A stretch of 64,000 nt of DNA from Obrimoposthia wandeli (taxonomy: Eukaryota). The position numbers and the translations under genes were made by a program. The stretch is from NCBI GenBank assembly GCA_977020255.1, contig CDROCS010002735.1, positions 248,001-312,000 on the forward strand. The letters run 5' to 3'. Below are positions 1 to 64,000 of this stretch, piece by piece; positions within the stretch are counted from its first letter, which is position 1, and every line of letters begins with the position of its first letter. The notes beneath the pieces were generated by a model, which saw only the letters and a list, made by a program, of their open reading frames with translations, made no database searches and was not told the origin of the DNA.

Positions 1-552
1 TTAATTACATTAGGAGTAAAGCATAGAGCGACTTCAAGTGAGTGTCTATTTTGTAAATCAATCATATACCGAAGGTATACTGATGTGAGTGTCTCAACAA
101 GTTTGCTGTAATAATTAAACCATCCCGCTTAACTCTTTAATGTCTATAAGTTGATTATGAAATGGTTATAAACTTTAATCTTATCAACTGCTAGAGCTTC
201 AACGTTTATCATAACAATTTAATAGATAAAACGTGATTATTAACTCTTGAGCTTCTAGACTTGCTTATGAAATGAGCAACCATTTAGATCTTACTATGTA
301 AGATAATTTGAAAAGAAACTCTGACGAGAGTCTAAAACCGTTGATGATATAGAAGACGATACCCATAGAATACTCAATGGAGATATTTGTTATAGCCAAA
401 GATAAATTATTGCTATTTTAAGTAATATTGCAGTAAAACAGCACAGGGGTTTAACAAACTTATTAGCAAGGAAAGCCAGATCAGCGGTAGCTTGCTTCCT
501 TCACAAATAAAACAAATAATAGTTTATTTACCGTCCATACAAGGAGTGCGCC

Positions 553-1287
553 ATGAATATTTCAAAGAAATTAGCAGCCGAATTTTTAGGTACGTTTTGG
601 TTAGTTTTAGGGGGTTGTGGTAGTGCAGTATTAGCCGCAGCCTTTCCAGATGTTGGCATCGGTTTATTGGGAGTGTCATTAGCCTTTGGTTTAACCGTTA
701 TGACAATGGCCTACACTATTGGGCATATTTCTGGGTGCCATTTAAACCCTGCAGTGAGTTTAGGTTTATATTTGGCTGGGCGTTTTAACAAAGAAGATCT
801 ATTCCCCTACATGATAGCACAAGTGATTGGCGGCATTTTTGGCGCCTTTGTTCTATACATGATAGCAAGCGGCCAAGCTGGTTTTAGTACCGCTGATGGT
901 TTCGCTTCAAACGGTTATGGCGAGCACAGCCCTGGCGGCTATAGCTTACTAGCAGCTTTAGTGTGTGAAGTGGTAATGACTTTTATGTTTTTAACCATAA
1001 TCCTAGGCGCAACAGATGCACGTGCGCCCAGTGGTTTTGCACCAATAGCCATCGGCTTAGCCTTAACGCTGATTCATCTAATTAGTATTCCTGTCACTAA
1101 TACTTCAGTGAATCCAGCGCGAAGCACCGCCGTGGCATTGATTACAGGTGATTGGGCGATTATGCAGCTATGGCTGTTTTGGTTAGCACCATTAGCAGGA
1201 GCTGCCCTGGCAGCCATTGTATACAAGTGGATGAGTAGCCAAGGAAAAAGCGTTGAATCAAACATAGAACCGATTAGCGGCGACTAA
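553..1287 (+). CDS. aqpZ: Aquaporin Z (MIP family water channel)
   Basis: Two NPA motifs ([17 protein letters not shown]), six hydrophobic segments, and an N-terminus ([24 protein letters not shown]) typical of AqpZ; AAGGAG RBS upstream. Confidence 0.95.
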
Positions 1288-1682
1288 TAAAAGGTGTAAG
1301 TCTACCTATCTCTCAACTGCGCTATCATTGAGTTTTATAGTGATAGTGTCGTTGCCAAATCGAGTTTGCTGCTATTTTCTGGCTCATGACTTCTTCATGT
1401 AGTGACGACTTAATATAGTTTCTCATTGTTTAGCTCTTTTACAAAGCCAAAGCATATACTGACCCAATAGCTGCGTACTTTAAGTAATGAGCGCTTTTGG
1501 TAAGAAGTACAATTGTCTTTTGTGGCTCTAAAACTTAAAATAGTTCGCATAACCAACAATAATAGGTGTGTGAATGCTGTTATAGTCATACCAGCCCTTA
1601 TCACAGTTTTTCAATTTATTGATAGATGATTTAAACTGATATTTGTTGATACCTTGTGTACGTTACTTTGCTTATTAAAATT

Positions 1683-1832
1683 ATTAGTGTCCGGTTTAAT
1701 TTTTGTTGTTCTGTAACTCATTGATTTCACGTTCACTACAAGTATTATTTGACTAAAAAAATCCAATTACCTTTGCTAGAAAACCACAAATCAATGGGTT
1801 AGAGAGCTTACACTTTTTAACCGGACAGCAAT
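1683..1832 (+). mobile_element. ~150-bp MITE-like repeat, copy 1
   Basis: 14-bp imperfect terminal inverted repeats ATTAGTGTCCGGTT / AACCGGACAGCAAT. Aligns by eye along its length with 27066-27214 and with the reverse complement of 16110-16258. No ORF. IHF-consensus sites (WATCAANNNNTTR) at 1714-1726 (minus) and 1789-1801 (plus). Confidence 0.85.
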
Positions 1833-1970
1833 GTATTAAAATATCAAAAATCACGAACTCTAGGCTATGCTCCGAATTTTTGATCAGAGGCCGATCACTT
1901 AAATGGGCCAATGCTATACTTAGGATGATCCAGTTTTATATACATATTTCGTTATAGTCGGTAAGTGTAA

Positions 1971-3464
1971 ATGATAAAAGTATTTTCAGATTTTAGTTGC
2001 CCATTTTGTTTTGTTCATTATCACAGAATACAACAAGCCCAATTTAAACAACCATTAGAGTATTGTTTTATAGAGCATGCACCTCAAGTCGTGACTAATG
2101 CAAATACTCAAGCACAACTTGAGTTGCTCGACGAAGAATTTTCTATTATCACAAAGCGTACTGCTGATATTAAAGTCAACAAACCTACTTTTTGCGTCAA
2201 CACCCGTTTAGCTATCCTGAACTATTTCAGCTTACTATTGATCGATGCACAAAAAGCACAACAATTTGCAACTTTAGTGTACAACGGTTACTGGCTAAAT
2301 AACCAAGACATCTCCAAACAATCAATACTATGTGAATACCGCAAACAACTTGGTTTTGAGCATGTAGATGTCAGTAATGGGGCGATTGAGCGTTTTCGAA
2401 AAGAGCAGCACTTTTGGATAAACGGCGATATGGATAAACGAATTCCTGCCATGCGCAGCATTAATAACGGCTTATTATTAGGCTTACACAATATAGCAAC
2501 CATCACCGCTTATATTCAAGGAGATCAACAGCACCCACCAACGCGCGGCGAAGGTTGCACTTATGCTGAGCAACAAACCATTGCTTTAATTGATTTAGTT
2601 GAATTAAATAGTATTTTCACTAGTTTAAGCAGCGATTACCAAGTTAGAAATTATAGGAGTGTGCAAGATATATTTGCAGATGATCTGCGCCATGACCTCA
2701 GTGCTATTTTAATTAAAATTAATGTGAACTCACAAACCAATTGGCGACAATTATCACTTTTAAAGCAAAGTCCGTTGTTTAATCAATATTTACCAGTGAT
2801 GGCGATAGTCGAGAAAAATAGTAACTTATTGACCAAACAAGGTTTTTTACTAGGCGCTATTGATGTATTCGCTTTAGAGACCATTGATGAAAGTATTTTA
2901 CCCTGTATCAACAGCCGTATATCAAATTATAGAACCCTAAATACCCTCACTAATTACGCGCTGGTTGATGGCCTAACCGGTGTTTTAAATAAACGCGCAA
3001 TGATGGATGTACTACAAAGGAATTGGCGCAAATCTTGTCGTAATAAAACCCAAATTTCAGTCATCATATTAGATGTTGATGATTTCAAACCCTATAACGA
3101 CATATACGGCCACTTAGAAGGTGACAACTGTCTTAAACAGCTTGCCGCAGCTTTTATCAGCCAATTAAATAGGCCTGATGATATTGTCAGCCGATTTGGT
3201 GGTGAAGAGTTTTGTTTAGTATTGCCAGAAACAGATCGCCAAGGCGCTAAAATTGTCATCAATCACATACAAGAAGCACTTAAAATTAGTAACATAGAGC
3301 ACAAAGGATCAACAGTTACTAATAGCAACCATGTAACCGTTAGTTTTGGAGTGGTAAGCGCTTTCGCCAATGCAGATGGCAATGTTATACAAATGCTAGA
3401 ACTAGCAGATAAGGCACTCTACCAAGCCAAACGGGACGGAAAGAATACTGCTTGTTTTGCTTAA
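1971..3464 (+). CDS. Diguanylate cyclase with N-terminal DsbA/FrnE-like thioredoxin-fold domain and degenerate receiver-like domain
   Basis: N-terminal VFSDFSCPFC (CxxC, as in the DsbA/FrnE family). C-terminal GGDEF domain with DGLTG, DVDDFKPYND, RxxD I-site (RPDD) and SRFGGEEF. The middle segment has receiver-like spacing but no obvious phospho-acceptor Asp. Confidence 0.8.
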   Translation: MIKVFSDFSCPFCFVHYHRIQQAQFKQPLEYCFIEHAPQVVTNANTQAQLELLDEEFSIITKRTADIKVNKPTFCVNTRLAILNYFSLLLIDAQKAQQFATLVYNGYWLNNQDISKQSILCEYRKQLGFEHVDVSNGAIERFRKEQHFWINGDMDKRIPAMRSINNGLLLGLHNIATITAYIQGDQQHPPTRGEGCTYAEQQTIALIDLVELNSIFTSLSSDYQVRNYRSVQDIFADDLRHDLSAILIKINVNSQTNWRQLSLLKQSPLFNQYLPVMAIVEKNSNLLTKQGFLLGAIDVFALETIDESILPCINSRISNYRTLNTLTNYALVDGLTGVLNKRAMMDVLQRNWRKSCRNKTQISVIILDVDDFKPYNDIYGHLEGDNCLKQLAAAFISQLNRPDDIVSRFGGEEFCLVLPETDRQGAKIVINHIQEALKISNIEHKGSTVTNSNHVTVSFGVVSAFANADGNVIQMLELADKALYQAKRDGKNTACFA

Positions 3465-3645
3465 TATTCAACGCTGAATATTCCCTTTAGGCATATTCAG
3501 TTATCCCCCTCTTAATTCTCCCCTAGATTAACTCTTAATCCATAACCTCTCTCATCTATTTTTCAAAATATTTCACGGCTACCAATTTACCAAACTTAAT
3601 TTAGTTGTTTGTTTGGCTATTAGTTTAGTTAATACTGACAACAGC

Positions 3646-3661
3646 TTTACGTTAACGTCAA
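3646..3661. promoter_or_regulatory. LiuR operator (box 1)
   Basis: TTTACGTTAACGTCAA, one mismatch from the perfect palindrome; matches the known LiuR motif TTTACGT-N2-ACGTAAA; directly upstream of liuR. Confidence 0.8.
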
Positions 3662-3678
3662 CTAAATTTCAATTTACC

Positions 3679-3694
3679 TTTACGTTAACGTAAA
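3679..3694. promoter_or_regulatory. LiuR operator (box 2)
   Basis: Perfect 16-bp palindrome TTTACGTTAACGTAAA upstream of the MerR-family gene that heads the liu cluster. Confidence 0.88.
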
Positions 3695-3737
3695 CATGGC
3701 ATATATTAGATACTCGTTACATAAAGATGCATTTAAT

Positions 3738-4124
3738 ATGACTGAACAAACAAGTTACAGCATTAGCCAATTAGCCGCTGAGTTCGATTTAACCACTCGC
3801 AGCATTCGTTTTTACGAAGATCATGAATTACTCAAACCGACTAGACGCGGCCAAACACGTATTTACTCACGCCAAGATAGAGTGCAGCTTAAGCTTATTT
3901 TGCGCGGCAAACGTTTAGGTTTTTCACTCCTTGAAATTAAAGAGCTATTTGATTTATGGGACACCACTAAAGGTGGCACCCAAAAACAACTCTTACTGCT
4001 ACAAGCCAAAATTTCAGAGCGTCGTGTAGTGCTTGAACAACAGCAACAAGATATCAATATGCTGCAGCTCGAGCTCGATAATGCACAAAAGCGGTGTAAT
4101 GATGCTTTAAAAGAATTTGATTAA
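3738..4124 (+). CDS. liuR: MerR-family regulator of branched-chain amino acid catabolism, LiuR
   Basis: MerR HTH (YSISQLAAEFDLTTRSIRFYED...LKLILRGKRLGFSLLEIKEL) directly before liuA. The ORF track starts at 3696, immediately after operator box 2; the ATG at 3738 (MTEQTSYS) fits homolog length better. Confidence 0.9.
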   Translation: MTEQTSYSISQLAAEFDLTTRSIRFYEDHELLKPTRRGQTRIYSRQDRVQLKLILRGKRLGFSLLEIKELFDLWDTTKGGTQKQLLLLQAKISERRVVLEQQQQDINMLQLELDNAQKRCNDALKEFD

Positions 4125-4222
4125 TATGCACCAACTGAATAAGTAAGATAGTAAAAAAGCGGCTCTGTCTAAACTAAACAGCCCTGCTCGGATAAACTCA
4201 CTCAATACACGGAGATACACTG

Positions 4223-5389
4223 ATGATTGCCCAATATAGCCAAATGAATTTCGGATTAGGTGAAACAATTGAGATGTTGCGCGAGCAAGTTAATAGCTTT
4301 GCAGCCAAAGAAATTGCTCCAAGAGCGGCGCAGATAGATGTCGATAATGAGTTTCCTAAAGATTTATGGAAAAAATTCGGCGATATGGGGCTATTAGGTA
4401 TCACCGCAGATGAAGAGCATGGTGGTGTTGGCATGGGCTATTTAGCGCATGTTGTCGCGATGGAAGAAATCAGCCGCGCTAGTGCATCTGTGGGTCTTTC
4501 ATACGGCGCGCACTCCAACCTTTGTGTTAATCAAATCAATCGTAACGGCACTGCAGCACAAAAAGCGCAGTACTTGCCTAAGCTAATCAGTGGCGATCAT
4601 GTTGGCGCGTTAGCGATGAGTGAACCAAACTCAGGCTCAGATGTTGTATCGATGAAACTAAATGCTCGCGATAACGGTGACCACTATTTGTTAAACGGCA
4701 ATAAAATGTGGATCACTAACGGTCCAGATGCTGATACTTATGTTATCTATGCTAAAACTGATGTAACAGCCGGCCCTAAAGGCATTACCGCTTTCATCGT
4801 AGAGCGTGATTTCCCAGGATTTAGTCGCCAGCAAAAGCTCGATAAATTAGGTATGCGCGGCTCTAATACTTGCGAGTTAGTATTCCAAGATTGCCCTGTA
4901 CCTAAAGAGAATATATTAGGCGAACTAAATCGCGGTGTTGCGGTGTTGATGAGCGGATTAGATTACGAGCGTTTAGTCTTATCAGGTGGGCCTTTAGGCA
5001 TCATGCAAGCGGCAATGGATATTTCTGTTCCCTACATTCGTGATCGCCAGCAATTTGGCAAAGCGATTGGTGAATTCCAATTAGTGCAAGGCAAAATTGC
5101 CGATATGTACACGCTTATGAACGCCTCAAAATCTTATACCTATTTATGTGCGCAAGCCGCTGAACGCGGTGAAATCAGCCGTAAAGATGCCGCTGGCTGT
5201 ATTTTATATACCGCTGAAATGGCCACTAAGATCTCCTTAGATGCAATTCAACTGTTAGGTGGTAATGGTTATACCAATGAATTCCCTACTGGCAGATTAC
5301 TGCGTGATGCAAAACTGTATGAGATTGGCGCAGGCACCTCTGAAATTAGACGCATGCTAATTGGCCGCGAACTTTTCTTAAATACATAA
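4223..5389 (+). CDS. liuA: Isovaleryl-CoA dehydrogenase
   Basis: Acyl-CoA dehydrogenase motifs ([44 protein letters not shown]); first gene of the liu cluster. Confidence 0.95.
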
Positions 5390-5446
5390 AGCTAATTAAA
5401 TATTTAAACTACCTATTAAATGTAATTTATTATCGGAAACATCCAG

Positions 5447-7051
5447 ATGCCAACATTACAGACAAACATAAATACTAAGTCAGCTGATTACTTACAGCGC
5501 TTTCAAAACATGCAAGCTGCAGTGAATGACTTACACGATAAAGTTGCCACGGTGAATAATGGCGGTGGCGAAAGTTATCGAGCCCGTCATATTGCTAAAG
5601 GTAAATTATTACCAAGAGCGCGCGTAGATGCACTACTAGATCCCGGTTCTGCATTTTTAGAGCTTTCACAATTAGCGGCTTTTGAGGTTTATAAAGATAA
5701 CATCCCCTGTGCCGGCATCATCACTGGTATTGGTCAAGTCAACGGCGTTAAGTGCATGATTATCGCCAACGATGCAACGGTTAAAGGCGGAACATATTTT
5801 CCTTTAACCGTTAAGAAGCATCTACGCGCCCAAGATATTGCCGAACAAAACCACTTGCCTTGTATCTATTTAGTCGATTCAGGCGGTGCTAACCTGCCCC
5901 AACAAGATCAGGTATTCCCTGATCGCGATCATTTCGGACGCATTTTTTACAACCAAGCGCGTATGTCAGCTAAAGGGATTGCGCAGATTGCTGTGGTAAT
6001 GGGCCTTTGTACCGCAGGTGGTGCTTATGTTCCTGCTATGGCTGATGAATCCATCATCGTTAAAGAGCAAGGCACTATCTTTTTAGCGGGTCCTCCACTG
6101 GTAAAAGCAGCCACCGGTGAAATCGTTAGCGCTGAAGATTTAGGCGGTGCTGATGTGCATTGTAAGATTTCTGGTGTGGCTGATTATATGGCGCAAAACG
6201 ATCACCATGCACTGCAAATTGCTCGTGACTGTATCGCCAGTGCAAATGCCAACAAGCACAATCCTCAAACTCAGCCAACACGTGAGCCTTTATACGATGC
6301 AAACGAGCTTTACGGTATTGTCGGTACCGATTTGCGCAAGCCATTTGATGTGCGTGAAGTTATAGCCCGCATTGTTGATGGCTCTGATTTTGATGAATTT
6401 AAAAAGCATTATGGCACCACTTTGGTCACTGGCTTCGCGCACATTCATGGCAACCCTATCGGTATCGTTGCCAATAACGGTGTGCTGTTTAGTGAATCGT
6501 CATTAAAAGGCGCGCACTTCATTCAGCTGTGCTGTCAGCGCAAAATTCCATTATTGTTTTTACAGAACATTACCGGCTTTATGGTTGGTCAAAAGTATGA
6601 ATCGGAAGGAATTGCCAAGCATGGTGCTAAACTAGTTAATGCTGTTGCGTGCGCGCAAGTCCCTAAGCTAACGATCTTAATCGGCGGCTCTTTCGGCGCG
6701 GGCAACTACGGAATGTGTGGTCGTGCTTACAACCCTAACTTCTTGTGGATGTGGCCAAATGCCCGTATCTCTGTGATGGGTGGCGAACAGGCCGCAGGAG
6801 TGATGGCCACCGTTACCCGCGACGGTAAAGAGCGCAGAGGCGAAAGCTGGTCAGCTGATGAAGAGAACGCCTTCAAGCAACCCATTATTGAAACTTACGA
6901 ACACCAGGGGCACCCTTACTATGCCTCGGCTAGATTGTGGGATGACGGCGTTATCGATCCGCTACAAACTCGAGAAGTGATTGCTTTAGGTTTAGCCGCT
7001 GCTTTAAATAAGCCCATAGAAGAGACACAGTTCGGCATCTTTAGAATGTAA
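5447..7051 (+). CDS. liuB: 3-methylcrotonyl-CoA carboxylase beta (carboxyltransferase) subunit
   Basis: Carboxyl transferase motifs ([45 protein letters not shown]); liu context. Confidence 0.95.
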
Positions 7052-7092
7052 TTTCTTAGATCTATTACTGAATCGAAAGTAGGTTAAATATT

Positions 7093-7887
7093 ATGAGCCA
7101 AGAAAAAGTCATTTTAGAGATTAACAATGTGGGGTTAGCCACGCTAACATTAAATCGCGCTGAATTAAGAAACGCGTTTGATGATGAGATGATTCAATCT
7201 CTTATCAGTTACTTAGCGCAAATAAAAAGCAATCCTGCGGTAAAAGTATTGCTGTTAAAGGCTGAAGGTAAACACTTCTCAGCTGGTGCGGATTTGAATT
7301 GGATGGCCCGCATGGCACAAAACAGCAGCGAGCAAAACTTTGCTGATGCTCAGCAATTAGCCAAGCTAATGTCTGATCTTAACCACTTACCTATCCCAAG
7401 TGTTGCGATTATTCAAGGCGCAGCTTACGGCGGTGCTGTCGGCTTAGCAGCCTGCTGCGATATGGTTTTCGCGACAGCGACTACTAATTTTTGTCTCAGC
7501 GAAGTAAAGCTTGGCTTGATTCCCGCAGCGATTAGCCCGTATGTGATTAGAGCTATAGGTGAGCGCCAAGCGCGTCGCTACTTTATCAGTGCTGAAATCA
7601 TCCCAGCGCATAAAGCACAAGTTTTGGGCTTAGTGCATGAAGTAGCTGAAGATGTCGAGCAAATGCAGCACTTAAGCCAGCTATGGTTAGACAGCATTCT
7701 TAAAAACGGCCCTAAAGCGATGCAAGCTGCAAAAAAACTTGCACTTGAGGTGAGCTTACAACCAATGGATAAGTGCTTGAGCGATAATACTGCCAAGCGC
7801 ATTGCCGATATAAGAGCCACTGACGAAGCAATAGAAGGGCTTAGTGCCTTTTTAGAAAAGCGTCAAGCACAGTGGCCGCAGACGTAA
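7093..7887 (+). CDS. liuC: Methylglutaconyl-CoA hydratase (enoyl-CoA hydratase family)
   Basis: Crotonase motifs (HFSAGADLNWM, GAAYGGAVGL, LSEVKLGLIPA); lies between liuB and liuD. Confidence 0.9.
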   Translation: MSQEKVILEINNVGLATLTLNRAELRNAFDDEMIQSLISYLAQIKSNPAVKVLLLKAEGKHFSAGADLNWMARMAQNSSEQNFADAQQLAKLMSDLNHLPIPSVAIIQGAAYGGAVGLAACCDMVFATATTNFCLSEVKLGLIPAAISPYVIRAIGERQARRYFISAEIIPAHKAQVLGLVHEVAEDVEQMQHLSQLWLDSILKNGPKAMQAAKKLALEVSLQPMDKCLSDNTAKRIADIRATDEAIEGLSAFLEKRQAQWPQT

Positions 7888-7997
7888 TTGTGAGTCGCCA
7901 CTTTTTTCAATTCTAAGCGTACTACTAGCGTTTAAAATTGCCAAAGTAATTTAAAGTTGTTCTTTTAAAGAGCAGCTCGCCATATTAGGTAGCCAAT

Positions 7998-10043
7998 ATG
8001 TTTAGTCGAATTTTAATAGCAAACCGCGGAGAAATCGCTTGCCGTATCATCCAAACAGCTCAGCAGTTAGGCATTCACTGTATCGCCGTCTACTCAGAGG
8101 CCGATGCTAATTCACAGCACGTAAAACTGGCTGATGAAGCACACTTGTTAGGCCCTGCACAAAGCAGTGAAAGCTATCTTAAAGTAGACACTATTTTACA
8201 GATCGCTCACAAAACCGGCGCCCAAGCGATTCACCCAGGCTATGGTTTTCTATCGGAAAATGCAGAATTTGCCACCGCTTGCCAAGCGCATGATATTGCT
8301 TTTATCGGTCCTCCTGCTGCTGCCATCTCAGCAATGGGCTCTAAATCTGCAGCTAAAGAGATTATGTCTAAGGCAGATGTGCCGTTAGTGCCGGGTTATC
8401 ACGGTGATGACCAAGATCCTCTACTACTCAAAGCAGAAGCAGTAAAATGTGGCTTTCCACTACTACTTAAAGCCGTTGCTGGTGGTGGCGGTAAAGGAAT
8501 GCGTGTTGTTGAATCGATAGATCAGTTCGATCAAGCATTACTAGCGGCGCAGCGAGAAGCGAAAAACGCCTTTGGAAACAGCGTTATGTTGTTAGAACGC
8601 TATATGACTAAAACCCGTCATATTGAAGTGCAAGTATTTTGCGATAGTTTAGGTAATGGCATTTACCTTTCGCAACGTGATTGCTCTATTCAGCGCAGAC
8701 ATCAAAAAATAGTTGAAGAAGCGCCCGCGCCTGGCATCAGTGAAGATGTGGTTAAAGCGATGGGCGAGGCTGCATTAAATGCTGCCAAAGCGATTAATTA
8801 TGTGGGTGCAGGCACGGTTGAATTTTTATTCAATGAAGACGATAGCTTCTACTTCATGGAAATGAATACCCGTTTACAAGTTGAGCATCCTGTCACTGAA
8901 ATGGTGACTGGCGTCGACCTTGTAAAATGGCAACTAAGCATCGCTTATGGCGAAGCATTACCTCTCACTCAATCACAAGTAACGGTTAGCGGCCACGCTA
9001 TTGAATGTCGTATTTATGCCGAAGATCCAAGCAACAGCTTTTTACCCGCCACGGGTACTTTAGATTATTTAAAAGTTCCAGCGCAAAGTGCTACAGTTCG
9101 TATTGATACGGGTGTTATCGAAGCTGATGAAGTGAGTGTTTATTACGACCCGATGATTTCCAAACTGATTGTATGGGGTGAAGATCGCGCGCAAGCCGTA
9201 AATAAAATGCGCAAGGCTTTACTTGATTATCGTATTGTTGGGGTGAAGAACAACATCCCATTTTTACATAAAGTCATTACCTCAGCGGCATTTAGTAATT
9301 TACCTATTGATACACAGTTCATTGAAAAGAATGAGCAAGTGCTGTTTAGTGAAGACTATGATCGCAATAAAATGTTAGCGATTGCCAGCTGCGCGCAAAT
9401 CATATCTGAAGCATCTGTACCAGTCCTTTCATCTTCTGTATCACCGTTTGCAAGTGCTAGCCAATGGCGCATGAATCAAATATCTAGCCGTGACATACAC
9501 TGGCTAAATACCAAGCAAGATGACAGTGCCATCGAGCAATACGATACTGTCAGTGTAAAAGAAACACAGGCTGCATTACCCAGCAGCGCAGGGTTTAGCA
9601 GCAAAGCACGTGATTTTAAAGTGAGTATTGCTGAGCAGCAATTTAGCATCCAAGTAACGCTTCAAGGGGATGAGCTTATTGCCTGCGTTAATGGGGTGCA
9701 AATTAAACTGCATGTGTTCATTAAAAATCGACAGTTAAACTTATTCTATGCAGGCTTTGCACTAGAGTTACATCAAGTTGACTTTTCTGGCGATGCAGAA
9801 GGAGAGCATCATCAAGGCGCACTCACTGCGCCAATGAATGGTCGTGTGATTGCTGTGTTGGTTAAAGATGGTGATGCTGTCAGTAAAGGTGATCCATTAA
9901 TCATCATAGAAGCAATGAAAATGGAGCATTCTATTACTGCACTTGAAGATGGCGTGGTTGCAGATGTGTTTTACGCAGAGGCTGAGCTTGTTGCAGAAGG
10001 CGATATATTGATTGCTATGCAAAGCGATGACGACGAGAGCTAA
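7998..10043 (+). CDS. liuD: 3-methylcrotonyl-CoA carboxylase alpha (biotin carboxylase/biotinyl) subunit
   Basis: ILIANRGEIACR, HPGYGFLSEN, EMNTRLQVEHPVTE and biotinylation motif EAMKMEH. Confidence 0.95.
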   Translation: MFSRILIANRGEIACRIIQTAQQLGIHCIAVYSEADANSQHVKLADEAHLLGPAQSSESYLKVDTILQIAHKTGAQAIHPGYGFLSENAEFATACQAHDIAFIGPPAAAISAMGSKSAAKEIMSKADVPLVPGYHGDDQDPLLLKAEAVKCGFPLLLKAVAGGGGKGMRVVESIDQFDQALLAAQREAKNAFGNSVMLLERYMTKTRHIEVQVFCDSLGNGIYLSQRDCSIQRRHQKIVEEAPAPGISEDVVKAMGEAALNAAKAINYVGAGTVEFLFNEDDSFYFMEMNTRLQVEHPVTEMVTGVDLVKWQLSIAYGEALPLTQSQVTVSGHAIECRIYAEDPSNSFLPATGTLDYLKVPAQSATVRIDTGVIEADEVSVYYDPMISKLIVWGEDRAQAVNKMRKALLDYRIVGVKNNIPFLHKVITSAAFSNLPIDTQFIEKNEQVLFSEDYDRNKMLAIASCAQIISEASVPVLSSSVSPFASASQWRMNQISSRDIHWLNTKQDDSAIEQYDTVSVKETQAALPSSAGFSSKARDFKVSIAEQQFSIQVTLQGDELIACVNGVQIKLHVFIKNRQLNLFYAGFALELHQVDFSGDAEGEHHQGALTAPMNGRVIAVLVKDGDAVSKGDPLIIIEAMKMEHSITALEDGVVADVFYAEAELVAEGDILIAMQSDDDES

Positions 10044-10146
10044 AGATCTCTGATTTAATGTTCAAACATAACACTTTAATGCGCTATGTTTGGATACTGC
10101 AAACTATATAGTCGTACCATTTAAACGTAATAATTTAAGGTTTAGT

Positions 10147-11046
10147 ATGTCTAATCGAAGAGTTAAAATTGTAGAAGTGGGCCCAAGAGATGGCCTACAG
10201 AACGAAGCTAAATTAATTGACACTAGCACCAAAGTTGAATTGATTAGCCGGCTGGCTGATGCTGGCCTTAACTATATTGAATCCGCTAGCTTTGTCTCCC
10301 CAAAATGGGTGCCACAAATGGGTGATGCTAGCCAAGTGATGACCAGTATTGATCCAAAGCCCGGAGTCGTTTACAGTGCTTTAGTACCAAATTTACAAGG
10401 CTTTAAAGCGGCCTTAGATGTTGGCGTCAAAGAGATTGCTATATTCTCAGCCGCTTCTGAAGCGTTTTGTCAAAAAAATACTAATTGCTCTATTGCTGAA
10501 AGTTTACACCGCTTTGAAAGTATCATGGAATTAGCCAAATCTGAAAATGTGAAAGTACGTGGCTATATATCGACTGTGCTTGGCTGCCCTTACCAAGGTG
10601 ATGTCGATGTTGCGCAAGTTGCCAGCATTAGTAAACATTTATATCAGATGGGCTGCTATGAAATTTCCTTAGGTGATACCATTGGAGTCGGCACTGCATA
10701 TAATGTAAAGGCGATGTTAGAAGCGGTTGCAAAACAAGTGCCTATGGCTGATTTAGCAGTGCATTTTCATGATACCTACGGCCAGGCACTGACCAATATT
10801 TATGCAGCGCTGGAGCTTGGTATCAACACTTTAGATAGCTCAGTTGCTGGCTTAGGTGGTTGCCCTTATGCAAAAGGCGCCAGCGGTAACGTAGCAACAG
10901 AAGATGTTGTCTATCTACTTAATGGCTTAGGTATAGAAACGGGTATTGATTTACAAAAAGTAGCGTCTACCGGCCAATGGATTAGTGAGCATTTGAATAA
11001 AGCCAACAATTCTAAAGTTAGCCAAGCGCTGAACGTTAGCTGTTAG
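10147..11046 (+). CDS. liuE: Hydroxymethylglutaryl-CoA lyase
   Basis: [43 protein letters not shown]. The ATG at 10147 (with TAAGG upstream) is preferred over the track start at 10090. Confidence 0.93.
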
Positions 11047-11155
11047 CTTTTAGCTTTCTAAAGCTGGGTTCTAAAGCTGGACAGTATCCTCCTTTACAGA
11101 ACTCGGCTTTAAACAAAGTCATGAAAGCATCACAAACAGCAAGTTAAGGCTACTG

Positions 11156-13303
11156 TTAAAGTTTTATCGAACATTTATTTCTCCCACTATTTTTCGCTTC
11201 ATAAAGTGCAACGTCTGCTCTTTTAATAATTTTCTCTATCGTGTCTCCTTCCTTTGATAACGTTAGACCAAAACTGGCGGTTTTATTCTTTATACCATTA
11301 AAATCATGGGTAGCAATGGTTAACCTGAAGGTTTCGATTAGCACAGCTACATTTTCAATACTTGATTCAGGAAAAATCATAATAAACTCTTCTCCTCCAT
11401 AGCGGCCAACAAAATCTGTTTTCCTTGAATTACTTTTTAAAATATTGGCTATTTCAATAAGAACAAGATCTCCTTTTTGATGCCCATAGTTATCATTAAC
11501 TTCCTTAAAGTGATCAATATCTAATATTGAAAGACAAAAGGCATGCTGAAAACGTTCACTTCTATGAAGCTCTGCCTGCAATAACTCTTCAAGTTTTCGT
11601 CGATTAAATAAGCTTGTTAACTCATCAGTAAGAGCTAATTTACTTAGCTCCTTGTTTATATCTTCAATATCCTTCTGAGCTGTCTTTAATAATCTATTCG
11701 CTTTAATAATCCGAGCATTCCAATATATTATAAGTAGTAGGAAAATCATCGCAACGATAACGACTTCCATAATTATCTTATAATTCATTTCTTGTTCATA
11801 TTTTATTGGAACCCATTTTGTCAATATTCCTCTATGGAGTTCGTTAGTAATATTATTGACAGTTTTTTGTAATATGTTCAGTAACATGGTTTCATTTTTA
11901 CTAACGGCTATAGAAAGTCTTAGTTTCTCAGGGATTTTCCCAGCTATTTTAAGTTCCCCAAAATATTTACTTTGAAACTCATAACCAATACTCGCTAACG
12001 TATCAATAAAAGCAAAGAGCTGACCTGTTTTTACTTTATCTAAACCATCATAAATATCATCTACTTCAATTATTGTTAAAGAAGGATATCTTTGTTTCAA
12101 TATTTTAACAAAAGCATCTCCTTTTATAATCCCTATCTTTTCGCCTTCTAAATCCAATATCTGATTAATAAACGGGACATCAACTCTTGTTGCTACAACC
12201 AAAGGTACTTCTAAATAGCTACTAGTAAAATTTAAATACTCTTTCCTTTCAGGTGTTTCCATACCCAAAGCGAGCATGTCACATTTTTGCTGTTGTATAT
12301 AATCTAAAGATTGACTCCAACTTTTTGTCTTCACAAGTTGAAATTTTGCAGACAGCATTCTCTCAAACAAACGATAATAATCTGCACTCATACCAATATG
12401 TTCATTTTTCTCATTAAAACCTTCTAATGGCAATCCTTTAGGGTTGATACAATACTTGATGCGGTTCGTATTAATATATGCAGCCTCATCTTCATCAAGT
12501 TCAATGTGTCCACCTGCGTATTCTTTGATTGAGCCTATCCATTTATTACTTAATTCTTCTTTCTCTTTATCTGTAATGGAGTTCAGAGCTTTCTGTAAAA
12601 TAGAACTTAATAAAGGGTTTTCGGGTTGTACTCCAAACCTTAAATCCTCTTTTGTGGTATTGGTTAAAGTAAGCTCACTGGCAAGGGTTATATTAGTGTA
12701 AACATTTTTTTTAATTAAATAATTAATATTGGTGAGATTTTGTATTAACGCATCAATTTTTCCAAAAACTAAATCTCTGGTTAACTCGTCATAGCTGTCG
12801 TAAAAAACTAAATTCATGGTACCTAATTTTTCCAGCTCTTTAATATAAAATACATCTTTTAGCACACCGACTTTTTTCCCCGTTAGGCTTTTTAATCCAT
12901 TGTAGTTACCAAAGGTATCTTTCACGAAGATCATAATCGGAATATTATAATAAGCGCTTGTAAAGAGAGTAAAAGGTTCTCTGTATTTCTTATATGAAAT
13001 ACTCGTTATCATATCGACTTCTTTATTCTTAAAAGCATTATAAATTGTGGTCCATTTATCGATATGTTTCTCGAATTTCAACCCCGTTTTTTTAGATATA
13101 ATATTCAATAAATCATGTTCAAAACCAATGGGTTTATTATTAATATAATATGTAAAGGGTGTAAAATCAGGCATCATGGCAACTTTTACTGTCGCTGTAG
13201 TTTGAATAAATGCTTTTTCTTCTTTAGTTAGTATTAAAGTACTTGCCATAGATTCAATTGAAAATAATAATATTATAAAAAGCTGTATAAATGGTTTTTT
13301 CAT
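11156..13303 (-). CDS. Membrane diguanylate cyclase with two periplasmic solute-binding (PBPb) domains
   Basis: Signal-like N-terminus (MKKPFIQLFIILLF, ATG at 13303; track starts at 13327), two PBP repeats, a TM helix (IIMEVVIVAMIFLLLIIYW), and GGDEF with RKTD I-site and GRYGGEEF. Confidence 0.88.
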   Translation of the reverse strand: MKKPFIQLFIILLFSIESMASTLILTKEEKAFIQTTATVKVAMMPDFTPFTYYINNKPIGFEHDLLNIISKKTGLKFEKHIDKWTTIYNAFKNKEVDMITSISYKKYREPFTLFTSAYYNIPIMIFVKDTFGNYNGLKSLTGKKVGVLKDVFYIKELEKLGTMNLVFYDSYDELTRDLVFGKIDALIQNLTNINYLIKKNVYTNITLASELTLTNTTKEDLRFGVQPENPLLSSILQKALNSITDKEKEELSNKWIGSIKEYAGGHIELDEDEAAYINTNRIKYCINPKGLPLEGFNEKNEHIGMSADYYRLFERMLSAKFQLVKTKSWSQSLDYIQQQKCDMLALGMETPERKEYLNFTSSYLEVPLVVATRVDVPFINQILDLEGEKIGIIKGDAFVKILKQRYPSLTIIEVDDIYDGLDKVKTGQLFAFIDTLASIGYEFQSKYFGELKIAGKIPEKLRLSIAVSKNETMLLNILQKTVNNITNELHRGILTKWVPIKYEQEMNYKIIMEVVIVAMIFLLLIIYWNARIIKANRLLKTAQKDIEDINKELSKLALTDELTSLFNRRKLEELLQAELHRSERFQHAFCLSILDIDHFKEVNDNYGHQKGDLVLIEIANILKSNSRKTDFVGRYGGEEFIMIFPESSIENVAVLIETFRLTIATHDFNGIKNKTASFGLTLSKEGDTIEKIIKRADVALYEAKNSGRNKCSIKL

Positions 13304-13538
13304 TTTTATCCTTGCTTGGATTCTCAAAGTAGGTAATTAATTTTCTATGATAGAAACGACTGTTAGTGATTTATAAGCTAATCATATTTTAAGACCATAG
13401 CTGCTACAATTAAACACTACACCTACAAGAAAAATACTCACTAGAGGCTACAAAAACCTATAGCTTTTAGAACACCAAAGAAACAATCATCATGTAGGTA
13501 TTGTCGCTTTGTTGCAGCTTATGTTCAGCCTAGCATTG

Positions 13539-15902
13539 TTAATTTTTCAAAAGGAATCGTTTGAAATCAACATCACTAAGCGGTTTAGCAATATAGTAAC
13601 CCTGTCCAAGATCGCAGCCGATTTCTTTAATTTTTTGATATTGTTCCAAGGTTTCAATACCTTCAGCAGTGGTTTTTATGTTTAATGATTTAGCCAGATT
13701 AACCATTGCACTTAATATAAGCACTTTATCACTCACTTCATTCAAATTATCAACGAAGCTTTTATCTATTTTTAAATACCCGAAATTAAATTGGTGTAAA
13801 TAGCTTAAAGAAGAATAACCCGTACCAAAATCATCTAATGCAACTGGAATATTAATTTTTTTTAGAATCGCTAAATTTTTTTTCACCGCGTCTACGTTTA
13901 AAATTAAGCTTTCTTCTGTTATCTCTATACATAATCGACTCGTTATTTTAGCCGACTTGAGACTCTCTTCTTGCAGATAGGAAATAAACATTTCGGATGC
14001 AAAGCCTGATGTTGAAACGTTTACACTAAGCTTAAATACTTCAGGTAGCCACTTTGACCAATGTGTAAGATTATGCATGGCAAGTTTTAACATATAAATA
14101 TCAAGATAAACAATTTGCCCTGATTTTTCTAAGATTGGAATAAACACATCTGGAAATAACAAACCTAATTTTGGATGCTGCCATCGTACCAATATTTCAA
14201 TACCGATAACGCCCCCTGTTTCAAAATCAATTATTGGTTGATAATGACCAATGAACTCTTTATTTTCAATTGCACTGTCAAAATTATATTCAAGCTTAAC
14301 ATTGATTGATTGATTGGCTTTCCCCAGCGTTTTAAAAATCACATACTGATTACGCCCTTGCAACTTAGCTTGGTACATAGCATGATCGGCATCAATTAAT
14401 AGTTTTTCAGCACTGTCACTACCATCGCTATAAGCTGAAACCCCTATACTTACGCTACTAGATATATTCAACCCATCGATTTTAAAAGGTAGTGTCATTG
14501 CGCTGATAATACTTTCAATGATCCGCAAAATGGTCTCGTGAGTAATGTTGCCATCAAGCAGAATTGCAAATTCATCTCCCCCTAATCGCGCCAGCGTATC
14601 CGTTTTCCTTAGGACTTCCTTTATTGACTTTGCAATAGCAATAAGTAATTTATCGCCAATATGATGCCCATATGTATCATTAACTTGCTTGAACCTATCC
14701 ACATCAAGAAATAAAATTGCCATATTATTAGAGCGGTTATTCTGGCAGCCTAAAAATGCATTTTGTAGTTTATCTAGAAAAAGTGATCTATTCGGTAAGT
14801 TCGTCAAACTGTCGTACAACGCTAAAAATAATAACTTTTGCTTAGCGTCCATCCGTTCAATGGCACTATTTATGTGTTTCGCTACAAAAGATAACAGTTG
14901 TTTATCTTTTTCTTGGAATAAAAAATCAGTACTATAACTTTGTACAACCACAATTCCCTTATTATCATGTTCGCCAAAAGGCACACCTAACCAAGCTTTT
15001 GGAATGCTTCCAACAATATGCAGCTCTTTAGCCGCCAGCATTTTGAGGAGATCTTTTTCATAGAGCAAAACCGGTTCATTTTTCAACAATGTATAGCCAG
15101 TAATACTTAAATTTTCCGGATCTAACTCTATCGACCTGAATATGACTCCTAGCTTAAGCTCATCTATAATTTCTTGATCAAATTCGTCTACAGCATAAGG
15201 AAATTCAATTTTTGTTCCGTTATTTTTAAGTAAAGCCACAAAAAAATTTTTGGTAAAAGTAAGACGGCTAATACACTGATGTAAATTGCGATAAAATTCA
15301 CTGGTACTTTTAGTGGTAAAGGTAAGTTCGGTTATATCGAATAGAGCATCTTGAATTTTACTAGAGTATTCTAAGCTTTCAATGCTCTCATTCAATACAT
15401 CTATTTTATGTATTTCAGAAATTTTAATTGCGGTAATTAAAGCAATTTCGAAAAGTGCTTGTAAATGATATTCAGTGTAAAAATTTGCACTCGCATGTTC
15501 GGTATAAATAACGCCCAATAATTGTTCTTGGTATACAATGGGTACTACTAGGGCTGATAAACTATATTCACCATTTTCAATATAATTATCAGTTTCTCTA
15601 GCATCTTTTATCAGTAATGCTTTTTTTGTTGCAGCAGCCCTACCTATGACACCCTGATTCAAAGGGATGGTGGGATTAGCAACAGCCGATGCTTCACTAT
15701 AAAATCCATCTATCCTACTTAGAGTCTCTGCGCCAATATCTAAAGTGTAAGTTGCCACATTGTCAAAACCCAATTTTTCTACAATATACTTCGTTAAATA
15801 CACTAAAGCTTCCTCTGGTGTAGTTAACAAAGACAGCTCAGATGCAAATTTATTGGTAGTGGTCATGCTTTTTATTGTTTGATAATCATATATTTTTGAC
15901 AA
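13539..15902 (-). CDS. GAF-GAF-GGDEF-EAL c-di-GMP enzyme
   Basis: Two GAF-like domains (GVIGRAA...ALVVPIVYQEQLLGVIY; AWLGVPF...GIVVVQSY), YDSLTNLPNR, RLGGDEF, EILVRW and DDFGTGYSSLSYL. TTG start is uncertain. Confidence 0.9.
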   Translation of the reverse strand: MSKIYDYQTIKSMTTTNKFASELSLLTTPEEALVYLTKYIVEKLGFDNVATYTLDIGAETLSRIDGFYSEASAVANPTIPLNQGVIGRAAATKKALLIKDARETDNYIENGEYSLSALVVPIVYQEQLLGVIYTEHASANFYTEYHLQALFEIALITAIKISEIHKIDVLNESIESLEYSSKIQDALFDITELTFTTKSTSEFYRNLHQCISRLTFTKNFFVALLKNNGTKIEFPYAVDEFDQEIIDELKLGVIFRSIELDPENLSITGYTLLKNEPVLLYEKDLLKMLAAKELHIVGSIPKAWLGVPFGEHDNKGIVVVQSYSTDFLFQEKDKQLLSFVAKHINSAIERMDAKQKLLFLALYDSLTNLPNRSLFLDKLQNAFLGCQNNRSNNMAILFLDVDRFKQVNDTYGHHIGDKLLIAIAKSIKEVLRKTDTLARLGGDEFAILLDGNITHETILRIIESIISAMTLPFKIDGLNISSSVSIGVSAYSDGSDSAEKLLIDADHAMYQAKLQGRNQYVIFKTLGKANQSINVKLEYNFDSAIENKEFIGHYQPIIDFETGGVIGIEILVRWQHPKLGLLFPDVFIPILEKSGQIVYLDIYMLKLAMHNLTHWSKWLPEVFKLSVNVSTSGFASEMFISYLQEESLKSAKITSRLCIEITEESLILNVDAVKKNLAILKKINIPVALDDFGTGYSSLSYLHQFNFGYLKIDKSFVDNLNEVSDKVLILSAMVNLAKSLNIKTTAEGIETLEQYQKIKEIGCDLGQGYYIAKPLSDVDFKRFLLKN

Positions 15903-16109
15903 AAAATTCGCCGCCTTAGTTTAATAATACGATTGGATTATTTATCATACTAAAAATCGCTTCTAATAACTGTGTCACAATCAATCAATATAACCACACA
16001 AAGTGGATCTCTGGTAGTCACAACCGAGCGTGTTTGAGGAATTAAACGCTTTTATATGAAACCAGACACTTAAACACGCATTAATATGTTAAAACGTATA
16101 TTTTTATTA

Positions 16110-16258
16110 ATTGCTGTTCGGTTAAAAAGTGTAAGCTCTTTACTCATTGATTTGTGGTTTTCTAGCATAGTTAATTGGATTTTTTAAGCCGAATATAACT
16201 TTTTTTAGCTTAAAATCAATGAGTTATAGAGTAACGAAAAATCAATCCGGACACTAGT
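16110..16258 (-). mobile_element. ~150-bp MITE-like repeat, copy 3 (inverted)
   Basis: Reverse complement aligns with 1683-1832 and 27066-27214 (shared TCCAATTAACTATGCTAGAAAACCACAAATCAATGAGTAAAGAGCTTACACTTTTTAAC with copy 2); IHF consensus AATCAATGAGTTA at 16214-16226. Confidence 0.85.
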
Positions 16259-16690
16259 GACTTTTATTAAACGCTTCGCCATCATTTCCGCTAGCTAAGA
16301 TTGAATAAACTGACAATCAGTGTTTCTATTTGACTTTAGTATCTCTAATGATAGACGAAAATTTAGTAAACAATTATAAAATGGTTTTTAATTGAGCAGC
16401 TTGAAACACAGTTATAAGCTATTTAGTCGATTAGATATGAATTTCACGATCAATCTCAATCTCAGAATTTTTCTCTAAGAGGCTCGTACACTAAACAAAA
16501 TAATCATTATAAATAAGTGAGTTAACCATTATTTCACATATAACACTTTTATAACCAATTTATCGAAAAATTTGATTGTTATTTCGCCCGCTTCAGCTTT
16601 ATTGAGCAGTTTCCTCTGCTGCTTTATTCATAAAACAGCGAGTCAACTGATGCACAAAGAGAGCCGATAAGCACTAAACTGAATGTAGTA

Positions 16691-17266
16691 TTATTGCAAA
16701 TCAAACACTAAGCTGAAGTTTATAGGTACTACATTCGAAATTACCGGTAAATTAGCAATTTCTCTTAACGCTTCAATACCTATATCCAGTCCATAGTTAG
16801 CAGCGCTTAATACCACGGGCTTTGCTGTATTAACTAAGATACGTTTATCAGTGAGTTTATAAATGTTTAAAGTAGCCGCTTGCGGGCTTTTTACCTCTAG
16901 TAGCTCAAGCGTACCTTGCGTATTAATTTGTAACCGCTCACCGGCTTTTAGACTATCCAATTGTTTAGGATCAATACTCAGTTGGTACTTTGCAACTGGG
17001 AATTTCGCGGTGTTAAACAACAGCGTGCCCATCCGCTCATCACGAATACCAATGCCCGTGCTAACAGAGCTTAAATCAATTTCTAGTACAGCATCACCTG
17101 CATCACTGATAGATGCCTGGTATTTTTTAAAAGTGTGTACTTCGTAAGTATTATTTTTTTTGATAGATGAAAAATTAAAATCCGACGCTGGCTGATTTAA
17201 AACCCAACCAGCTTGTACAAAAGTCGTGGTGCTTAATAGGCATAATGTCGTGAGTATTTTTTTCAT
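16691..17266 (-). CDS. YceI-family secreted lipid/polyisoprenoid-binding protein
   Basis: Signal peptide (MKKILTTLCLLSTTTFVQA) followed by YceI motifs (IDLSSVSTGIGIRDERM, FPVAKY). Confidence 0.85.
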   Translation of the reverse strand: MKKILTTLCLLSTTTFVQAGWVLNQPASDFNFSSIKKNNTYEVHTFKKYQASISDAGDAVLEIDLSSVSTGIGIRDERMGTLLFNTAKFPVAKYQLSIDPKQLDSLKAGERLQINTQGTLELLEVKSPQAATLNIYKLTDKRILVNTAKPVVLSAANYGLDIGIEALREIANLPVISNVVPINFSLVFDLQ

Positions 17267-17386
17267 GGGTCCATCCTTATTAAAAGCTATAAATGAATTG
17301 GAAATTATATGCGCACCCGTATTATAAACGCCAACATTAATCTAGTGTAAACATATAAACCCTGTACCTCTCTTAAAAAACTTTTG

Positions 17387-19036
17387 TTATCCTTGTTTCA
17401 CATGTTCACGCACTAAACTCATTAAACCTTGAGTAGAAGCATCATAGTTGGTACTTTTAAGGTTAATATCACCACTAATTTCAGTCGCTAATTTTTTACC
17501 TAATTGAACCCCCCATTGGTCAAAAGAGTTAATATTCCAAATAGCACCTTGCACAAACACTTTATGCTCATACAAAGCGATAAGCGCTCCCAAATTGCGC
17601 GGATTTAGCTCGTCTAACAATAGAACATTACTAGGACGATTTCCTGGACAACTGGTATATGACTGCTGCTCGGTATCGCTTTCACCATTACTTTCGCCGT
17701 TCATAAAAGCATTGGCCTGCGCTAGCATATTAGTTAGCAATGCGAAGTGATGATCTTCAGTTTTTTCTTCCGTTTTTAGCGAAGCGATGAAATCAATAGG
17801 TACAAAACGGGTGCCTTGGTGCAGCAACTGGAAAAACGCATGCTGCCCGTTTGAACCTGTTTGTCCCCAAACGATAGGCCCGGTTGCGTAGTCAATTGGC
17901 ATACCGTCAACATCAACCGACTTACCATTACTTTCCATATCAAGTTGCTGTAAAAAAGCGGGCAATTGATGAAGTGCTTGATCGTATGGAATGATGGCTT
18001 GTGTTTCAGCCCCGTGAAAATTGATATACCAAATGCCTATTAAGGCCATAATCACTGGCATATTTTGCTCAAGTGGCGCGTTCAAGAAATGCTGATCCAT
18101 ATCATAAGCACCTTCTAACAATTCAATGAAGCCGTCATAACCGATTGATAAGGCGATGGGTAAACCAATACTTGACCAAAGCGAATAACGACCACCCACC
18201 CACGCCCAAAATTCAAAAATATTCTCTTGTTTAATTCCGAATTCCATCGCCGCCGCTTGGTTAGTCGATACTGCTATAAAGTGCTTTGCTACGTCCGCTT
18301 CACACGCTTGCTGCAAAAACCAGCTCTTAGCGCTTTTGGCGTTTAGCAATGTTTCCTGAGTAGAAAAGGTTTTAGTCGAGACGATAAACATCGTCGTTTG
18401 TGGATCAAGCGATTTCAATACCTTATTAATATGTAAACCATCCACGTTTGAAACGAAATGGATTCTCAACTTGGCATCTCGCTGTTGTAATAATGCTCGG
18501 CACACCATATTTGGCCCTAAATCAGAACCGCCAATGCCTATATTGACAACATTGACAATTGGCTTACCTGTATAGCCTAGCCACTGGCCACTTCTTACTT
18601 GTTCACTAAAGGCTTGCAGTTTTATTAAGCTAGCGCGAATTTCTGGCATAACATCTTTGCCATTCACTTCTATCGGGTCATCAGATCGATTACGCAAAGC
18701 GGTGTGTAGTACTGGTCTTTTTTCGGTAACATTTACAATATCGCCAGAGAACATTTGTGCGCGACGCTGGCGCAAAGGAGAATGCTCTGCTAATTGCAAT
18801 AAGCTAGACATGATTTCTGATGATAAACGATTTTTAGAATAATCCAGAAACAATCCATTTAAGCGCAAACTCATTTGTGTGAATCTATTGGGATTCGCAG
18901 TAAAGGCATCTGAAATTTTATCATCAGCAGTTGATTGCGCTAAAAGCTGCAGCTTTTTCCAAGTAACAGATTGCTTAAGGTTATACATATAAAAGTTCAC
19001 CATGAGTGTTATGCTATTATTACGTAATATAAACAA
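17387..19036 (-). CDS. pgi: Glucose-6-phosphate isomerase
   Basis: LDYSKN, VLHTALR, NIGIGGSDLGP, WVGGRYSLWS, QQLDMESNGK, INSFDQWGVQLGK. The true start is probably a downstream Met (e.g. MYNLKQ, 18988). Confidence 0.95.
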   Translation of the reverse strand: MFILRNNSITLMVNFYMYNLKQSVTWKKLQLLAQSTADDKISDAFTANPNRFTQMSLRLNGLFLDYSKNRLSSEIMSSLLQLAEHSPLRQRRAQMFSGDIVNVTEKRPVLHTALRNRSDDPIEVNGKDVMPEIRASLIKLQAFSEQVRSGQWLGYTGKPIVNVVNIGIGGSDLGPNMVCRALLQQRDAKLRIHFVSNVDGLHINKVLKSLDPQTTMFIVSTKTFSTQETLLNAKSAKSWFLQQACEADVAKHFIAVSTNQAAAMEFGIKQENIFEFWAWVGGRYSLWSSIGLPIALSIGYDGFIELLEGAYDMDQHFLNAPLEQNMPVIMALIGIWYINFHGAETQAIIPYDQALHQLPAFLQQLDMESNGKSVDVDGMPIDYATGPIVWGQTGSNGQHAFFQLLHQGTRFVPIDFIASLKTEEKTEDHHFALLTNMLAQANAFMNGESNGESDTEQQSYTSCPGNRPSNVLLLDELNPRNLGALIALYEHKVFVQGAIWNINSFDQWGVQLGKKLATEISGDINLKSTNYDASTQGLMSLVREHVKQG

Positions 19037-19099
19037 AATAATATTACATATTTAAGTCTGGTAGTAATAAAATCGACATATTGTAGATATATTACTACA
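19018..19099. promoter_or_regulatory. Palindromes upstream of pgi, possible HexR-type operator
   Basis: TATTACGTAATA palindrome (19018-19029), inverted pair GTAGTAAT (19061-19068) / ATTACTAC (19091-19098), and TGTAG-N8-CTACA. HexR regulates pgi in several gammaproteobacteria, but the motif match is loose. Confidence 0.3.
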
Positions 19100-19312
19100 T
19101 TAAGCGTTATTTTTAACCTAATTACGAGTGCACGGATAACTTAAGAGATTAGGTAGAGGTAATACGGTATATAAATACAGGTACAACAGAGGGTTATTGC
19201 TTATCACACTTGCCGATGTCGGGGTAGCTTTGATAATCCCCTTTAGCGATGCTGTCTCGATCAACATCACTACGGCTATTTGCTTTCATCGCGCAAACAA
19301 GAAAATTCATCT

Positions 19313-20047
19313 TTAAGCGCTTTTACTACATATATCAAGATATTCGGCTACAACGGTTTGCATCCCGCGTTCAATACATTCGATGGTTAGCACATGGCCA
19401 ATAGATACTTCAAGGATGGCTGGAATCGTTAGGAATTTCGACAAGTTCTGTAAATCTAAATCGTGCCCAGCATTCATCTCTATACCCAGTTCCATCGCTT
19501 TATCAGCGGCAGCTTGATATTCACTGAAAACAACCGCTGCTTTATCTGTTGCATAACTGGCAGCGAAAGCTTCAGTATACAGTTCAATGCGCTCACAGCC
19601 TGATTGCGCGGCTAACTCAACGTGCTGAGCATTTGGATCTAAAAATATCGCCGCTCTAACCCCTAAGCTTTTCAACAGTTCACAAGTTTCTTGTACTAAC
19701 TGCATGTCCTGAGTTAAATCCCAACCATGATCAGAAGTTAACTGACCAGGAGCATCGGGTACCAAAGTGCACTGTGTCGGTTTAATATCCTCAATCAGCT
19801 GTAAAAACTCTGCTGATGGATAACCTTCAATATTAAATTCTACTTCACTATTATTTTTAAGCAGTTCACCTAAATCATAAGCATCTTGCATAGTGATATG
19901 ACGTTCATCTTGTCTTGGATGCACAGTGATGCCTTGTACACCTAAAGATATAAATTTATTAGCGAAGTTAACGACATTGGGGAAATCTCTTCCTCTAGAG
20001 TTTCTCAATAAGGCTATCTTGTTTAAATTTACACTTAACTTTGTCAT
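19313..20047 (-). CDS. pdxJ: Pyridoxine 5'-phosphate synthase
   Basis: LSVNLNKIALLRNSRG, GITVHPRQDERHI, RIELYTE, NAGHDL, EVSIGH motifs. Confidence 0.93.
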   Translation of the reverse strand: MTKLSVNLNKIALLRNSRGRDFPNVVNFANKFISLGVQGITVHPRQDERHITMQDAYDLGELLKNNSEVEFNIEGYPSAEFLQLIEDIKPTQCTLVPDAPGQLTSDHGWDLTQDMQLVQETCELLKSLGVRAAIFLDPNAQHVELAAQSGCERIELYTEAFAASYATDKAAVVFSEYQAAADKAMELGIEMNAGHDLDLQNLSKFLTIPAILEVSIGHVLTIECIERGMQTVVAEYLDICSKSA

Positions 20048-20249
20048 TTTTCGCTTCTCTCTTGTTGAACAATTATCGCTGGCAAGAATCTTAGCAAATT
20101 GCTCTGCTTAGGCATACGATATTCCGCATCATTTATGCCTTTCATAAACAAATTAAAAGCTAGACATTAAAGCAAATTTAGAAAAAAGGAATTAAAGGAT
20201 AAAGGTGGGAAGGGAATGGTGAGAGGACAAATCTGGCAGCTATAAAAAA

Positions 20250-20277
20250 CGGGATCTTAAAAGAATTTTAAGACCCG
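20250..20277 (-). terminator. Rho-independent terminator after the permease gene
   Basis: On the minus strand: CGGGTCTTAAAA-TTC-TTTTAAGATCCCG followed by TTTTTTA, a few bp past the permease stop. Confidence 0.75.
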
Positions 20278-20284
20278 CTTAATT

Positions 20285-21688
20285 TTAAGCGCTGTTGTTG
20301 GTTTTGTTTAAACCTTTTGGCACTACTAAATTTAAAACGATAGCGATAATAGCCGCTGGCAACAAACCTGTCGACATCAGCGCTTTCAGGGTTGGAGGCA
20401 AATGTTGTAACGCCGAGGGCTCAAGCATTAAACCTAAACCAATAGAAATAGAGATTGCGAAAATAACCATATTGCGACTATTCCAATCGACATCAGACAG
20501 CATTTTCATCCCCGCTGATGCAACCATACCAAACATAATAATGACTCCTCCCCCTAACACTTCAATGGGAACAGTAGAGATCATAGCGCCAACTTTTGGG
20601 ATAAAGCCGCAGATCACTAATAAAATGGCACCGATGGTGGCCACATGACGGCTCATTACGCCCGTCATTGCGATCAAGCCAACGTTTTGAGAAAAAGAGG
20701 TATTAGGTAAACCGCCAAACAAACTTGAAAAAGCTGAACCTATACCATCAGCATAAGTGGCACCTTTAATTTCTTTATCAGTTGCCTCACGATTAGCTCC
20801 GCCTTTAGTAATTCCTGACACATCACCCACCGTTTCTATAGCAGAAATAAAAGACATTAAAGTAATACCTAAGATTGCTGAAACAGTAAACTCTATGCCG
20901 AAGGGGAAGATTTTAGGTAACGCAAAAGGTGCCGCTCTGCCAATATTGCCTAAGTTTACCATGCCTAACATGAAAGCAACGATGTAGCCTGCTATTAAAC
21001 CTATCAGTACTGAGGAAACGCTAAGCATGCCTTTACTGAAAAACTTAAACGCTAACGTGACAGAAATAACCACCAAGGCTACACCCCAATTTTGCAGAGA
21101 GCCAAATTCAGCAGTGCCAATAGCAGGTACCCCACCTGCAGCATATTGAATGCCAATTTTTAGTAATGATAAGCCTATCATGGTAACTATTAAGCCGGTG
21201 ACTAAAGGGGGCAGCGCAAAACGCAAACGGCCAATAAACGGCGCTAAACACGCTTGTAAAATACCACCCACTAAAATACCACCGGTCACTGCTGCCATCG
21301 CATCTATCCCTTTACCGGCCACTAGCGGCACAATAATCGGGATAAAAGCAAAACTAGTGCCTTGTACGATCGGTAAACGCGCCCCTATTGGACCAAAACT
21401 AATGGTTTGTAATAATGTTGTTACGCCTGCGAGCAACATGCACATTTGCATCATATAGATCATCATCGGAAAATCAGCTGAGTTAGAACCAAAGCCAAAA
21501 CCTGCAGCTCCCGCTATGATAATCGCTGGTGTTACATTAGAGACAAACATAGCCATAACATGCTGAATCCCCAAAGGTATAGCAATACCTATGGGCGGGA
21601 AATAATTTGGATCCCTTAATTGCTCTGGTGTTCCAATAATACTATGTGTTGCTTTTGTATCGCTATTTCCCTCTACTGCGTCATCCAT
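20285..21688 (-). CDS. NCS2/NAT-family purine (uric acid/xanthine) permease
   Basis: LGIQHVMAMF, RLPIVQGTSFAF, ETVGD, NAT signature TSFSQNVGLIAMTGVMSR; about 12 TM segments; adjacent to urate catabolism genes. Confidence 0.92.
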   Translation of the reverse strand: MDDAVEGNSDTKATHSIIGTPEQLRDPNYFPPIGIAIPLGIQHVMAMFVSNVTPAIIIAGAAGFGFGSNSADFPMMIYMMQMCMLLAGVTTLLQTISFGPIGARLPIVQGTSFAFIPIIVPLVAGKGIDAMAAVTGGILVGGILQACLAPFIGRLRFALPPLVTGLIVTMIGLSLLKIGIQYAAGGVPAIGTAEFGSLQNWGVALVVISVTLAFKFFSKGMLSVSSVLIGLIAGYIVAFMLGMVNLGNIGRAAPFALPKIFPFGIEFTVSAILGITLMSFISAIETVGDVSGITKGGANREATDKEIKGATYADGIGSAFSSLFGGLPNTSFSQNVGLIAMTGVMSRHVATIGAILLVICGFIPKVGAMISTVPIEVLGGGVIIMFGMVASAGMKMLSDVDWNSRNMVIFAISISIGLGLMLEPSALQHLPPTLKALMSTGLLPAAIIAIVLNLVVPKGLNKTNNSA

Positions 21689-21820
21689 ATCTGATCTCCA
21701 AAAACTTTTATTTTATTTATTTTATTGCAATGGGATTGCTTGGTTATTTTATAAGCTAAAGTTAGCCTTGTAGTACAAAATAACTACATTGCTAAACATT
21801 GTCTATAAAATAAACTAATA

Positions 21821-21830
21821 TTGTATACAA
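21821..21830. promoter_or_regulatory. GntR-type operator upstream of the permease
   Basis: Palindrome TTGTATACAA, the same core as 22467-22480. Confidence 0.6.
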
Positions 21831-21907
21831 CAATTCATAAAACTGAGTTTTTGAAGTTTTCGGAATCTATCGATATCACTTCTAGGGAAAACATTTAAAA
21901 AACGTTT

Positions 21908-22288
21908 TTAGCTACCGCGATAACTAGAAAAACTATAGGGAGAAACAAGCAGCGGAACATGATAGTGCACGCTAGCATCTGCAATAGCAAAGCGTAAAAC
22001 AATTTCATCTAAAAAAGCAGGCTCCGCTAATTGCACACCTTTAGCGGTGTAATAGTCAGCCACTTTGAAAACCAACTCATACTTACCTACTGTAAAGTCA
22101 GTCCCTTTTAAAAGCGGCTGATCACAGCGACCATCATGGTTTGTCAATGTTTCTAGTAATAGTTCACGTTTTCCTGATAGTCGGTAAAGCGTCACTGGTA
22201 TCGCATTTCCTGGGCAGCCATTTGCAGTATCTAGCACATGGGTTGTTAAATATCCGCTTTCATTGGAGGAGCTTGTCATCGTTACCAT
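21908..22288 (-). CDS. uraH: 5-hydroxyisourate hydrolase (transthyretin-like)
   Basis: LTTHVLDTANGCPG, TNHDGR, HYHVPLLVSPYSFSSYRGS with the diagnostic C-terminal YRGS. Confidence 0.95.
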   Translation of the reverse strand: MVTMTSSSNESGYLTTHVLDTANGCPGNAIPVTLYRLSGKRELLLETLTNHDGRCDQPLLKGTDFTVGKYELVFKVADYYTAKGVQLAEPAFLDEIVLRFAIADASVHYHVPLLVSPYSFSSYRGS

Positions 22289-22466
22289 TCCTTCTTATTA
22301 ATTTTTATAAATACAGATCATTCTATGTGATTTTTTTACGTTTATTTATTATCTTTAATGCCCTCACTTCGCCGATTATATTTTCATGTAATTGTTGATA
22401 TGTGAGAAGTGAAATACCGATTATCTGCTAACTATATACTGATAGTACTTTGCTTCATTTAAAAAA

Positions 22467-22480
22467 TATTGTATACAATA
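22467..22480. promoter_or_regulatory. GntR-type operator in the divergent uraH/puuE promoter
   Basis: Perfect 14-bp palindrome TATTGTATACAATA; the core is repeated at 21821-21830. Confidence 0.65.
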
Positions 22481-22551
22481 ATATCTATAATTGTATTATA
22501 TAATACTAGATCATTACTACATCGCTTTATTCTGACAAGGAGCTATATTCA

Positions 22552-23475
22552 GTGGACAAACGCTACCCTCGAGATTTAATTGGTTATGGAGCAAATCCGC
22601 CTAATCCATTATGGCCCAAAAATGCCAGAATTGCCGTTTCATTTGTGCTCAATTATGAAGAAGGAGCCGAGCGTTGCCTATTGCATGGCGATACTGAATC
22701 TGAAGCTTTCCTTTCAGAAATGCCAAGTGCTCAACCTATCACTAATCAGCGTAATTTGAGCATGGAGTCATGCTATGAATATGGCAGCCGAGTTGGAGTG
22801 TGGCGTTTGTTGAGCCTGTTTGAAAAACATCATATTAAGTTAACTGTGTTTGCAGTTGCAATGGCGATTGAACGCCACCCTGATGTTGCTAAAGCAATGA
22901 TCGCTGCAGGTCATGAAATATGTAGCCATGGGTATCGCTGGATTGACTATCAATCTATGGATTTAGCGCAAGAAAAAGATCACTTAAACAAAGCAATCGA
23001 AATCATTGAACGCATTACCGGCAAACGGCCTTTAGGTTGGTATACTGGTCGTAACGGTCCCAATACCCGCACCGTTGTAATGCAAGAAGGTGGTTTCTTA
23101 TATGATAGCGATGCCTATAATGATGATCTACCCTACTGGCTTGATAACGACGGCAAGGGGCATCTGGTTATTCCCTATACTTTAGACGTAAATGACATGC
23201 GCTTCGCCACACCTCAAGGCTTTAACAGTGGCGAGCAATTTTACCAGTATCTAAAAGATAGTTTCGATACTTTGTACGCTGAAGGCGAATATGCACCTAA
23301 AATGTTGTCAGTGGGATTACACTGTCGTTTAGTTGGTAAGCCTGGACGCATTGCAGCACTTGAGCGTTTCATCGAATATGTAAACAGCCATGAGCACGTA
23401 TGGGTGACACGGCGTATAGATATTGCAAAACATTGGTATCAACATCACCCTTACTCATCTCCACAAGAGTTATAA
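22552..23475 (+). CDS. puuE: Allantoinase PuuE (polysaccharide deacetylase fold)
   Basis: YPRDLIGYG, VLNYEEGAE, YEYGSRVG, HEICSHGYRW, GWYTGR, LSVGLHCRL; GTG start with AGGAG RBS. Confidence 0.93.
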   Translation: MDKRYPRDLIGYGANPPNPLWPKNARIAVSFVLNYEEGAERCLLHGDTESEAFLSEMPSAQPITNQRNLSMESCYEYGSRVGVWRLLSLFEKHHIKLTVFAVAMAIERHPDVAKAMIAAGHEICSHGYRWIDYQSMDLAQEKDHLNKAIEIIERITGKRPLGWYTGRNGPNTRTVVMQEGGFLYDSDAYNDDLPYWLDNDGKGHLVIPYTLDVNDMRFATPQGFNSGEQFYQYLKDSFDTLYAEGEYAPKMLSVGLHCRLVGKPGRIAALERFIEYVNSHEHVWVTRRIDIAKHWYQHHPYSSPQEL

Positions 23476-23502
23476 AATTAAGAGCTATAAAGAGATAAAT
23501 TC

Positions 23503-24018
23503 ATGATCAATTTTGCGACTTTACACCCTTCTCAGCTAGGCCAAGCACAGTTTTTGGCCGCTTTTGGCGATATATATGAACACTCAGCTTGGATAGCACA
23601 AGCGGCTTTCAATACAGGTATTACTGTAGAGCACGACCAAATAGCGATTTTACATCGATTGATGGCAGACCAACTCACAAGGGCAGATAAAGCGTCAAAA
23701 TTAGCCTTAATAAACGCCCATCCAGATCTGGCCGGTAAAGCAGCCGTGGCAGGTGAATTAACCAGTGCTTCTACCTCAGAGCAAGCGGCTGCTGGCATTA
23801 GCACTTGCACTCAAGCAGAATTCGAGTACTTTAATCAACTCAATACTCGCTATAAGAAAAAATTTCAGTTTACGTTTATCATGGCAGTAAAAGACAGTAA
23901 TAAGCAGCAGATAATCGCTGCTTTTGAAAAACGCCTACTCAATGATAATGAAACTGAGTTTAAACAGGCAATTATAGAGATAAACAAAATTGCACTATCT
24001 AGATTGAATCAACTTTAG
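23503..24018 (+). CDS. uraD: OHCU decarboxylase
   Basis: GDIYEHSAWIA, LINAHPDLAGK, STSEQAAAG, KINKIALSRL. Confidence 0.9.
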   Translation: MINFATLHPSQLGQAQFLAAFGDIYEHSAWIAQAAFNTGITVEHDQIAILHRLMADQLTRADKASKLALINAHPDLAGKAAVAGELTSASTSEQAAAGISTCTQAEFEYFNQLNTRYKKKFQFTFIMAVKDSNKQQIIAAFEKRLLNDNETEFKQAIIEINKIALSRLNQL

Positions 24019-24070
24019 AACTTTTAAACAGACAGTTAAGAAGCATTCCTAATAATAAATCTAACTTAAA

Positions 24071-25075
24071 GTGAAGCATATTATGAGCACTGAACAACCT
24101 TTTCAAAAATACATTAATTTGGCTGACGCGCGCTTAGGTAGTAAAGTCATTGCTGTCTCCGATGATTGGTTTGCCGCTGCCGATCGCATGTTACAAGCAG
24201 AGCCTGCCGTATGGAAGGAAGGCGTTTTTGATGATAATGGCAAGTGGATGGATGGTTGGGAGTCACGCCGAAAGCGCTTTGAAGGTTTTGATCACGCAAT
24301 CATAAAGCTAGGCGTTGCAGGTGAGATAAAAGGGATAGAGATAGACACTTCCTATTTTACAGGTAACTACCCACCTTCAGCGTCTTTAGAAGCCTGTTAC
24401 TACGAGCAAGGCGATCCAGATGAGCACACTCAGTGGACTGAAATTCTAAGCGCCGTTGACTTAGTAGGTGATAACCAACACTTTCACGCTATCGATAACG
24501 TTCAGCCTTGGAGCCATTTACGCTTTAATATCTTCCCCGATGGTGGCATTGCAAGGTTGCGTGTGCATGGTATTCCTTTTCATAACTGGTCTAAACAAGA
24601 TCCTGCAAAAATAATAGACTTTGCTAGCTCTTTAAATGGTGGGCGCGCACTGGCTTGTTCTGATGAACACTTTGGCCGTATGCGTAATATTTTGAACCCA
24701 GGTCGCGGTATCAATATGGGTGATGGCTGGGAAACCGCAAGGCGAAGAACCCCCGGCTTTGACTGGGTTATTGTGGCGTTAGGCCATGCAGCTGAAATTT
24801 CTGATGTGCTAATTGACACCCTACACTTTAAAGGTAACTACCCTGATAGTTGCTCTATTCAGGGGGCTTTCGTTAAAGGTGGCACGGATGAACAAATTGA
24901 AACACAAAGCTTATTTTGGCAAGAACTACTGCCGTCCAAAAAGCTAGAAATGCATCAAGAGCATGAATTCAACCAGCTCAATGATATAGGCCCAATTACC
25001 CATGTGCGGTTAAATATATTTCCGGACGGTGGTGTTAGCAGAATGCGATTGTTCGGCAAAATTAGCTCTCATTAA
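24071..25075 (+). CDS. alc: Allantoicase
   Basis: Duplicated allantoicase repeats ([11 protein letters not shown] / [29 protein letters not shown] twice). The start may be the ATG at 24083. Confidence 0.93.
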
Positions 25076-25101
25076 TAGCATTAAATTATACAGGTACCGT
25101 T

Positions 25102-25614
25102 ATGCCAGTCATCCACCCTCGCCCACTCACTAAGGAAGCTTTCGCTCCATATGGCGATGTCATTGAAACATCAGGTAGCGATCACTTTTTGATAAACAAT
25201 GGTAATACCCAGCGCTATCATCGCCTTGCAAGTGTTGACCTTGCTGAGCAAGGCGATAAAGCCATTATTAATATCTTTCGAGCCCAGCCTTTAACAATGC
25301 CGCTGCGAATTTCTATGATGGAACGCCACCCCAAAGGCTCTCAAGCGTTTATCCCTCTCAAGCAGAACTCCTTTCTAGTGCTAGTCGCTCCTGCAGGCTT
25401 ACCCCCTGAACCTCAGCACTTAGCGGCATTTTTTGCCAAAGGTACGCAAGGCGTAAATTATCACCAAGGTGTTTGGCACCATCCTATTTTGTGCTGCACT
25501 GAGGATGACGATTTTTTAGTAGTGGATAGAGATGGCGCAGGTAATAATTGTGATGAGCACCATTTTAGCAAAGGTTTAGAGATTTACTTAAGCGCTGATG
25601 GCGCTGATGAATAA
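25102..25614 (+). CDS. allA: Ureidoglycolate lyase
   Basis: PLTKEAFAPYGDVIE, MERHPKGSQAFIP, GVNYHQGVWHHP, FLVVDR. Confidence 0.92.
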   Translation: MPVIHPRPLTKEAFAPYGDVIETSGSDHFLINNGNTQRYHRLASVDLAEQGDKAIINIFRAQPLTMPLRISMMERHPKGSQAFIPLKQNSFLVLVAPAGLPPEPQHLAAFFAKGTQGVNYHQGVWHHPILCCTEDDDFLVVDRDGAGNNCDEHHFSKGLEIYLSADGADE

Positions 25615-25677
25615 CATTGTACCCACTAACACAATAAAGCCACTAATACGCTGGCAAGCACTAACAAGGAGTTAAGT

Positions 25678-26853
25678 ATGGACCCTCATTACACTGAATG
25701 GCTAAATTTAGTGATCCGCTGGGCGCATATGATCACAGGTGTTGCCTGGATAGGTGCTTCTTTCTATTTTAATTGGCTCGAAAACCATTTAGATAGACGC
25801 ACACCAAAAGAAGGCCAAGCCGGAGATTTATGGGCCATTCACGGGGGGGGTATTTATCATCTTGAAAAGTATAAACTAGCCCCGCCCCAAATGCCTGAAA
25901 AGTTGCATTGGTTTAAATGGGAGGCCTATACCACTTGGTTATCTGGGATGGCGCTACTCGGGGCGGTTTATTACTTAAACGCTCAACTCTATCTAATAGC
26001 TCCGGGGGCAAATTTAAGCTCAATTGCAGCCATTGCCATCAGTATTGCCAGTTTAATTATAGGTTGGGTAGTCTATACAACACTATGTGATAGCGCCCTT
26101 GGTAAAAAACCAGCACTTTTAGCGCTAATTCTATTTGTTCTGATTATCTTTGCATCTTGGGCATTGTCACTGGTGTTTAGTGGTCGTGGTGCTTTTATTC
26201 ACGTAGGCGCAATCATCGGCACTATCATGGTAGGTAATGTCTTTTTTGTTATCATGCCGGCACAACGCAATTTGGTCGCCGCAATTGCATCCGGTGAAGC
26301 GCCTGACCCCAAGTGGCCCGCTAAAGGCCTGTTAAGATCTAGGCACAATAACTATTTCACCTTACCTGTACTATTCATTATGATCAGCAATCATTTCCCA
26401 AGTACTTTTGGCCATGATTACAACTGGGTAGTATTAGCAGCTATTTCTTTACTTGGTGTGTTAGTGCGTCATTATTTTAATACTCGACACATTAGCCAAA
26501 AATACGCTTGGACTATCCCCGCTGCTGCACTGGGCATGGTATGCCTTGCCTTTGTAACAGCTCCCAAAAAAACGGCGCCGCTAACCGCTCAAGTATCTTT
26601 TATACAAGTTAAACAAATTTTAGATCAGCGCTGTACTGTGTGTCACTCTGCTAATCCAACCAGCCCATTGTTTACTACTGCCCCCAGTGGCGTGATGTTT
26701 GACACACCTGAACAAGTCAAATTAATGGCACCTAGAATTAACGCTCAATCAGTTACCACTCAAGTAATGCCGCTAGGTAATATCACTCAAATGCTGGCGA
26801 CTGAGCGACAACTCATTGGAAAATGGATTATCGAAGGCGCTAACATAAAATAA
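25678..26853 (+). CDS. puuD: Membrane urate hydroxylase PuuD with C-terminal cytochrome c domain
   Basis: RWAHMITGVAWIGASFYF, WAIHGGG, HWFKWEAYTTW, RSRHNNYFTLPV; heme motif CTVCH and MPLGN near the C-terminus. Confidence 0.9.
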   Translation: MDPHYTEWLNLVIRWAHMITGVAWIGASFYFNWLENHLDRRTPKEGQAGDLWAIHGGGIYHLEKYKLAPPQMPEKLHWFKWEAYTTWLSGMALLGAVYYLNAQLYLIAPGANLSSIAAIAISIASLIIGWVVYTTLCDSALGKKPALLALILFVLIIFASWALSLVFSGRGAFIHVGAIIGTIMVGNVFFVIMPAQRNLVAAIASGEAPDPKWPAKGLLRSRHNNYFTLPVLFIMISNHFPSTFGHDYNWVVLAAISLLGVLVRHYFNTRHISQKYAWTIPAAALGMVCLAFVTAPKKTAPLTAQVSFIQVKQILDQRCTVCHSANPTSPLFTTAPSGVMFDTPEQVKLMAPRINAQSVTTQVMPLGNITQMLATERQLIGKWIIEGANIK

Positions 26854-26883
26854 GGGATTTGAAAATTCACACTAAGCTATATT

Positions 26884-26926
26884 AGCGATACAGTGTTGTT
26901 GGTTTTAATAACGATACTGTATTGCT
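26884..26926 (+). terminator. Hairpin after puuD, possible terminator
   Basis: AGCGATACAGT (26884-26894) can pair with ACTGTATTGCT (26916-26926), with further inner pairing; no clean U-tract. Confidence 0.4.
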
Positions 26927-27065
26927 TATCTGCCACTACCATTTTGTGTAACATTATTTTTGCGCTACTTAATCGCTAAGCCGCCTTCCTAACTGTTTTT
27001 TTGCTAAAACTGGAAAATCCAAATATCTATTAAAAAACTATTCAGATAACGGTATAAATAATATC

Positions 27066-27214
27066 ATTAGTGTCCGGTTTAATTTTTGTTACTCTTTAAC
27101 TCATTGATTTTACGTTAAACACAAGCGCTATTTGGCTTAAAAAATCCAATTAACTATGCTAGAAAACCACAAATCAATGAGTAAAGAGCTTACACTTTTT
27201 AACTGGACAGCAAT
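27066..27214 (+). mobile_element. ~150-bp MITE-like repeat, copy 2
   Basis: Ends ATTAGTGTCCGGTT / AACTGGACAGCAAT; near-identical core to copies 1 and 3. Confidence 0.85.
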
Positions 27215-27463
27215 GAAACAATATTACTTAAATCCTTTGTTCCTGTTCTTACGTTTCGCCTGTAGAATGCAGCCAATTAATTTTTATGGATTTTTTATAA
27301 ACAAGCGTTAAAGTTTTAATCAGTCGTGCACTGCCTACGCACACTTTTTACTTTGATTTTTTTACTTTTCTGCATTTGCACTCATCGCTTAAAGTACCGA
27401 TAAAGGCTTTATCATTTAGCCAGTGCGCTTTTTAACAAATAACAATCTACACGGAATAACGAT

Positions 27464-28228
27464 ATGAATGATACTTTTAAGTTATTAAACTCCCACCGGT
27501 CTATCCGTAAATTCACCACACAAGATATTGCGCAGCAAACGATTGAAGCACTCGTTATAGCGGGGCAAAGTGCAGCCACTTCAAGTTTCATTCAAACCAC
27601 CACTGTCATTCAAGTTAATGATGCCGCTAATCGAGAGCAACTAGCTTTTTTAGCTGGCAACCAGAAATACGTACAAAACGCACCGCGGTTTTTAGTATTC
27701 TGCGCGGATATGAATCGTCACAAAATCGCATGTGATATGCACGGTCAAGCCATGCAGTCAGGATTTACCGAGCAGTTTTTGACGGCTTCTCTAGATTGTG
27801 CGTTGTTTGCTCAAAACTTAGTCATCGCTGCTGAATCACTAGGTTTAGGCTGCGTTTACATTGGAGGCTTGCGTAACAATATCCAAAAAGTGGGTGAATT
27901 ACTTGAGTTACCTGAATTAGTTTATCCAGTTTTTGGGTTATGCTTAGGCTATCCAGATCAAAACCCTGAAGTAAAACCAAGATTGCCTGTTCACACAGTG
28001 CTTAAACAAGATACTTATCATAATGGAGTTCAAAATACTGAAGGTCTAACCATTAATGATCAGCAAATTATTAGCCAATACGACGAACAGTTAAGACATT
28101 ATTATGCTACGAGAGGCTCTAACGTAAAACAACAAGGCTGGAGCGAGCAAATTTCTAGCATGCTCAATAAAGAAGCCAGACCTCACATGCTAAGTTACTT
28201 AAAAACGAAGGGCTATTTGCTCAAATAA
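27464..28228 (+). CDS. nfsA: NADPH-dependent nitroreductase/flavin reductase (NfsA/Frp family)
   Basis: HRSIRKF, QSAATSSFIQ, FCADMNR, LGCVYIGGLRN, PEVKPRLP. Confidence 0.88.
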   Translation: MNDTFKLLNSHRSIRKFTTQDIAQQTIEALVIAGQSAATSSFIQTTTVIQVNDAANREQLAFLAGNQKYVQNAPRFLVFCADMNRHKIACDMHGQAMQSGFTEQFLTASLDCALFAQNLVIAAESLGLGCVYIGGLRNNIQKVGELLELPELVYPVFGLCLGYPDQNPEVKPRLPVHTVLKQDTYHNGVQNTEGLTINDQQIISQYDEQLRHYYATRGSNVKQQGWSEQISSMLNKEARPHMLSYLKTKGYLLK

Positions 28229-28240
28229 AGGGAATTAACA

Positions 28241-29296
28241 ATGTGGGATAATCGCAGTCGTATACTCAATTGGGCACAGCAAGGCCTACTTAAAAACCAA
28301 GACTTAGCGCAATTGATGCTGCAAGCGCAAGGCCAGCCTAGTACTAATCAATGGCTCACTTTTATGCGAATGGCACTCACTTGGTTGGCAATGATTGCCT
28401 TTTGCGCCGGTGTCATTTTTTTCTTTGCTTACAACTGGCAAGATATGTCGAGATTTAGTAAGTTTGGCCTCATCGAGCTCGCTATGTTGCTAAGCGCCAT
28501 AGGCTATGTGCGATTATCCAGCCACGCACAGCTTAAACCGGCGCTATTAATGGCCATGACACTCTTAACGGGCGCTTTACTTGCAGTGATAGGCCAAACC
28601 TATCAAACAGGTGCAGACCCTTGGCAACTATTTGCCGTTTGGGCTGTATTGATGCTTCCTTGGGCACTGTTAAGCCGCTCCTGTATTTTGTGGATTTTTT
28701 GGGTGGTGATATTAAATACCGCCCTTGCGCTATATTTGGATTTGACCCATAAATTGTTATGGTTCAACTTCGGTAGAGACACCGCACCGGTGGTGATCTG
28801 TGTTTTAAATAGTTTATTACTGATTGTTTTCGAGATAGCTAATAATGGCGATCGAATTTTACCTTCAAAACTAACTGCACCTTATTTGCATAACCGCTAT
28901 ACCCAACAAATACTAGTGACTATCGCTGGGGTAGCTATCAGCACTTGGGCAGCCGATAAGGTCTTTAGCTATAACAGTAATAGCACTGAACTGGCTTATT
29001 ACCTGTTATGGCTTGCACTAATTTTGTTAGTTTATCGATATTTAATCAAAGATTTATATGTTATTGCTGCGAGCTTTTTAAGTTTTATTATCGTGTCTAG
29101 CATGTTTTTATTTGACGTTTTAGAAGACGATGCAGATGAAGCGGTACTTTTATTTATTAGCTTATATATTTTAGGCAGTTCAAGTTTAGCCACTTACTGG
29201 CTGAAAGCCTTATCTAGACAGTTTAAAGGGCTACCTAAAAGCAGTGCTGATAAAATATCAAATGATTTAGAAGACGCTGTTAAGGAGGAAAAATGA
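28241..29296 (+). CDS. DUF2157-type membrane protein
   Basis: GVIFFFAYNWQDM, LLAVIGQTYQTGADPWQLFAVW; multi-TM. Confidence 0.8.
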   Translation: MWDNRSRILNWAQQGLLKNQDLAQLMLQAQGQPSTNQWLTFMRMALTWLAMIAFCAGVIFFFAYNWQDMSRFSKFGLIELAMLLSAIGYVRLSSHAQLKPALLMAMTLLTGALLAVIGQTYQTGADPWQLFAVWAVLMLPWALLSRSCILWIFWVVILNTALALYLDLTHKLLWFNFGRDTAPVVICVLNSLLLIVFEIANNGDRILPSKLTAPYLHNRYTQQILVTIAGVAISTWAADKVFSYNSNSTELAYYLLWLALILLVYRYLIKDLYVIAASFLSFIIVSSMFLFDVLEDDADEAVLLFISLYILGSSSLATYWLKALSRQFKGLPKSSADKISNDLEDAVKEEK

Positions 29297-30936
29297 ATAA
29301 TAACCTCTCCGGTCAAGCCCTATGGGATTTGCTTAAAAAAAATAATGCGGTAACGACCCAAAGCCCACCTATAGAAAATGATATTTCAAGCTGGTATATA
29401 CGACTCATTCAAGGTTTTGCCGGCTGGCTGGCCGCGAGCTTTTTAGTCGCCTTTATCGGATCGATTTTTGCTTTTACTCTCTTCAATGAGAAAAATGCGA
29501 TTCAACTTATGACACTGGGCTTTAGCTGTTGTGTTTTTTCTCACTTCATTTTCAAGAGTGACCACCAGCGCGATTTTGTACAGCAGCTCGCGTTGGCATT
29601 TAATTTATGTGGTCAATTTTTAATAACCTGGGGACTCGCGGTTTCTTTTGATTTTAACTCTTTTGAATTTTATATTTCACTCTTTTCACTACAGTTAATC
29701 TTAGTTTTTTTACAAAAAAATTACATCGCTCGACTGCTCAGCACTTGGTTTGCGATGATCGCGCTCTTCTTTTGTTTAAAGAAACTCGATATTGCCAATT
29801 TAAGCCCAACCCTAGTCTTTATTTCATTTAGTGCAGTGTGGATGCTGGATTTGCGCTGGCTAAAACGTAAAGATCTATGGGAGCCAATTGGCTACGGACT
29901 AGCAATCACCCTAGTGATGTTTAGTGGAAAATTCTTTTTTAGAGAATTCGCCGATATGATCAGTAACGATCAACAGCAATTACTAGCAACCCAAATCTTT
30001 ACTTTTTGGTTAAACCAGCTGTTGATCTCCGCTGTTTTTGTTTACTTACTCAATAGTATCAGAGTGCTATATCAAATCCCTTTACAGCACAAAAACAGCC
30101 TAAAACTCGCATTACTTGGTGTTCTATTGATAGTAACTAGCTACATAGTCGTTGGGGTTAGCGCCGCATATTTATTGCTGGGCGTTGGATTCTTAAAGCA
30201 ACGTCGTATTTTAGTTATCATAGGTGCGCTTAGCCTGCTGGGCTTTATCTCTTGGTACTATTACAATTTAAATTGGACACTGCTTTATAAATCAGTCGTT
30301 TTGATTGGGTTTAGTATTTGCTTTGCCTCCGGAGCATATTGGATGCATATCAGCGCACAGCAGCAGCCTTTAACGCTCGCAATCCTAAAACAGAAATACC
30401 AATTCAATGTGCAAAGTAAACTTGTAACACTCACAGTTATTGTGATTATAGCATTGTTAAATTTCACTATATATCAGCGTGAAACGTTACTATCCAGCGG
30501 GAAAATTGTGTTACTAAAACTTGCTCCAGTTGACCCTAGATCACTCATGCAAGGAGATTATATGCGCCTGCGCTTTGATATAGAATCTACCCTACTTAAC
30601 AAGACCAAAGGTAAAGAAGACACGCAGATCACTGTGTTAAACGATGCCGATCAAGGGCTGTTTATTGTCACACTTGATGACAACTCAGTGGCTAGTTATC
30701 ACAGTATTTATCAGGGACAATTACTTGCAGAAAAGCAAATTAAAATGCAATTTCGCATCCGTGACCGTAAAGTTCGCTTAGCCACCCACGCTTTTTTCTT
30801 TGAAGAAGGCAGTGCAGATTTATACAGTAATGCATTATATGGTGAGTTCAGAGTCGCCGAAAATGGTGAATTACTACTCAATAGTTTGCGAGATAAGCAA
30901 TTTAAAACCCTTGGGCTTAATCGTCCTGAAAACTAA
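29293..30936 (+). CDS. DUF4401 membrane domain fused to a GDYXXLXY domain
   Basis: Multi-TM N-terminal region (ISWYYYNLNWTLLYKS), then LAPVDPRSLMQGDYMRLRF and AFFFEEG...YGEFRV; ATGA overlap with the upstream gene. Confidence 0.78.
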   Translation: MNNNLSGQALWDLLKKNNAVTTQSPPIENDISSWYIRLIQGFAGWLAASFLVAFIGSIFAFTLFNEKNAIQLMTLGFSCCVFSHFIFKSDHQRDFVQQLALAFNLCGQFLITWGLAVSFDFNSFEFYISLFSLQLILVFLQKNYIARLLSTWFAMIALFFCLKKLDIANLSPTLVFISFSAVWMLDLRWLKRKDLWEPIGYGLAITLVMFSGKFFFREFADMISNDQQQLLATQIFTFWLNQLLISAVFVYLLNSIRVLYQIPLQHKNSLKLALLGVLLIVTSYIVVGVSAAYLLLGVGFLKQRRILVIIGALSLLGFISWYYYNLNWTLLYKSVVLIGFSICFASGAYWMHISAQQQPLTLAILKQKYQFNVQSKLVTLTVIVIIALLNFTIYQRETLLSSGKIVLLKLAPVDPRSLMQGDYMRLRFDIESTLLNKTKGKEDTQITVLNDADQGLFIVTLDDNSVASYHSIYQGQLLAEKQIKMQFRIRDRKVRLATHAFFFEEGSADLYSNALYGEFRVAENGELLLNSLRDKQFKTLGLNRPEN

Positions 30937-31010
30937 TTTGATTATGAGCTTTGCTGGTTAGATTTAATGCTTATATTTAATGGATAGATCTAATCAGTCA
31001 GCCATTACCT

Positions 31011-31171
31011 AGTTCTCATCCTGAAACGGGGCCGTAACCAGGGCGACTCAATGGTTCAAGATGTGTGCAACTAGATATGGGCGTTTGGTCATTCCAAATA
31101 ACTATATCTAGTGGTGCTCAGATTGATCCAGTGAGCCGGTCGCAGTAGGCATCTGTTTCCGGATGGGAACT
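31011..31171. repeat. 161-bp imperfect palindrome flanked by direct repeats (candidate structured sRNA or MITE)
   Basis: Ends AGTTCTCATCC / GGATGGGAACT pair; inner CTAGATAT/ATATCTAG and TTTGG/CCAAA stems. TACCTAGT occurs at both 31006-31013 and 31171-31178. Confidence 0.6.
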
Positions 31172-31236
31172 ACCTAGTATTGCGGATAGCTTGATAGTAG
31201 GTACTTTAATTAAACAACAAATACACATAGCGATAT

Positions 31237-32088
31237 ATGACACAATCTTCTCCTTTGGTAAGTGCACACTGGCTTGATGAACACTTAAACGACGAGTCAT
31301 TACTTGTCTTGGATGCTAGTATCATTGATCTGCAATCTAACATCGATATCCCTACTATTGCAGGCAGTCAGGCATTTGATTACGCGAATGTCTTTTGTGA
31401 TCAACAGTCAACGCTGCCTAACACAATGCCCAGTACTGAACGCTTTACTGAACAAGCACAAAAAATGGGTATCAGCCAACACAACACTGTAGTTGTTTAC
31501 GATCAAAAAGGTCTATTTTATGCCCCTAGAGCATGGTGGATGTTCAAAACAATGGGCTTCGATAAGGTTTTTATATTAGCTGGCGGTTTACCTAAATGGC
31601 TTGCACTAGGGTATAAAACCCAAAAAACAGTCCTTTCTTCAGCTGCTAAAGGTACTTTTGTCGCCAAATTATCAGTGCATAGTTGGGTTGATAGTGCTTG
31701 TGTGCTAGCGGCAATCAGCGATAACGCTTGTACAAGTAGCCCATGCACGACTAAGCCGATAGTTATCGATGTTCGATCTGCAGCTCGGTTTAATGCTATA
31801 GAACCCGAAAGCCGAGCGGGATTGAGATCTGGACATATCCCAAACTCGGTCAACTTTCCCTTTACGACAATTGTTAATAATGGGGAGCTGATAGCAACGA
31901 ATGAGTTACAAGCCAAATTTGACGAACATATGCCTGATAAAAATAGTCATTATATATTTAGCTGCGGCTCAGGTGTTACCGCTTGCATCACTTTATTAGC
32001 CGCGGCAACCTTAGGCTATAAACACTTGGCTGTTTATGATGGATCTTGGACAGATTGGGGGAGCGATCATGACTTACCGATTAGTTAA
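31237..32088 (+). CDS. sseA: 3-mercaptopyruvate/thiosulfate sulfurtransferase (two-domain rhodanese)
   Basis: PLVSAHWL, FYAPRAWWMF, GLRSGHIPNS, active-site CGSGVTAC, C-terminal YDGSWTDW. Confidence 0.9.
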   Translation: MTQSSPLVSAHWLDEHLNDESLLVLDASIIDLQSNIDIPTIAGSQAFDYANVFCDQQSTLPNTMPSTERFTEQAQKMGISQHNTVVVYDQKGLFYAPRAWWMFKTMGFDKVFILAGGLPKWLALGYKTQKTVLSSAAKGTFVAKLSVHSWVDSACVLAAISDNACTSSPCTTKPIVIDVRSAARFNAIEPESRAGLRSGHIPNSVNFPFTTIVNNGELIATNELQAKFDEHMPDKNSHYIFSCGSGVTACITLLAAATLGYKHLAVYDGSWTDWGSDHDLPIS

Positions 32089-32171
32089 CAATCAACCGCT
32101 AAGTTAGTAACTTAAGCAGTCATCACTTTTAAACTAATTTGATGAAGGCGATTCGAAGACTGACACTGTTC

Positions 32172-33206
32172 TTAGTTATTTGACCTACTAACGGGCGTTA
32201 GTAATGCCTGCGCCTTTTCTCCAAACTCATCTTTGTGTTGTGCAACTTTTTGTAAGATTTTTTCAGCTCGCTTGCACAGTTTTAACTGCCGTAAACAAAG
32301 CCCTCTATAGTAGTTAATTTTAGAACTACTTTGTCCTAACTCTATTAATGCCTCTAAATGATTTAAAGCGACGGCTCCCTCACCCACTGCTAGCAAAGTA
32401 ATAGCTAAATCTAAGCGGCAATCATAGTTATTCGTCTCAAGTGCCAATTGCTGTTCAAAGTGAAAAACGGCTTTATTAAGCTGATTTTTAGCTAAATAGA
32501 CAAGCGCTAAATGTTTATGTGCATTACTATCTTTTTCATCAAGAAATAATGCCCGTTGCAACGCGTGCTCTGCCCTGATGTTTTCTTTAATTAAGAATAA
32601 GCTGATACCTAGGTAAACCCATGCTTGATTGATCGCTGAGCATTCGAAAATGGCGCTTGAGCTAATTTTAATCGCTTTTTGATACAAGCTAATTGCCTGA
32701 ATGTGCAAGCCTTGTAAACTGAGAGAAACACCCTGTTTTACCAGTAAATCAATATTATTAGGGGTAAGTTCTAGTGCTGTAGCCCAAGCTTGTTGTGCCT
32801 CGGGTAAATTACCAGTTAGTTGTAACATGCTGGCGAAAGTATCCCAACCTTGTACGCTTTCGCTATTAAGAGCTAACGCTTTGGTTAAATGCTCAAACCC
32901 TAGTACTGTTTTATTGGTTAGCACTAACACTTGTCCTAAATTAGTATGCGCCATACTAAAATAAGGATCGTAATTAATAGCTAACGTTAAGTGCTCTAAC
33001 GCTTTATCCCACCGCTGCTGTTGAGCATAAATAAAACCTAAATTATTATGTGCCAATGCGTTATTCGCGGCTAACGCTAGTGCATTGTGATAAGCCTGTT
33101 CCGCTTTTAACAGATTATTGTTCACATGGTATTTGACACCTAGCGTTATGTAGTTGTTTATTTTATTGCTCGTGTTTAAGCTATTCATCGCCGCTCCTGT
33201 TTCCAT
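32172..33206 (-). CDS. Tetratricopeptide-repeat protein
   Basis: Tandem TPR consensus (ALAHNNLGFIY, AHTNLGQVL, AWVYLGISL, AHKHLALVY, YYRGLCL). Its ATG overlaps the TAA of the DUF4157 gene at 33206. Confidence 0.88.
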   Translation of the reverse strand: METGAAMNSLNTSNKINNYITLGVKYHVNNNLLKAEQAYHNALALAANNALAHNNLGFIYAQQQRWDKALEHLTLAINYDPYFSMAHTNLGQVLVLTNKTVLGFEHLTKALALNSESVQGWDTFASMLQLTGNLPEAQQAWATALELTPNNIDLLVKQGVSLSLQGLHIQAISLYQKAIKISSSAIFECSAINQAWVYLGISLFLIKENIRAEHALQRALFLDEKDSNAHKHLALVYLAKNQLNKAVFHFEQQLALETNNYDCRLDLAITLLAVGEGAVALNHLEALIELGQSSSKINYYRGLCLRQLKLCKRAEKILQKVAQHKDEFGEKAQALLTPVSRSNN

Positions 33207-36200
33207 TATGCTATCCTGGCAATCAATCCTTTCATTAGCTGATCTGTATTAATATCTGGCACTTCAAATTCAACATCACTTACAGAGACATTAAAAGGCT
33301 CTCCTTCGTGGTAATGCACTGGCAGCTTGATACCAAAGCGATAATCTGATCCAAAAGTATAAGCGGCAAATTCCCAACGATTATCGTAAACACTCATGCC
33401 CAGTGCCCGCACATCAACATAGCCACCGATATCAAATGTAAAACTAGGTTGAGCACTAACCGCCACACTCGCGGTTAAATCAAGACCAGTAGCTGGTGTC
33501 CAATTCACGTTAACAGCCGCTTCAGCCGCCCCCGCTATCCCTAATGTGCCACCTATGTCTAGGCCCCCAGTGACGCTTGCTCCAGGTATACCCAAGCCTA
33601 TTCCAGCACGTACTGATAAGCGCAAGCCTGCATCTGTCGGAATATTTAAATGTGCTTCGCCGGTGATCGTGGTTTCTTCTTCTCGTGCGGGGTTGTAAAC
33701 AATACCTAAACGTAATTGATCTATAACGCCTGGACCAATGCCTGCTTGTGCAGATAGCCCTCCGCCAATTTCAGCGACAACTCCCGGAAAAAGAGGGGCT
33801 TGTACCGCGATATTAAATATTGATTTATCCAGCTGGTTACGGGCAAAGATCTCTAGTTCACTCGGCAATCCAATTTCACCGGTTACAGTAACTTCGCCAT
33901 TTGGAGAAAATTCAACACCTGCTTTGCCCTGTAGCCACGGCGCTATTTGTAATGTTAGCTCACCGCCGCCATAAACAATTAAAGGGTTACCCGCCGCTGC
34001 TTTTTCACTTAGCGCTCCCTCTTCAGTGACCGATCTATTGGTTACCCCTACTTGAATAGCTCCAGATAGCATCCCTCGTTCATAATCTGCCGCCACTTGT
34101 GCTGTAAAAGTACCATCATCATAACTGACTAATAAGTTTGAATTTAGCCCTGGGATATCCGGCTCTGCTTCACCAGAGGCTGCTAGTTCAAAACCGCTAC
34201 CATCTGCTTTTTCTATTAATGAAGCTGATATTACACCTCCTTTAATACCGGGAGTTTGCGATGAAAGCTCAAAGGTACCTTTAATAGCAAAGCCTTCTTC
34301 CTCACTTTGGGTTATCTCTAATCTGCCGCTTTCAACACCTGGCAATGCTAGTTGTGCTTCTCCTATTGCACTAAAGCCGTCCGTTTCACTGTATTCAACA
34401 TTGACGATTGCACTGCGAATACCTTTTATTTTCCCCTCAATAATGCTTAGCGTTCCGCCCATACTCCATTGCTCATCGGCATAACCCACCCGCACTTGTG
34501 CACTATTACCCTCACCAAAAATACGCTCATCAAAGTCAAATTCTCCACTGAGTTGTATATCACTCGAATCGTCAAAACCTGCTTCCCCATCTGCGGCTAA
34601 ACTCCCACTACCCAAATTGTCAATACCAAAATTTAGCAAGCCACTCATGAATAACCCACTGTTATTCATTCCTATTAATAAAGAGCTACTCCCTATACTA
34701 AAAGGTGCTGGTATTTTTATGTCTGCGGTCGAAAATTCCTTATAAATACTGAGCTCTTCACCGCTGAGAGAAAAGTTAATCGAGCTGTCTTTTATCAAGG
34801 GTAAAGTAGGTGTTATCAACCCTGTTATCATTATACCTCCAGCATTGATATCCACTTCCTCTACGCTTAATGGACTTAAACCAGGATAATCATTAAGCGA
34901 ATTTTTAACTTGCTTCTTAAGTGAATTTATATCAAATTTCCCACCCCAACTGATACCATCCATTGGTACAATATCCACAGGCCCCAAATCAGCAGGATCT
35001 ATTTGAGAGGGTAACCTTTGTTTTAATGCTACGCTTGGCACTTTTAAACGAATACTTCCCTGTTTGGTTTGTGCATCAAAATCAACTGCTACAATATCAA
35101 AGTTTCTCCTCTCTTGACCTCTAATCGAAGCTGTACTTAATTGATAATTATCAGCTCCTTCAAGCTTATTCAAGGCATAGTAGTAACCGCCGCTAGCACT
35201 TGGAAATATATGTATATTCTCGGCGTCTCCTGCCATGAAGCCGCTAGCATCAATTTCAGCCTGAGACATAGGTTCAAGCCCTTCTAAATGGACACCCGCT
35301 TTAATATGATCGCGGCTGTAGTATTGCTGTTTTCCTTTCACTGCGCTATAGGAACCAAGCTTTCCTCTGATAGGGTCAAAATATACAATATACTCGGATC
35401 TAGCAGTATCTATATCCGCAGGTGGATTAGCTACTTTATCTTGTATATGACTGACAAAAGAGGCCACTTTAGTACGTATTTCAGTACGTATCTCCCTTCC
35501 TGATTGACCATTGATAGGTCCATCCAGTAACCACATGTTTTCAAGTTTGTCCTCGCCTCCTGTTTGGTGTTCAACTTGGTGATCGACTTGAAACGCCGCG
35601 GGGGTACCGTCTCCTCGCCAAACAGGCCTTCGACAACGCTCTTGAATAGTGCGCTGGGTACCAAACAAGTAACTTTTGGATCTTTTGTACTTCAAGTAAT
35701 AAATAAATTTTCCCGCTTGTTCCGTACATTGTGCTCCGGCTAACTTTTCAACAACTTTAGCGTCCGCTTGTTCTTTAACATCGCTTTCCCAGATGGGTAT
35801 TTGAGTGGTATTGCGCTTCCCCCCTCCTGTTGATGCATTACGTCGCCAAGTAAGTAACCCATCAACTTTAATGCTAAACTGCGCTGCGCTATAAAAACCA
35901 TGCTTGAAAGTAGGCACTTTCAGGCCTATTATTTTTAACTGCTTACTGATTGTATCGATTTCTCCATCATTGTTTGAATAGCTTGCAGGTTTTGCTATTT
36001 CTTCACGCATCACCTTGGTATGTATCGTTTGGTTATTTTGTTGCACCACATGCGTAAGTTCATGTATTAGTAATTTTTTACCAGCAACACTTAATGGTGC
36101 AAACTCCCCCGCATTGAAAAAAACATCATTGCCTAAGGTAAAGGCCCTAGCGTTTAGCGCCTGGCATAACAAGGCTGATTCACTATCTGTGTGGATACTC

Positions 36201-36727
36201 ACCCGGGAAAAATCGTAAGACATCTGAGTAGCTAATTCGTCAACTAAGTTGCTACTGAGCGCTAGTCCCAAACCTTTTTTGGCTGCTATTTTGTTGGCAA
36301 CGTCATCGTTAATTAAATTGCCATCATTGTTTGAAGCTATATCACTGGCTTGTTGAACTTCATTATTGACACTCGGCGCTCTTTTAGCTTGCAACGATTG
36401 CGCCTGATCGCGCAAATCTTCAGGGGCTAACGCGCTTCTTTGAGCGGTGTCTATAAGATCAATATTGGCAGCTGAAGGCATGGCTATTACTTCTTCTGCT
36501 ACTTGATCTGCTTGTGTTTCTAAAGGATCATTTGCCTGACCGAGTTGTAATTTTTTTTGCAAATAAGCCGGCTGCAGTGTGCTACGTGAGACAGCCCTTG
36601 CGTCATCTTTTTGCTTCGCTTGATTAGCGGGTTGCGCGCTTTTGCGCGTTTGACTCAATCGATTATTAGCCGTGGGCTTAACGAGCGCTTGTGGCGCCAT
36701 TTTTGGCTTCCTTGTCTGTGTTTGCAT
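33206..36727 (-). CDS. DUF4157 (eCIS core domain) protein with internal HNH-like nuclease motif; candidate cargo/effector
   Basis: LQLGQANDPLETQADQVA...DFSRVSIHTD...ARAFTLGNDVFF...HELTHVVQQ (DUF4157 with HExxH); FQVDHQVEHQTGGEDKLENMWLLDGPIN (HNH-like); long Gly-rich beta-type C-terminal half. Confidence 0.8.
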   Translation of the reverse strand: MQTQTRKPKMAPQALVKPTANNRLSQTRKSAQPANQAKQKDDARAVSRSTLQPAYLQKKLQLGQANDPLETQADQVAEEVIAMPSAANIDLIDTAQRSALAPEDLRDQAQSLQAKRAPSVNNEVQQASDIASNNDGNLINDDVANKIAAKKGLGLALSSNLVDELATQMSYDFSRVSIHTDSESALLCQALNARAFTLGNDVFFNAGEFAPLSVAGKKLLIHELTHVVQQNNQTIHTKVMREEIAKPASYSNNDGEIDTISKQLKIIGLKVPTFKHGFYSAAQFSIKVDGLLTWRRNASTGGGKRNTTQIPIWESDVKEQADAKVVEKLAGAQCTEQAGKFIYYLKYKRSKSYLFGTQRTIQERCRRPVWRGDGTPAAFQVDHQVEHQTGGEDKLENMWLLDGPINGQSGREIRTEIRTKVASFVSHIQDKVANPPADIDTARSEYIVYFDPIRGKLGSYSAVKGKQQYYSRDHIKAGVHLEGLEPMSQAEIDASGFMAGDAENIHIFPSASGGYYYALNKLEGADNYQLSTASIRGQERRNFDIVAVDFDAQTKQGSIRLKVPSVALKQRLPSQIDPADLGPVDIVPMDGISWGGKFDINSLKKQVKNSLNDYPGLSPLSVEEVDINAGGIMITGLITPTLPLIKDSSINFSLSGEELSIYKEFSTADIKIPAPFSIGSSSLLIGMNNSGLFMSGLLNFGIDNLGSGSLAADGEAGFDDSSDIQLSGEFDFDERIFGEGNSAQVRVGYADEQWSMGGTLSIIEGKIKGIRSAIVNVEYSETDGFSAIGEAQLALPGVESGRLEITQSEEEGFAIKGTFELSSQTPGIKGGVISASLIEKADGSGFELAASGEAEPDIPGLNSNLLVSYDDGTFTAQVAADYERGMLSGAIQVGVTNRSVTEEGALSEKAAAGNPLIVYGGGELTLQIAPWLQGKAGVEFSPNGEVTVTGEIGLPSELEIFARNQLDKSIFNIAVQAPLFPGVVAEIGGGLSAQAGIGPGVIDQLRLGIVYNPAREEETTITGEAHLNIPTDAGLRLSVRAGIGLGIPGASVTGGLDIGGTLGIAGAAEAAVNVNWTPATGLDLTASVAVSAQPSFTFDIGGYVDVRALGMSVYDNRWEFAAYTFGSDYRFGIKLPVHYHEGEPFNVSVSDVEFEVPDINTDQLMKGLIARIA

Positions 36728-36779
36728 CGCCCTATCCTATTGATTTCTTGCTTGCTATTAACCTTTATCTTTTTAGCTC

Positions 36780-38882
36780 TTAATCCTTAACCCTTTGCCT
36801 ATATTGCTGTAGCTGCGCAGGAATCGCTTTTCCGGCTTTAGAATACTCATCAATTAAGCAGCTTAGTAGCACTTCTTTATCGATGGTATCCCCCGTTACG
36901 CCTTGATCAATTGCTGCTGCATTTAAAACAGCATTGCGAATATAACCACCAGCAAGCTCTGAGTGATGACTTAAAAATTGACAGAATTCATCCTTAGGTG
37001 CACGTGTGCCTAGGTGTTTCAGCCAAAGATGATAGCGCTGCTTTGCCTCTGGAATAGGAAATTCAATGACGGCATCTAAACGACGCGTAAAGGCGCTATC
37101 TATTCTGGTGCGCGCATTAGACGTTAAAATAACAATACCCGGATGATTTTCGATGCGACTGAGTAAGTAGTTGGTCAACATATTTGCAAAACGATCACCA
37201 CTTGATTCCCCTTGCGTTCTTTTACCAAAAAGTGCATCCGCTTCGTCAAACAGTAAAATAGCATCACCTACTGCAGCTTGATCAAGTGCAAGGCTGAGGT
37301 TTTTCTCGGTTTCACCAATATATTTATTCATTACGCTGGCTAAATCTAAACGAAACAAAGGAGCCGTTAAGGCAGTGGCGAGATAACTTGCTGCAAGAGT
37401 TTTGCCCGTGCCACTTTGTCCGTAAAACAATACTTTAACGCCTTTACTTGCGGTAATCTTTGCAGTACTGCCCAAGCCTTGATGCACGCTTTCTCGGCTT
37501 AAACAGCGACTAATCAATCTTTGTAACTGTTGTGCTACTTTGCTGGGGACCACTAAAGCATTGCTGTCAATTTGCCATTCTACTTTATGCGCCAGCTGCG
37601 CCAGTTTATTACCGCACATTGAGTATCTAGCATAGAGAATATCTTCAAGGCTAATCTTGCGCTGGTAGCGTTGGGCGTTAATCGCTGCTTCTTGCACTAT
37701 GATTCGAATGGCGTTTGCGGATAACAAGGCACTGCGCGCTAAAAAAAGTGCATCTAATATGCTGCTTGAATGAACTGATAATTGCTGTTTCCATTGTGCA
37801 TGGCGCTGCATCAAAGGAGCAGCACCAAGATTTATTTCAATTATTTTAGGCGAATCTACCTTTCCCTCACTGCCTAATAAAATAACAATGGGAATAGCAA
37901 AATGCTGTGCTAGCTTGATCTGTTGAATGCTATAACTCTCACTCGATGCTAGCTGCAACTCAACAACCGGTAGGTAATTGAAGTAATGACACGCTAATAA
38001 TGGCGAATCACTTGAGCTGAAATATTGGCTATCAAAATAGCGTAACTTCCGTTTTAAATGCTGGGCTATAAATAAGCTGATATTGTGAGCATCATCAGTG
38101 TCACCCCGTAATATCAATACATTGATAGTGCCTTTTTGTAGCAGTGTCATGATATTTGCAAGCTGTGCACACAAGGCGTCACTAATTAAATCGGCTTGGC
38201 ATTTGTCCGTTAAACTCGGCCGGGTTTCATAAGCTTGTAACCATTTGTAATCATTAGCTTTTATGTCATTATTATGTTCTGGCTTTTGATTACGAGCACT
38301 GGCCTGATGAGAATGGAGTATGAGCAGTGGCCAAAACTCATCCGCCAAGCTATAACTTGTTGTTACTAATACGTCTTCACTTGATATTTTTAGTATTTTT
38401 GCTGTCACTAATCTATGCTGTACTAGATGAATAATTGTCGTTTGCTTGAGTTGATCTAGAAAAATTGTCGATATTATTTTCAGTAATAAATGTGCGCTTA
38501 CTCGCGTACTCCCTATAGGTTTTTGTAGCTCGCTTAATGCTAAATTGATAGAAAAATTGTATTCTGATTCAGCTGTGAGTGCTAATACAAAGAACTCCCA
38601 AAGTTTTAAATCAAAATCATCAATCATCTTTTGTAAAGCGGGTTCAATTTGCAATTGATTAAAACTGATAGATTGCAGTTCATGTACGCCCTGCTCTACG
38701 GTTAAGTCCTTTATGCAGTTGTTTATATAAAATGACTGCAACAACTCTGCAAATATTGGCTCTGGTTTTGTTAGGACACTTAGTCCAAAGATCCCAATGA
38801 TGCCTTGTACCCACTCATTTATAGCCAGTTTAGTCGTCGGTTTTTGCTGTAAAGTTAACAAAGTTTCTAGGTTTTTACGCAT
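36780..38882 (-). CDS. eCIS AAA+ ATPase (Afp15/Pvc15-like)
   Basis: Walker A GQSGTGKT, RLDLASVMNKYIGETEKNL, Walker B LLFDEADALFGKR, AFTRRL. The ATG at 38882 overlaps the upstream stop and has an AAGG RBS (track start 38924). Confidence 0.9.
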   Translation of the reverse strand: MRKNLETLLTLQQKPTTKLAINEWVQGIIGIFGLSVLTKPEPIFAELLQSFYINNCIKDLTVEQGVHELQSISFNQLQIEPALQKMIDDFDLKLWEFFVLALTAESEYNFSINLALSELQKPIGSTRVSAHLLLKIISTIFLDQLKQTTIIHLVQHRLVTAKILKISSEDVLVTTSYSLADEFWPLLILHSHQASARNQKPEHNNDIKANDYKWLQAYETRPSLTDKCQADLISDALCAQLANIMTLLQKGTINVLILRGDTDDAHNISLFIAQHLKRKLRYFDSQYFSSSDSPLLACHYFNYLPVVELQLASSESYSIQQIKLAQHFAIPIVILLGSEGKVDSPKIIEINLGAAPLMQRHAQWKQQLSVHSSSILDALFLARSALLSANAIRIIVQEAAINAQRYQRKISLEDILYARYSMCGNKLAQLAHKVEWQIDSNALVVPSKVAQQLQRLISRCLSRESVHQGLGSTAKITASKGVKVLFYGQSGTGKTLAASYLATALTAPLFRLDLASVMNKYIGETEKNLSLALDQAAVGDAILLFDEADALFGKRTQGESSGDRFANMLTNYLLSRIENHPGIVILTSNARTRIDSAFTRRLDAVIEFPIPEAKQRYHLWLKHLGTRAPKDEFCQFLSHHSELAGGYIRNAVLNAAAIDQGVTGDTIDKEVLLSCLIDEYSKAGKAIPAQLQQYRQRVKD

Positions 38883-40551
38883 TATTCTTACCTTTATAAG
38901 CATCATCCGCGAGCAAATGGTCATCGTCTATATAATGGAAATTAACCACCAACCCAAGCCACGGGAGCCAAGTAGGATTTATATCTAAGCCAGCTATTCG
39001 TATATTGATATCGATGGCTGAATGATGAAAATAAACATCTAAATAGCCAGTACTGGTTAATGCTTTGCCATAGATTTGCAGCGCGTTACCCAGTGTTGCT
39101 AAAGAAGTGTTGCAGGTTTTCGATAGTGTATTTAACCACAGTGGCTCTTGAGAGAAATGACTAACTGTCGCCAATTCTTCAACCTTTACCAACTGTAACT
39201 TGTTCGCCAAAAAAACCTGCAGTGCACTATCAAGGGGTAGCTTTATCCCTCGACTCAATCGGTATAAGATATGCCAAGGGTTTAGTTGCTGCTCAATAAT
39301 AATCGCTTGATATTCCTCTTGTTTAAGGATGTTAATTAAGAAATAAAAACCAGCACTTTGAGTATAAAACTGTACGTCTTCTGCTCGACTAGAAGTATCT
39401 AATTGAGTAGGTAAATAACTTTTATTTGCTAATTCATAATCTGTTGTAAAACCCTGTTCCTCATTTTTAGAAGCCCGCTTTGGCCTTTCTAGAAGTGGCT
39501 TATTATCTGATAGCTTTGGTAATGTATTTTCAGTTTTGATAGCAACCTTTGCGCTTAATTCATAAATAGCCTGTCCGTTTTTGACAGCTGAGTTATTTGT
39601 GCTCTGCATCACTTCTGTTGATGCTATATTGTGATCAGTATCCACAGCCTCAACGGTAGCATCAATCAAGTTGGGCAATTCTGCTTTGTCTTGGTTTTCA
39701 GCTGGCTTAGTTGTAATTCTAGGTATCGCATTATCCCTATAGAAATAATTAAATAGTTGCTCAAACCACCGGTGCTGGTGCTGTGTGTTTAGCATTATTT
39801 GTGGGTTGTATTGCCATGCGAGTAGGATGATAAGTAAATGGCACAGCTCGCCATTATGAGAGTCAGATAAATGTTTATCGGCGTTGTTATTGAGTAATTC
39901 TTGATAGCTTTTTAATTGTGCGATTGGAACAGAATTTACAGCATGATTATGGCTTAACTTTTTGTAACTAAAGTTTTTTGTAGTCAAACCATCTGTTGTA
40001 AATATTGACCACTGTGTCTGTGCGTATATCGCCTGTGTTAACTCTTTTAAATCATTACGACCTAAACAATTTAAAACTTCGTGCGCTAAATGTCGTGCCA
40101 CCAACGCTTGCAGCAACTTAGGTAATTGCAATATACTTTGCAGTAAGCAATGCTTTATGGCCTGTCGCTTATCTAAGTGCGCTATATTCCAGCTCTGCCA
40201 ATACCATGCTTTATGACCATTGAGTAAATCGGTAATCAAGGCGAGTTCAAGTTCAAAACTATTAGTGAAGTAAACCGCCGCTGCGCTCTGAGCTTGCACA
40301 GATAAACCGGATACAGCGCTTGCTTTTAATTGCATTGCTTGGCTGGTTATTTTCTCTGCTATCGTTTGCCTAGTATCAGCCACATCCAGCTTTTTTATAA
40401 TCACTATATTGGTGTTATCAAATTGCGCACAAAGCTGTGTTTCTATCGCTAACAGGATTTGCTGCTTAAAATCGATATCACCTATTAGCTGCATTTTATC
40501 GATGAGTACATCATCAGTAGCGTTTCGAGAGAAGTTTAATACACTGGTCAT
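38875..40551 (-). CDS. Probable eCIS tape-measure protein (Afp14-like)
   Basis: Position just before the ATPase; helical N-terminus, low-complexity middle, and C-terminus SAGFYFLINIL...IRIAGLDINPTWLPWLGLVVNFHY recalling the xAGLxLL...LPW end of Afp14-family proteins. Confidence 0.55.
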   Translation of the reverse strand: MTSVLNFSRNATDDVLIDKMQLIGDIDFKQQILLAIETQLCAQFDNTNIVIIKKLDVADTRQTIAEKITSQAMQLKASAVSGLSVQAQSAAAVYFTNSFELELALITDLLNGHKAWYWQSWNIAHLDKRQAIKHCLLQSILQLPKLLQALVARHLAHEVLNCLGRNDLKELTQAIYAQTQWSIFTTDGLTTKNFSYKKLSHNHAVNSVPIAQLKSYQELLNNNADKHLSDSHNGELCHLLIILLAWQYNPQIMLNTQHQHRWFEQLFNYFYRDNAIPRITTKPAENQDKAELPNLIDATVEAVDTDHNIASTEVMQSTNNSAVKNGQAIYELSAKVAIKTENTLPKLSDNKPLLERPKRASKNEEQGFTTDYELANKSYLPTQLDTSSRAEDVQFYTQSAGFYFLINILKQEEYQAIIIEQQLNPWHILYRLSRGIKLPLDSALQVFLANKLQLVKVEELATVSHFSQEPLWLNTLSKTCNTSLATLGNALQIYGKALTSTGYLDVYFHHSAIDINIRIAGLDINPTWLPWLGLVVNFHYIDDDHLLADDAYKGKNNA

Positions 40552-40585
40552 ATTATTCCTTTAGCTCATCGCTTTATATTCGATC

Positions 40586-42517
40586 TCAGCGCCTTACACC
40601 AGGTATTGAAAATCCTGTGACACTGAACAGCCTGTTGGGTGTTTTTCGCGTTGCTTGTAAATGCGTAAGCATGACCACCGCGCCTTCATCATCAACATCT
40701 TCTACCCTTAAAGTACCCACCAACTGATCTTCATCATCCATCAACTGTAAGAGTGTACCTATTTGAGCTTCGCGGTTTAAGCTGACCCGTAAAAAGCTTC
40801 CAGGCTCTAACACCTTTGGAGCAGACAGCAAATTGCCGTGTAATATCTCATTAGGATCATCTGCCGCTGCAACGAGTAATGCGGCGCGTATCATATTTCT
40901 TAATGCGCTGTAACTGTGTGTGCTTGCGGTGGCTGATAGCTGTCTAAACCACCACTGCACCAGCGCGATAATAGTGCGCAACGTATTAAACTCATCTGGC
41001 TGCGCTTGCTCAAGTCCTGGCCACTGTTGTGGCTGATCAACGATTAACTGATCAAGTTCAGCGGCTGCCGCCCATTGCAAGCGTAGGGAAGGTGCTATTT
41101 CTCTTAATTGCGTTACTAGACAATGACAGGCTTGATCTAGTTTATTACGCAAGCTTTCTGCATTGCCTCGCAAACGATGGGGAGAGCCAGCCAATAGATC
41201 TTCTAAGGAAATTAATTTTGCGCTTTGCTGTTGATGCGCTAATAGCGATGTTTTGAACGCCGTCTTAAAGAGATCAGGGTCAAAATATGCTGAATTGACA
41301 GCCGCAGGGCTAGTATTCGCTACAGTATGCGTACTCATTTCAAACACACTAGGTGAGCCTTGGGCAATATCCATCAACAGCGCTTTATTGGCGTTAAAAA
41401 GCCCTTGCATGCGCACACTTAATAATGAATGTTCAATTTGAATGGCTTCTTGTAGTTTGTAATTTATGCGCTGTTGGCGGCTTTTAATTAAGCGTTGGAT
41501 ACGGCGTCTATCTGGCAATAATTTGGCATAACTGTGCAGCGCTTGCCAATCACTCATCGCAATATCTAACACGGATTCCATGAAAGGTTCTAGCTCAACG
41601 GGCAGATCTTTATCTTCTAAAGGACAACCTGGCACTAAATCATCAACGCTCGCATAATGTAGGGGCAACAAACTACTAGGCGACCGGTTAAGCGATGTTT
41701 CGCGCACTTTTACATAGCTTATGCCTAAATTGTTATCGAGGATCTGTGCGCGCTGGCGATAATCATTTTCAATTTTTTGCCAATTTTCGCTCACTAAATG
41801 ATTAACCACATGGTAATCGCTTAAACTCTTCAGGCGTTGACTATTTAAAGCACTCAACTGGTTTTGCCCTTCGATGATTTTGTTTTCAACGCTGGCAAGT
41901 TTGGATTGTAAATGCTTTAACCGCCGCTCTTTACTGGTTCTATACTTAACTAGGTTAGTGCGTAGTTTTTGAACGACCCTAATATCATCTTTGATAAAGA
42001 CGCCCGTTTTAAACAGTGCTTCATGGCTATCTTCAGCGGCTGCATTTAAAGCGCCAATATTGGCCAAGCCTTCTAATCTAAAAGTGTTGGGGGTTGTGAA
42101 ATACTCCCCAAAATATTGATTTAACTCACTAGGCTCTTGATAAACATCTTGGTATAAGCTTTCTACATAACTTTTGGTTTTTGCCAGTAAACTTTCATCT
42201 ATATCTACTAACTCAGCTTGCAGTGTTTGGATACCCAATTTAGCTTTTTCAAATAAACTATGTGTCGTATCTACATAATCTAATACTCCAAAACCACCTT
42301 CACCTTTGGCAAACGCGGGCTCATTAATTTTTTCAGCAACCGGAGTATGACGATTTATTTGCGATAACTGATCCTTCAAGTTTAGTTGCTGGCTAAGCTG
42401 CAAATCTTTTAGCAATTCTTGCTGCGCTTTTTCTTTAAGCACCAAATCCTGGTGTCGTAACTGGCTTTGTGCAAAGCTACTTGCTTTTGAAACTTCACTT
42501 TGAAAAAACTTAGCCAT
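40586..42517 (-). CDS. Hypothetical eCIS-associated coiled-coil protein (643 aa)
   Basis: Long ORF co-oriented in the locus with an AAGGA RBS; heptad-rich segments; no recognised family. Confidence 0.7.
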   Translation of the reverse strand: MAKFFQSEVSKASSFAQSQLRHQDLVLKEKAQQELLKDLQLSQQLNLKDQLSQINRHTPVAEKINEPAFAKGEGGFGVLDYVDTTHSLFEKAKLGIQTLQAELVDIDESLLAKTKSYVESLYQDVYQEPSELNQYFGEYFTTPNTFRLEGLANIGALNAAAEDSHEALFKTGVFIKDDIRVVQKLRTNLVKYRTSKERRLKHLQSKLASVENKIIEGQNQLSALNSQRLKSLSDYHVVNHLVSENWQKIENDYRQRAQILDNNLGISYVKVRETSLNRSPSSLLPLHYASVDDLVPGCPLEDKDLPVELEPFMESVLDIAMSDWQALHSYAKLLPDRRRIQRLIKSRQQRINYKLQEAIQIEHSLLSVRMQGLFNANKALLMDIAQGSPSVFEMSTHTVANTSPAAVNSAYFDPDLFKTAFKTSLLAHQQQSAKLISLEDLLAGSPHRLRGNAESLRNKLDQACHCLVTQLREIAPSLRLQWAAAAELDQLIVDQPQQWPGLEQAQPDEFNTLRTIIALVQWWFRQLSATASTHSYSALRNMIRAALLVAAADDPNEILHGNLLSAPKVLEPGSFLRVSLNREAQIGTLLQLMDDEDQLVGTLRVEDVDDEGAVVMLTHLQATRKTPNRLFSVTGFSIPGVRR

Positions 42518-42606
42518 TTCAAATTCCTTGTTTAATTATTGTTGCAATGCTTAAAGTGTTTATCTAAGTTAACCAAATCTTTAGACTCACTTTTAGATGC
42601 TCATTT

Positions 42607-44679
42607 TTATGAGTCGTTGGTAAACTTGACTGAACCTGCCCAGCGCATTAAATTAAGACCACTGCCATCGCCAGGCACACCACCTGCAAGTGTCGCAAAG
42701 GACACGCTGATTGAATCTAGATGTTGACGTTGCACTAAGATAAAGTCATTCATCTCGTTGATAACATCATAATTTTCTTTGAAATCCGCTTCTATTGCGG
42801 CTATTTCAACTTGCAGGTCACTGCGCTGGCGATACAAGCCTGGTGCTGTGCTGTTGTCTTTAGCTGTTTTTATCGCGGCACTTTCAAAGCTTGGAATGTC
42901 TAAACGGTACAAACTGTATGGCCTCGGCAAGCTTTGATCGTTTGTTAATTGCTGTGCGCGCGTATTTATTAAGCGGCTTAAGCTTTGTGTCGTGGTTAAA
43001 GGTGCCGCTTGAGGGTTGGGGACATTTAATTTATCGCGCTGTGTAAACCCACTAAGCTTAGTAAAACTGTTGCTAGGACCTTTTACTTGAAATACGCTGT
43101 TAAACAAGGTGATGGGATCTGCATAGTATTTGCTATTGGTAAGTTGATCTAAATCTCTATCGAGATCCTTATACAAGTGCTCAAATAGATTTTCCCAAGC
43201 ATTGTAGTCTGATTGACAAAGGGCGTATCTGTTTTCAACTTCTTGAATAAGCTGCTGGTCTATTTGAGGAAGTGAGAGTAAGTCAGGTCGATAATTATAC
43301 TCATCAACCGATACCATTAAACGTATTCGCACTTGCTGATAGTGCACTAAATTAACAACACCTCTACCAGCTTCTGCTTGAATTGTGCTTTTTACCGTGC
43401 TGGCAGGTACTGGCACTAATTCGATTTGCATGTCTTTTGGTGCAAAGTGTAAAATGGGCGTTTGCCACTGCAGATCACTGTTTTCACTGCCCGCTATTTG
43501 CGATATTAGTTTCGTGGGAAATGTTGCTCCACTGGGTAAGTAGTCAATACCTAAGTTTTGCGATAGACTTAAATTTACATCTTCGCTAATAGGTATTATT
43601 TGCTTTGCAAGTTGGTGCTCGTAATGGCGTAAAAAGCATTGATGCTCACTGTTCTTTTCACTGAGATAGCGCCCTGCTAGTGCATCTATTTCAACAAGCT
43701 GATCCGCTTCGATTTTAATCAATGCTAACCTTATTGCCCCGTTTTCAGAGCCTTCATCTCTTAAGCTTTCGTTACTTGCGTTATTCGCATCACTTACTTG
43801 TGTGGCGAGTATTTTATTACTCGCACGTTGTGTGCTCATGTCCATTAAATCGACGCTGTCTGAAATAAACTGCAAATTGAGTTTCGCCACGGTTTCAATA
43901 CGACTATCGCGCAGTGAGTTTAACTGTGCTCGATTACAGGCTAAGTTTTGATTATCTTCATCTAATAGCAGTGCACCGCGTTGTAAAGTAATATAGAAAT
44001 ATCCCTTTAATGTGGATGCATTGACTGACTGATTTAAGTTAGGTAATTGGCTAGCCAAATTTAGTGTATCAAAGATATTTGATCCACTGACGTAAGGTGA
44101 TGGATTAGTGGCAATTGAAATACTAGTGCTGATACCTTTACTTGTGTCGGCTCTGGTAATTGAAGACGGCCTCAACGGCAATCGAGTCGAGGTTAAAGGT
44201 ACTGAAGGGCGAAACCCTATTCTTGGACTTAGATCCGTACTAGCATCTGAGTTATCTGTTTCAATCTTAGGCGATAGGTTATTCCCTTTAATCAGGTTAG
44301 TAATAAAATTCTGATTTGGATTTAACGGTACGCTGTGTTGGTAGTTGTCAAATAACTGCTGCCACGAAATAAACATGGGTTGCAGCAGCCGTATTGCACG
44401 ACCATCATGACCTATAGCCACGCCTGCTTGCAGCCTAATATTGGCGTTTCCTGCTTGCTCACTTTGATAATTATCAACACTAATTTCTAGGCCTTCCACA
44501 ATACCTGCTATTTCATCACTGAGTAAACTATCGCAACGATCGTCGACGTAGCGCTGCATTAAATCAAACTCGCGCTCGCTCAAAGCTCTTCCTGCTAGCA
44601 ATTTTATACGCTGTGCTTGATTATCGGTTTGTACGTTATGTAAGTGTATAGGTGGATCCTGATGAATATAGTTACTCAT
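42607..44679 (-). CDS. eCIS fibre/baseplate-attachment-type protein 3
   Basis: N-terminal RIKLLAGRALSEREFDLMQRY...GIVEGLEI, paralogous to the two upstream genes. The ATG at 44679 has a GGAG RBS (track start 44745). Confidence 0.6.
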   Translation of the reverse strand: MSNYIHQDPPIHLHNVQTDNQAQRIKLLAGRALSEREFDLMQRYVDDRCDSLLSDEIAGIVEGLEISVDNYQSEQAGNANIRLQAGVAIGHDGRAIRLLQPMFISWQQLFDNYQHSVPLNPNQNFITNLIKGNNLSPKIETDNSDASTDLSPRIGFRPSVPLTSTRLPLRPSSITRADTSKGISTSISIATNPSPYVSGSNIFDTLNLASQLPNLNQSVNASTLKGYFYITLQRGALLLDEDNQNLACNRAQLNSLRDSRIETVAKLNLQFISDSVDLMDMSTQRASNKILATQVSDANNASNESLRDEGSENGAIRLALIKIEADQLVEIDALAGRYLSEKNSEHQCFLRHYEHQLAKQIIPISEDVNLSLSQNLGIDYLPSGATFPTKLISQIAGSENSDLQWQTPILHFAPKDMQIELVPVPASTVKSTIQAEAGRGVVNLVHYQQVRIRLMVSVDEYNYRPDLLSLPQIDQQLIQEVENRYALCQSDYNAWENLFEHLYKDLDRDLDQLTNSKYYADPITLFNSVFQVKGPSNSFTKLSGFTQRDKLNVPNPQAAPLTTTQSLSRLINTRAQQLTNDQSLPRPYSLYRLDIPSFESAAIKTAKDNSTAPGLYRQRSDLQVEIAAIEADFKENYDVINEMNDFILVQRQHLDSISVSFATLAGGVPGDGSGLNLMRWAGSVKFTNDS

Positions 44680-44708
44680 AAATGTGCTCCGAACAATTAA
44701 CCTAAACC

Positions 44709-47225
44709 CTAAACAGTCATAAGACCCATATCTAAATCGCGCCATTGATTACGTAGTTTTGTGGTCAATTTGAACTCAGTGGTCGCGGCAATCGCCAACC
44801 CTAATTTACGAGTGCTTTTATGTGCTTGTAATAAATACTCATGAAATTTTTGTGTACTTTCATCCTTCAGGATGATGACCATAGTTGACCAAAGCGCTTC
44901 ATCATAGAATACTGGTATTATCGTGGCCATTTGGTTAACCCATAAGCGCAGCTGCGTGTTTGCACCGACTAAATCGCTTACTTGTTTTATAATCCTTTGA
45001 TTACTAAAATCTCTGGCTTTGGCACGCTGTATTACCGTTAAGCTTTCTACATTAGACAGATTTATATTAGACAGATCAGTGGCGCTACTTGCTCGGGTAA
45101 TCGCACTTGGACTTTGCGCCGCTGCTTCCCATTGTCTCCTCAACGAACTACTAAGATCAAAATGACTCGCTTTAGAAGCTATATAGGCAGCAGTATTCAT
45201 TTTAAGCCCTGATTTGATATACTCCTCTACAAAGCTTTGTAGTAATTCACTATGGGCAAGTTCTAATAGCGTTCTCCATACTACATCTTGATATTCTCTT
45301 TCAACTATCAGCAATAACTGGTTGATAAATATGAGAAGATCAGGCATTTCATTTACTAATTCTTGTAACTGACTCGCTGTTCTCTGCGTATTTTCATTTT
45401 CCGCACCTCTAATTCTCACTAGCTGTTCAATGCTAAATAGGCCACCACTGTTATTGCTCAGCTGCGCCTCAAGTGCTTGATTCTCTGTCCGTAGTCGATT
45501 TAGTTGCATAGTGAGCCGATTAGTTAAGTCCCCAGCACTGCTCAATTGTTGTTGCAATCTACTTTGCTCAGTCAAAAGCGTTTCATTATTGGTTTCTAAT
45601 TGCCTAATACTTTGTAGTGCATTTTGCAATTGAATGCTGGTTGGTGAATCATTGCCATCGCTGCCACTCTCGATTTGCTGCAGTAAATTGGTATTTAATA
45701 TTTGTAAGCGGCTATTATCTTCAAGCGCCTGGTTCAGATCAGCGACCAACTGCGAAAAGTCAGCAGGGATCGCATTACTAGGATTCGCTTGCAGGTACCC
45801 TGCGGCTAATACCACCGCACTGACTTGTGTTTCAGCCACTCGGGTTGGGCGGCGCACATACATAACATTGCGCGCTTGAGCCCAAATATCGCGCCAAACA
45901 ATTTGATGAGAGTTGCTAATACTTACAAAAGAATTATTGACAGGCCTTACAACAGCTTCGAAATTACTACCAAAGCTAGTACTTGCATACAACTGCAGTG
46001 CTAGTTCAGGGATGTAGCGCATCTCATCAGTTCTTACTTCATCACTATCATGCTCTAACTGGCGAGCACGATATGCGAACTGATGATCAGACATCGCCAC
46101 CAGCACCATAATATCAACCCCTTTATCTCGTGTGAGATCTATAGGAGCTAACAGTTTACTTTGAGCGATAATAGCGGCTAAATCTGTTTCTCTTACGGGT
46201 GCAATGCTGACATCAAAACTTTGTGGAAAGTAGTTTTGCGAGGTAGTTAATGGATTTATAGCGGCTTTCGGCACGCTGCCATAAGGGGGCAATAAATTAA
46301 AATAATGATGTGCGCTAAAAGAAAAGTCGCGGCTACTTTGCTGTCGAAAATCGAGCACACTAACTAATAATTCTTCATAATGAGTATGCAAATCTTCTTG
46401 TAAACCCGTTTGGCTGTTGGCTTTTCTTAAAGGGCGCTTTAGTAAGCCTTTATCTAGCCAACTGACGCGGCCGTGTTCGATACTAATTATACCTAGCGCT
46501 ACTGCTTCATCTGATATTTCATGTGGTTGGCTGGTATTGCCATTAGTAGTGCTGCCAATTAATTCTGCCACTAAAGCTGCTCGCGTATTTAGATCGCTAG
46601 GTTTTCTATCAATTGCAACGCTATTATCAGCGCTGGCGGTAAAGGTCTTACTGCGCAGTGGCTGTAGTATTATTTCAACTCCTTCACTGTAAGCATTGAA
46701 ATGAAACCCGCGCTGCGCGGCTAAATCTCGCGGGTAAATTTCACTGCTGCCACTGCCTTGCTCAGCATATTGTAAACAAACAGCGTAAAGGCCGCGTGTG
46801 AAGCGTCTAAAATTGTTATTTAAAGCCGCGAGCTGCGCACTGTCATATAAGTTAATTTCTAATTCTGGCGCGTTGCTTGTCTTCTCCATTGCATCTGTAC
46901 TATCACTTGATGAGGTTTTTAACTCTAAGACTCTGCCCGCTGGTGATACAGCTAAACCATTGGTGATGATTAGCTTGCCGTCTTCACTGAGCATTACATC
47001 TAAGCCGCGAACGACACCATAGCCGAGCACTCGCCCAACTTCGCGCAGCCGCTCATCAAGATAGAGCTGATCTCGAATTAAATCTGCCGCTTTGAGTAAT
47101 CTGCCGTCATAATAATTGGTGCGCGACAGTTTGGGATCAATACTGGCTGCACCGGAATATAGTGGCGCTTGTTGATTTGCATTGAGTGATGAATTGACGG
47201 GTGAAAACTCTGAGTTATTTGACAT
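44709..47225 (-). CDS. eCIS fibre/baseplate-attachment-type protein 2 with coiled coil
   Basis: RTNYYDGRLLKAADLIRDQLY...GYGVVRGLDV...ITNGLAVSPAGRVL, the motif typical of Afp13-like N-termini; long heptad stretch. The ATG at 47225 has a GAGGA RBS (track start 47252). Confidence 0.65.
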   Translation of the reverse strand: MSNNSEFSPVNSSLNANQQAPLYSGAASIDPKLSRTNYYDGRLLKAADLIRDQLYLDERLREVGRVLGYGVVRGLDVMLSEDGKLIITNGLAVSPAGRVLELKTSSSDSTDAMEKTSNAPELEINLYDSAQLAALNNNFRRFTRGLYAVCLQYAEQGSGSSEIYPRDLAAQRGFHFNAYSEGVEIILQPLRSKTFTASADNSVAIDRKPSDLNTRAALVAELIGSTTNGNTSQPHEISDEAVALGIISIEHGRVSWLDKGLLKRPLRKANSQTGLQEDLHTHYEELLVSVLDFRQQSSRDFSFSAHHYFNLLPPYGSVPKAAINPLTTSQNYFPQSFDVSIAPVRETDLAAIIAQSKLLAPIDLTRDKGVDIMVLVAMSDHQFAYRARQLEHDSDEVRTDEMRYIPELALQLYASTSFGSNFEAVVRPVNNSFVSISNSHQIVWRDIWAQARNVMYVRRPTRVAETQVSAVVLAAGYLQANPSNAIPADFSQLVADLNQALEDNSRLQILNTNLLQQIESGSDGNDSPTSIQLQNALQSIRQLETNNETLLTEQSRLQQQLSSAGDLTNRLTMQLNRLRTENQALEAQLSNNSGGLFSIEQLVRIRGAENENTQRTASQLQELVNEMPDLLIFINQLLLIVEREYQDVVWRTLLELAHSELLQSFVEEYIKSGLKMNTAAYIASKASHFDLSSSLRRQWEAAAQSPSAITRASSATDLSNINLSNVESLTVIQRAKARDFSNQRIIKQVSDLVGANTQLRLWVNQMATIIPVFYDEALWSTMVIILKDESTQKFHEYLLQAHKSTRKLGLAIAATTEFKLTTKLRNQWRDLDMGLMTV

Positions 47226-47227
47226 AT

Positions 47228-48181
47228 CTAAGATTCCTCTTGGCTCAACCAAGTCAGTGCATCCGCGCTATTTACAAAAGGCCTGACTAAATTATTCAAA
47301 GCGATGTGATGCGGGTTTATCACAGGACTAATCATTGGTAACTGATCGGTGCGAATCGCAATCTCGATATGCGCCAATAAAGTTTTGGCTATTTCAGCTG
47401 AATTGCCTTTAACAGCCAGTGCTTGTGGATCTGCTGCTAAGGCATAAACTAACCCGCTGTGATGCTGCGCACGCTTTTTAGCAACTCCTGTTAGCTGAGC
47501 TAAATAATCCGTTTCAGTGTCGTTGAGTAGCTCTGTTATTGGGATTTTTTGTTGCTGATGTGCATTCCAAGACCAAGGGATTTGCTCGGTATTTAATAGC
47601 GCAGCATTAATTTCTAGCAACACCCCTTCGGTAGTGCGACTTGGCGAAATAGGATCGGTACCTGCGTTTACTTTTCTGGCGAGTATCGGTTGTAAACCAC
47701 TAGGGCAGTCACGTTGTCGCATAGTGATGAGTAGGCTTAGGCTATCTTGTGCGTCATTTAGTCCGTTTAATAACGCGGCTTTACCTTGCTCATCAGCTAC
47801 TTGCGATGCCAGCCATTGGTTTAAATTGATGCAATAAGGCTCAAAGCTGTTCACCTCACGCCCTAATCCATCAATACCGACCCCGGGAGTAACTAGCAAT
47901 TTAACCGTCACATCATCGACACTAGGTTCCACGCCTTCGTGCTCTAACTGCACAGCAAACCCGAGCACTGTGCCGGCGCCATGTAGCCAATAATCGTGCC
48001 TATTTAAGCGACGCCGATGATAGCCTTGCTCAGCATTCGTGGCCTCGACACCGAGTAACATTCCCGGTACAAAATTAACTCTTTGTAAAGGGCTTTGAAA
48101 ATCGCTATCTTGCGCTAAGATTTCTTGAGATACACCGTTTGGGGTTAAAAGATGCGCTTTATCGAAATTATTCATGCTCAC
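47228..48181 (-). CDS. eCIS fibre/baseplate-attachment-type protein 1
   Basis: RVNFVPGMLLGVEATNAEQGYHRRRL...HGAGTVLGFAV...VTPGVGIDGLGREV. Confidence 0.65.
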   Translation of the reverse strand: MSMNNFDKAHLLTPNGVSQEILAQDSDFQSPLQRVNFVPGMLLGVEATNAEQGYHRRRLNRHDYWLHGAGTVLGFAVQLEHEGVEPSVDDVTVKLLVTPGVGIDGLGREVNSFEPYCINLNQWLASQVADEQGKAALLNGLNDAQDSLSLLITMRQRDCPSGLQPILARKVNAGTDPISPSRTTEGVLLEINAALLNTEQIPWSWNAHQQQKIPITELLNDTETDYLAQLTGVAKKRAQHHSGLVYALAADPQALAVKGNSAEIAKTLLAHIEIAIRTDQLPMISPVINPHHIALNNLVRPFVNSADALTWLSQEES

Positions 48182-48191
48182 TTATTCCTGT

Positions 48192-50750
48192 TTATCCCTG
48201 AAAAGAAGCCAGTGCAATAGGGTTGTGTAAGATACCTTCTCTACCTAAATACGTATCATTCAATGTGACTTGACGATAGTGCGGCTGCTGCTCTAAATAA
48301 GTATCAATACCCAATAACGGCGATAGCCCCAATACAAAAGGATGATCTGTTTCTAATAACTGATAAGTAATATGTGCAGGCAGCCATTGTGCTAGCGTCT
48401 GCTCAATTTGTGCTATCGCACTTCTTGCTGATGCGTGCACCACCACACTCACTTGATAGGCATAGTGCTCGTACAAAGCTGTTACTTGCTCATTTTGCTG
48501 TTTTGATGCAAGCTGTGGGGCGAACAGTGCTAAGAACTGCGCACCTTGATCTTCCGATAAAATAAGTGACTCACCGACGATAGAATTACCACTTTGCGAG
48601 ACACCTAGCGTCAATGGGTGCTTATCATCATCCATGTTAATGCCCAGTATTGTAGCGAGTGTTCTTCTTAGCCGAAAATTCTCGACTGCAATCACATGCC
48701 CTTTTGCCACAGCGCCATCGGTGACAACATCTAGTGCTAAACAAAGTCCTGCATGAGTGCCGCGCTTTTTCTGTAGTTCAGGTTGAGCACTTAACCAGTT
48801 GCGCGCCCGATGGGTTGGCCAGTAATCAGGTAGTGAACATGCCAGCATTTTTGCCAGTATTGGCAACATATTTTGTGGCGCGCTAAGTGGGTTTAAGAGC
48901 GCTTCACTATAGACAATACGCTCTTCTATGGGTGTCATCATCCCTTCAAAACTAGCTAGCATTCGCTCGCGTATATCAGCGCCATTGGCAGCGATATGCT
49001 CCTCAGTGGTTGAATTCTCAGTGGTTTGATTATTATAGATATCAGCTGCGCCATACTGCTGGTGAAAATGACTGGGCAAATACGCTTGTTGCCACGAGAA
49101 CCGCTCTTGATGTACGCGTATTGCACTAATGGCAGGTGAATGTCTCCCATCTCCTGTCATGCTTATTTTGATCTCTAGGTATCGCCCTCGCAACTCTCGT
49201 ATTTCACCAGTGTTATGTTGAATTAAAATTTCATACAAACCTTGGCTTTTTTTCGATGTGTTGGTGTTATTTGTATGTATGCTGTCTGCGTTTAAAATAT
49301 CAGTACTTAAACTAGCCTCTCTTGATTCAGGTGCGCCAAACCTCCCTTGATAGAAAGGGATTTCAGAGGCAATTTTTTGGTAATGTAATGGCGGCTGTTC
49401 GATCCATTTTTTACTGGAGCTGTGCTCGTCATTGTAAACCTTTAACGCTATTTTAAGCGTGCATCCCTCTGGTATCATGGCTTCTATATACATGCGATGC
49501 CACAGGGTATCCAACTGCTGTGAATCTAATGCTTTGTTAAGAGTAGTGCTTCCCTTGGTAATAAATTGACTTTGCTGTAGTGGGTATAATTTTTTAATTT
49601 CGTGCTGGGCTATATATCTAGCGCTGTTTATCTGATCTTTTCCCATGCCATCACTGAACACACCGCTGACAAAACCTGCACTTCCTTGGCTGTGCTGCGG
49701 GTAGCGTTTGGCTTCTAAAACAATCTCTTTTAGATTTTCTTGCACACTTTGCTCTTCGTCATTATCTATATTGACATTATGTAAATCAGGTACTTGAATC
49801 ACCGGGAGATCTTTATCAATACTGCCTTCTTCAAGTACTAACATTAGCGCCAGCCGTCTTTGTGCCATCACGCTCAAGCTGATAACAAATGGTATTATAG
49901 GCAGTGTGAAAATCTGTATTGTTTGGGTTGAATCATCGCTTAGTGCACGTATAAATAAACTTTGGCTAAAATTATTAAGTTCGTAAACCAAGATATATAA
50001 CTGTGTTTGATCGCCACACAGCCCCAGCACTTTGTAATTGTCAGGCAGTTCCTGTTGCCAATGTACTCGCAAGGGGTTTAAATTGATTTTTTGCGGTTCA
50101 AAGGCTGTTGGATCTGCGGTATAGCTTTGTGGCAGCGGCTCGCCTTGGCACAAGGTTAAAAACGGCTCAGTGATCAGCCATATTCTGTTGTGCTGATCCA
50201 CCCAGCTAAACTGCGCTGCTTGCCCTAATGAGCATTGGCTTTGCCATTTACGCGCAAGATGCACCACCAATAATCCGTGCTCTGTTACGCCATCACTAAA
50301 AGGAGCTGCAATACGTCCATCGCCACCTAAATTCAAATGCACGAACCGGCTGTTATTCGGTGCTTGTACTGGGGCTAAGCTCAATTGTGCAAGGGAATCA
50401 GTGCCTAGCGATGATTCTTCACTTCTCTCCTGACTAGATGCCTCATTAAATTGCAATGCACTAGCCAACACCTTATTAGTGTCACTTATTGGCCATTGTG
50501 CGCTGTAGAGAATATTTTTGTGATCATCACTCAATACACCAAGCTGGCCAAAACTATCTTCAATCACAGCAGTGTTATTCTTCCAAGTTTGTATTGCCTT
50601 TGCAAAGCCAACATTTGAAAAGCGCGGCGTTTGCTGTGCATTTAAGCGAAATAGCTGACATTGAGAATCCCACTGACATAGCTCTCTTGCGTCTGCCTTG
50701 AAATCATCAGCACAATTAAGGAGTTGAAACTTAACACCGTTACTATCCAT
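48192..50750 (-). CDS. Phage tail/baseplate protein with C-terminal P2 gpI-like domain (Afp12-like, TIGR02242-type)
   Basis: C-terminal YLPSHF...RERMLASFEG...LNPLSAPQNMLPILA...QKKRGTHAGL...WLPAHIT; lies directly after baseplate J; large N-terminal extension. Confidence 0.72.
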   Translation of the reverse strand: MDSNGVKFQLLNCADDFKADARELCQWDSQCQLFRLNAQQTPRFSNVGFAKAIQTWKNNTAVIEDSFGQLGVLSDDHKNILYSAQWPISDTNKVLASALQFNEASSQERSEESSLGTDSLAQLSLAPVQAPNNSRFVHLNLGGDGRIAAPFSDGVTEHGLLVVHLARKWQSQCSLGQAAQFSWVDQHNRIWLITEPFLTLCQGEPLPQSYTADPTAFEPQKINLNPLRVHWQQELPDNYKVLGLCGDQTQLYILVYELNNFSQSLFIRALSDDSTQTIQIFTLPIIPFVISLSVMAQRRLALMLVLEEGSIDKDLPVIQVPDLHNVNIDNDEEQSVQENLKEIVLEAKRYPQHSQGSAGFVSGVFSDGMGKDQINSARYIAQHEIKKLYPLQQSQFITKGSTTLNKALDSQQLDTLWHRMYIEAMIPEGCTLKIALKVYNDEHSSSKKWIEQPPLHYQKIASEIPFYQGRFGAPESREASLSTDILNADSIHTNNTNTSKKSQGLYEILIQHNTGEIRELRGRYLEIKISMTGDGRHSPAISAIRVHQERFSWQQAYLPSHFHQQYGAADIYNNQTTENSTTEEHIAANGADIRERMLASFEGMMTPIEERIVYSEALLNPLSAPQNMLPILAKMLACSLPDYWPTHRARNWLSAQPELQKKRGTHAGLCLALDVVTDGAVAKGHVIAVENFRLRRTLATILGINMDDDKHPLTLGVSQSGNSIVGESLILSEDQGAQFLALFAPQLASKQQNEQVTALYEHYAYQVSVVVHASARSAIAQIEQTLAQWLPAHITYQLLETDHPFVLGLSPLLGIDTYLEQQPHYRQVTLNDTYLGREGILHNPIALASFQG

Positions 50751-50847
50751 AAAAATCCATATCCCTACTGACCTTTATTAAATTCTCTAATTTTTCTTTT
50801 TAGCTTCTTTGTTTATAGCTTTCTACCTTATCGCTTCTTATTTTCCA

Positions 50848-53052
50848 TCAACACACATCAGGTATCACTGGCACTGCAATTGGTGTAGCGCCATTTACAC
50901 TATGATTACCATCATCAGGTGCAACAATGGCCGGTACTTTGGCCTTAGTTTGGCTATCTCCTGATATCGCATCAACTTGCATAATTTGCGGCAGCTGATA
51001 AGCAAGTAATGAAATTTTTTGCACGCTTTGCCACTGCCCTTCTTTTTCCAAGCGGAAAAGGGTTAGCTCACCTACAGCTAATACCCCCGCCACTCTTGCT
51101 GCAACAGCTTTTAGCTCATTTACTTCCAGATCACGTCCCATCGGCCAGCCATTACCACTTGGCCCTGCTGGACTGGTTATCCAAAGATAGTGCAAGAGTG
51201 CTTTATTGACGGCATTAAGTGTTTGCGTGATTACGCTTGCATCTAGCACTTGAACCACTAAGCCGACGGCTACACCGATAAATTCTGGACTGAGCACATA
51301 CAGTTCAGTACCTAATAAAGTTCTACTATCAAGGTATTGATATACATCTCTTAACAGGCCTGCACTTGGCCGGTTTATTTCGCCAAAAGCAATGTTTGAA
51401 GGGGGTAATACAAAAACACTCACCACACCTGGCACCTTTAGCTGCACAGTACCAGTGCTGCTACCAGGCTGTAAGCCTTGGATAACTTCAGCACGCACCA
51501 CAGGATTAACAGGGTTTGCTAAGGCCAGTTGAATAAAATCATCTTGGGTAACGGCGCGATTACGGTGATTTAAATGCGCTGGAATGCGCTGTTCAGCACT
51601 GGCGACACTTTCGCCATCTCGACCATTGGCGGTGGGCCAATCATGGCGCACTAAAAACTTGCTACTGGCATTAACGATTTGTGAAATACTTGCAGCGCTT
51701 AAGTTGCCTACTATACCGCCCCCATGGCGATAGTATTTCGCACGAATACGGCTCTTCACGCTGGGCCTTTTTCCTTTTAGGCCATCACCAAAAATCACCA
51801 GCGCACTGCCACTATCAAAACGATATACTTTGTCATCTGCACCACTTGCATTAAAATCATTCACTTGCTGCCATAGCTTAAAATCACCAACTTCACTCAC
51901 TTCTATCTCTAAGCTTGCTGCATCAATATTGGAAATATTTAAGCTATAACTTTGTTCAGGCAAGCCATTTGCAATCGCGATCATTTGATCTCTAATTACC
52001 CCTTGCGCTACCACATCAACGGCATTAATACTGATATAACTCAAACTGAAATCGTTTTCTAGTGGTGCTGATAAGCGAATCCAAAACATGCTTTGTTCTG
52101 CACTAATATGTGCCGGTGGCTCAGGTGGCGTATTAGCATAGCCCGCGTATTGTGGATCAGTGCTAAATTGTGATTTTAGGATGGCACTGTTATTAGGCAA
52201 ACGTAACTTCACTACGCCAGTTACGCGCCCACCTTTAGAGGTATCAGCTACGATTTCTAAAGGGATGTAGGTGGTTTTATGTTGATCAGCACTTTGCTGC
52301 CAGGCAATTTCCCAGCGCAGTTCTCTTGGTGCTAATTGCATTGAAAGCGCTTTTTTTTCTGATATATCAGTCACACTAGCGCCTTGTTCATCACCCGCAG
52401 GAACAATGCCGATACTAATAATCTGTGCGCTAAGGTTGTGTAAAATATTCTCTTTTTGCGGCAATTGCTTAGTGTGCGGTAAATAAGCTAATAGATAAAA
52501 ACACTTATCTAAACTGTGATTTAGATCTAATTTGTCAGTGGCAGCATCAAAACTGCGTGGCACAAATGCGCTTACTTTGGTGTTATAGAGCGTTTGTAAT
52601 GCATTGATGTTGATATCTAAAGAGGCAAGTTGTGCTTCACTTATGCGCTCTTTAATCATCACTGCTAGTTCTAGTGGTAACGACTGCAGCTCACCCACTG
52701 TGCTAAAAGTGACATTGCCAGCACTTAACTGGGTTTCGTGTTGTAACAAAGGCACTAACTGTGAGCCTCTACCAATTTTAGTATCAATAGAAACGATACC
52801 TGTTGCAGGCAGCGCAGGCCTGCGCGGCAATTGCAAAAGGTTTAAAAAAGCTTGTCTTTGCCGCTCAGGGATTAAGTTTGCACGGTATATCACTGACTCT
52901 GTCATCCACGCGAATAAATCCACCAACGCATATAACGGATCCCCCTCAGTTAACTGGCCCATCTCTGGTATATGATGCTCTAGCCGCTCCCTGGCCTCTT
53001 TTACTAGATCATCAAACTTGCGATCATCTAATGATGTTACTGGAATAGTCAT
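50848..53052 (-). CDS. Baseplate J / gp6-like wedge protein (Afp11-like, TIGR02243-type)
   Basis: SLDDRKFDDLVKEA...EGDPLYALVDLFAWMTESVIYRANLIPER; VIFGDGLKGKRP; YRHGGGIVGN; NRAVTQDDFIQLA; GWPMGR. Confidence 0.9.
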   Translation of the reverse strand: MTIPVTSLDDRKFDDLVKEARERLEHHIPEMGQLTEGDPLYALVDLFAWMTESVIYRANLIPERQRQAFLNLLQLPRRPALPATGIVSIDTKIGRGSQLVPLLQHETQLSAGNVTFSTVGELQSLPLELAVMIKERISEAQLASLDININALQTLYNTKVSAFVPRSFDAATDKLDLNHSLDKCFYLLAYLPHTKQLPQKENILHNLSAQIISIGIVPAGDEQGASVTDISEKKALSMQLAPRELRWEIAWQQSADQHKTTYIPLEIVADTSKGGRVTGVVKLRLPNNSAILKSQFSTDPQYAGYANTPPEPPAHISAEQSMFWIRLSAPLENDFSLSYISINAVDVVAQGVIRDQMIAIANGLPEQSYSLNISNIDAASLEIEVSEVGDFKLWQQVNDFNASGADDKVYRFDSGSALVIFGDGLKGKRPSVKSRIRAKYYRHGGGIVGNLSAASISQIVNASSKFLVRHDWPTANGRDGESVASAEQRIPAHLNHRNRAVTQDDFIQLALANPVNPVVRAEVIQGLQPGSSTGTVQLKVPGVVSVFVLPPSNIAFGEINRPSAGLLRDVYQYLDSRTLLGTELYVLSPEFIGVAVGLVVQVLDASVITQTLNAVNKALLHYLWITSPAGPSGNGWPMGRDLEVNELKAVAARVAGVLAVGELTLFRLEKEGQWQSVQKISLLAYQLPQIMQVDAISGDSQTKAKVPAIVAPDDGNHSVNGATPIAVPVIPDVC

Positions 53053-53184
53053 TTTTATCCCTTTCAGTATAGTCGTTCCTTTCTGTAAGGTACCTTGCGG
53101 TCATGAACTTCGCTTTTGAGTACATAAACAAGCTGCTACATTTTGATAATTACTATCACCCTTATCCCTCAATCAATGATTATT

Positions 53185-53565
53185 CTATTCATTGAGCGCA
53201 AAAGAAAATTGCATTACTTGCTGTTGTACGTGATTTTTTTGCCGATAGTGAATATCCACCACTAATTGATGCAATTGCTGTGAATCGATATTGACTAATA
53301 CCTGTAATACGTTAATACGCGTTTCCCAGCGACGAATAGATTCACTGATAATATCTGCGATTAAGCTGCGAGTGGTTTGGTTATTAGGATGATGTAGGAA
53401 CGATTTTAAACCAGCACCAAATTCTGGGCGCATTAGGCGTTCGCCTGGACTGGTGAGTAAAATATTCCAAATCACTTGGTTAATGCTTTGTGTGTCACTC
53501 GCCCAAGGTAAACGTTGCTGTGCATCTAATCCGAATAAGCTAAAGCTTACATCCATTGTTTCCAC
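53185..53565 (-). CDS. gp25/GPW-family baseplate sheath-initiator (Afp9-like)
   Basis: INQVIWNILLTSPGERLMRPEFGAGL...IRRWETRINV. Confidence 0.92.
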   Translation of the reverse strand: METMDVSFSLFGLDAQQRLPWASDTQSINQVIWNILLTSPGERLMRPEFGAGLKSFLHHPNNQTTRSLIADIISESIRRWETRINVLQVLVNIDSQQLHQLVVDIHYRQKNHVQQQVMQFSFALNE

Positions 53566-53605
53566 CGGCAGATCCTTCCTTTGTGAATTGGCAAACAGCT
53601 AAGAA

Positions 53606-55396
53606 TTAAGGACAATTACGTACTTTTTGGATAGCCCAAGGGATCCAACGCATAAATATATTGAGTAATTTCATAATAATCATCAATAAAATCATGGCGC
53701 AAATAGTGATCACTGGAATGCTAAAACTAATGCTAAAACCTAAACAGGCACTAAAACGATTCCCTTTATTGCTCTCTTTAAATTCTAAATCAGGGGACAC
53801 CCTTTCAACCGCATCCGCTAAGGATTTGGGCGTCATAAAAGTAACGCCTTTTGCGACACCTCTTTTTAAATCGCTCAATTCTGGTAGCTGTATAACACTT
53901 GGGCGCACCGCTTCAGGGTCCATAGGGTTGACTACCCTAAATCTTTTACTTGCAGGGCCCCAAGCGATTTTCTCTTTTTGGCAGTGATCTAAATAGCGTA
54001 CAAAAGGCTTTACGAAATACACCGCATCCTGTTCTTGAGAGAACTTAGCTATTGGTAGTGCGTCCGCTAAAATTTTAGCCGCTTGTTGCGATCTAATTAC
54101 TAATAGTTGGCGCAGTGAACCCGCTTGCGACTCTGTTATATACAAAGCACTATCATTACTATTATCAGTGCTAACATTAGGTAAATATTCAACGTTTAGA
54201 CCCTGCTCACCACTGACTATACTGGCATCTTTTTCGTGTTGATCTAACAGTGCGAACCAAGCGATGAGGTCACTGTAGTTATTTTCAAGATAGCTTAGTA
54301 AACTTTGCTGCCTCGCTGTTTTTGTTAAGTTATCATGTTGATCAATCGTTATTTGCTGATAAAAATAAAACTGCGCAATTTGACCACGTAATGCTTCGTT
54401 CGCAGAGTTAGTCGCATCATAGAGGTGGAAGCTTTCTACGAAGGTGCGCAATAAACTAATAAAGGCACTGTTTGCCTGATGATTTTGACACACTAAACCA
54501 GTGTCGACATGCCATACAAAAAGCTGACAAGGATGATCGACTAAATCATTAAAAGTACCAGTACAATCGCAAGATGGACCACTACTTTGACCATCCCAGC
54601 TACCAAATGGCCATTGGTGATTGGCTAGCATTCCGCTAGCAGCTGTTCTGTTATTGCGCGTATTGTTTTTTTTGGTAAGTTCGCTACCCACTTCTGCTTG
54701 TGTATTACCTCCTTCGTTCTCTAAAGGGTCACGCTGTTTAAAAATGCTTTGTACCGCACTGCCAATCCCTTTTCTAAACACTTGGCTAGCAGAAGGTGCT
54801 TGCAATGATAAATCAACACTACCCCCTAGAGGCAAATAACCAGACAGTAAGCAGCGCTTTTTTCCTTTAGTGTTGTCGACGGTAATAAGCTGTGCATGCA
54901 GAGGATGCGTTTTTTCACCACTGTATAAAGGCTCTACCGCTTTGGCTTCGATTAATTTATTATTTAGCAACCTTTTATATTGATCAGGTTCTTCAATATT
55001 ACTGGTTTGCGCTACCCAACCATTTGCCGCTCCCTCGTGTATTTGCCAGCTTTGGTAATTATCTTCTGTGCCTTTTCTAATCACCATTCCAGCCGATAGC
55101 ACTTTGGTTGGATCAAAAGCTGCTTGGCCTATTACATCACACTGAATTTCAGCACAAACCATATAAAATGTGCGATGAATGGGCAGTCGTAAATTCACAA
55201 AATCTTGAGCTTTAGCGCCAAATCTATCCTCCTTGCGCCAATCTTGGGCGTGAGTTCCCGTTAGCTGACCGGCGATCACCTGTTGCTGAAAACGACTAAC
55301 AAACTCTTCATCAAGGTAGCGATGCAGCATTGTGCCATCGTGCTCCCCTGCATAGAAAGGACTTTTAATAACTGCTTTATGCTGTTTATTTACCAT
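53606..55396 (-). CDS. Hypothetical eCIS protein (596 aa) with hydrophobic C-terminal helix, in the usual PAAR position
   Basis: The ATG at 55396 overlaps the gp5-like stop (ATGGTAA; track start 55459). N-terminal LRLPIHRTFYMVCAE; C-terminal FSISFSIPVITICAMILLMIIMKLLNIFMRWIPW. Confidence 0.7.
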   Translation of the reverse strand: MVNKQHKAVIKSPFYAGEHDGTMLHRYLDEEFVSRFQQQVIAGQLTGTHAQDWRKEDRFGAKAQDFVNLRLPIHRTFYMVCAEIQCDVIGQAAFDPTKVLSAGMVIRKGTEDNYQSWQIHEGAANGWVAQTSNIEEPDQYKRLLNNKLIEAKAVEPLYSGEKTHPLHAQLITVDNTKGKKRCLLSGYLPLGGSVDLSLQAPSASQVFRKGIGSAVQSIFKQRDPLENEGGNTQAEVGSELTKKNNTRNNRTAASGMLANHQWPFGSWDGQSSGPSCDCTGTFNDLVDHPCQLFVWHVDTGLVCQNHQANSAFISLLRTFVESFHLYDATNSANEALRGQIAQFYFYQQITIDQHDNLTKTARQQSLLSYLENNYSDLIAWFALLDQHEKDASIVSGEQGLNVEYLPNVSTDNSNDSALYITESQAGSLRQLLVIRSQQAAKILADALPIAKFSQEQDAVYFVKPFVRYLDHCQKEKIAWGPASKRFRVVNPMDPEAVRPSVIQLPELSDLKRGVAKGVTFMTPKSLADAVERVSPDLEFKESNKGNRFSACLGFSISFSIPVITICAMILLMIIMKLLNIFMRWIPWAIQKVRNCP

Positions 55397-56031
55397 ATAT
55401 TTCCAGCTCCTGGCGTATAAGATGAACTCACTACTGAATTGGTAATTAAGGTGTCGCATTTAACGACACCTGAAAAATCACTCATAGCCGCATTGACTTT
55501 TACCATGCTCGCGTTGACCTCAACGGTGCTCGCAGCTTCTATTTCAACTTTCGCTGTACTACTAATTTTTATACCGCTAGTCGATAGCATTATCCTCTCG
55601 TTATCTTTTTCAATAGTGATTTCACCTGCACCGTGTTCATCAATTTCTATTCGATATCCACTGCTCGTTTGTAAGGTAATTTTAGGGCTTTGTGCATCAT
55701 CTAAGATAACCTTTGAACCGCCGGGCGTAATCAACGCATATTTATCTTCCACTTCTTGTGCATCACCTGCATGGCTATCGCTGCCGCTCCACAAAGCGCC
55801 TAACACCACCGCTATTTCAGGTGATATAAATGAAATAACTACTTGCTCATCAACTTTTGGTAAAAAGCTAATTCCATACCCTGCGCCTGCAGAATTTGTC
55901 ATACACGCTGCCCACAATGTCATGCCTGTGCTGTGTAACATCACTTGAATGCGCCCACGCCTCTCGGGGTCTTGATTATTGGAGACTATCCCTAAATGCA
56001 ACGCTTGCATTGCGCCCAATTGTTGACTCAT
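55390..56031 (-). CDS. gp5/gpV-like spike protein (OB fold plus short beta region; C-terminal part of a split VgrG/Afp8)
   Basis: GIVSNNQDPERRGRIQV...WAACM...AGAGYGISFLPKVDEQVVISF...VVLGALWS; ends VVKCDTLITNSVVSSSYTPGAGNIW. Confidence 0.88.
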   Translation of the reverse strand: MSQQLGAMQALHLGIVSNNQDPERRGRIQVMLHSTGMTLWAACMTNSAGAGYGISFLPKVDEQVVISFISPEIAVVLGALWSGSDSHAGDAQEVEDKYALITPGGSKVILDDAQSPKITLQTSSGYRIEIDEHGAGEITIEKDNERIMLSTSGIKISSTAKVEIEAASTVEVNASMVKVNAAMSDFSGVVKCDTLITNSVVSSSYTPGAGNIW

Positions 56032-56089
56032 GTCACTCCTTTATATGTTCAACTGCCTTGCTTAATCTTCATTTTAAACTTGTTACTTC

Positions 56090-57178
56090 CTAGCTCAGGT
56101 TCCAGCTATCTTTATGAACTTTCAGCTGTGTTACATACCCATCTTGCGAACTATAAACATGCCGGCAATGTACTACTTGATAAATACCTTGTAACCTGCG
56201 CGATACGCCCTTCAAATCCACTTCTTTACCACTGCACAATGCTGTATTACCGCGACAGCTAATATCACCGTGTAAAAACTGTTTAGCGCGTTGCTCAAAG
56301 CATGCTTTAGCCCATGCATTCGCTTCTGTTTGATTGCGTGCAAAAGTTGGAATGGCGATTTGCTCACCTTGCCAGGTTAAATCTTGCAACACCTGTGCCG
56401 CGCTTTGTTGCGCTGCTCTAGTAGCGTAATTGGCACTTTGCGCGTTAACCGCAACATCATCCTCCAAACTATAGCCTTGCACTATCAACTGCTTAAACTG
56501 ATGATTGATATCCGCAATAATACGTATTTTTTTAGCATTGCCTTGCGCATCAATCACGATGGGCTCGGGGTCTGGCTGTTCTTTTTTTATACTTAATGTG
56601 CCTTCTATTAACCTTAAAGCGAGATCAAAGGGAGCAATTAAGCGCATCATAAACGCTAAATCACTTTCGTTTATTTGGTGCCAAGTGCTAACGGCACTGG
56701 GGATGGACACTTGGGCCTGTAAACCTGCTTGTGATGCTATTTGCGTGATCACTTGCTGTAAATCTTGATCTTCGTACACTTGATTACGCCGCGCTCGTAT
56801 TAAATGATGTAGGCAGTCTTCTGCTAAAATAGTCAGCTGTGGTGCCCCGCTGCCATAGCTTTCTTCTAAAGCAGTTATTTCACCGTTAAACAGCAATTTT
56901 TCAGCCGACATATGTCCTTCATCTGGCATATTTACACTAATGTTTTGGCCTATTGCGAGCGTTTGAAAAGCAAAACCAGTCGCTGAACCGGTGCTTTCAC
57001 CACGCCAATTACTCAATCTAAGCTCTAAGCTACTCATTCCTGATAATGGCAAGCTCACTTGCATATTGAGTAGTGCTTCTTGTAAGTCATCACGCACCTG
57101 CTGATCTATATGTATACGTGGCCGAATATTGATAATTCCACTGTGTTGCGCTGCGCTATCATTTTGCTGATTAGTCAA
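56090..57178 (-). CDS. gp27/late-control-D-like baseplate hub (N-terminal part of a split VgrG/Afp8)
   Basis: LFNGEITALEE, LTILAED, HQINESDLAFMMRL, GDISCRGNTALCSGKEVDLKGVSRRLQGIYQVVHCRHVYS..DGYVT. Confidence 0.85.
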   Translation of the reverse strand: MTNQQNDSAAQHSGIINIRPRIHIDQQVRDDLQEALLNMQVSLPLSGMSSLELRLSNWRGESTGSATGFAFQTLAIGQNISVNMPDEGHMSAEKLLFNGEITALEESYGSGAPQLTILAEDCLHHLIRARRNQVYEDQDLQQVITQIASQAGLQAQVSIPSAVSTWHQINESDLAFMMRLIAPFDLALRLIEGTLSIKKEQPDPEPIVIDAQGNAKKIRIIADINHQFKQLIVQGYSLEDDVAVNAQSANYATRAAQQSAAQVLQDLTWQGEQIAIPTFARNQTEANAWAKACFEQRAKQFLHGDISCRGNTALCSGKEVDLKGVSRRLQGIYQVVHCRHVYSSQDGYVTQLKVHKDSWNLS

Positions 57179-57326
57179 AGCTTAGCCGCTCTTCCCGCTC
57201 ATTATTGATGGCAATAAACTCGGCTGTTTGCTGTTCCTGCTCATCACTTGCGTTCACCGCTAATGGCTGCTGTAATACCTGTGGCGCTGTAACTTGTGTT
57301 ACTAATTCGTTAATAATTAATGGCAT
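57171..57326 (-). CDS. Small Afp6-like protein (51 aa), not in the ORF track
   Basis: Hand translation: MPLIINELVTQVTAPQVLQQPLAVNASDEQEQQTAEFIAINNEREERLSFD*. GAGG RBS; its TAA overlaps the TTG of the hub gene; the MPxxIxELV start recalls Afp6-family proteins. Confidence 0.7.
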   Translation of the reverse strand: MPLIINELVTQVTAPQVLQQPLAVNASDEQEQQTAEFIAINNEREERLSFD

Positions 57327-57359
57327 CTGAAGCCTCTGAATTGTATATTAAATTGAGTA

Positions 57360-58157
57360 TCAACTAGGTTTAACGGTATCCACTAAATCGGTAATGGTTT
57401 TGAAAGCGCCATTAATTTGGCTACCGAGCAATTTTTCTTTCCCCCCGATCACACCTTTCACTACGTCATTAATGGTCGGCACTGAGAGATTAAAATTATT
57501 AATGGCGCGTGGGTTTTCAATACCATTAAATAGTGCTATTTCACGCCATTTTTTTGGGTCTTTACCGTTTTCTGCCAGCGTTTGCGACACACCTTTATTG
57601 CTGGCGGTAAAGTTGGCAACGGTTCGCGGCGGCGCAACCACATCAATTGTTTCAAATTGATAGCGGTTTTCTTTCAACACTAAAGCCAAATTTGAGCGCA
57701 ATGGGATCCCTTCAGGAGAGAAAAAATCAAGAGTTTCATTAAAGCTACTCAACATGCCTACAAAAGCAAAGGCACCCCATTGAAAACGACACACCATAGG
57801 TGCAAGTAGGCCATCAGCACTACTTTGAGGTTGCATAAACTTGCTAGCAATCGCTTTTGTTAATAAACGCACATCTGAATTAGCCGTATGCTTGGCACTT
57901 CTATTGCCAATAGTTATGTCTCTAGAAACGCTGGTGTCAAATATTAAATTAACACTTAAAGACGATTCGCTTTTATCGACATATTGCGCTGCGTTATCTT
58001 CAGATTTTGACTTCGCATCCGCTTTTAAAGTGTTTGATAAGCTAATTTTTAAGCTCTCTGGATTAAACTGAACTAAAATATATTTACTTTCATCGGGCTC
58101 AATTGATCCTTCGACTATCGGGATTAACACCGCTTTAGCTAGCGAAATATCGGCCAT
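57360..58157 (-). CDS. Afp7-like tube initiator / CIS tube-type protein with degenerate LysM
   Basis: LVQFNPESLKIS, LSVNLIFDT, CRFQWG, FFSPEGIPLRSNLALVLKE, KWREIALFNGIENPR. Confidence 0.85.
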   Translation of the reverse strand: MADISLAKAVLIPIVEGSIEPDESKYILVQFNPESLKISLSNTLKADAKSKSEDNAAQYVDKSESSLSVNLIFDTSVSRDITIGNRSAKHTANSDVRLLTKAIASKFMQPQSSADGLLAPMVCRFQWGAFAFVGMLSSFNETLDFFSPEGIPLRSNLALVLKENRYQFETIDVVAPPRTVANFTASNKGVSQTLAENGKDPKKWREIALFNGIENPRAINNFNLSVPTINDVVKGVIGGKEKLLGSQINGAFKTITDLVDTVKPS

Positions 58158-58168
58158 TAAACTGCTCC

Positions 58169-58651
58169 CTATGGCTTGCGCCGTGTTAGTTGTAAGCCTT
58201 CATGTACCAAATGCAATTCTTCAATTGCTACGGCACTCGCATTGGCAGATAAATCTGCGCTCTTAAATTTAACTGCCATGGCATTTTCTATATGCCAGCT
58301 TAAAATGGGTTTTACACTACTGGTTGTGTTACTAAAATTGTGGTCAAAAACTTCTATCAATCCTTGCATGCGATAAGCGTAATTAGCTTGACGAGTGCTG
58401 ATATCTATCCATGCATATAAATCATCAATTTCTGTGATGCCGCGCTTGAGTACCAAGGTTGGGAAGGTTGTTTTGCCTACAAGTTGTACATCTCCCCAGT
58501 TACGTCCACCCTCTTTGATAGTTTTCGCCGACATTGAGATTTCCAGCCCGCTAATATCACTAAAAGCGCCCTGCGCAACCAGCGCTTTAGCTGCATCATC
58601 GGTAACATTAAATAAGCTAACTTTGAATCTAAAGGGAATAAATTCAGACAT
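58169..58651 (-). CDS. Tail tube protein 2 (gp19-like, Afp5-like)
   Basis: GAFSDISGLEISM...IKEGGRN...LVLKRGI...VKFKSADLSANASAVAIEELHLVHEGL. Confidence 0.9.
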   Translation of the reverse strand: MSEFIPFRFKVSLFNVTDDAAKALVAQGAFSDISGLEISMSAKTIKEGGRNWGDVQLVGKTTFPTLVLKRGITEIDDLYAWIDISTRQANYAYRMQGLIEVFDHNFSNTTSSVKPILSWHIENAMAVKFKSADLSANASAVAIEELHLVHEGLQLTRRKP

Positions 58652-60170
58652 TCTTTACTTCCAATTCATTAGCCGTTAAATTTAGTTTGATACTGTCTAT
58701 CGAAAAAGCAGGGGAAAATAGAATTTCAAAGATCATGTTATCCTCGCTATGCTGCTGCTCAATATTGAATGCTTGCTCAGCACTCGCGCCTTGTAGAGCG
58801 CCGGCAGTGTAAAGATCATTAAAAAATTTATTAAGTATCATCAATGGCCGCGGGTCTTGCGGATCAGATTGAAAAATAAAATCTAAGCCTAGATTGCCTA
58901 AGCTTCGTCTTAGCCAGCCAATAAAACGGGCCATTTCACCACGGCGCGAATACAGCGTATTTTGTTGCATTACTCCGGCACTTAAGCGTTCATTATCTAA
59001 ACTCAACTGACCTTTTGTGGAATTAAGTAAACCGATACCGAGTGTTTTAGCATTGAATAGAGTCGGGTTTTGCTGCATATCTGGAAAGGTTTTATATCCT
59101 GTGGCCAATGCCATCCCTGCAATAGAGCGCCACGCTCCTAAAAGCAGCGTAGTGGTTAACATTTTTTTAGCAATCATGGCACTAGCTGAACGAAGTTGCC
59201 CAGATTTGCTTTGTAAATACGGATAAATTAACTGCACTCGATGCAGTTCACTTGCCAATACTTCGGTTTGTAACTTATTTATTGCATGCAGTGCAGTTTG
59301 AGACATTTTTAGCTGCTGATTTTCTCGCTCATCGGCAAAAGGCATGCTGTAAATCCAATGTATATCGGCTCTCAAAGCTGCTATTTTTTGCAGTACTGGT
59401 ACTAACACATCAGTAAATTCAAATGTGGCTGGCTGTTTCAGTAATTCTTTAAAGTAGCGGCGTTCTCTATGATCATCTTTATAATCAAAGCTGCAAGGCA
59501 AAAACTGGGGTGTGATGTTTGCCAAACGCATTCTGGGGATATGGTTCAACACAGTCGGGATTTGAAGTCGCTCCAAATCAGGCATCACAATAAGACTGGC
59601 ACTTTGAACACTCAATGCATTGTGTAGTGATGAATGAAAGCCGTGATTATCGCTATCTAAAACATCATCACTGAGCTGCGGTAAAAAACCTGCTTGCGCT
59701 AAATGTTGATCAACACTGACTATCCAGAGCTTGTATTTTGTATTAGTACTACTGATGTCTGTGTTAGCTTGCGCTTGAAAGAAGTCTTCTACTGCCAAGG
59801 GTAACCAAGCTTGATTACCACCTAGCGTTGTTTGATAAAGAGTAGGCTCTTGAGTGTGTAAAAATATCTGTTGAAACTGCTGTAAACTAGAAATTGGAAT
59901 AGGCAAGCCATATAGCAAATGGCGATAGTCCTGAGCTTGTAATGATATTTCTAGCTCGTGCAGTAAGCTCGCTTTTAATGCAGTTTCTATCACGCCAAGG
60001 CGTTTCTCAAAGCCAAGTTGCGCTATTTCAGCCACAACAGTTCCGGAATTAATCAAGTAAGCTAGATCAACTTCACCAGGACAGTGGCCCAACATAATCA
60101 TTTGAGCCGTATCCTCCTGTGTATTTTGTAGCTGATCCAGATATATAGCGCTGTGATTAAAACTTAACAT
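58644..60170 (-). CDS. Divergent second tail-sheath-like protein
   Basis: Sheath-like remnants: ISSLQQFQQIF, WLPLAVEDFF, and a C-terminal RFIGWLRRSL...FIFQ...FFNDLYTAGALQGASAEQAFNIE. The canonical MPxYxAPGVY start is absent. Confidence 0.6.
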   Translation of the reverse strand: MLSFNHSAIYLDQLQNTQEDTAQMIMLGHCPGEVDLAYLINSGTVVAEIAQLGFEKRLGVIETALKASLLHELEISLQAQDYRHLLYGLPIPISSLQQFQQIFLHTQEPTLYQTTLGGNQAWLPLAVEDFFQAQANTDISSTNTKYKLWIVSVDQHLAQAGFLPQLSDDVLDSDNHGFHSSLHNALSVQSASLIVMPDLERLQIPTVLNHIPRMRLANITPQFLPCSFDYKDDHRERRYFKELLKQPATFEFTDVLVPVLQKIAALRADIHWIYSMPFADERENQQLKMSQTALHAINKLQTEVLASELHRVQLIYPYLQSKSGQLRSASAMIAKKMLTTTLLLGAWRSIAGMALATGYKTFPDMQQNPTLFNAKTLGIGLLNSTKGQLSLDNERLSAGVMQQNTLYSRRGEMARFIGWLRRSLGNLGLDFIFQSDPQDPRPLMILNKFFNDLYTAGALQGASAEQAFNIEQQHSEDNMIFEILFSPAFSIDSIKLNLTANELEVKNV

Positions 60171-60235
60171 TGTTTAATTCCACTCAAAACGGCCAGTAAA
60201 AACGTGTCTTCAAATTTACTTTAAATTGTTAACGG

Positions 60236-60691
60236 CTAACTCTCTTCAATATTTTCAATAGACAGCACTAACTCTTCCATTGCTACATCACCACCTCCTT
60301 TCGCAGCGAGTGTTGGGCCTGTCCATTTAATAGGAATTGCGCCGCGCAGTATCCAAGTGACCACAACAGCATCTCTGTTTTCACTCATCAGCTTGACTGT
60401 GACATCACGTTTGCTCGCCATTGATCCAGCTCTGGTTTCTTTCAGCCATTGCCATATATTCTCAGAGCCTGTGACACCTCGTTTAAATGTGATATCACCT
60501 GATTTGTGGATGCCGGGGATTTTTGTCACGTAATTATTCAATGAGTTTCCCACGCGATATTCAGCCACAGTCACTTCGGCACTCAGCCCTGACACTTCTG
60601 AAAAACCTGCTAAAACTTCTGCTCCTTGACCGGATTCTAATTCAACTAAAAAGTTAAAGGCTGAATAAGGTATGTCTCTAAATGTTGGCAT
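60236..60691 (-). CDS. Tail tube protein 1 (gp19-like, Afp1-like, TIGR02241-type)
   Basis: PYSAFNFLVE, AGFSEVSGL, EYRVGN, KIPGIHKSGDITFKRGV, PIKWTGP, DVAMEELVL. Confidence 0.95.
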   Translation of the reverse strand: MPTFRDIPYSAFNFLVELESGQGAEVLAGFSEVSGLSAEVTVAEYRVGNSLNNYVTKIPGIHKSGDITFKRGVTGSENIWQWLKETRAGSMASKRDVTVKLMSENRDAVVVTWILRGAIPIKWTGPTLAAKGGGDVAMEELVLSIENIEES

Positions 60692-60708
60692 GTGTTATCT
60701 CCCTCTGA

Positions 60709-62913
60709 CTAAGTATCAGCCGTTTTTTGGCCGATTCTAAAGATGACAAATTCCGCAGGTCGTAGGGGTGCAACGCCAACTTCGCAAACTAAACGGCCAT
60801 TATCAATGTCGTTTTGTGTCATGGTATTTCGATCGCATCGTACAAAAAATGCGGCTTCAGGACTTGCACCTAATAAGTGGCCACTGCTCCATTCGTTGAA
60901 CAAGAAGTTACTAATAGTGATGCGTACATTGGCCCACAAAGCTTCACCGTTTGGCTCAAATACTGCCCATTGCGTGCCTTTTTCGATAGAGCGCTCCAAA
61001 TACAAGAAATAGCGGCGTACATTCACGTACTTCCATTCAGGATCGCTAGATAAAGTACGTGCGCCCCAAACACGGTGACCCCTACCTGGAAATGACCGCA
61101 AACAGTTAATAGCATTAGGGTTTAATAACTCTTGTTGGAATTTATTAATCGTTTGATTAAAGCTTAATGCCCCCAACACCACCGTATTTGCCGGTGCTTT
61201 GTGTACACCGCGCTCTACATCAGTGCGCGCGTAAACCCCTGCCATAAAGCCACAAGGCGGTAGCGCTAGTGAAGCTGATTTTCCTGAAGGATCTGAAGCC
61301 ACAACCCAAGGATAATAAAGTGCTAATCGGCTATCATCAAAGTTATCTCGCAGCGCTCTTATTTCAGAAATAGCCATATCTTTTCGACAATCGACTAACC
61401 CAATACGATAGCGCATTTTCAAACAGTGATTAAGCATGGCGTTGACTATTGACTGATGAGTAGTTGCAGTACTGGCAGCTGCATTTGGCGTCATCACGAT
61501 GGAGATATCTTCAATATCTTCAAGTGAAATTAATCCGGTGTTGCCATTTATCTCATCCATTTCCCCAATGTAATCTACATCGGTTAATATTTTTCCATCA
61601 TCGCCGCCTTGTAAGCTAATGATATAACGAGGACTTGCAAAAGAACCGCTGCTGGGTATTAATTGTGCACTATTGACTTTAAATAGTTCAAACATAGCCA
61701 AATACACAGCGGACGCTGTCGCTAAAGCACCTGTACTGCAAGCGACGGGTAAGCTCAGTGCATCGATTTTTTTACTAGGGTGTTGTGTCAACATATTGGC
61801 TAAAGAACTGCTATTAATAGCGCTTGGATCTAAGCTTAAGCCGCTGATTTGATAAATAGTTTCACCAACCCCAGCCACACCTTCGACATCGCTTGGAGTT
61901 AAAGTACGGCGTATCACATTCATTGAAAAGTTACGTTTGATCACCAATGATTTTGCACCTGCAGCGAGTAACAGCTCACTAAGGTCAAAGCTAACATTTA
62001 CCACATTATTATTAAGTTCTTTAAGCACCTCAAATTTAGTACCGCTGGCATCAATTGAACCCCATAAAAATGTTGAGTCGTCTAGGTCTGAAAAAAACGG
62101 TTTAATACTTGCCGTGAGCACTAATCTGGCATTGGTTCCCGATTCTAATGCACCACTGGCGGGTTGTGATGCAATTAACTGTGTCAATTTAAAAGTTAAT
62201 GAATTTAACGAAGTCGCACTGATTTTATCGCCAAGGTCTGCAATAGCCACTTGTGCGACAGAGCTGTCATCATTAATCACATCAGCCATTGCACCGGCCA
62301 ATACATAGGCATCTTCTTCTAAATCAAAACGGACCATCACGTGTAGTTGCTTTAATGGAAAGCCACTGTGTACCCCCGCCACGTCAAAGACGCTGTCATT
62401 TACGGCGGCATCAATCGTCAACAGTGCCATTTGGCCATCTTGCAAAATTGGATTAACAATCGTTCTTAGTAGATTTTGCGAGTCTTCCCAAAGTATTTCT
62501 AAATCAAGGTTGCCACCGCTGCCTGCAAAGCGGGCATTAAAGGCTAAATCGTCTTGCACCGCAGAGGCTTTCGCCGCGCTGCTACCTACTCCGTATTCGT
62601 CAATGCTGTTGCCACCATTGATCACGCGTGTCATGTACAACTGTTTACCACCATTATCAAAAAAAGCTCTGGCAGCTAAAGCACTATAATTTAGCTGCGT
62701 TGCACCTTGAGCATCAATAAAACTGAGCGTTTGTGCTGAACCAAACGTTTTTTCAAATTGAGAATAGGTAGTCATCACTTCTGGCGCGCCTCTCACCGGT
62801 CCAAATTTAGCAGGCCCCACCATGGCGGCAACGCTTGTGCCAACACCTTCGATGGATTTTGATCTAAAACTGGTCTCTTCGATGTAGACACCGGGAGCTA
62901 GATATTCCGGCAT
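60709..62913 (-). CDS. Contractile tail sheath protein (gp18-like, Afp2/3/4-like)
   Basis: MPEYLAPGVYIEETS, ARAFFDNGG, LALYYPW, LPPCGFMAGVYARTDVERGVHKAPAN, RVWGARTLS..WKYVNVRR, WAVFEPN, GVAPLRPAEFVIFRI. Confidence 0.97.
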   Translation of the reverse strand: MPEYLAPGVYIEETSFRSKSIEGVGTSVAAMVGPAKFGPVRGAPEVMTTYSQFEKTFGSAQTLSFIDAQGATQLNYSALAARAFFDNGGKQLYMTRVINGGNSIDEYGVGSSAAKASAVQDDLAFNARFAGSGGNLDLEILWEDSQNLLRTIVNPILQDGQMALLTIDAAVNDSVFDVAGVHSGFPLKQLHVMVRFDLEEDAYVLAGAMADVINDDSSVAQVAIADLGDKISATSLNSLTFKLTQLIASQPASGALESGTNARLVLTASIKPFFSDLDDSTFLWGSIDASGTKFEVLKELNNNVVNVSFDLSELLLAAGAKSLVIKRNFSMNVIRRTLTPSDVEGVAGVGETIYQISGLSLDPSAINSSSLANMLTQHPSKKIDALSLPVACSTGALATASAVYLAMFELFKVNSAQLIPSSGSFASPRYIISLQGGDDGKILTDVDYIGEMDEINGNTGLISLEDIEDISIVMTPNAAASTATTHQSIVNAMLNHCLKMRYRIGLVDCRKDMAISEIRALRDNFDDSRLALYYPWVVASDPSGKSASLALPPCGFMAGVYARTDVERGVHKAPANTVVLGALSFNQTINKFQQELLNPNAINCLRSFPGRGHRVWGARTLSSDPEWKYVNVRRYFLYLERSIEKGTQWAVFEPNGEALWANVRITISNFLFNEWSSGHLLGASPEAAFFVRCDRNTMTQNDIDNGRLVCEVGVAPLRPAEFVIFRIGQKTADT

Positions 62914-63040
62914 AGCGAAATCCTCTTTTTTATTGAATTAAACAGGATGCATATTTTGGCTATTTAATGACAAATCAGGCATCTGTCAGCTTTTCTTAGA
63001 TACCCCGCTTCAATTGAGCATAACTTACCCAAAGGGCATG

Positions 63041-63091
63041 GTAGCTGAGGTTTATAATGCTGGTTAAAAAACGATTCAAAAGCTCAGCTAC
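63041..63091. promoter_or_regulatory. Inverted repeat in the leader upstream of the sheath gene
   Basis: GTAGCTGAGGTTT (63041-63053) versus AAAGCTCAGCTAC (63079-63091): 12/13 complementary. Confidence 0.45.
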
Positions 63092-63220
63092 AACAATATT
63101 ACCCGTGACAGGGCTTCACTGATTCCACTATTTGAACGGTTTGCTCCTTACTTTATTATCACTCGGGACCTCATGCAGAGCTCTGATTGATGTTTAATTA
63201 ATGCGTGCTTGCTTATTAAT

Positions 63221-64000
63221 TTATATGATCGCCTTTATAACGATACTTAAATGATTTTCGCTTTGTAAGCGCTGCACTTGCGCCACCGTATATTTGAAAT
63301 TCAAAAGTGCACTTTCACTGCTATCTTGATCGGCGTCTTCTAATACATTGAATGGCGTAAAATGATTAATATTTGCTATTTCAACGCTTTGAGCAGGGTG
63401 AGCGATGACGCTTAATTGCGCATCATATTCTGTATTCATTGAGTTTTTGTCAGGTGCAGGAAGGCGGTTCAATGCGAGTTGTAATTCACCATTCTCATCG
63501 CACTGCCCTTTAAAAATCAATAATGGTTCTTCATTGCCAATATCAATTTGTACTGTGATCACGGCCCAACTTGCTGGTGTGCCATCTTCATAAATAACAT
63601 GTCCTAAAATTCCTCCTGCGCCACTAAAACCACTACCCATTGGCGATCGATAAAGATTAACCGTATGTTTACTTTGCGCGGTAGTGGTTAATACAAGCAG
63701 TAGTGGATTATAAATACCTTTAAGATCAGAGACTGCCAAAGTGATCGAATAAGGTACTTTTGCCGCACTTATATGTTCAAACTTATCCATGATGTATAAA
63801 TTTACAAGCGCTGAATCTGATGAATACGTATTACTAACAACCGTTTGAGTGATGCCTGGTATATTTCTTTGCAATACCAACATATTGTCTTTCTCGATTA
63901 ATTTTAAATTGCTAGGAGCGTTTAAGATTTGAAACTGCAAATTAGTGCTCTTTACTAAGGTACGTTGCTCGCTTTGAAAACCACTGCCTTCTGACCATTG
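63221..64000 (-). CDS. eCIS-associated hypothetical protein (possible carboxypeptidase-regulatory-like beta sandwich); reading frame open to the window edge
   Basis: The frame stays open upstream of the track's TTG (63940) to position 64000 (QWSEGSGFQSEQRTLVKSTNLQF...), so the start may lie outside the window. GHVIYEDGTPASWAVITV resembles the CarboxypepD_reg-like segment; lies just before the sheath gene. Confidence 0.6.
   Translation of the reverse strand, partial: QWSEGSGFQSEQRTLVKSTNLQFQILNAPSNLKLIEKDNMLVLQRNIPGITQTVVSNTYSSDSALVNLYIMDKFEHISAAKVPYSITLAVSDLKGIYNPLLLVLTTTAQSKHTVNLYRSPMGSGFSGAGGILGHVIYEDGTPASWAVITVQIDIGNEEPLLIFKGQCDENGELQLALNRLPAPDKNSMNTEYDAQLSVIAHPAQSVEIANINHFTPFNVLEDADQDSSESALLNFKYTVAQVQRLQSENHLSIVIKAII

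What the first reader, a model, noticed from the sequence alone, without database searches (positions are those of the whole stretch)
33206..36727. DUF4157 protein with an embedded HNH-type nuclease motif: candidate DNase cargo
Seen: a basic, low-complexity N-terminal ~55 aa, then DUF4157 with HELTH. After that comes a visibly AT-richer middle module containing FQVDHQVEHQTGGEDKLENMWLLDGPIN (nt ~35510-35593; pattern DH-x2-E-x-Q-x-GG-x-D-x3-N-x3-L-x4-N), then ~600 aa of Gly-rich beta-type sequence. Known: DUF4157 is a hallmark of eCIS loci and is often fused to toxin domains; DH...N...N is the beta-beta-alpha-metal nuclease core found in polymorphic toxins; PVC cargos load through N-terminal leaders. 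Inference: a modular effector with the toxin in the middle rather than at the C-terminus, possibly released by DUF4157 HExxH proteolysis.
Basis: partly seen in the sequence, partly recalled or inferred. Interest (0 to 1): 0.8.

Follow-up and report, generated by a model that had tools for sequence, protein, structure and literature searches.

The report
eCIS DUF4157 protein with HNH core
The last large gene of a phage-tail-like injection-system operon encodes a 1,173-residue protein with a strictly conserved HNH-type nuclease motif between its DUF4157 domain and a big all-beta domain, so it is probably the DNA-cutting payload of a widespread effector family that nobody has described.

Summary
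The ORF (33206-36727, minus strand, 1,173 aa), the basic leader, DUF4157 with HELTH, the motif at nt 35510-35593 and the Gly-rich beta C-terminus are all real. Only the "AT-richer middle module" claim fails.

The gene follows the AAA+ ATPase of a complete eCIS operon. It overlaps by one base a conserved TPR-partner gene.

It belongs to a large family (at least 340 clusters) annotated only as DUF4157 or hypothetical. The architecture is fixed: leader, DUF4157, ~290-aa middle module, ~560-aa beta domain.

No single test for an HNH fold is significant. Six independent lines nevertheless point the same way:
- His383 and Asn397 are 297/297, Asn406 296/297, Asp382 291/297.
- AlphaFold (pLDDT 92) places them on a strand-strand-helix in HNH register.
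- Pfam, PHROGs, PDB-profile, BFVD and phage tblastn sub-threshold hits are overwhelmingly HNH.

Rare relatives keep the beta domain and swap in a bona fide Endonuclea_NS_2 nuclease. Others carry this HNH core at the C-terminus.

Best reading: an eCIS-loaded nuclease effector whose beta domain is a conserved carrier. Cargo status, catalysis and DUF4157 processing remain inferred. This is a new variant of a known kind.

The parts
33206..36727 (-). Whole gene: 1,173-aa DUF4157 / HNH-like / beta-domain protein. The stop codon is 33206-33208.
   Evidence: ORF list and translation. Full-length homologues at 29-80 % identity.
36563..36727 (-). Residues 1-55: basic, low-complexity, poorly conserved N-terminal leader. 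Candidate loading sequence.
   Evidence: Net charge +11 over residues 1-60; 18 % mean pairwise identity and 36 % gaps in homologues over residues 1-55. Disordered N-terminal regions are the loading signal in AlgoCIS Cgo1/Cgo2 (bioRxiv 10.64898/2026.05.27.728243).
36458..36562 (-). Residues 56-90: conserved acidic segment upstream of DUF4157, shared with generic DUF4157 proteins.
   Evidence: 41 % mean identity. D67, E70, A73 and A77 are at least 90 % conserved. tblastn matches to unrelated DUF4157 proteins start near residue 56.
36029..36259 (-). Residues 157-233: DUF4157 / eCIS_core domain. HExxH (HELTH) is at residues 222-226 (nt 36050-36064).
   Evidence: Pfam PF13699, E=1.7e-24. H222, E223 and H226 are invariant in 37 sequences.
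35138..36010 (-). Residues 240-530: conserved middle module, with no solved structural counterpart as a whole.
   Evidence: Exhaustive phmmer search found 282 clusters, nearly all in 1,100-1,400-aa proteins at the same relative position. AlphaFold pLDDT 92, pTM 0.86. Foldseek PDB best E=0.23.
35447..35626 (-). Residues 368-427: HNH-like beta-beta-alpha core. Strand 379-383 ends in D382-H383; N397 precedes strand 398-402; N406 lies in the first turn of helix 403-427.
   Evidence: Secondary structure of the model. Residue counts over 297 proteins. Cas9 HNH aligned in register. Pfam HNH in 23 of 77 members. HNH PHROGs. BFVD neighbours.
34883..35137 (-). Residues 531-615: variable, AT-rich linker between the middle module and the beta domain.
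   Evidence: 24 % mean identity. GC 0.376, GC3 0.235.
33209..34882 (-). Residues 616-1173: Gly-rich, acidic all-beta domain of about 32 amphipathic antiparallel strands, three of them 28 residues long. It is the most conserved part of the protein.
   Evidence: AlphaFold pLDDT 88.5, pTM 0.62. Foldseek hits to LptD, SlpA, VDAC and Tom40 at E 1e-5 to 1e-2 but TM-score only 0.15-0.28. 57 % mean identity over residues 901-1173; net charge -44 over 601-1173. Strand faces average +2.2 and -1.0 on the Kyte-Doolittle scale, with no TM helix. At least 340 clusters.
32172..33206 (-). Partner gene: 344-aa cytoplasmic TPR protein. Its start codon overlaps the stop codon of the large gene by one base (TAATG).
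   Evidence: TPR Pfam hits. LcrH/SycD-type chaperone models hit below their cut-offs. No signal peptide. Junction sequence. A homologue lies directly downstream of beta-domain genes in L001, L002, L003, L005, L006, L080, L082, L083 and L084.
36780..38924 (-). Upstream neighbour: AAA+ ATPase of the eCIS (Afp15/Pvc15/Alg15 class), the presumed cargo loader.
   Evidence: Pfam AAA, E=1.3e-24. Homologues lie directly upstream of the large gene in L002, L003, L004 and L083, and nearby in L084.
38875..62913 (-). Rest of the eCIS operon: sheath, two gp19-type tubes, CIS_tube, gpD hub, base_V spike, gp25, Baseplate_J, Tail_P2_I, a weak CIS13-like match and several unannotated genes.
   Evidence: Pfam and NCBIfam scans.

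Best explanation
The gene encodes a multi-module effector (cargo) of the extracellular contractile injection system encoded immediately upstream.

Proposed working, with shown and inferred steps marked:
1. The basic, disordered N-terminal ~55-150 residues serve as the loading sequence that the adjacent AAA+ ATPase uses to thread the protein into the tube lumen. This is inferred by analogy with AlgoCIS Cgo1/Cgo2.
2. The middle module carries an HNH-type beta-beta-alpha-metal active site. Asp382 and His383 sit at the end of strand 1, Asn397 at the start of strand 2 and Asn406 on the helix. This site is the enzymatic payload, most likely a DNase. The motif, its invariance and the predicted secondary structure are shown; catalysis is inferred.
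3. The C-terminal ~560-residue amphipathic beta-meander domain is a conserved carrier or delivery module. It is kept even when the nuclease is exchanged, and it is handled in the producer by the co-translated cytoplasmic TPR protein acting as a chaperone or adaptor. The co-occurrence is shown; the roles are inferred.
4. DUF4157, with its invariant HExxH, marks the start of each cargo unit and may process the protein. This is pure inference.
For: Context:
- The operon is a complete eCIS.
- The gene lies directly after the AAA+ ATPase, with a 52-nt gap.
- Every homologue locus examined is an eCIS locus.

Family:
- At least 282 clusters (50 % level) carry the middle module.
- At least 340 clusters (90 % level) carry the beta domain.
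- Of 100 new proteins selected by the beta domain, 96 have all three modules. The other 4 are N-terminally truncated.

HNH:
- H383 297/297, N397 297/297, N406 296/297, D382 291/297 plus 6 Glu, E386 and Q388 each 290/297.
- The AlphaFold model (pLDDT 92, pTM 0.86) gives strand-strand-helix with these residues in canonical HNH positions.
- The family profile's only non-low-complexity PDB hit is a Cas9 HNH domain, 7enh_A. D-H, N and N align in register, with His-to-Asn spacings of 14 and 23 (E=0.66).
- Pfam PF01844 is the only recurrent non-DUF4157 family: 14 of 37 members, then 9 of 40, best E=0.0021.
- Every functionally annotated PHROG hit by the middle module (4 of its 5 hits) and by four other members is an HNH endonuclease family, best E=0.0046.
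- 15 of the 32 named BFVD structural neighbours in the top 50 are explicitly HNH, with short alignments of 59-76 columns at rmsd 3.8-5.4 A.
- The best phage tblastn hit (E=0.02) is the C-terminal tip of an annotated polymorphic toxin that is followed by an annotated immunity gene.

Module exchange points to a nuclease payload:
- P0273 has DUF4157, the beta domain, Endonuclea_NS_2 (46.6 bits against a cut-off of 27) and HhH motifs, and no HNH module.
- P0078, P0120 and P0106 carry the same HNH core (E=1e-16, 8e-14 and 6e-6) at the C-terminus of shorter DUF4157 proteins without a beta domain. P0106 lies in an eCIS locus.

Cargo precedent:
- AlgoCIS Cgo2 (1,228 aa; disordered NTD, DUF4157, large CTD) fills the tube lumen (PMC8894135).
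- Its N-terminal region is needed for loading (bioRxiv 10.64898/2026.05.27.728243).

TPR partner:
- It is present next to beta-domain genes with the HNH module (window, L001, L002, L003, L005, L080, L082-L084) and without it (L006).
- It is absent next to the HNH-at-C-terminus protein in L085.
Against: - No single HNH test is statistically significant. Pfam scores are below the gathering score, the PDB profile hit has E=0.66, and BFVD hits have E of 0.04 or worse.
- Foldseek of the whole module against the PDB gave only noise.
- The zinc-finger cysteines of many HNH domains are absent.
- The family is unusually conserved for a toxin. The beta domain is 57 % identical between window and L003, where the AAA+ ATPase is 35 %.
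- There is no recognisable small immunity gene.
- Homology of the middle and C-terminal parts to the experimentally studied Cgo2 could not be tested. Large DUF4157 proteins from Bacteroidota loci in hand lack both modules.
- DUF4157 was dispensable for loading in AlgoCIS, and its HExxH was not needed for Cgo1 toxicity (PMC8894135; bioRxiv 10.64898/2026.05.27.728243).
- The beta domain's resemblance to membrane barrels is local only (TM-score 0.15-0.28, rmsd above 20 A).
Confidence: 0.6

Rival explanations
1. The protein is a conserved accessory factor that acts in or on the producer cell, for example in particle maturation or release, or in degrading producer DNA at lysis. It is not an injected toxin. 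The TPR protein would be its assembly partner.
For: - Conservation is higher than is usual for effectors. The beta domain is more conserved than the AAA+ ATPase and fibre-region genes in the same loci.
- It is single-copy, with fixed architecture and fixed synteny across Pseudomonadota, Acidobacteriota and Actinomycetota.
- There is no immunity gene.
- Pfam now names DUF4157 an 'eCIS core domain'.
Against: - The layout of N-terminal disordered basic leader plus DUF4157 matches that of proven cargo (PMC8894135; bioRxiv 10.64898/2026.05.27.728243).
- Relatives swap in other nuclease modules, or carry the HNH as a C-terminal tip, as polymorphic toxins do.
- One family member (L081) lacks the TPR partner, and operon position varies (L084), which is unlike fixed structural genes.
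Confidence: 0.15
2. The C-terminal beta domain is itself the harmful activity: a membrane-inserting, pore-forming beta barrel. The HNH-like module would be secondary or would serve another role.
For: - About 32 strongly amphipathic antiparallel strands, some 28 residues long.
- The only significant structural neighbours are large membrane beta barrels, with Foldseek probability up to 1.00.
- It is the most conserved region.
- It persists when the HNH module is absent (L006, P0272, P0273).
- The TPR partner resembles the chaperones of type III translocators, though below model cut-offs.
Against: - TM-scores of 0.15-0.28 and rmsd above 20 A mean the folds do not superpose.
- pTM is only 0.62.
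- Net charge is -44.
- The HNH residues would not stay invariant in 297 proteins if the module were dispensable.
- P0273 pairs the beta domain with another nuclease, which suggests the barrel-like part serves a nuclease.
Confidence: 0.12
3. The HNH-like motif is a structural or binding relic, a metal-less beta-beta-alpha finger used for nucleic-acid or protein binding, and not a nuclease.
For: - All database matches are sub-threshold.
- No Cys4 zinc site is present.
- The core is embedded in a ~290-residue module of otherwise unknown fold.
Against: Inactive HNH relics normally lose the general-base His or the metal ligands. Here His is 297/297, the two Asn are 297/297 and 296/297, and Asp is 291/297 with only conservative Glu replacements.
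Confidence: 0.1

Closest known systems
AlgoCIS cargo proteins Cgo2 (ALPR1_12690) and Cgo1 of Algoriphagus machipongonensis (PMC8894135; bioRxiv 10.64898/2026.05.27.728243)
   Same: Both are encoded at the end of an eCIS operon near the AAA+ ATPase. Both have a disordered N-terminal region followed by DUF4157 and then a large ordered C-terminal part. Sizes are similar: Cgo2 is 1,228 aa against 1,173 aa here.
   Different: Homology beyond DUF4157 could not be tested, because no tool returned the Cgo2 sequence or name. The papers read here ascribe no function to the Cgo2 CTD and do not mention a TPR partner. Large DUF4157 proteins from Bacteroidota loci fetched here lack both the HNH module and the beta domain.
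DUF4157-toxin fusions / eCIS-associated toxins (Geller et al. 2021, PMC8213781; Danov et al. 2024, PMC11297309)
   Same: DUF4157 lies N-terminal to an enzymatic toxin module in an eCIS locus. Nuclease modules are among the known partners; Endonuclea_NS_2 fusions were seen here (P0058, P0061, P0091, P0273).
   Different: In those fusions the toxin is C-terminal and variable. Here the candidate toxin is internal and fixed, and it is followed by a ~560-residue beta domain that is more conserved than the toxin. A TPR gene replaces the usual immunity gene.
HNH / beta-beta-alpha-metal (His-Me finger) nucleases, e.g. the Cas9 HNH domain (7enh_A), phage HNH endonucleases and HNH tips of polymorphic toxins
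   Same: Asp-His ends strand 1, Asn sits at strand 2 and Asn sits on the following helix. The His-to-Asn spacings of 14 and 23 match the aligned Cas9 HNH domain. Recurrent weak hits go to PF01844, to HNH PHROGs and to HNH structures.
   Different: No hit reaches a curated or significance threshold. There are no zinc-binding cysteines. E386, Q388, P368 and W370 are extra, strongly conserved, family-specific positions. The core is embedded in a larger novel module. Activity is untested.
Large transmembrane beta barrels (LptD, Deinococcus SlpA, VDAC/Tom40) and, by layout, autotransporters
   Same: A long meander of amphipathic antiparallel strands at the C-terminus of a protein whose N-terminal part is the 'passenger'.
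   Different: There is no signal peptide and no aromatic C-terminal beta-signal; the protein ends in a helix. The folds do not superpose (TM-score 0.15-0.28). There is no sequence relationship.
TPR class II chaperones of type III secretion (LcrH/SycD, SctY)
   Same: The partner is a small cytoplasmic all-TPR protein, translationally coupled to its presumed client. NCBIfam LcrH_SycD E=1.8e-13 and SctY E=6.6e-8.
   Different: Scores are far below the model cut-offs (50 against 105 bits), and generic TPR similarity explains them. At 344 aa the partner is about twice the length of the LcrH_SycD model (136 positions). No binding was shown.

Membership tests
HNH / beta-beta-alpha-metal nuclease | Beta-hairpin followed by an alpha helix (beta-beta-alpha topology) | tested here: met
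   The AlphaFold model (pLDDT 92) gives strand 379-383, strand 398-402 and helix 403-427.
HNH / beta-beta-alpha-metal nuclease | General-base His at the end of strand 1, usually preceded by Asp | tested here: met
   D382-H383 ends strand 1. His is 297/297; Asp is 291/297 plus 6 Glu.
HNH / beta-beta-alpha-metal nuclease | Structural Asn at strand 2, and a metal-ligand His or Asn on the helix | tested here: met
   N397 is 297/297 and lies immediately before strand 2. N406 is 296/297 and lies in the first helical turn. Both align to the Asn residues of a Cas9 HNH domain.
HNH / beta-beta-alpha-metal nuclease | Significant match to a curated HNH model (Pfam gathering score) | tested here: not met
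   PF01844 scores 11.8 bits against a cut-off of 21.4 for the window protein. The best family member reaches E=0.0021, and 23 of 77 members hit at E<=1. The best PHROG HNH hit has E=0.0046.
HNH / beta-beta-alpha-metal nuclease | Structural superposition on a solved HNH domain | tested here: inconclusive
   Foldseek of the 366-residue module against the PDB returned no HNH and a best E of 0.23. BFVD gave 15 explicit HNH proteins among 32 named top-50 hits, all with E>=0.04. The ~50-residue core could not be cropped for a dedicated search.
HNH / beta-beta-alpha-metal nuclease | Metal-dependent nuclease activity | not testable with these tools
   No biochemical data exist for any family member in the papers searched.
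eCIS cargo of the DUF4157 type (Cgo1/Cgo2-like) | Encoded within or at the end of an eCIS operon near the AAA+ ATPase | tested here: met
   for the window. for 10 other loci.
eCIS cargo of the DUF4157 type (Cgo1/Cgo2-like) | Disordered N-terminal loading region followed by DUF4157 | tested here: met
   The leader is low-complexity, basic, gap-rich and poorly conserved; DUF4157 has E=1.7e-24. No dedicated disorder predictor was run.
eCIS cargo of the DUF4157 type (Cgo1/Cgo2-like) | Physical presence in the tube lumen of particles | not testable with these tools
   Known only for Cgo1 and Cgo2 (PMC8894135).
eCIS cargo of the DUF4157 type (Cgo1/Cgo2-like) | Sequence homology to Cgo2 beyond DUF4157 | not testable with these tools
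   The Cgo2 sequence was not retrievable. No Algoriphagus entry appeared.
Classical polymorphic toxin | Variable C-terminal toxin domain followed by a cognate immunity gene | tested here: not met
   The candidate toxin is internal and invariant in position. The downstream gene is a conserved 344-aa TPR protein, not a small variable immunity gene.
Outer-membrane-type beta barrel | Signal peptide, C-terminal aromatic beta-signal and a superposable closed barrel | tested here: not met
   There is no hydrophobic N-terminus, and maximum 19-residue hydropathy is 1.45. The protein ends in a helix. Foldseek TM-scores are 0.15-0.28.

The most novel reading that the evidence does not exclude
The family is a self-delivering nuclease. 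After ejection from the eCIS tube as an unfolded chain, the conserved amphipathic C-terminal beta domain refolds into a very large beta barrel in a target-cell membrane. It then passes the upstream HNH module across that membrane, which is an autotransporter-like layout used in the target instead of in the producer. DUF4157 cuts the unit free. In the producer, the co-translated TPR protein keeps the barrel-forming part soluble. Tandem fusions of two complete units would then be polyproteins processed by their own DUF4157 domains.
Probability: 0.12. Interest if true: 0.85.

Novelty: new variant of a known kind. Interest (0 to 1): 0.58.

Why it matters
The natural payloads of most eCIS are unknown, and DUF4157 proteins are usually left as 'domain of unknown function'. 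This analysis defines one very widespread family with at least 340 sequence clusters. Named members come from marine and freshwater Gammaproteobacteria, from Zeta-, Alpha- and Betaproteobacteria, and from Desulfobacterales, Acidobacteriota and Actinomycetota.

The family has a concrete, testable anatomy:
- a leader;
- DUF4157;
- an HNH-type active site whose four key residues are essentially invariant;
- a beta domain more conserved than the machine's own ATPase;
- a dedicated TPR partner.

If the reading is right, many environmental eCIS deliver a nuclease. It also gives the eCIS field a conserved 'carrier' domain and a candidate cargo chaperone, neither of which appears in the papers searched here. 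If Cgo2 turns out to be a member, an experimentally proven cargo protein would gain its first functional annotation.

Tried and rejected
1. phmmer of the whole protein against PDB sequences returned no hits.
2. Foldseek of the 366-residue middle model against the PDB returned only noise. This is uninformative, not negative, because the HNH core is about 50 residues of the model.
3. Model coordinates are not exposed in /data, so no geometric check of the metal site or of barrel closure was possible.
4. The genome-contig scan chose the generic HExxH pattern, so 73 of 79 loci were DUF4157-only proteins.
5. The profile search with distant members was swamped by generic DUF4157 candidates.
6. Cgo2 membership: I looked for an Algoriphagus name in four searches and for text on the Cgo2 CTD in two papers. 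Nothing was found.
7. 'Foreign, AT-richer cassette' is rejected on GC and GC3 by module and on the fixed architecture.
8. 'Producer outer-membrane protein' for the beta domain is rejected: no signal peptide and no beta-signal.
9. A profile-profile test against phage HNH endonucleases was abandoned. tblastn found only one annotated HNH gene, too few for a profile.
10. The L034 HNH-core hit (E=6e-4) at the end of a Psychroserpens DUF4157 protein was too weak to use.

Its break can be inferred from those printouts. I did not use, repeat or act on them, and nothing was deleted.

Full report
OBSERVATION

The window has one uninterrupted minus-strand ORF at 33206-36727 encoding 1,173 residues.
- Residues 1-60 are basic (net +11) and low-complexity.
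- Pfam eCIS_core/DUF4157 covers residues 157-233 at E=1.7e-24, and HELTH is at 222-226.
- The quoted motif is residues 379-406, which is nt 35510-35593 exactly.
- Residues 601-1173 are 13.4 % Gly and are predicted all-beta.

One stated observation fails. The middle module is not AT-richer: its GC is 0.429 against 0.435 for the gene, and the HNH core is 0.471. The AT-rich patch is the linker at residues 531-615 (0.376), downstream of the motif.

CONTEXT

The gene is the penultimate gene of a complete extracellular contractile injection system operon on the minus strand. The operon holds sheath, two gp19-type tubes, CIS_tube, gpD hub, base_V spike, gp25, Baseplate_J, Tail_P2_I and several unannotated genes.
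- An AAA+ ATPase (36780-38924) ends 52 nt upstream of the gene.
- A 344-aa TPR protein (32172-33206) starts with an ATG that overlaps the stop codon by one base (TAATG). It has no signal peptide.
- A convergent rhodanese gene then closes the locus.

A FIXED, WIDESPREAD FAMILY

A whole-protein search found about 37 full-length relatives at 29-80 % identity. Sources include Oceanospirillaceae, Mariprofundaceae, Edaphobacter and others.

An exhaustive phmmer search with the middle module alone found 282 clusters at the 50 % level. Almost all are 1,100-1,400-residue proteins with the module at the same relative position.

A search restricted to the C-terminal domain found at least 340 clusters at the 90 % level. 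The top 120 share 48-86 % identity over all 558 residues. Where a source gives a name, it is 'DUF4157 / eCIS core domain-containing', 'hypothetical' or 'of unknown function'. Named sources include Cellvibrio, Halomonas, Methylomonas, Thioalkalivibrio, Marinobacterium, Thalassolituus and Desulfobacterales.

With region-specific profiles built locally, architectures were as follows:
- Of 100 new proteins selected by the beta domain, 96 have DUF4157, the middle module and the beta domain.
- The other 4 are N-terminally truncated but still carry the middle module.
- Of 148 proteins selected by the middle module, 123 have all three parts. Most of the rest look like contig-end fragments.

Mean pairwise identity by region:
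- leader: 18 %;
- DUF4157: 51 %;
- HNH core: 43 %, with no gaps;
- linker: 24 %;
- last 270 residues: 57 %.

So in this family the middle module is a constant part, not a swapped cassette. The C-terminal domain is the slowest-evolving part. Between window and L003 it is 57 % identical, where the AAA+ ATPase is 35 %.

IS THE MOTIF AN HNH CORE?

No individual test is significant:
- Pfam PF01844 scores 11.8 bits against a cut-off of 21.4.
- The family profile against PDB sequences gives E=0.66.
- Foldseek of the 366-residue model finds nothing in the PDB.
- Nothing in BFVD is better than E=0.04.

Six independent lines nevertheless converge.
(i) Conservation. Over 297 proteins, H383 is 297/297, N397 is 297/297 and N406 is 296/297. 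D382 is 291 with 6 Glu, and E386 and Q388 are each 290.
(ii) Predicted structure. The AlphaFold model of residues 235-600 is confident (pLDDT 92, pTM 0.86). It places D382-H383 at the end of strand 379-383, N397 just before strand 398-402 and N406 in the first turn of helix 403-427. From general knowledge of the family, this is the canonical beta-beta-alpha-metal arrangement.
(iii) PDB profile. The only non-low-complexity hit of the family profile is a Cas9 HNH domain (7enh_A). D-H, N and N align in register, with His-to-Asn spacings of 14 and 23.
(iv) Pfam. PF01844 is the only family besides DUF4157 that recurs: 14 of 37 members, then 9 of 40 more distant ones, best E=0.0021. There are single GmrSD_C and HNH_5 hits as well.
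(v) PHROGs. Every functionally annotated family hit by the module (4 of its 5 hits) and by four other members is an HNH endonuclease family (best E=0.0046), always over the same residues.
(vi) BFVD. Fifteen of the 32 named structural neighbours in the top 50 are explicitly HNH proteins. Two more are 'homing' or 'putative' endonucleases. The alignments are short, 59-76 columns at rmsd 3.8-5.4 A.

In addition, the best tblastn hit in phage genomes (E=0.02) is the extreme C-terminal tip of an annotated polymorphic toxin, followed by an annotated immunity gene. Another hit is an annotated HNH endonuclease.

I put the probability that this is a genuine HNH-type fold at about 0.85. I put the probability that it is an active nuclease somewhat lower. 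It is a distinct subfamily: it has no zinc-finger cysteines, and P368, W370, E386 and Q388 are additional strongly conserved positions.

MODULARITY IN THE WIDER FAMILY

- P0273 has DUF4157, the beta domain (E=4e-30), then a bona fide Endonuclea_NS_2 domain (46.6 bits against a cut-off of 27) and helix-hairpin-helix motifs. It has no HNH module.
- L006 (a Deltaproteobacteria MAG) and P0272 have DUF4157, the beta domain and an unannotated C-terminal extension, again without HNH.
- P0078, P0120 and P0106 carry the same HNH core (E=1e-16, 8e-14 and 6e-6) at the very C-terminus of 758-993-residue DUF4157 proteins that lack the beta domain. P0106 lies in an eCIS locus and is followed by small ORFs, not by a TPR gene.

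The HNH core therefore behaves as a toxin-type module. The beta domain behaves as a separable carrier that is repeatedly paired with nucleases.

THE BETA DOMAIN

AlphaFold (pLDDT 88.5, pTM 0.62) predicts about 32 antiparallel strands, three of them 28 residues long, ending in a short helix. The strands are strongly amphipathic: mean Kyte-Doolittle +2.2 on one face and -1.0 on the other. There is no transmembrane helix or signal peptide, and the region has net charge -44.

Foldseek's only significant PDB neighbours are very large membrane barrels: LptD, SlpA, VDAC, Tom40 and porins, at E 1e-5 to 1e-2. TM-scores are 0.15-0.28 with rmsd above 20 A. That shows a beta-meander likeness, not a shared fold. 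Its role as a membrane-insertion or translocation device is a hypothesis, not a finding.

THE TPR PARTNER

A homologue lies directly downstream of the beta-domain gene in the window and in L001, L002, L003, L005, L080, L082, L083 and L084. This holds even where the operon order differs (L084). It also lies next to the HNH-less variant L006.
- P0272 has an overlapping 329-aa unannotated gene in the same place, but no DNA was available to test it.
- The partner is absent in Oceanicella (L081) and next to the beta-less P0106.

The partner thus tracks the beta domain. Its resemblance to LcrH/SycD-type chaperones is below the model cut-offs. The chaperone role is inferred.

COMPARISON WITH WHAT IS KNOWN

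DUF4157 is a recognised eCIS marker, often fused N-terminally to toxins (PMC8213781; PMC11297309). In AlgoCIS, the DUF4157 proteins Cgo1 and Cgo2 fill the tube lumen (PMC8894135). Their disordered N-terminal region is required for loading, and DUF4157 is dispensable for it (bioRxiv 10.64898/2026.05.27.728243). Cgo2 (1,228 aa) has the same gross layout as the window protein. Whether its C-terminal ~1,000 residues are homologous could not be tested. No paper found links DUF4157 proteins to an internal HNH module, to this beta domain or to a TPR partner.

VERDICT

The interpretation, an eCIS nuclease effector with the toxin in the middle, is the best-supported reading at confidence about 0.6. It needs these corrections:
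- The module is fixed, not swapped, in this family.
- The C-terminal domain is the conserved centrepiece and has its own partner gene.
- Cargo status, catalysis and DUF4157 processing remain inferences.

This is a new variant of a known kind, with interest about 0.58.

SLIP

Scripts printed bounds for the L003 copy before I recognised that copy as broken (one break). I did not use or repeat them.

Noticed in passing
window 32172-33206 (-); L001, L002, L003, L005, L006, L080, L082, L083, L084: A ~320-360-aa cytoplasmic TPR protein is encoded directly downstream of almost every gene that carries the beta domain. In the window it overlaps that gene by one base (TAATG). It tracks the beta domain and not the HNH module.
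   Followed up: yes
P0130, P0134, P0146, P0148 (2,380-2,639 aa); P0154, P0185, P0223, P0251; P0165, P0171, P0235; P0172: Very long relatives are tandem fusions. Some hold two complete DUF4157-HNH-beta units in one chain. Others hold one unit plus a further DUF4157 unit. P0172 has a duplicated beta domain. Every unit begins with its own DUF4157, which fits polyprotein-like processing, although gene-calling fusion is not excluded.
   Followed up: partly
P0273 (1,208 aa); L006:8117-12535 (+); P0272 (1,261 aa): These relatives keep DUF4157 and the beta domain but lack the HNH module. P0273 ends instead in Endonuclea_NS_2 plus helix-hairpin-helix motifs. L006 and P0272 end in ~330-490 unannotated residues.
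   Followed up: yes
P0078, P0120, P0106; L085:5001-7478 (+): The same HNH core occurs as the C-terminal tip of shorter DUF4157 proteins without the beta domain. In L085 the gene is followed by three small ORFs (34, 77 and 91 aa), which could be immunity genes, and by a second DUF4157 protein with a weak TGL hit.
   Followed up: partly
L003 (Cellvibrio sp. UBA8526 MAG): The family gene in this MAG is broken once and read as two ORFs. Whether this is a pseudogene or an assembly error is unknown, and the place is deliberately not given.
   Followed up: no
L084 (JGI metagenome contig, 581 kb): This eCIS operon has a different gene order: sheath, tube, Pvc16_N cap, AAA+, a small 339-aa DUF4157 protein, a CxxCxxCC protein, the large family gene, the TPR partner, and then baseplate genes. 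A CxxCxxCC gene also precedes P0272.
   Followed up: no
window 36458-36562 (-), residues 56-90: A short acidic segment upstream of DUF4157 is conserved. D67, E70, A73 and A77 are at least 90 % conserved. It is shared with unrelated DUF4157 proteins, whose tblastn matches begin near residue 56. It is separated from the Pfam domain by a variable linker, so the conserved DUF4157 unit may be bipartite.
   Followed up: partly
window 53606-55459 (-) and 55390-56031 (-): The base_V spike ORF (213 aa) and the following unannotated 617-aa ORF overlap by about 70 nt as listed. Several large operon genes have no Pfam match (38875-40551, 40586-42517, 44709-47252, 47228-48181, 58644-60170).
   Followed up: no
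L080 and L083: In two distant family loci, glycosyltransferase genes flank the large gene and TPR pair. They lie upstream in L080 and downstream in L083.
   Followed up: no

What the first reader, a model, noticed from the sequence alone, without database searches (positions are those of the whole stretch)
32172..64000. A >31-kb headless contractile injection system of atypical architecture in a marine gammaproteobacterium
Seen: sheath, tube, divergent sheath, tube, Afp7-like, Afp6-like, hub, gp5, unknown, gp25, baseplate J, tail protein, three fibre-type proteins, unknown, tape-measure-like, AAA+ ATPase, DUF4157 and TPR, all on one strand with many start/stop overlaps. No head, packaging, integrase or lysis genes, and no TssJLM/ClpV. 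Known: the AAA+ ATPase plus DUF4157 plus Afp7 combination marks eCIS (Afp, PVC, MAC, AlgoCIS, tCIS, Streptomyces CIS). Inference: the split spike, TIGR02243-type wedge, missing PAAR and extra large accessory proteins make this different from the characterised gammaproteobacterial Afp/PVC/MAC systems, so it is probably an uncharacterised eCIS subtype.
Basis: partly seen in the sequence, partly recalled or inferred. Interest (0 to 1): 0.88.

Follow-up and report, generated by a model that had tools for sequence, protein, structure and literature searches.

The report
Phage-tail injection system, catalogued subtype IIb
This is a real, nearly complete gene cluster for a headless phage-tail-like injection machine, but its "unusual" features are the hallmarks of a widespread, already catalogued and still unstudied subtype (IIb), so it is a new member of a known kind.

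Summary
The cluster is real. Twenty-one co-oriented genes on the minus strand (64000 down to 32172) encode a contractile injection system (CIS). They comprise sheath, two tubes, a second divergent sheath, tube initiator, two-gene spike, gp25, one baseplate-J (TIGR02243), Afp12-like, three proteins with a shared Cis13-like N-terminus, AAA+ ATPase, a 1173-aa DUF4157 protein and a TPR protein. The window cuts the 5' end; in relatives the DUF4255 cap gene lies just upstream.

The features called atypical (split spike, no PAAR, single Afp11, small Afp6-position ORF, divergent Afp12/13, no recognisable tape measure) match the published definition of dbeCIS subtype IIb (Chen 2019). The same gene order recurs in Methylomonas methanica MC09, an Oceanospirillaceae MAG and about 80 metagenomic loci.

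The closest solved relatives are the Streptomyces cytoplasmic CIS and a haloarchaeal T6SS-like CIS, not Afp/PVC/MAC. An extracellular mode is therefore inferred, not shown. I found no experimentally characterised IIb system.

The one unexplained element is a conserved ~600-aa protein. Its start overlaps the gp5 stop (ATGgTAA), it matches no known fold, and it has a nearly invariant C-terminal transmembrane helix (about 1,280 representative homologues). It sits near where other subtypes encode PAAR.

Verdict: new member of a known, uncharacterised kind; moderate interest.

The parts
63221..64000 (-). 3' part of a conserved ~276-288-aa gene of unknown function. It lies between the cap gene and the sheath gene, and the ORF runs off the window.
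   Evidence: The frame is open to base 64000. Homologues of 276, 288 and 273 aa sit directly downstream of Pvc16_N in L001, L003 and L004. No Pfam, NCBIfam or PHROG hit.
60709..62913 (-). Main sheath (734 aa; Afp2/Cis2 equivalent) with a large inserted domain
   Evidence: PF04984 + PF17482. The best PDB matches are the Streptomyces Cis2 sheaths 8bky/8bl4 (1e-101) and 9ezm (1e-97), against about 1e-50 for Afp/PVC/tCIS/AlgoCIS. More than 2000 homologues.
60236..60691 (-). Inner tube protein (151 aa)
   Evidence: Phage_T4_gp19 2.5e-33; TIGR02241 and CIS5/CIS1 families.
58644..60170 (-). Divergent sheath paralogue (508 aa), probably a baseplate-proximal sheath layer like Afp4/Pvc4
   Evidence: Profile A2 hits only CIS sheaths. 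The AF2 model gives Foldseek top hits 9gtp Cis2, Pvc4 and Afp4.
58169..58651 (-). Second tube-family protein (160 aa; Afp5-like adaptor)
   Evidence: Phage_T4_gp19 4e-25; TIGR02241.
57360..58157 (-). Tube initiator (265 aa; Afp7/Cis7-like)
   Evidence: PF19266 CIS_tube 2.3e-21.
57171..57326 (-). Conserved 51-aa ORF in the Afp6/Cis6 ('plug') size class. The assignment rests on position only.
   Evidence: It is conserved (51-60 aa) at the same place in L001, L003, L004 and the P0350 locus. No PDB similarity.
56090..57178 (-). Spike hub, gp27/gpD half of a split VgrG (362 aa)
   Evidence: Phage_GPD. NF033848 VgrG_rel positions 53-351 of 547. A separate ORF in all relatives.
55390..56031 (-). Spike gp5 OB-fold half of the split VgrG (213 aa)
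   Evidence: Phage_base_V 2.8e-18. VgrG_rel positions 373-539. Its own AAGGAG ribosome-binding site follows a 58-nt spacer.
53606..55396 (-). Subtype-specific 596-aa protein with a nearly invariant C-terminal transmembrane helix. Its start overlaps the gp5 stop (ATGgTAA). Function unknown. The longest ORF would start at 55459.
   Evidence: KD 2.65 hydrophobic segment. A1 conservation. AF2 helix at 560-593. No PDB or BFVD fold match. 1283 representative homologues, and 121 of 122 full-length ones have the C-terminal TM motif. Junction sequence.
53185..53565 (-). gp25/TssE-like baseplate wedge protein (126 aa)
   Evidence: PF04965 2.4e-21; TIGR03357.
50848..53052 (-). Single Afp11/Cis11 baseplate-J protein (734 aa)
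   Evidence: Baseplate_J. TIGR02243 at 212 bits, above its cut-off. The only PDB hit is S. coelicolor Cis11, 9gtp_1K, at 4.9e-35.
48192..50750 (-). Afp12/Cis12-like baseplate protein (852 aa)
   Evidence: Tail_P2_I. CIS12_fam 1.9e-20 and TIGR02242.
47228..48181 (-). Fibre-like protein 1 (317 aa) with a Cis13-like N-terminal anchor
   Evidence: CIS13_fam 9.6e-8. HHalign to the other two families gives prob 96-97.5%.
44709..47252 (-). Fibre-like protein 2 (847 aa) with a Cis13-like N-terminal anchor
   Evidence: CIS13_fam 2.7e-7; HHalign.
42607..44745 (-). Fibre-like protein 3, N-terminal half (712 aa)
   Evidence: Weak CIS13_fam hit. HHalign prob 98.9% to fibre-like protein 2. Fused with the next gene in most relatives.
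40586..42517 (-). Fibre-like protein 3, C-terminal half (643 aa), a separate ORF here
   Evidence: It maps to residues ~650-1215 of single ~1200-aa ORFs in L013, L017, L029-L032.
38875..40551 (-). Conserved 558-aa protein in the Afp14 position, immediately upstream of the ATPase. It has conserved N- and C-terminal domains, a variable middle and the invariant motif GLDI[ND]PxWLPWLG.
   Evidence: A3/A4 alignments. 185 metagenomic relatives, always upstream of the AAA gene. No PDB, Pfam, NCBIfam or PHROG hit.
36780..38924 (-). AAA+ ATPase (714 aa; Afp15/Cis15 equivalent)
   Evidence: PF00004 1.3e-24 at residues 498-623. Conserved position.
33206..36727 (-). 1173-aa DUF4157 (eCIS_core) protein. 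It has a polar N-terminal ~155 aa, a DUF4157 domain with HExxH, an HNH-like motif near residue 381 and a conserved Gly-rich C-terminal ~570 aa. Probable cargo.
   Evidence: eCIS_core 1.7e-24. Composition and motifs. Full-length homologue in M. methanica at 35% identity. A5 has an invariant HExxH. Sub-threshold HNH hits in 5 of 10 homologues. The architecture equals that of the AlgoCIS cargos Cgo1/Cgo2.
32172..33206 (-). TPR protein (344 aa). Its start overlaps the DUF4157 gene stop by 1 nt. Last gene of the cluster.
   Evidence: TPR families. Conserved after the DUF4157 gene in L005, L007, L013, L020, L030-L032 and L039. A convergent rhodanese gene follows at 31237-32088.

Best explanation
This is a chromosomal gene cluster for a contractile injection system of eCIS lineage II. 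Its gene content matches dbeCIS subtype IIb.

Shown by homology:
- The genes encode a complete phage-tail-like particle without a head. It has a main sheath plus a divergent sheath paralogue, a tube plus a tube adaptor and an Afp7-like initiator, and a spike made of separate gp27-like and gp5-like proteins.
- The baseplate has gp25, one Afp11 and an Afp12-like protein. Three peripheral proteins share a Cis13-type N-terminal domain.
- An AAA+ ATPase, a DUF4157 protein and a TPR protein complete the set.

Inferred:
- The particle assembles in the cytoplasm.
- The AAA+ ATPase loads the 1173-aa DUF4157 protein into the tube through its polar N-terminal region, as in AlgoCIS. This protein is possibly an HNH-type nuclease with a large beta-rich C-terminal domain.
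- The three Cis13-like proteins bind a target surface.
- Sheath contraction drives the tube and spike into the target.

Least certain:
- Delivery is most likely from released particles (extracellular mode), because fibre-like proteins are present.
- The conserved transmembrane protein whose start overlaps the gp5 stop probably sits on or next to the spike in place of PAAR.
For: - Domain assignments. Divergent sheath.
- Seven of the eight Chen 2019 'core backbone' components are in the window. The eighth (Afp16 cap, Pvc16_N) lies directly upstream in every relative examined (definition).
- IIb criteria from Chen 2019 are met: split Afp8, no PAAR, single Afp11, Afp12/Afp13-like present.
- The whole 21-gene order is conserved in M. 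methanica MC09, an Oceanospirillaceae MAG and about 80 metagenomic loci.
- The cargo architecture (polar N-terminal region, DUF4157, large C-terminal domain) equals that of AlgoCIS Cgo1/Cgo2, whose loading needs the N-terminal region and the AAA+ Alg15. DUF4157 is linked to eCIS toxins.
- The fibre-like proteins share an anchor domain, and one homologue carries a chitin-binding CBM_5_12 module. The fibre-less Streptomyces system is the cytoplasmic one.
- No head, terminase or integrase genes in the flanks.
Against: - No experiment exists for any IIb system, and mode of action cannot be read reliably from sequence (statement in PMC12998442).
- The closest solved relatives are a cytoplasmic and a membrane-anchored CIS.
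- A universally conserved transmembrane protein in the spike/baseplate module is unexpected for a free soluble particle.
- No lysis genes for release lie in the cluster.
- The IIb assignment rests on gene content, not on a tree with labelled dbeCIS references, which I could not obtain.
- The tape-measure and Afp6 assignments are positional only.
- The HNH hits are below threshold.
Confidence: 0.58

Rival explanations
1. Same machine, but cell-associated. The conserved tail-anchored protein whose start overlaps the gp5 stop tethers the spike or baseplate to the producer's inner membrane. The system then fires outward on contact, in a T6SS-like mode as in the haloarchaeal IIa CIS, T6SS-iv or the thylakoid-anchored CIS.
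For: - The C-terminal TM helix is nearly invariant in 121 of 122 full-length representatives. It always lies between the gp5 and gp25 genes, with a 7-nt start/stop overlap with gp5.
- Haloarchaeal lineage-II CISs use a dedicated membrane protein and act by contact. Streptomyces CIS needs the membrane protein CisA to fire.
- There are no lysis genes in the cluster.
Against: - The known anchors (Hbor_38620 with six TM helices; bitopic CisA) are unrelated in architecture, and no fold match was found.
- No component that would span the periplasm and outer membrane of a Gram-negative cell is visible in the cluster.
- Three fibre-like proteins suggest free particles that must find a target.
- The membrane-anchored Bacteroidales CISs, which the authors liken to T6SS-iv, are reported to lack typical tail fibres.
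Confidence: 0.25
2. A cytoplasmic CIS like the Streptomyces and Roseiflexus systems. Particles stay inside the producer and fire into its own membrane under stress, causing regulated cell death. The DUF4157 protein acts on the producer.
For: - Sheath and Afp11 are most similar to S. coelicolor Cis2/Cis11.
- The membrane protein could play the CisA role.
- The DUF4157 protein and the TPR protein are conserved core genes rather than variable cargo.
Against: - Subtype IId, to which those systems belong, has a contiguous VgrG, PAAR and no Afp12/13. This cluster differs on all three points.
- The Streptomyces particle has no fibres, whereas this cluster has three fibre-like genes.
Confidence: 0.12
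3. Remnant of a myovirus prophage tail module, or an R-type tailocin, rather than a dedicated injection system.
For: Sheath, tube, gp25, baseplate J and P2-I-like domains are shared with phage tails.
Against: - No hit to any PHROG family for ten of the cluster proteins.
- The eCIS-specific AAA+ ATPase, DUF4157 and (in relatives) the Pvc16_N cap are present.
- No head, packaging, integrase or lysis genes and no tRNA occur in the flanks.
- The same 21-gene set is conserved across classes of bacteria.
Confidence: 0.03

Closest known systems
dbeCIS subtype IIb loci (Chen et al. 2019, Cell Rep; PMC6899500), catalogued bioinformatically only
   Same: Every published IIb hallmark that could be tested is met: Afp8 split into gp27 and gp5 ORFs, PAAR/Afp10 absent, a single Afp11, divergent Afp12 and Afp13 present, no recognisable Afp14, a small ORF in the Afp6 position, and several conserved genes without known domains.
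   Different: Nothing was found that departs from the description. Placement on the dbeCIS tree could not be checked. In this sub-clade the third fibre-like protein is split into two ORFs.
Methylomonas methanica MC09 locus, CP002738.1 about 2,653,911-2,685,289 (uncharacterised)
   Same: Gene-for-gene the same order from the cap to the TPR gene. This includes the TM protein, the split third fibre-like protein, an 1180-aa DUF4157 protein (35% identity over its full length) and the TPR protein.
   Different: The proteins are 35-55% identical. The sigma-70-like gene seen upstream in the two closer relatives is absent there.
Streptomyces coelicolor cytoplasmic CIS (subtype IId; PDB 8bky, 8bl4, 9gtp, 9gts)
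   Same: It is the closest solved sheath (1e-101) and the only solved Afp11 homologue (4.9e-35). Both are lineage II, have DUF4157-associated proteins and depend on a membrane protein.
   Different: IId has a contiguous VgrG, PAAR and no Afp12/13-type fibres. The Streptomyces sheath is ~534 aa against 734 aa here. CisA is bitopic with a periplasmic domain, unlike the tail-anchored protein here.
Halogeometricum borinquense T6SS-like CIS (subtype IIa; PDB 9ezm)
   Same: Lineage II, a split Afp8, DUF4157 effectors, and a sheath match at 1e-97.
   Different: IIa has two Afp11 copies and PAAR. It lacks cis6. Its anchor is a 6-TM protein encoded outside the core.
AlgoCIS of Algoriphagus machipongonensis (subtype Ib) and Afp/PVC (Ia)
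   Same: The general particle plan is shared. The cargo design (disordered N-terminus, DUF4157, C-terminal domain) is loaded via the AAA+ ATPase, and Cgo2 has 1228 aa against 1173 aa here. These systems also have multiple sheath paralogues (Afp2-4).
   Different: Sheath similarity is only about 1e-47 to 1e-50. [quoted passage not shown]

Membership tests
eCIS/CIS superfamily (core backbone of Chen 2019) | Afp1/5 tube, Afp2/3/4 sheath, Afp7, Afp8, Afp9, Afp11 and Afp15 homologues clustered together | tested here: met
   Pfam and NCBIfam hits for all seven. Definition.
eCIS/CIS superfamily (core backbone of Chen 2019) | Afp16 cap (DUF4255 / Pvc16_N) | tested here: inconclusive
   It is not inside the window, because the cluster is cut at base 64000. 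It is present two genes upstream of the sheath in L001, L003, L004 and the P0350 locus.
eCIS/CIS superfamily | No head, packaging or T6SS membrane-complex genes adjoining the cluster | tested here: met
   Window 1-32000 holds housekeeping genes only. The upstream flank of the 89-90%-identical MAG also holds housekeeping genes. The window's own upstream flank was not seen.
dbeCIS subtype IIb | Afp8 split into separate gp27-like and gp5-like ORFs | tested here: met
   The 362-aa GPD ORF and the 213-aa Phage_base_V ORF map to positions 53-351 and 373-539 of VgrG_rel. They are separated by a 58-nt spacer with a ribosome-binding site. The split is conserved in relatives.
dbeCIS subtype IIb | Afp10/PAAR absent (the only subtype lacking it) | tested here: met
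   No PAAR family hit in any of the 21 proteins, and no spare ORF of 50 aa or more in the cluster. A PAAR gene elsewhere in the genome cannot be excluded.
dbeCIS subtype IIb | Single Afp11 copy (IIa and IIc have two) | tested here: met
   Only window 50848-53052 hits Baseplate_J/TIGR02243.
dbeCIS subtype IIb | Divergent Afp12 and Afp13 present | tested here: met
   CIS12_fam/Tail_P2_I on the 852-aa protein. CIS13_fam N-terminal matches on three proteins, far below the equivalog cut-offs and therefore 'divergent'.
dbeCIS subtype IIb | Afp6 retained | tested here: inconclusive
   A conserved 51-60-aa ORF lies between the Afp7-like and gp27-like genes. No sequence similarity to anything in the PDB.
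dbeCIS subtype IIb | Placement in the IIb clade of the Afp-protein tree | not testable with these tools
   No labelled dbeCIS sequences or supplements are available. Only relative similarity to solved structures could be used.
Afp/PVC (subtype Ia) and MAC (Ib) | Contiguous VgrG, PAAR and an Afp14 tape measure | tested here: not met
   The spike is split, there is no PAAR, and nothing with detectable Afp14 similarity was found. The sheath is far closer to lineage-II structures.
Streptomyces-type cytoplasmic CIS (subtype IId) | Contiguous VgrG, PAAR present, Afp12/13 absent | tested here: not met
   All three differ here. Definitions.
Canonical T6SS (i-iii) | TssJLM membrane complex, TssBC sheath, ClpV | tested here: not met
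   None of these appear among the 50 window ORFs scanned with Pfam. Afp11 and the DUF4157 protein in the window, and the cap gene in relatives, mark the locus as eCIS-type.

The most novel reading that the evidence does not exclude
Subtype IIb systems may have replaced the PAAR tip by a dedicated ~600-aa protein with a novel fold. Its start overlaps the gp5 spike gene's stop, and its nearly invariant C-terminal transmembrane helix gives the machine a membrane-coupled step. That step would either tether the spike or baseplate to the producer's inner membrane (a fourth, independent route to a T6SS-like or membrane-triggered CIS in Gram-negative bacteria) or insert into the target membrane as part of the spike. 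This would be a mechanism not described for any characterised CIS.
Probability: 0.3. Interest if true: 0.7.

Novelty: new member of a known kind. Interest (0 to 1): 0.4.

Why it matters
CISs are being developed as programmable protein-delivery devices. Their modes of action (extracellular, cytoplasmic, thylakoid-anchored or cell-membrane-anchored) have each time turned out to be unpredictable from sequence.

In the literature I could search, subtypes IIb and IIc have no studied representative. This locus and its relatives in culturable bacteria (Methylomonas methanica MC09, Cellvibrio sp. PSBB006, Halomonas aestuarii, Aliikangiella marina) define a clean 21-22-gene set for such a study.

They also point to one concrete unknown: the conserved transmembrane protein that sits where other subtypes have PAAR. 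As an individual locus, however, it adds no new category.

Tried and rejected
- **Pseudogene spike.** I asked whether the split VgrG was a frameshift. It is not: both ORFs and the spacer with a ribosome-binding site are conserved in relatives down to remote ones.
- **Sheath paralogue by BLASTP.** The 508-aa protein against the main sheath gave nothing. Only the profile search and the structure comparison showed it is a sheath.
- **Fold of the TM protein.** The AF2 model was searched against the PDB and BFVD with no match at E <= 0.001. No Pfam, PHROG, NCBIfam or PADLOC hit either.
- **Tape measure.** The 30-sequence profile of the 558-aa family found nothing credible in the PDB or Pfam.
- **Afp6.** The profile of the 51-aa ORF against the PDB gave only chance hits.
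- **Toxin domain of the DUF4157 protein.** Full-length Pfam and PDB searches found nothing beyond eCIS_core. The excised motif region gave only sub-threshold HNH hits.
- **Receptor-binding domains.** Pfam on 34 fibre-like homologues gave one CBM_5_12 only.
- **Source genome.** The genome-contig scan found only the related MAG, not the window's own genome.
- **Subtype labels.** The supplements of Chen 2019 are not held. The eCIStem tables list no Methylomonas, Halomonas or Marinobacterium eCIS, so they could not be used as labelled references.
- **RNA and mobility signals.** Rfam and tRNA scans of the window found nothing. Consensus promoter and terminator scans at the cluster ends were at chance level.

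Full report
**1. What is there**

Region 32172-64000 holds 21 co-oriented ORFs on the minus strand. Intergenic gaps are short and seven pairs overlap start to stop. Reading 5' to 3' (from 64000 downwards), the genes are:

| Window coordinates | Product | Evidence |
|---|---|---|
| 63221-64000 | Partial ORF that runs off the window | |
| 60709-62913 | 734-aa sheath (PF04984 + PF17482) | |
| 60236-60691 | gp19-type tube, 151 aa | |
| 58644-60170 | 508-aa protein with no family hit | |
| 58169-58651 | Second gp19-type protein, 160 aa | |
| 57360-58157 | CIS_tube/Afp7-like protein, 265 aa | |
| 57171-57326 | 51-aa ORF | |
| 56090-57178 | GPD/gp27-like hub, 362 aa | |
| 55390-56031 | gp5 OB-fold protein, 213 aa | |
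| 53606-55396 | ~596-aa protein with no family hit | |
| 53185-53565 | gp25 | |
| 50848-53052 | Baseplate_J protein, 734 aa; passes the TIGR02243 cut-off | |
| 48192-50750 | Tail_P2_I/CIS12-like protein, 852 aa | |
| 40586-48181 | Four ORFs of 317, 847, 712 and 643 aa | |
| 38875-40551 | 558-aa ORF | |
| 36780-38924 | AAA+ ATPase, 714 aa | |
| 33206-36727 | 1173-aa eCIS_core/DUF4157 protein | |
| 32172-33206 | TPR protein, 344 aa | |

The rest of the window (1-32000) is ordinary chromosome. It carries an aquaporin, GGDEF/EAL proteins, the leucine-catabolism cluster, phosphoglucose isomerase, urate catabolism, a nitroreductase, a DUF2157/DUF4401 pair and a rhodanese. It has no tRNA and no Rfam match.

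**2. Points sharpened or corrected**

(a) The 508-aa protein is a sheath paralogue.
- BLASTP against the main sheath finds nothing.
- A 38-sequence profile hits only CIS sheaths in the PDB, led by Pvc4 at 8.7e-7, then All3325, Afp3 and Afp2.
- Its AlphaFold model (pLDDT 80, pTM 0.84) matches the S. coelicolor Cis2, Pvc4 and Afp4 sheaths at E about 1e-11 and probability 1.0.

(b) The 317-, 847- and 712-aa proteins share a homologous N-terminal ~100 residues. Profile-profile probabilities are 96-99%, with E from 3e-9 to 2.5e-17. This domain weakly matches NCBIfam CIS13_fam.

(c) The 643-aa 'unknown' is the C-terminal half of the third of these proteins.
- In most relatives one ~1200-1300-aa ORF covers both halves.
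- The two-ORF form is shared with the MAG, M. methanica and three metagenomic loci.

(d) The cluster is truncated by the window. In the four relatives where that region is available, the order upstream of the sheath is Pvc16_N/DUF4255 cap, then a ~275-288-aa protein, then the sheath. The window's partial ORF corresponds to that ~275-288-aa protein. A sigma-70-region-2-like gene lies further upstream in two of them.

(e) 'Afp6-like' and 'tape-measure-like' rest on position only.
- The 51-aa ORF is conserved but matches nothing.
- The 558-aa family has conserved N- and C-terminal domains, a variable middle and an invariant GLDI[ND]PxWLPWLG motif.
- It finds nothing in the PDB, Pfam, NCBIfam or PHROGs.

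**3. It is not atypical; it is subtype IIb**

Chen et al. 2019 (PMC6899500) split eCIS loci into Ia, Ib and IIa-IId. They describe IIb as follows:
- It is the only lineage-II subtype that keeps afp6 and the only subtype lacking afp10/PAAR.
- It has a single afp11, whereas IIa and IIc have two.
- Its afp8 is split into gp27 and gp5 ORFs, whereas IId has a contiguous gene.
- It has divergent afp12 and afp13, which are absent from most IIc and IId loci.
- Like lineage II in general, it has no afp14 homologue and carries two or three subtype-specific genes without known domains.

The window matches each testable point:
- The spike halves map to positions 53-351 and 373-539 of one VgrG_rel model. 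They are separated by 58 nt carrying an AAGGAG ribosome-binding site, and the split is conserved in all relatives examined.
- No PAAR hit or spare ORF exists.
- Only one Baseplate_J gene is present.
- Afp12- and Afp13-like proteins are present but score far below the equivalog cut-offs.

I could not place the locus on a labelled tree, because the dbeCIS supplements are not held. Membership therefore rests on gene content, and I estimate it at about 0.8.

**4. How common it is**

- The sheath has more than 2000 homologues at 50% identity or above. Named sources include Cellvibrio, Aliikangiella, Halomonas, Marinobacterium, Thalassolituus, Methylomonas, Aromatoleum, Rhodocyclaceae and Thiohalocapsa.
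- The nearest genome is an Oceanospirillaceae MAG (isolate 9NakV-11) with 89-90% identical proteins.
- The full order from cap to TPR is the same in that MAG and in Methylomonas methanica MC09, CP002738.1.
- A metagenome scan seeded with the 558-aa protein returned 185 relatives. In the 80 loci fetched, the recurrent order is Afp12, ~300-aa, ~560-850-aa, ~1200-aa, ~550-aa, AAA, DUF4157 and, in the closer relatives, TPR.
- A remote homologue of the TM protein sits in the same arrangement.
- Oddly, the eCIStem genus table lists 0 of 16 Methylomonas, 0 of 95 Halomonas and 0 of 12 Marinobacterium genomes as eCIS-positive. That pipeline was deliberately stringent, so this subtype seems to be under-detected there.

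**5. Closest characterised systems**

- By sequence, the sheath is closest to the Streptomyces CIS structures (8bky/9gtp and 8bl4/9gts, about 1e-101) and to the Halogeometricum borinquense contracted sheath (9ezm, 1e-97). Afp, PVC, tCIS and AlgoCIS score about 1e-47 to 1e-50.
- The only solved Afp11 homologue is S. coelicolor Cis11 (4.9e-35).
- Those two relatives are a cytoplasmic CIS that kills its producer under stress and needs the membrane protein CisA (IId), and a membrane-anchored, contact-dependent 'archaeal T6SS' (IIa).
- Literature searches found characterised systems only in Ia, Ib, IIa and IId. I found none for IIb.

**6. The unexplained component**

The ORF after gp5 most likely starts at 55396. 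There its ATG overlaps the gp5 stop (ATGgTAA) 10 nt after an AGGAG. The same 7-nt overlap is seen in L001, L003, L004 and the P0350 locus.

- The 596-aa product has no family hit.
- A 30-sequence AlphaFold model is confident over most of the chain (pLDDT 74, with 204 residues at 90 or above). It ends in a single long helix at residues 560-593.
- Foldseek finds nothing in the PDB or BFVD.
- A profile search of 1.84 billion representatives finds 1283 members (902 at 1e-10 or better), typically 500-650 aa.
- Of the full-length members among the best 150, 121 of 122 carry a C-terminal hydrophobic segment. The motif is nearly invariant: CSFSIP[IV][IV]T[IL]CA[MF]I[LV]L...LL[ND]..F.W[IL]P.

A membrane helix conserved to this degree, encoded immediately after the gp5 spike gene with overlapping start and stop codons, in the one subtype that lacks PAAR, suggests a specific role. 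It could be part of the spike or a membrane tether. I cannot decide between the two.

**7. Probable cargo**

The 1173-aa protein has four regions:
- a polar, low-hydrophobicity N-terminal ~155 residues;
- a DUF4157 domain with an invariant HExxH (H222, E223, H226);
- a middle region;
- a Gly-rich C-terminal ~570 residues, which is the best-conserved part.

This is the architecture of the AlgoCIS cargos Cgo1 and Cgo2. Their disordered N-terminus is the loading signal and the AAA+ Alg15 mediates loading into the tube lumen (bioRxiv 10.64898/2026.05.27.728243). DUF4157 is generally linked to eCIS toxins (Geller 2021).

A motif VDHxxExQxGG...NxxLL...NxxSG is conserved in 12 of 16 homologues. It gives sub-threshold HNH (PF01844) hits in 5 of 10 excised segments (E 0.016-0.18), plus a weak IscB hit. 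A nuclease activity is a reasonable but unproven guess.

Unlike typical variable cargo, this protein is conserved at full length, together with the TPR gene that overlaps it by 1 nt, out to Methylomonas.

**8. Mechanism**

Shown by homology: the genes specify a headless contractile tail with two sheath species, a tube, an adaptor and an initiator, a two-piece spike, a gp25/Afp11/Afp12 wedge and three peripheral proteins with a shared anchor domain.

Inferred:
- The AAA+ ATPase loads the DUF4157 protein.
- The peripheral proteins bind a target. One homologue has a chitin-binding module.
- Sheath contraction delivers the spike, tube and cargo.

My estimates for the mode of delivery are:

| Mode | Probability | Main reason |
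|---|---|---|
| Extracellular | ~0.58 | Fibre-like proteins are present, and the fibre-less Streptomyces system is the cytoplasmic one |
| Membrane-anchored or contact-dependent | ~0.25 | The conserved TM protein |
| Cytoplasmic self-lysis | ~0.12 | Nearest solved relatives |
| Prophage remnant | ~0.03 | Shared phage-tail domains only |

Specialists state that sequence alone is unreliable for this question (PMC12998442).

**9. Verdict**

The finding is a genuine, well-preserved CIS locus. I rate novelty as 'new member of a known kind' and interest at about 0.4. That interest is carried mainly by the lack of any characterised IIb system and by the conserved transmembrane protein whose start overlaps the gp5 stop.

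Noticed in passing
window 62914-63220: The spacer upstream of the sheath gene is 307 nt here, against 41-118 nt in relatives (L001, L003, L004). It has no Rfam hit and no consensus promoter on the coding strand. It could hold a regulatory element or a small insertion.
   Followed up: partly
L001 7198-7767; L003 1-234: In the two closest relatives a sigma-70 region-2-like gene (189 aa, weak Pfam hit) and a 56-60-aa ORF lie just upstream of the cap gene. This is a candidate dedicated regulator. It is absent at that place in Methylomonas methanica.
   Followed up: no
Geller 2021 supplement, file 9, against L004/L005: The eCIStem genus table lists 0 of 16 Methylomonas, 0 of 95 Halomonas and 0 of 12 Marinobacterium genomes as eCIS-positive. 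M. methanica MC09 nevertheless carries the full locus, and Halomonas and Marinobacterium sheath homologues exist. This subtype seems to be under-detected by that pipeline.
   Followed up: partly
window 40586-44745, against L013 5417-9091: The third fibre-like protein is a single ~1200-1300-aa ORF in most relatives. It is split into two ORFs (712 + 643 aa, with an 89-nt gap) in the window, the MAG, M. methanica, L007, L008 and L021.
   Followed up: yes
window 1971-3464, 11156-13327, 13539-15902: Three c-di-GMP turnover proteins lie within 16 kb: DSBA-GGDEF, SBP_bac_3-GGDEF and GAF-GGDEF-EAL. The latter two sit in a low-GC stretch (0.31-0.34 against ~0.40-0.44 elsewhere).
   Followed up: no
window 4223-11046: A complete leucine/isovalerate catabolism (liu-type) cluster. 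It encodes acyl-CoA dehydrogenase, carboxyltransferase, enoyl-CoA hydratase, biotin carboxylase and HMG-CoA lyase.
   Followed up: no
window 20285-26853: A purine/urate catabolism cluster. It encodes a xanthine/uracil permease, a polysaccharide-deacetylase-family protein (probably allantoinase PuuE), OHCU decarboxylase, allantoicase, ureidoglycolate lyase and a membrane urate oxidase (Urate_ox_N).
   Followed up: no
window 28241-30936: A DUF2157 membrane protein is followed, with a 4-nt overlap, by a DUF4401 + GDYXXLXY protein. This is a conserved pair of unknown function next to the cluster, on the opposite strand.
   Followed up: no
L007-L086: Among 34 fibre-like homologues only one carries a recognisable domain (CBM_5_12, chitin or carbohydrate binding). 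The C-terminal parts of this family are otherwise uncatalogued.
   Followed up: partly

What the first reader, a model, noticed from the sequence alone, without database searches (positions are those of the whole stretch)
53606..55396. No PAAR gene; its slot holds a 596-aa protein ending in a putative membrane helix
Seen: between gp5 and gp25 there is no PAAR-motif ORF. Instead this gene overlaps the gp5 stop (ATGGTAA), has scattered Cys/His clusters (SCDCTG, HPCQ, CQNH) and ends in ~25 hydrophobic residues followed by RWIPWAIQKVRNCP. Known: most eCIS cap the spike with PAAR (Afp10); cyanobacterial tCIS and Streptomyces CIS are membrane-associated inside the producer. Inference: a spike-tip or plug replacement that either tethers the particle to a membrane or inserts into the target membrane, which would imply a different firing mode.
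Basis: partly seen in the sequence, partly recalled or inferred. Interest (0 to 1): 0.72.

Follow-up and report, generated by a model that had tools for sequence, protein, structure and literature searches.

The report
Membrane-helix protein beside PAAR-less injection spike
A phage-tail-like injection machine that has no PAAR spike-tip gene instead encodes, right after its spike gene, a conserved 596-residue protein of unknown fold ending in a strongly conserved membrane-spanning helix, which suggests that this uncharacterised class of machines touches a membrane in an undescribed way.

Summary
On the minus strand, 53606-55396 encodes a 596-aa protein. Its ATG overlaps the gp5 stop codon (ATGGTAA). 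It ends in one strongly hydrophobic 20-residue core between Pro561 and Arg583-Trp584.

No ORF of 60 aa or more in the 64-kb window matches a PAAR family. The same is true of the unassigned ORFs inside the operons of 83 related loci.

The locus fits eCIS subtype IIb of Chen et al. 2019 (split VgrG, one Baseplate_J gene). That paper already reports subtype IIb as the only subtype lacking afp10/PAAR and as carrying unexplained subtype-specific genes. This protein is one of those genes.

- **Family:** at least 1286 clusters at 50% identity, across four phyla, always between gp5 and gp25.
- **Homology:** no Pfam, NCBIfam, PHROG or PDB match, and no convincing structural match.
- **Conservation:** the C-terminal helix is its best-conserved part and is kept in 165 of 167 full-length members. 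The Cys/His clusters are not conserved.

My best reading (about 0.4) is a baseplate or spike subunit anchored by its C-terminal tail in the producer's inner membrane, docking the machine there. The main rival (about 0.3) is a spike-tip module whose helices enter the target membrane. Replacement of PAAR is not shown. A plug role is unlikely, because a small ORF occupies the Afp6 position.

The parts
53606..55396 (-). Gene for the 596-aa subtype-specific protein (the finding)
   Evidence: ORF and start codon; 46 word-search homologues; 1286 clusters by HMM; same position in 83 or more loci
55390..55396 (-). ATGGTAA overlap of the target start with the gp5 stop; GGAG at 55407-55410
   Evidence: the 7-nt overlap recurs in 40 of 78 related loci
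54821..55396 (-). Residues 1-192: conserved N-terminal beta-rich part. With strands 460-490 it forms an Ig/macroglobulin-like sandwich in the models
   Evidence: Conservation 0.52-0.61; pLDDT mostly above 85; structural matches only at Z up to 6.9
54647..54820 (-). Residues 193-250: variable, low-confidence insert found only in the window's clade
   Evidence: Conservation 0.10; pLDDT below 50; gapped in most homologues
54479..54574 (-).
53741..53941 (-). Residues 486-552: sequence-conserved segment with low model confidence, linking the globular part to the helix
   Evidence: Conservation 0.55-0.64; pLDDT below 50 for much of it in the window model and 63-78 in the deeper model
53636..53740 (-). 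Residues 553-587: C-terminal transmembrane-type helix. A 20-residue hydrophobic core lies between Pro561 and Arg583-Trp584, followed by a short basic tail
   Evidence: KD19 2.65; best-conserved block at 0.75; present in 165 of 167 full-length family members
55390..56031 (-). gp5-like spike (OB domain plus beta-helix), 213 aa
   Evidence: Phage_base_V E 2.8e-18; aligns to the C-terminal halves of the AlgoCIS, tCIS and Afp spikes; its last ~30 residues are its best-conserved part
56090..57178 (-). gp27-like hub (the other half of the split VgrG), 362 aa
   Evidence: Phage_GPD E 2.7e-9; VgrG_rel E 5.6e-28
57171..57326 (-). 51-aa ORF at the Afp6/Cis6 position (candidate spike plug)
   Evidence: ORFs of 53-57 aa at the same place in L001-L003, L084 and L086
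53185..53565 (-). gp25-like baseplate wedge protein
   Evidence: GPW_gp25 E 2.4e-21
50848..53052 (-). The single Baseplate_J (gp6/Afp11-like) gene
48192..50750 (-). Afp12-like protein with a Tail_P2_I match
   Evidence: highest partial correlation with the target in the mirror-tree test

Best explanation
The gene encodes a core structural protein specific to eCIS subtype IIb. It belongs to the spike and baseplate module and is neither a PAAR homologue nor a tape measure. It has a soluble body of about 500 residues (a beta-sandwich plus an inserted alpha/beta domain). A conserved linker of about 55 residues follows, and then one true transmembrane helix at the extreme C-terminus. There is no signal peptide, so it is built like a C-tail-anchored membrane protein. 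My preferred mechanism is as follows. After translation the helix inserts into the producer's inner membrane and oligomerises through its conserved polar face (Ser, Thr and Asn residues). The cytoplasmic body binds gp5 and the baseplate. This docks or nucleates the baseplate on the membrane, as TssL does in the T6SS and as the Cis13 helix does in the cyanobacterial tCIS. Subtype IIb machines would then be assembled at, and perhaps fired from, the cell envelope. Shown: gene position, conservation, the nature of the helix, and absence of PAAR. Inferred: which membrane it enters, its partners, its copy number, and any role in firing.
For: - **Fixed position:** the gene lies between gp5 and gp25 in all 83 loci examined and in distant members.
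- **Coupling to gp5:** overlapping or closely spaced start and stop codons.
- **Single terminal hydrophobic segment:** KD19 of 2.33 or more in all 82 locus copies, one segment in 79 of 82, and kept in 165 of 167 full-length cluster representatives.
- **Helix features:** a 20-residue hydrophobic core, an aromatic belt (W-L/I-P-W/Y) and a basic tail.
- **No other candidate:** no other operon protein has such a segment.
- **Conservation:** the helix is the best-conserved block (0.75), close to the tube protein (0.78). It has near-invariant Ser, Pro, Thr and Asn residues, which fits helix-helix packing.
- **Co-evolution (weak):** it co-varies most with baseplate proteins: partial r 0.32 with Afp12-like, 0.29 with the 317-aa protein and 0.23 with gp5.
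- **Precedents:** membrane proteins encoded in CIS clusters go with in-cell anchoring: the tCIS Cis13 C-terminal helix (PMC8894136), haloarchaeal Hbor_38620 (PMC11566945), Streptomyces CisA (PMC12237407) and SalCIS.
- **From my own knowledge:** TssL of the T6SS is a C-tail-anchored baseplate-binding protein inserted by YidC.
Against: - No interaction or localisation was tested.
- The operon keeps fibre-like paralogues and a Tail_P2_I adaptor, which is typical of released particles that bind targets (PMC12923769).
- No envelope-spanning partner and no peptidoglycan hydrolase was seen in the operon.
- A passive anchor would not be expected to be the most conserved part of the protein.
- The tail after the helix is net positive (about +2.5), which gives no support to a C-terminus-out topology.
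- The mirror-tree signal is weak and can be confounded by similar evolutionary rates.
Confidence: 0.4

Rival explanations
1. Spike-tip module that takes the place of PAAR. One or three copies bind the conserved C-terminal end of the gp5 trimer. The hydrophobic helices are shielded inside the baseplate before firing. On contraction they are driven into the target membrane, where they help penetration or form a conduit.
For: - PAAR is absent from the window and from related operons (Chen 2019).
- The gene follows gp5 with translational coupling.
- The last ~30 residues of gp5 are its best-conserved part.
- The helix is conserved to a degree more typical of a membrane-active element than of an anchor.
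- In one relative (L080) a Tse2-like toxin cassette sits directly after this gene, as effector cassettes do after vgrG/PAAR in T6SS loci.
- The beta-sandwich weakly resembles the N-terminal domain of BtaeB, an effector mounted on a VgrG spike (Z 6.9, tied with unrelated macroglobulin domains).
- From my own knowledge: T6SS prePAAR effectors carry transmembrane helices at the spike tip.
Against: - No chaperone gene is evident that could keep such a helix out of the producer's membrane.
- Three copies of 65 kDa would blunt the tip rather than sharpen it.
- A conserved 55-residue linker is not needed for a tip cap.
- Part of the conservation of the gp5 terminus comes from dual coding with the overlapping start codon.
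- No PAAR-like fold or conserved metal site is present.
Confidence: 0.3
2. Internal hub component. The hydrophobic helix is buried as a bundle inside the gp27/gp5 cavity or the tube lumen, like the end of a tape measure or a plug, and never sits in a membrane before firing.
For: - Chen 2019 found no afp14 (tape measure) in lineage II.
- The helix is conserved about as well as the tube protein.
- The gene lies among the hub genes.
Against: - Both models show compact globular domains rather than a long helical rod.
- Protein length varies from 499 to 654 aa through loop insertions.
- A small ORF already occupies the plug (Afp6) position.
- The helix has the length, aromatic belt and basic flank of a bilayer-spanning segment.
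- Partial correlations with the tube proteins are zero or negative.
Confidence: 0.1
3. Membrane-bound assembly factor or conserved cargo. Either it is a scaffold that nucleates hub assembly at the membrane and is absent from the finished particle, or it is a spike-loaded pore-forming effector or adaptor.
For: - Same membrane-helix evidence.
- The toxin cassette next to it in L080.
- From my own knowledge: T4 hub assembly has long been described as membrane-associated.
Against: - Effectors are normally variable, whereas this gene is invariant in position across four phyla.
- No toxin or enzyme domain was detected.
- The locus already has an eCIS_core-domain candidate effector of 1173 aa.
Confidence: 0.15

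Closest known systems
eCIS subtype IIb 'subtype-specific genes' (Chen et al. 2019, Cell Rep, PMC6899500)
   Same: The locus has the combination that defines subtype IIb in that paper: afp8 split into gp27 and gp5 ORFs, a single afp11, an afp12-like gene, a small ORF at the afp6 position, and no afp10/PAAR. The paper states that lineage II subtypes carry conserved genes with no known domain.
   Different: In the text I could read, the paper does not describe this protein, its C-terminal membrane helix or its position. No subtype IIb system has been characterised in the papers I could search.
PAAR proteins (Afp10, T4 gp5.4, T6SS PAAR)
   Same: They are encoded next to the spike and gp25 genes, and this locus lacks them.
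   Different: There is no sequence or profile match, the protein is about six times larger, it has no conserved Cys/His site, and it carries a membrane helix. It is not a member.
TssL (T6SS) as a C-tail-anchored baseplate docking protein
   Same: A cytoplasmic body plus a single C-terminal transmembrane helix, with the gene next to the gp25/TssE homologue. This is a possible functional analogy.
   Different: There is no DotU/TssL profile match. The body is beta-rich rather than a helical bundle, and there are no TssM or TssJ partners.
tCIS Cis13 of Anabaena (PMC8894136)
   Same: A baseplate-bound protein whose C-terminal helix enters a membrane and positions the machine. Deleting that helix frees the particles.
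   Different: Cis13 is a fibre-like trimer at the baseplate periphery, and tCIS keeps a PAAR-like Cis10. Here the gene lies between the spike and gp25, and PAAR is absent. Homology was not tested.
Streptomyces CisA, haloarchaeal Hbor_38620, SalCis19
   Same: They are membrane proteins encoded in CIS clusters and linked to membrane association or firing.
   Different: Their architectures differ (bitopic with a periplasmic domain; six helices; a hydrolase domain), as do their gene positions.

Membership tests
PAAR (PF05488 and PAAR-like families) | Profile match to a PAAR or PAAR-like domain | tested here: not met
   No Pfam or NCBIfam family matched the target at E up to 0.1. No PAAR family appeared among 74 window ORFs, the large operon proteins or 110 unassigned ORFs in related operons.
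PAAR (PF05488 and PAAR-like families) | Conserved metal-binding His/Cys site in a small beta cone | tested here: not met
   The Cys/His clusters at residues 275-306 lie in a region that is gapped or different in most homologues.
eCIS subtype IIb (Chen et al. 2019) | afp8 split into separate gp27-like and gp5-like ORFs | tested here: met
   Phage_GPD at 56090-57178 and Phage_base_V at 55390-56031.
eCIS subtype IIb (Chen et al. 2019) | A single afp11 (Baseplate_J) gene together with a split afp8 | tested here: met
   There is one Baseplate_J ORF, 50848-53052. The same holds in nearly all related loci.
eCIS subtype IIb (Chen et al. 2019) | afp10 (PAAR) absent | tested here: met
   precomputed Pfam tables of 5 loci.
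eCIS subtype IIb (Chen et al. 2019) | afp6 homologue present | tested here: inconclusive
   A 51-aa ORF lies at the expected position, and ORFs of 53-57 aa are there in relatives. Homology to Afp6 itself was not tested.
C-tail-anchored membrane protein | A single hydrophobic helix within the last ~50 residues, with no signal peptide and no other hydrophobic segment | tested here: met
   KD19 is 2.65 at residues 556-574, and it is the only segment above 1.6. The family-wide result is the same.
C-tail-anchored membrane protein | Demonstrated membrane insertion and N-in topology | not testable with these tools
   This needs fractionation or reporter fusions.
TssL / DotU | DotU-family profile match and a helical cytoplasmic domain | tested here: not met
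   No profile match. The models are beta-rich.
Tape measure protein (Afp14-like) | A long, mostly helical extended chain whose length scales with tail length | tested here: not met
   The models are compact and globular (pTM 0.84). Length differences lie in loops.

The most novel reading that the evidence does not exclude
Subtype IIb 'extracellular' injection systems are not PAAR-tipped free particles. They would form a separate class in which the spike module carries its own conserved transmembrane helices. These helices would either pre-insert the tip into the producer's inner membrane, giving a minimal T6SS-like docking without TssJLM, or act as a membrane-entry device in the target. This would be done by a protein family with no detectable relative in Pfam, PDB sequences or solved folds.
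Probability: 0.3. Interest if true: 0.8.

Novelty: new variant of a known kind. Interest (0 to 1): 0.58.

Why it matters
No subtype IIb contractile injection system has been studied experimentally in the papers I could search. The subtype is nevertheless widespread: 291 species-level genomes and at least 1286 protein clusters. It occurs in methanotrophs, aromatic-compound degraders, sulfate reducers and marine heterotrophs. A core protein with a membrane helix next to the spike gives a concrete, testable handle on how these machines meet a membrane without PAAR. It also bears on whether they are released or anchored in the cell. That distinction matters for their ecology and for attempts to re-engineer eCIS as delivery tools.

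Tried and rejected
- **Sequence families:** Pfam, NCBIfam and PHROG scans of the target gave nothing. The one NCBIfam row (RhaS, E 0.029, 13.8 bits against a cut-off of 288) is noise.
- **PDB sequences:** a single-sequence search and a 149-sequence profile search gave nothing meaningful.
- **Fold searches:** I searched with two independent models: the window protein (pLDDT 76) and distant member P0096 (pLDDT 86, pTM 0.84).
  - Foldseek against PDB and BFVD had no match at E 0.001 or better.
  - VIA-align reached at most Z 6.9, to generic Ig/macroglobulin sandwiches.
  - The BtaeB N-terminal domain hit recurs in both models but ties with complement domains, so I treat it only as a lead.
- **Metal-site reading:** rejected for the Cys/His clusters because they are not conserved.
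- **Tape-measure and plug readings:** judged unlikely (see rival explanations).
- **Expression:** no RNA run holds the locus.
- **Literature:** searches for a characterised subtype IIb or PAAR-less system found none. The supplement of Chen 2019 is not held.
- **Multimer modelling:** modelling with gp5 was not possible with the tools available.

Full report
**Observation.** The feature is on the minus strand. The longest ORF runs 53606-55459 (617 aa). That ATG overlaps the stop codon of the upstream gene as ATGGTAA (55390-55396), and GGAG lies 10 nt upstream. The upstream ORF (55390-56031, 213 aa) matches Phage_base_V (E 2.8e-18). The downstream ORF (53185-53565) matches GPW_gp25 (E 2.4e-21). 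The quoted Cys/His strings are at residues 275-306. The C-terminus is as quoted. A Kyte-Doolittle scan finds one hydrophobic segment in the protein, with a 19-residue maximum of 2.65 at residues 556-574. Every other protein of the operon stays at 2.05 or below.

**Locus.** The minus strand from about 64000 down to 32172 is one contractile-injection operon. In order it encodes:
- a 239-aa protein;
- sheath (734 aa), tube, second sheath-like protein (508 aa), tube;
- a CIS_tube-domain protein;
- a 51-aa ORF;
- gp27-like hub (Phage_GPD, VgrG_rel);
- gp5-like spike;
- the target;
- gp25, a single Baseplate_J gene, and an Afp12-like protein with a Tail_P2_I match;
- five proteins with no family match;
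- an AAA ATPase;
- a 1173-aa protein with an eCIS_core domain, and a TPR protein.

The cap gene (Pvc16_N in relatives) lies just outside the window. A split VgrG combined with a single Baseplate_J gene is what Chen et al. 2019 (PMC6899500) describe for subtype IIb. [quoted passage not shown] They also state that lineage II subtypes carry conserved genes without known domains. Absence of PAAR is therefore a published property of this subtype. The target is one of its unexplained genes.

**PAAR absence, tested.**
- No PAAR or PAAR-like Pfam family matched any of the 74 ORFs of 51-260 aa in the window at E 0.01.
- None matched the larger operon proteins.
- In 83 related loci I labelled ORFs by homology to the window's proteins. 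I then scanned the 110 unlabelled ORFs of 60 aa or more that lie inside the operon spans. None was PAAR.
- The precomputed Pfam tables of five loci also show none.
- An earlier scan note (s1-237401) reports a stand-alone PAAR next to an Rhs gene elsewhere in this genome. I could not check it. It is not in this locus.

**The family.**
- The word search gave 46 relatives, all unnamed and without Pfam domains.
- A profile search of 1.84 billion cluster representatives gave 1286 hits at E 0.001 or better, and 923 at 1e-10 or better.
- The scan of one genome per species found 291 loci.
  - The closest is an Oceanospirillaceae MAG at 88% identity.
  - The taxa span Gamma-, Beta- and Alphaproteobacteria, Desulfobulbales and other Thermodesulfobacteriota, Holophagaceae and Planctomycetota.
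- In every locus examined the gene sits between gp5 and gp25, in an otherwise identical gene order.
- Members with only about 25% identity keep the same position.
- The 7-nt start/stop overlap recurs in 40 of 78 loci. Most others are within about 13 nt.

**Anatomy.** Conservation along the protein across 82 sequences:

| Residues | Conservation | Note |
|---|---|---|
| 1-192 | 0.52-0.61 | N-terminal beta-rich part |
| 193-250 | 0.10 | insert specific to the window's clade |
| 456-552 | 0.55-0.64 | includes the linker to the helix |
| 553-587 | 0.75 | C-terminal helix, the highest block |

The value for the helix is close to that of the tube protein (0.78). The helix has a 20-residue hydrophobic core between Pro561 and Arg583-Trp584. 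It has near-invariant Ser, Pro, Thr and Asn residues. A W-[LI]-P-[WY] belt and a basic tail of net charge about +2.5 follow it. Of 167 full-length cluster representatives, 165 keep such a terminal segment. This holds even where the N-terminal sequence has diverged strongly. There is no N-terminal signal sequence. This is the layout of a C-tail-anchored membrane protein.

**Structure.**
- AlphaFold2 on the window protein with 31 sequences gave pLDDT 76.
- On distant member P0096 with 149 sequences it gave pLDDT 86 and pTM 0.84.
- Both models show a beta-sandwich built from N-terminal strands plus strands near residue 460-490. An alpha/beta domain is inserted in it. A lower-confidence linker and a terminal helix follow.
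- Foldseek against PDB and BFVD found no match at E 0.001 or better.
- VIA-align against 48,161 chains peaked at Z 6.9 (rmsd 3.4-3.5, about 122-127 residues). The matches were macroglobulin/Ig-like sandwiches. Among them was the N-terminal domain of the Bacteroides T6SS effector BtaeB, tied with complement domains.
- By the tool's own guidance that level is a common arrangement and does not indicate a relationship.
- Profile searches of PDB sequences gave nothing.

**What it is.** These points are well supported (about 0.85):
- It is a real, strongly constrained, subtype-specific structural gene of the spike and baseplate module.
- It has a genuine transmembrane-type C-terminus.
- It is neither PAAR nor a tape measure.

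A mirror-tree test on 60 loci recovered known contacts: gp6 with Afp12 (0.32) and gp27 with gp5 (0.27). It placed the target with the Afp12-like protein (0.32), the 317-aa protein (0.29) and gp5 (0.23). Values for the tube, sheath and cap-side proteins (the 239-aa protein; the Pvc16_N cap gene lies outside the window and was not tested) were zero or negative. This is weak evidence for a place in the baseplate.

**How it may work.** A helix this hydrophobic emerges from the ribosome only at termination, and no chaperone is evident in the operon. It should therefore partition into the producer's inner membrane. This is an inference. Membrane proteins encoded in CIS clusters go with in-cell anchoring in several systems:
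- the tCIS Cis13 C-terminal helix, whose deletion frees the particles;
- haloarchaeal Hbor_38620;
- Streptomyces CisA;
- SalCIS;
- from my own knowledge, TssL of the T6SS is C-tail-anchored and binds the baseplate.

I therefore prefer a docking or nucleating role at the producer's membrane (0.4). Several facts argue against this:
- fibre-like genes and a Tail_P2_I adaptor are present;
- no envelope-spanning partner is present;
- the helix is unusually conserved for an anchor.

The main rival (0.3) is a spike-tip module whose helices enter the target membrane. It fits the coupling to gp5 and the very conserved last 30 residues of gp5. Part of that conservation comes from dual coding with the overlapping start codon. 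It also fits the degree of helix conservation. A single relative (L080) has a Tse2-like toxin and a small acidic ORF inserted exactly between this gene and gp25. Minor rivals are a buried hub helix (0.1) and an assembly scaffold or conserved cargo (0.15). A plug role is unlikely because the Afp6 position is occupied.

**Novelty and verdict.** Absence of PAAR from subtype IIb is known. I did not find the protein, its conserved terminal membrane helix or its invariant position described in the searchable literature. It is a new protein family within a known kind of machine, with a mechanism that can be tested but is not yet decided. Interest 0.58.

Noticed in passing
L080:11687-12317 (Ca. Tenderia MAG): An AT-rich insert lies exactly between the target homologue and gp25. 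It holds a 139-aa ORF with a Tse2 ADP-ribosyltransferase toxin domain (E 6.7e-12) and an overlapping 72-aa acidic ORF that may be its immunity protein. It is the only one of the 83 loci with an insert at this junction.
   Followed up: partly
window 55390-55480 (-), last ~30 residues of gp5: The C-terminal end of the gp5-like spike (ending ...SYTPGAGNIW) is the best-conserved part of that protein across 83 loci. The final codons are dual-coding with the target's ATG-GTx start.
   Followed up: partly
window 57171-57326 (-): A 51-aa ORF lies between the CIS_tube gene and the gp27-like gene and overlaps the start of the latter. ORFs of 53-57 aa occupy the same position in relatives. This is the position of Afp6/Cis6, the spike plug in tCIS and AlgoCIS.
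   Followed up: partly
window 32172-36727 (-): A 1173-aa protein with an eCIS_core (formerly DUF4157) domain at residues 157-233 is followed by a 344-aa TPR protein, downstream of the AAA ATPase. This is the likely effector module of the locus.
   Followed up: no
window 38875-48181 (-): Five consecutive proteins (317, 847, 712, 643 and 558 aa) have no Pfam match. The 317- and 847-aa ones are conserved in nearly all related loci. The 643- and 847-aa ones look rich in coiled coil by eye and could include the missing tape measure or the fibres.
   Followed up: no
L080:17387-17773: A DUF559 (endonuclease-like) ORF is inserted inside the same Tenderia operon. This suggests the operon has taken up mobile cassettes.
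   Followed up: no
window 553-31000 (+/-): The rest of the window holds ordinary chromosomal genes: an aquaporin (MIP), PdxJ, a MerR regulator, and the purine-catabolism genes HIUase, OHCU decarboxylase and ureidoglycolate lyase. The operon is therefore embedded in a chromosome and not in an obvious prophage.
   Followed up: no
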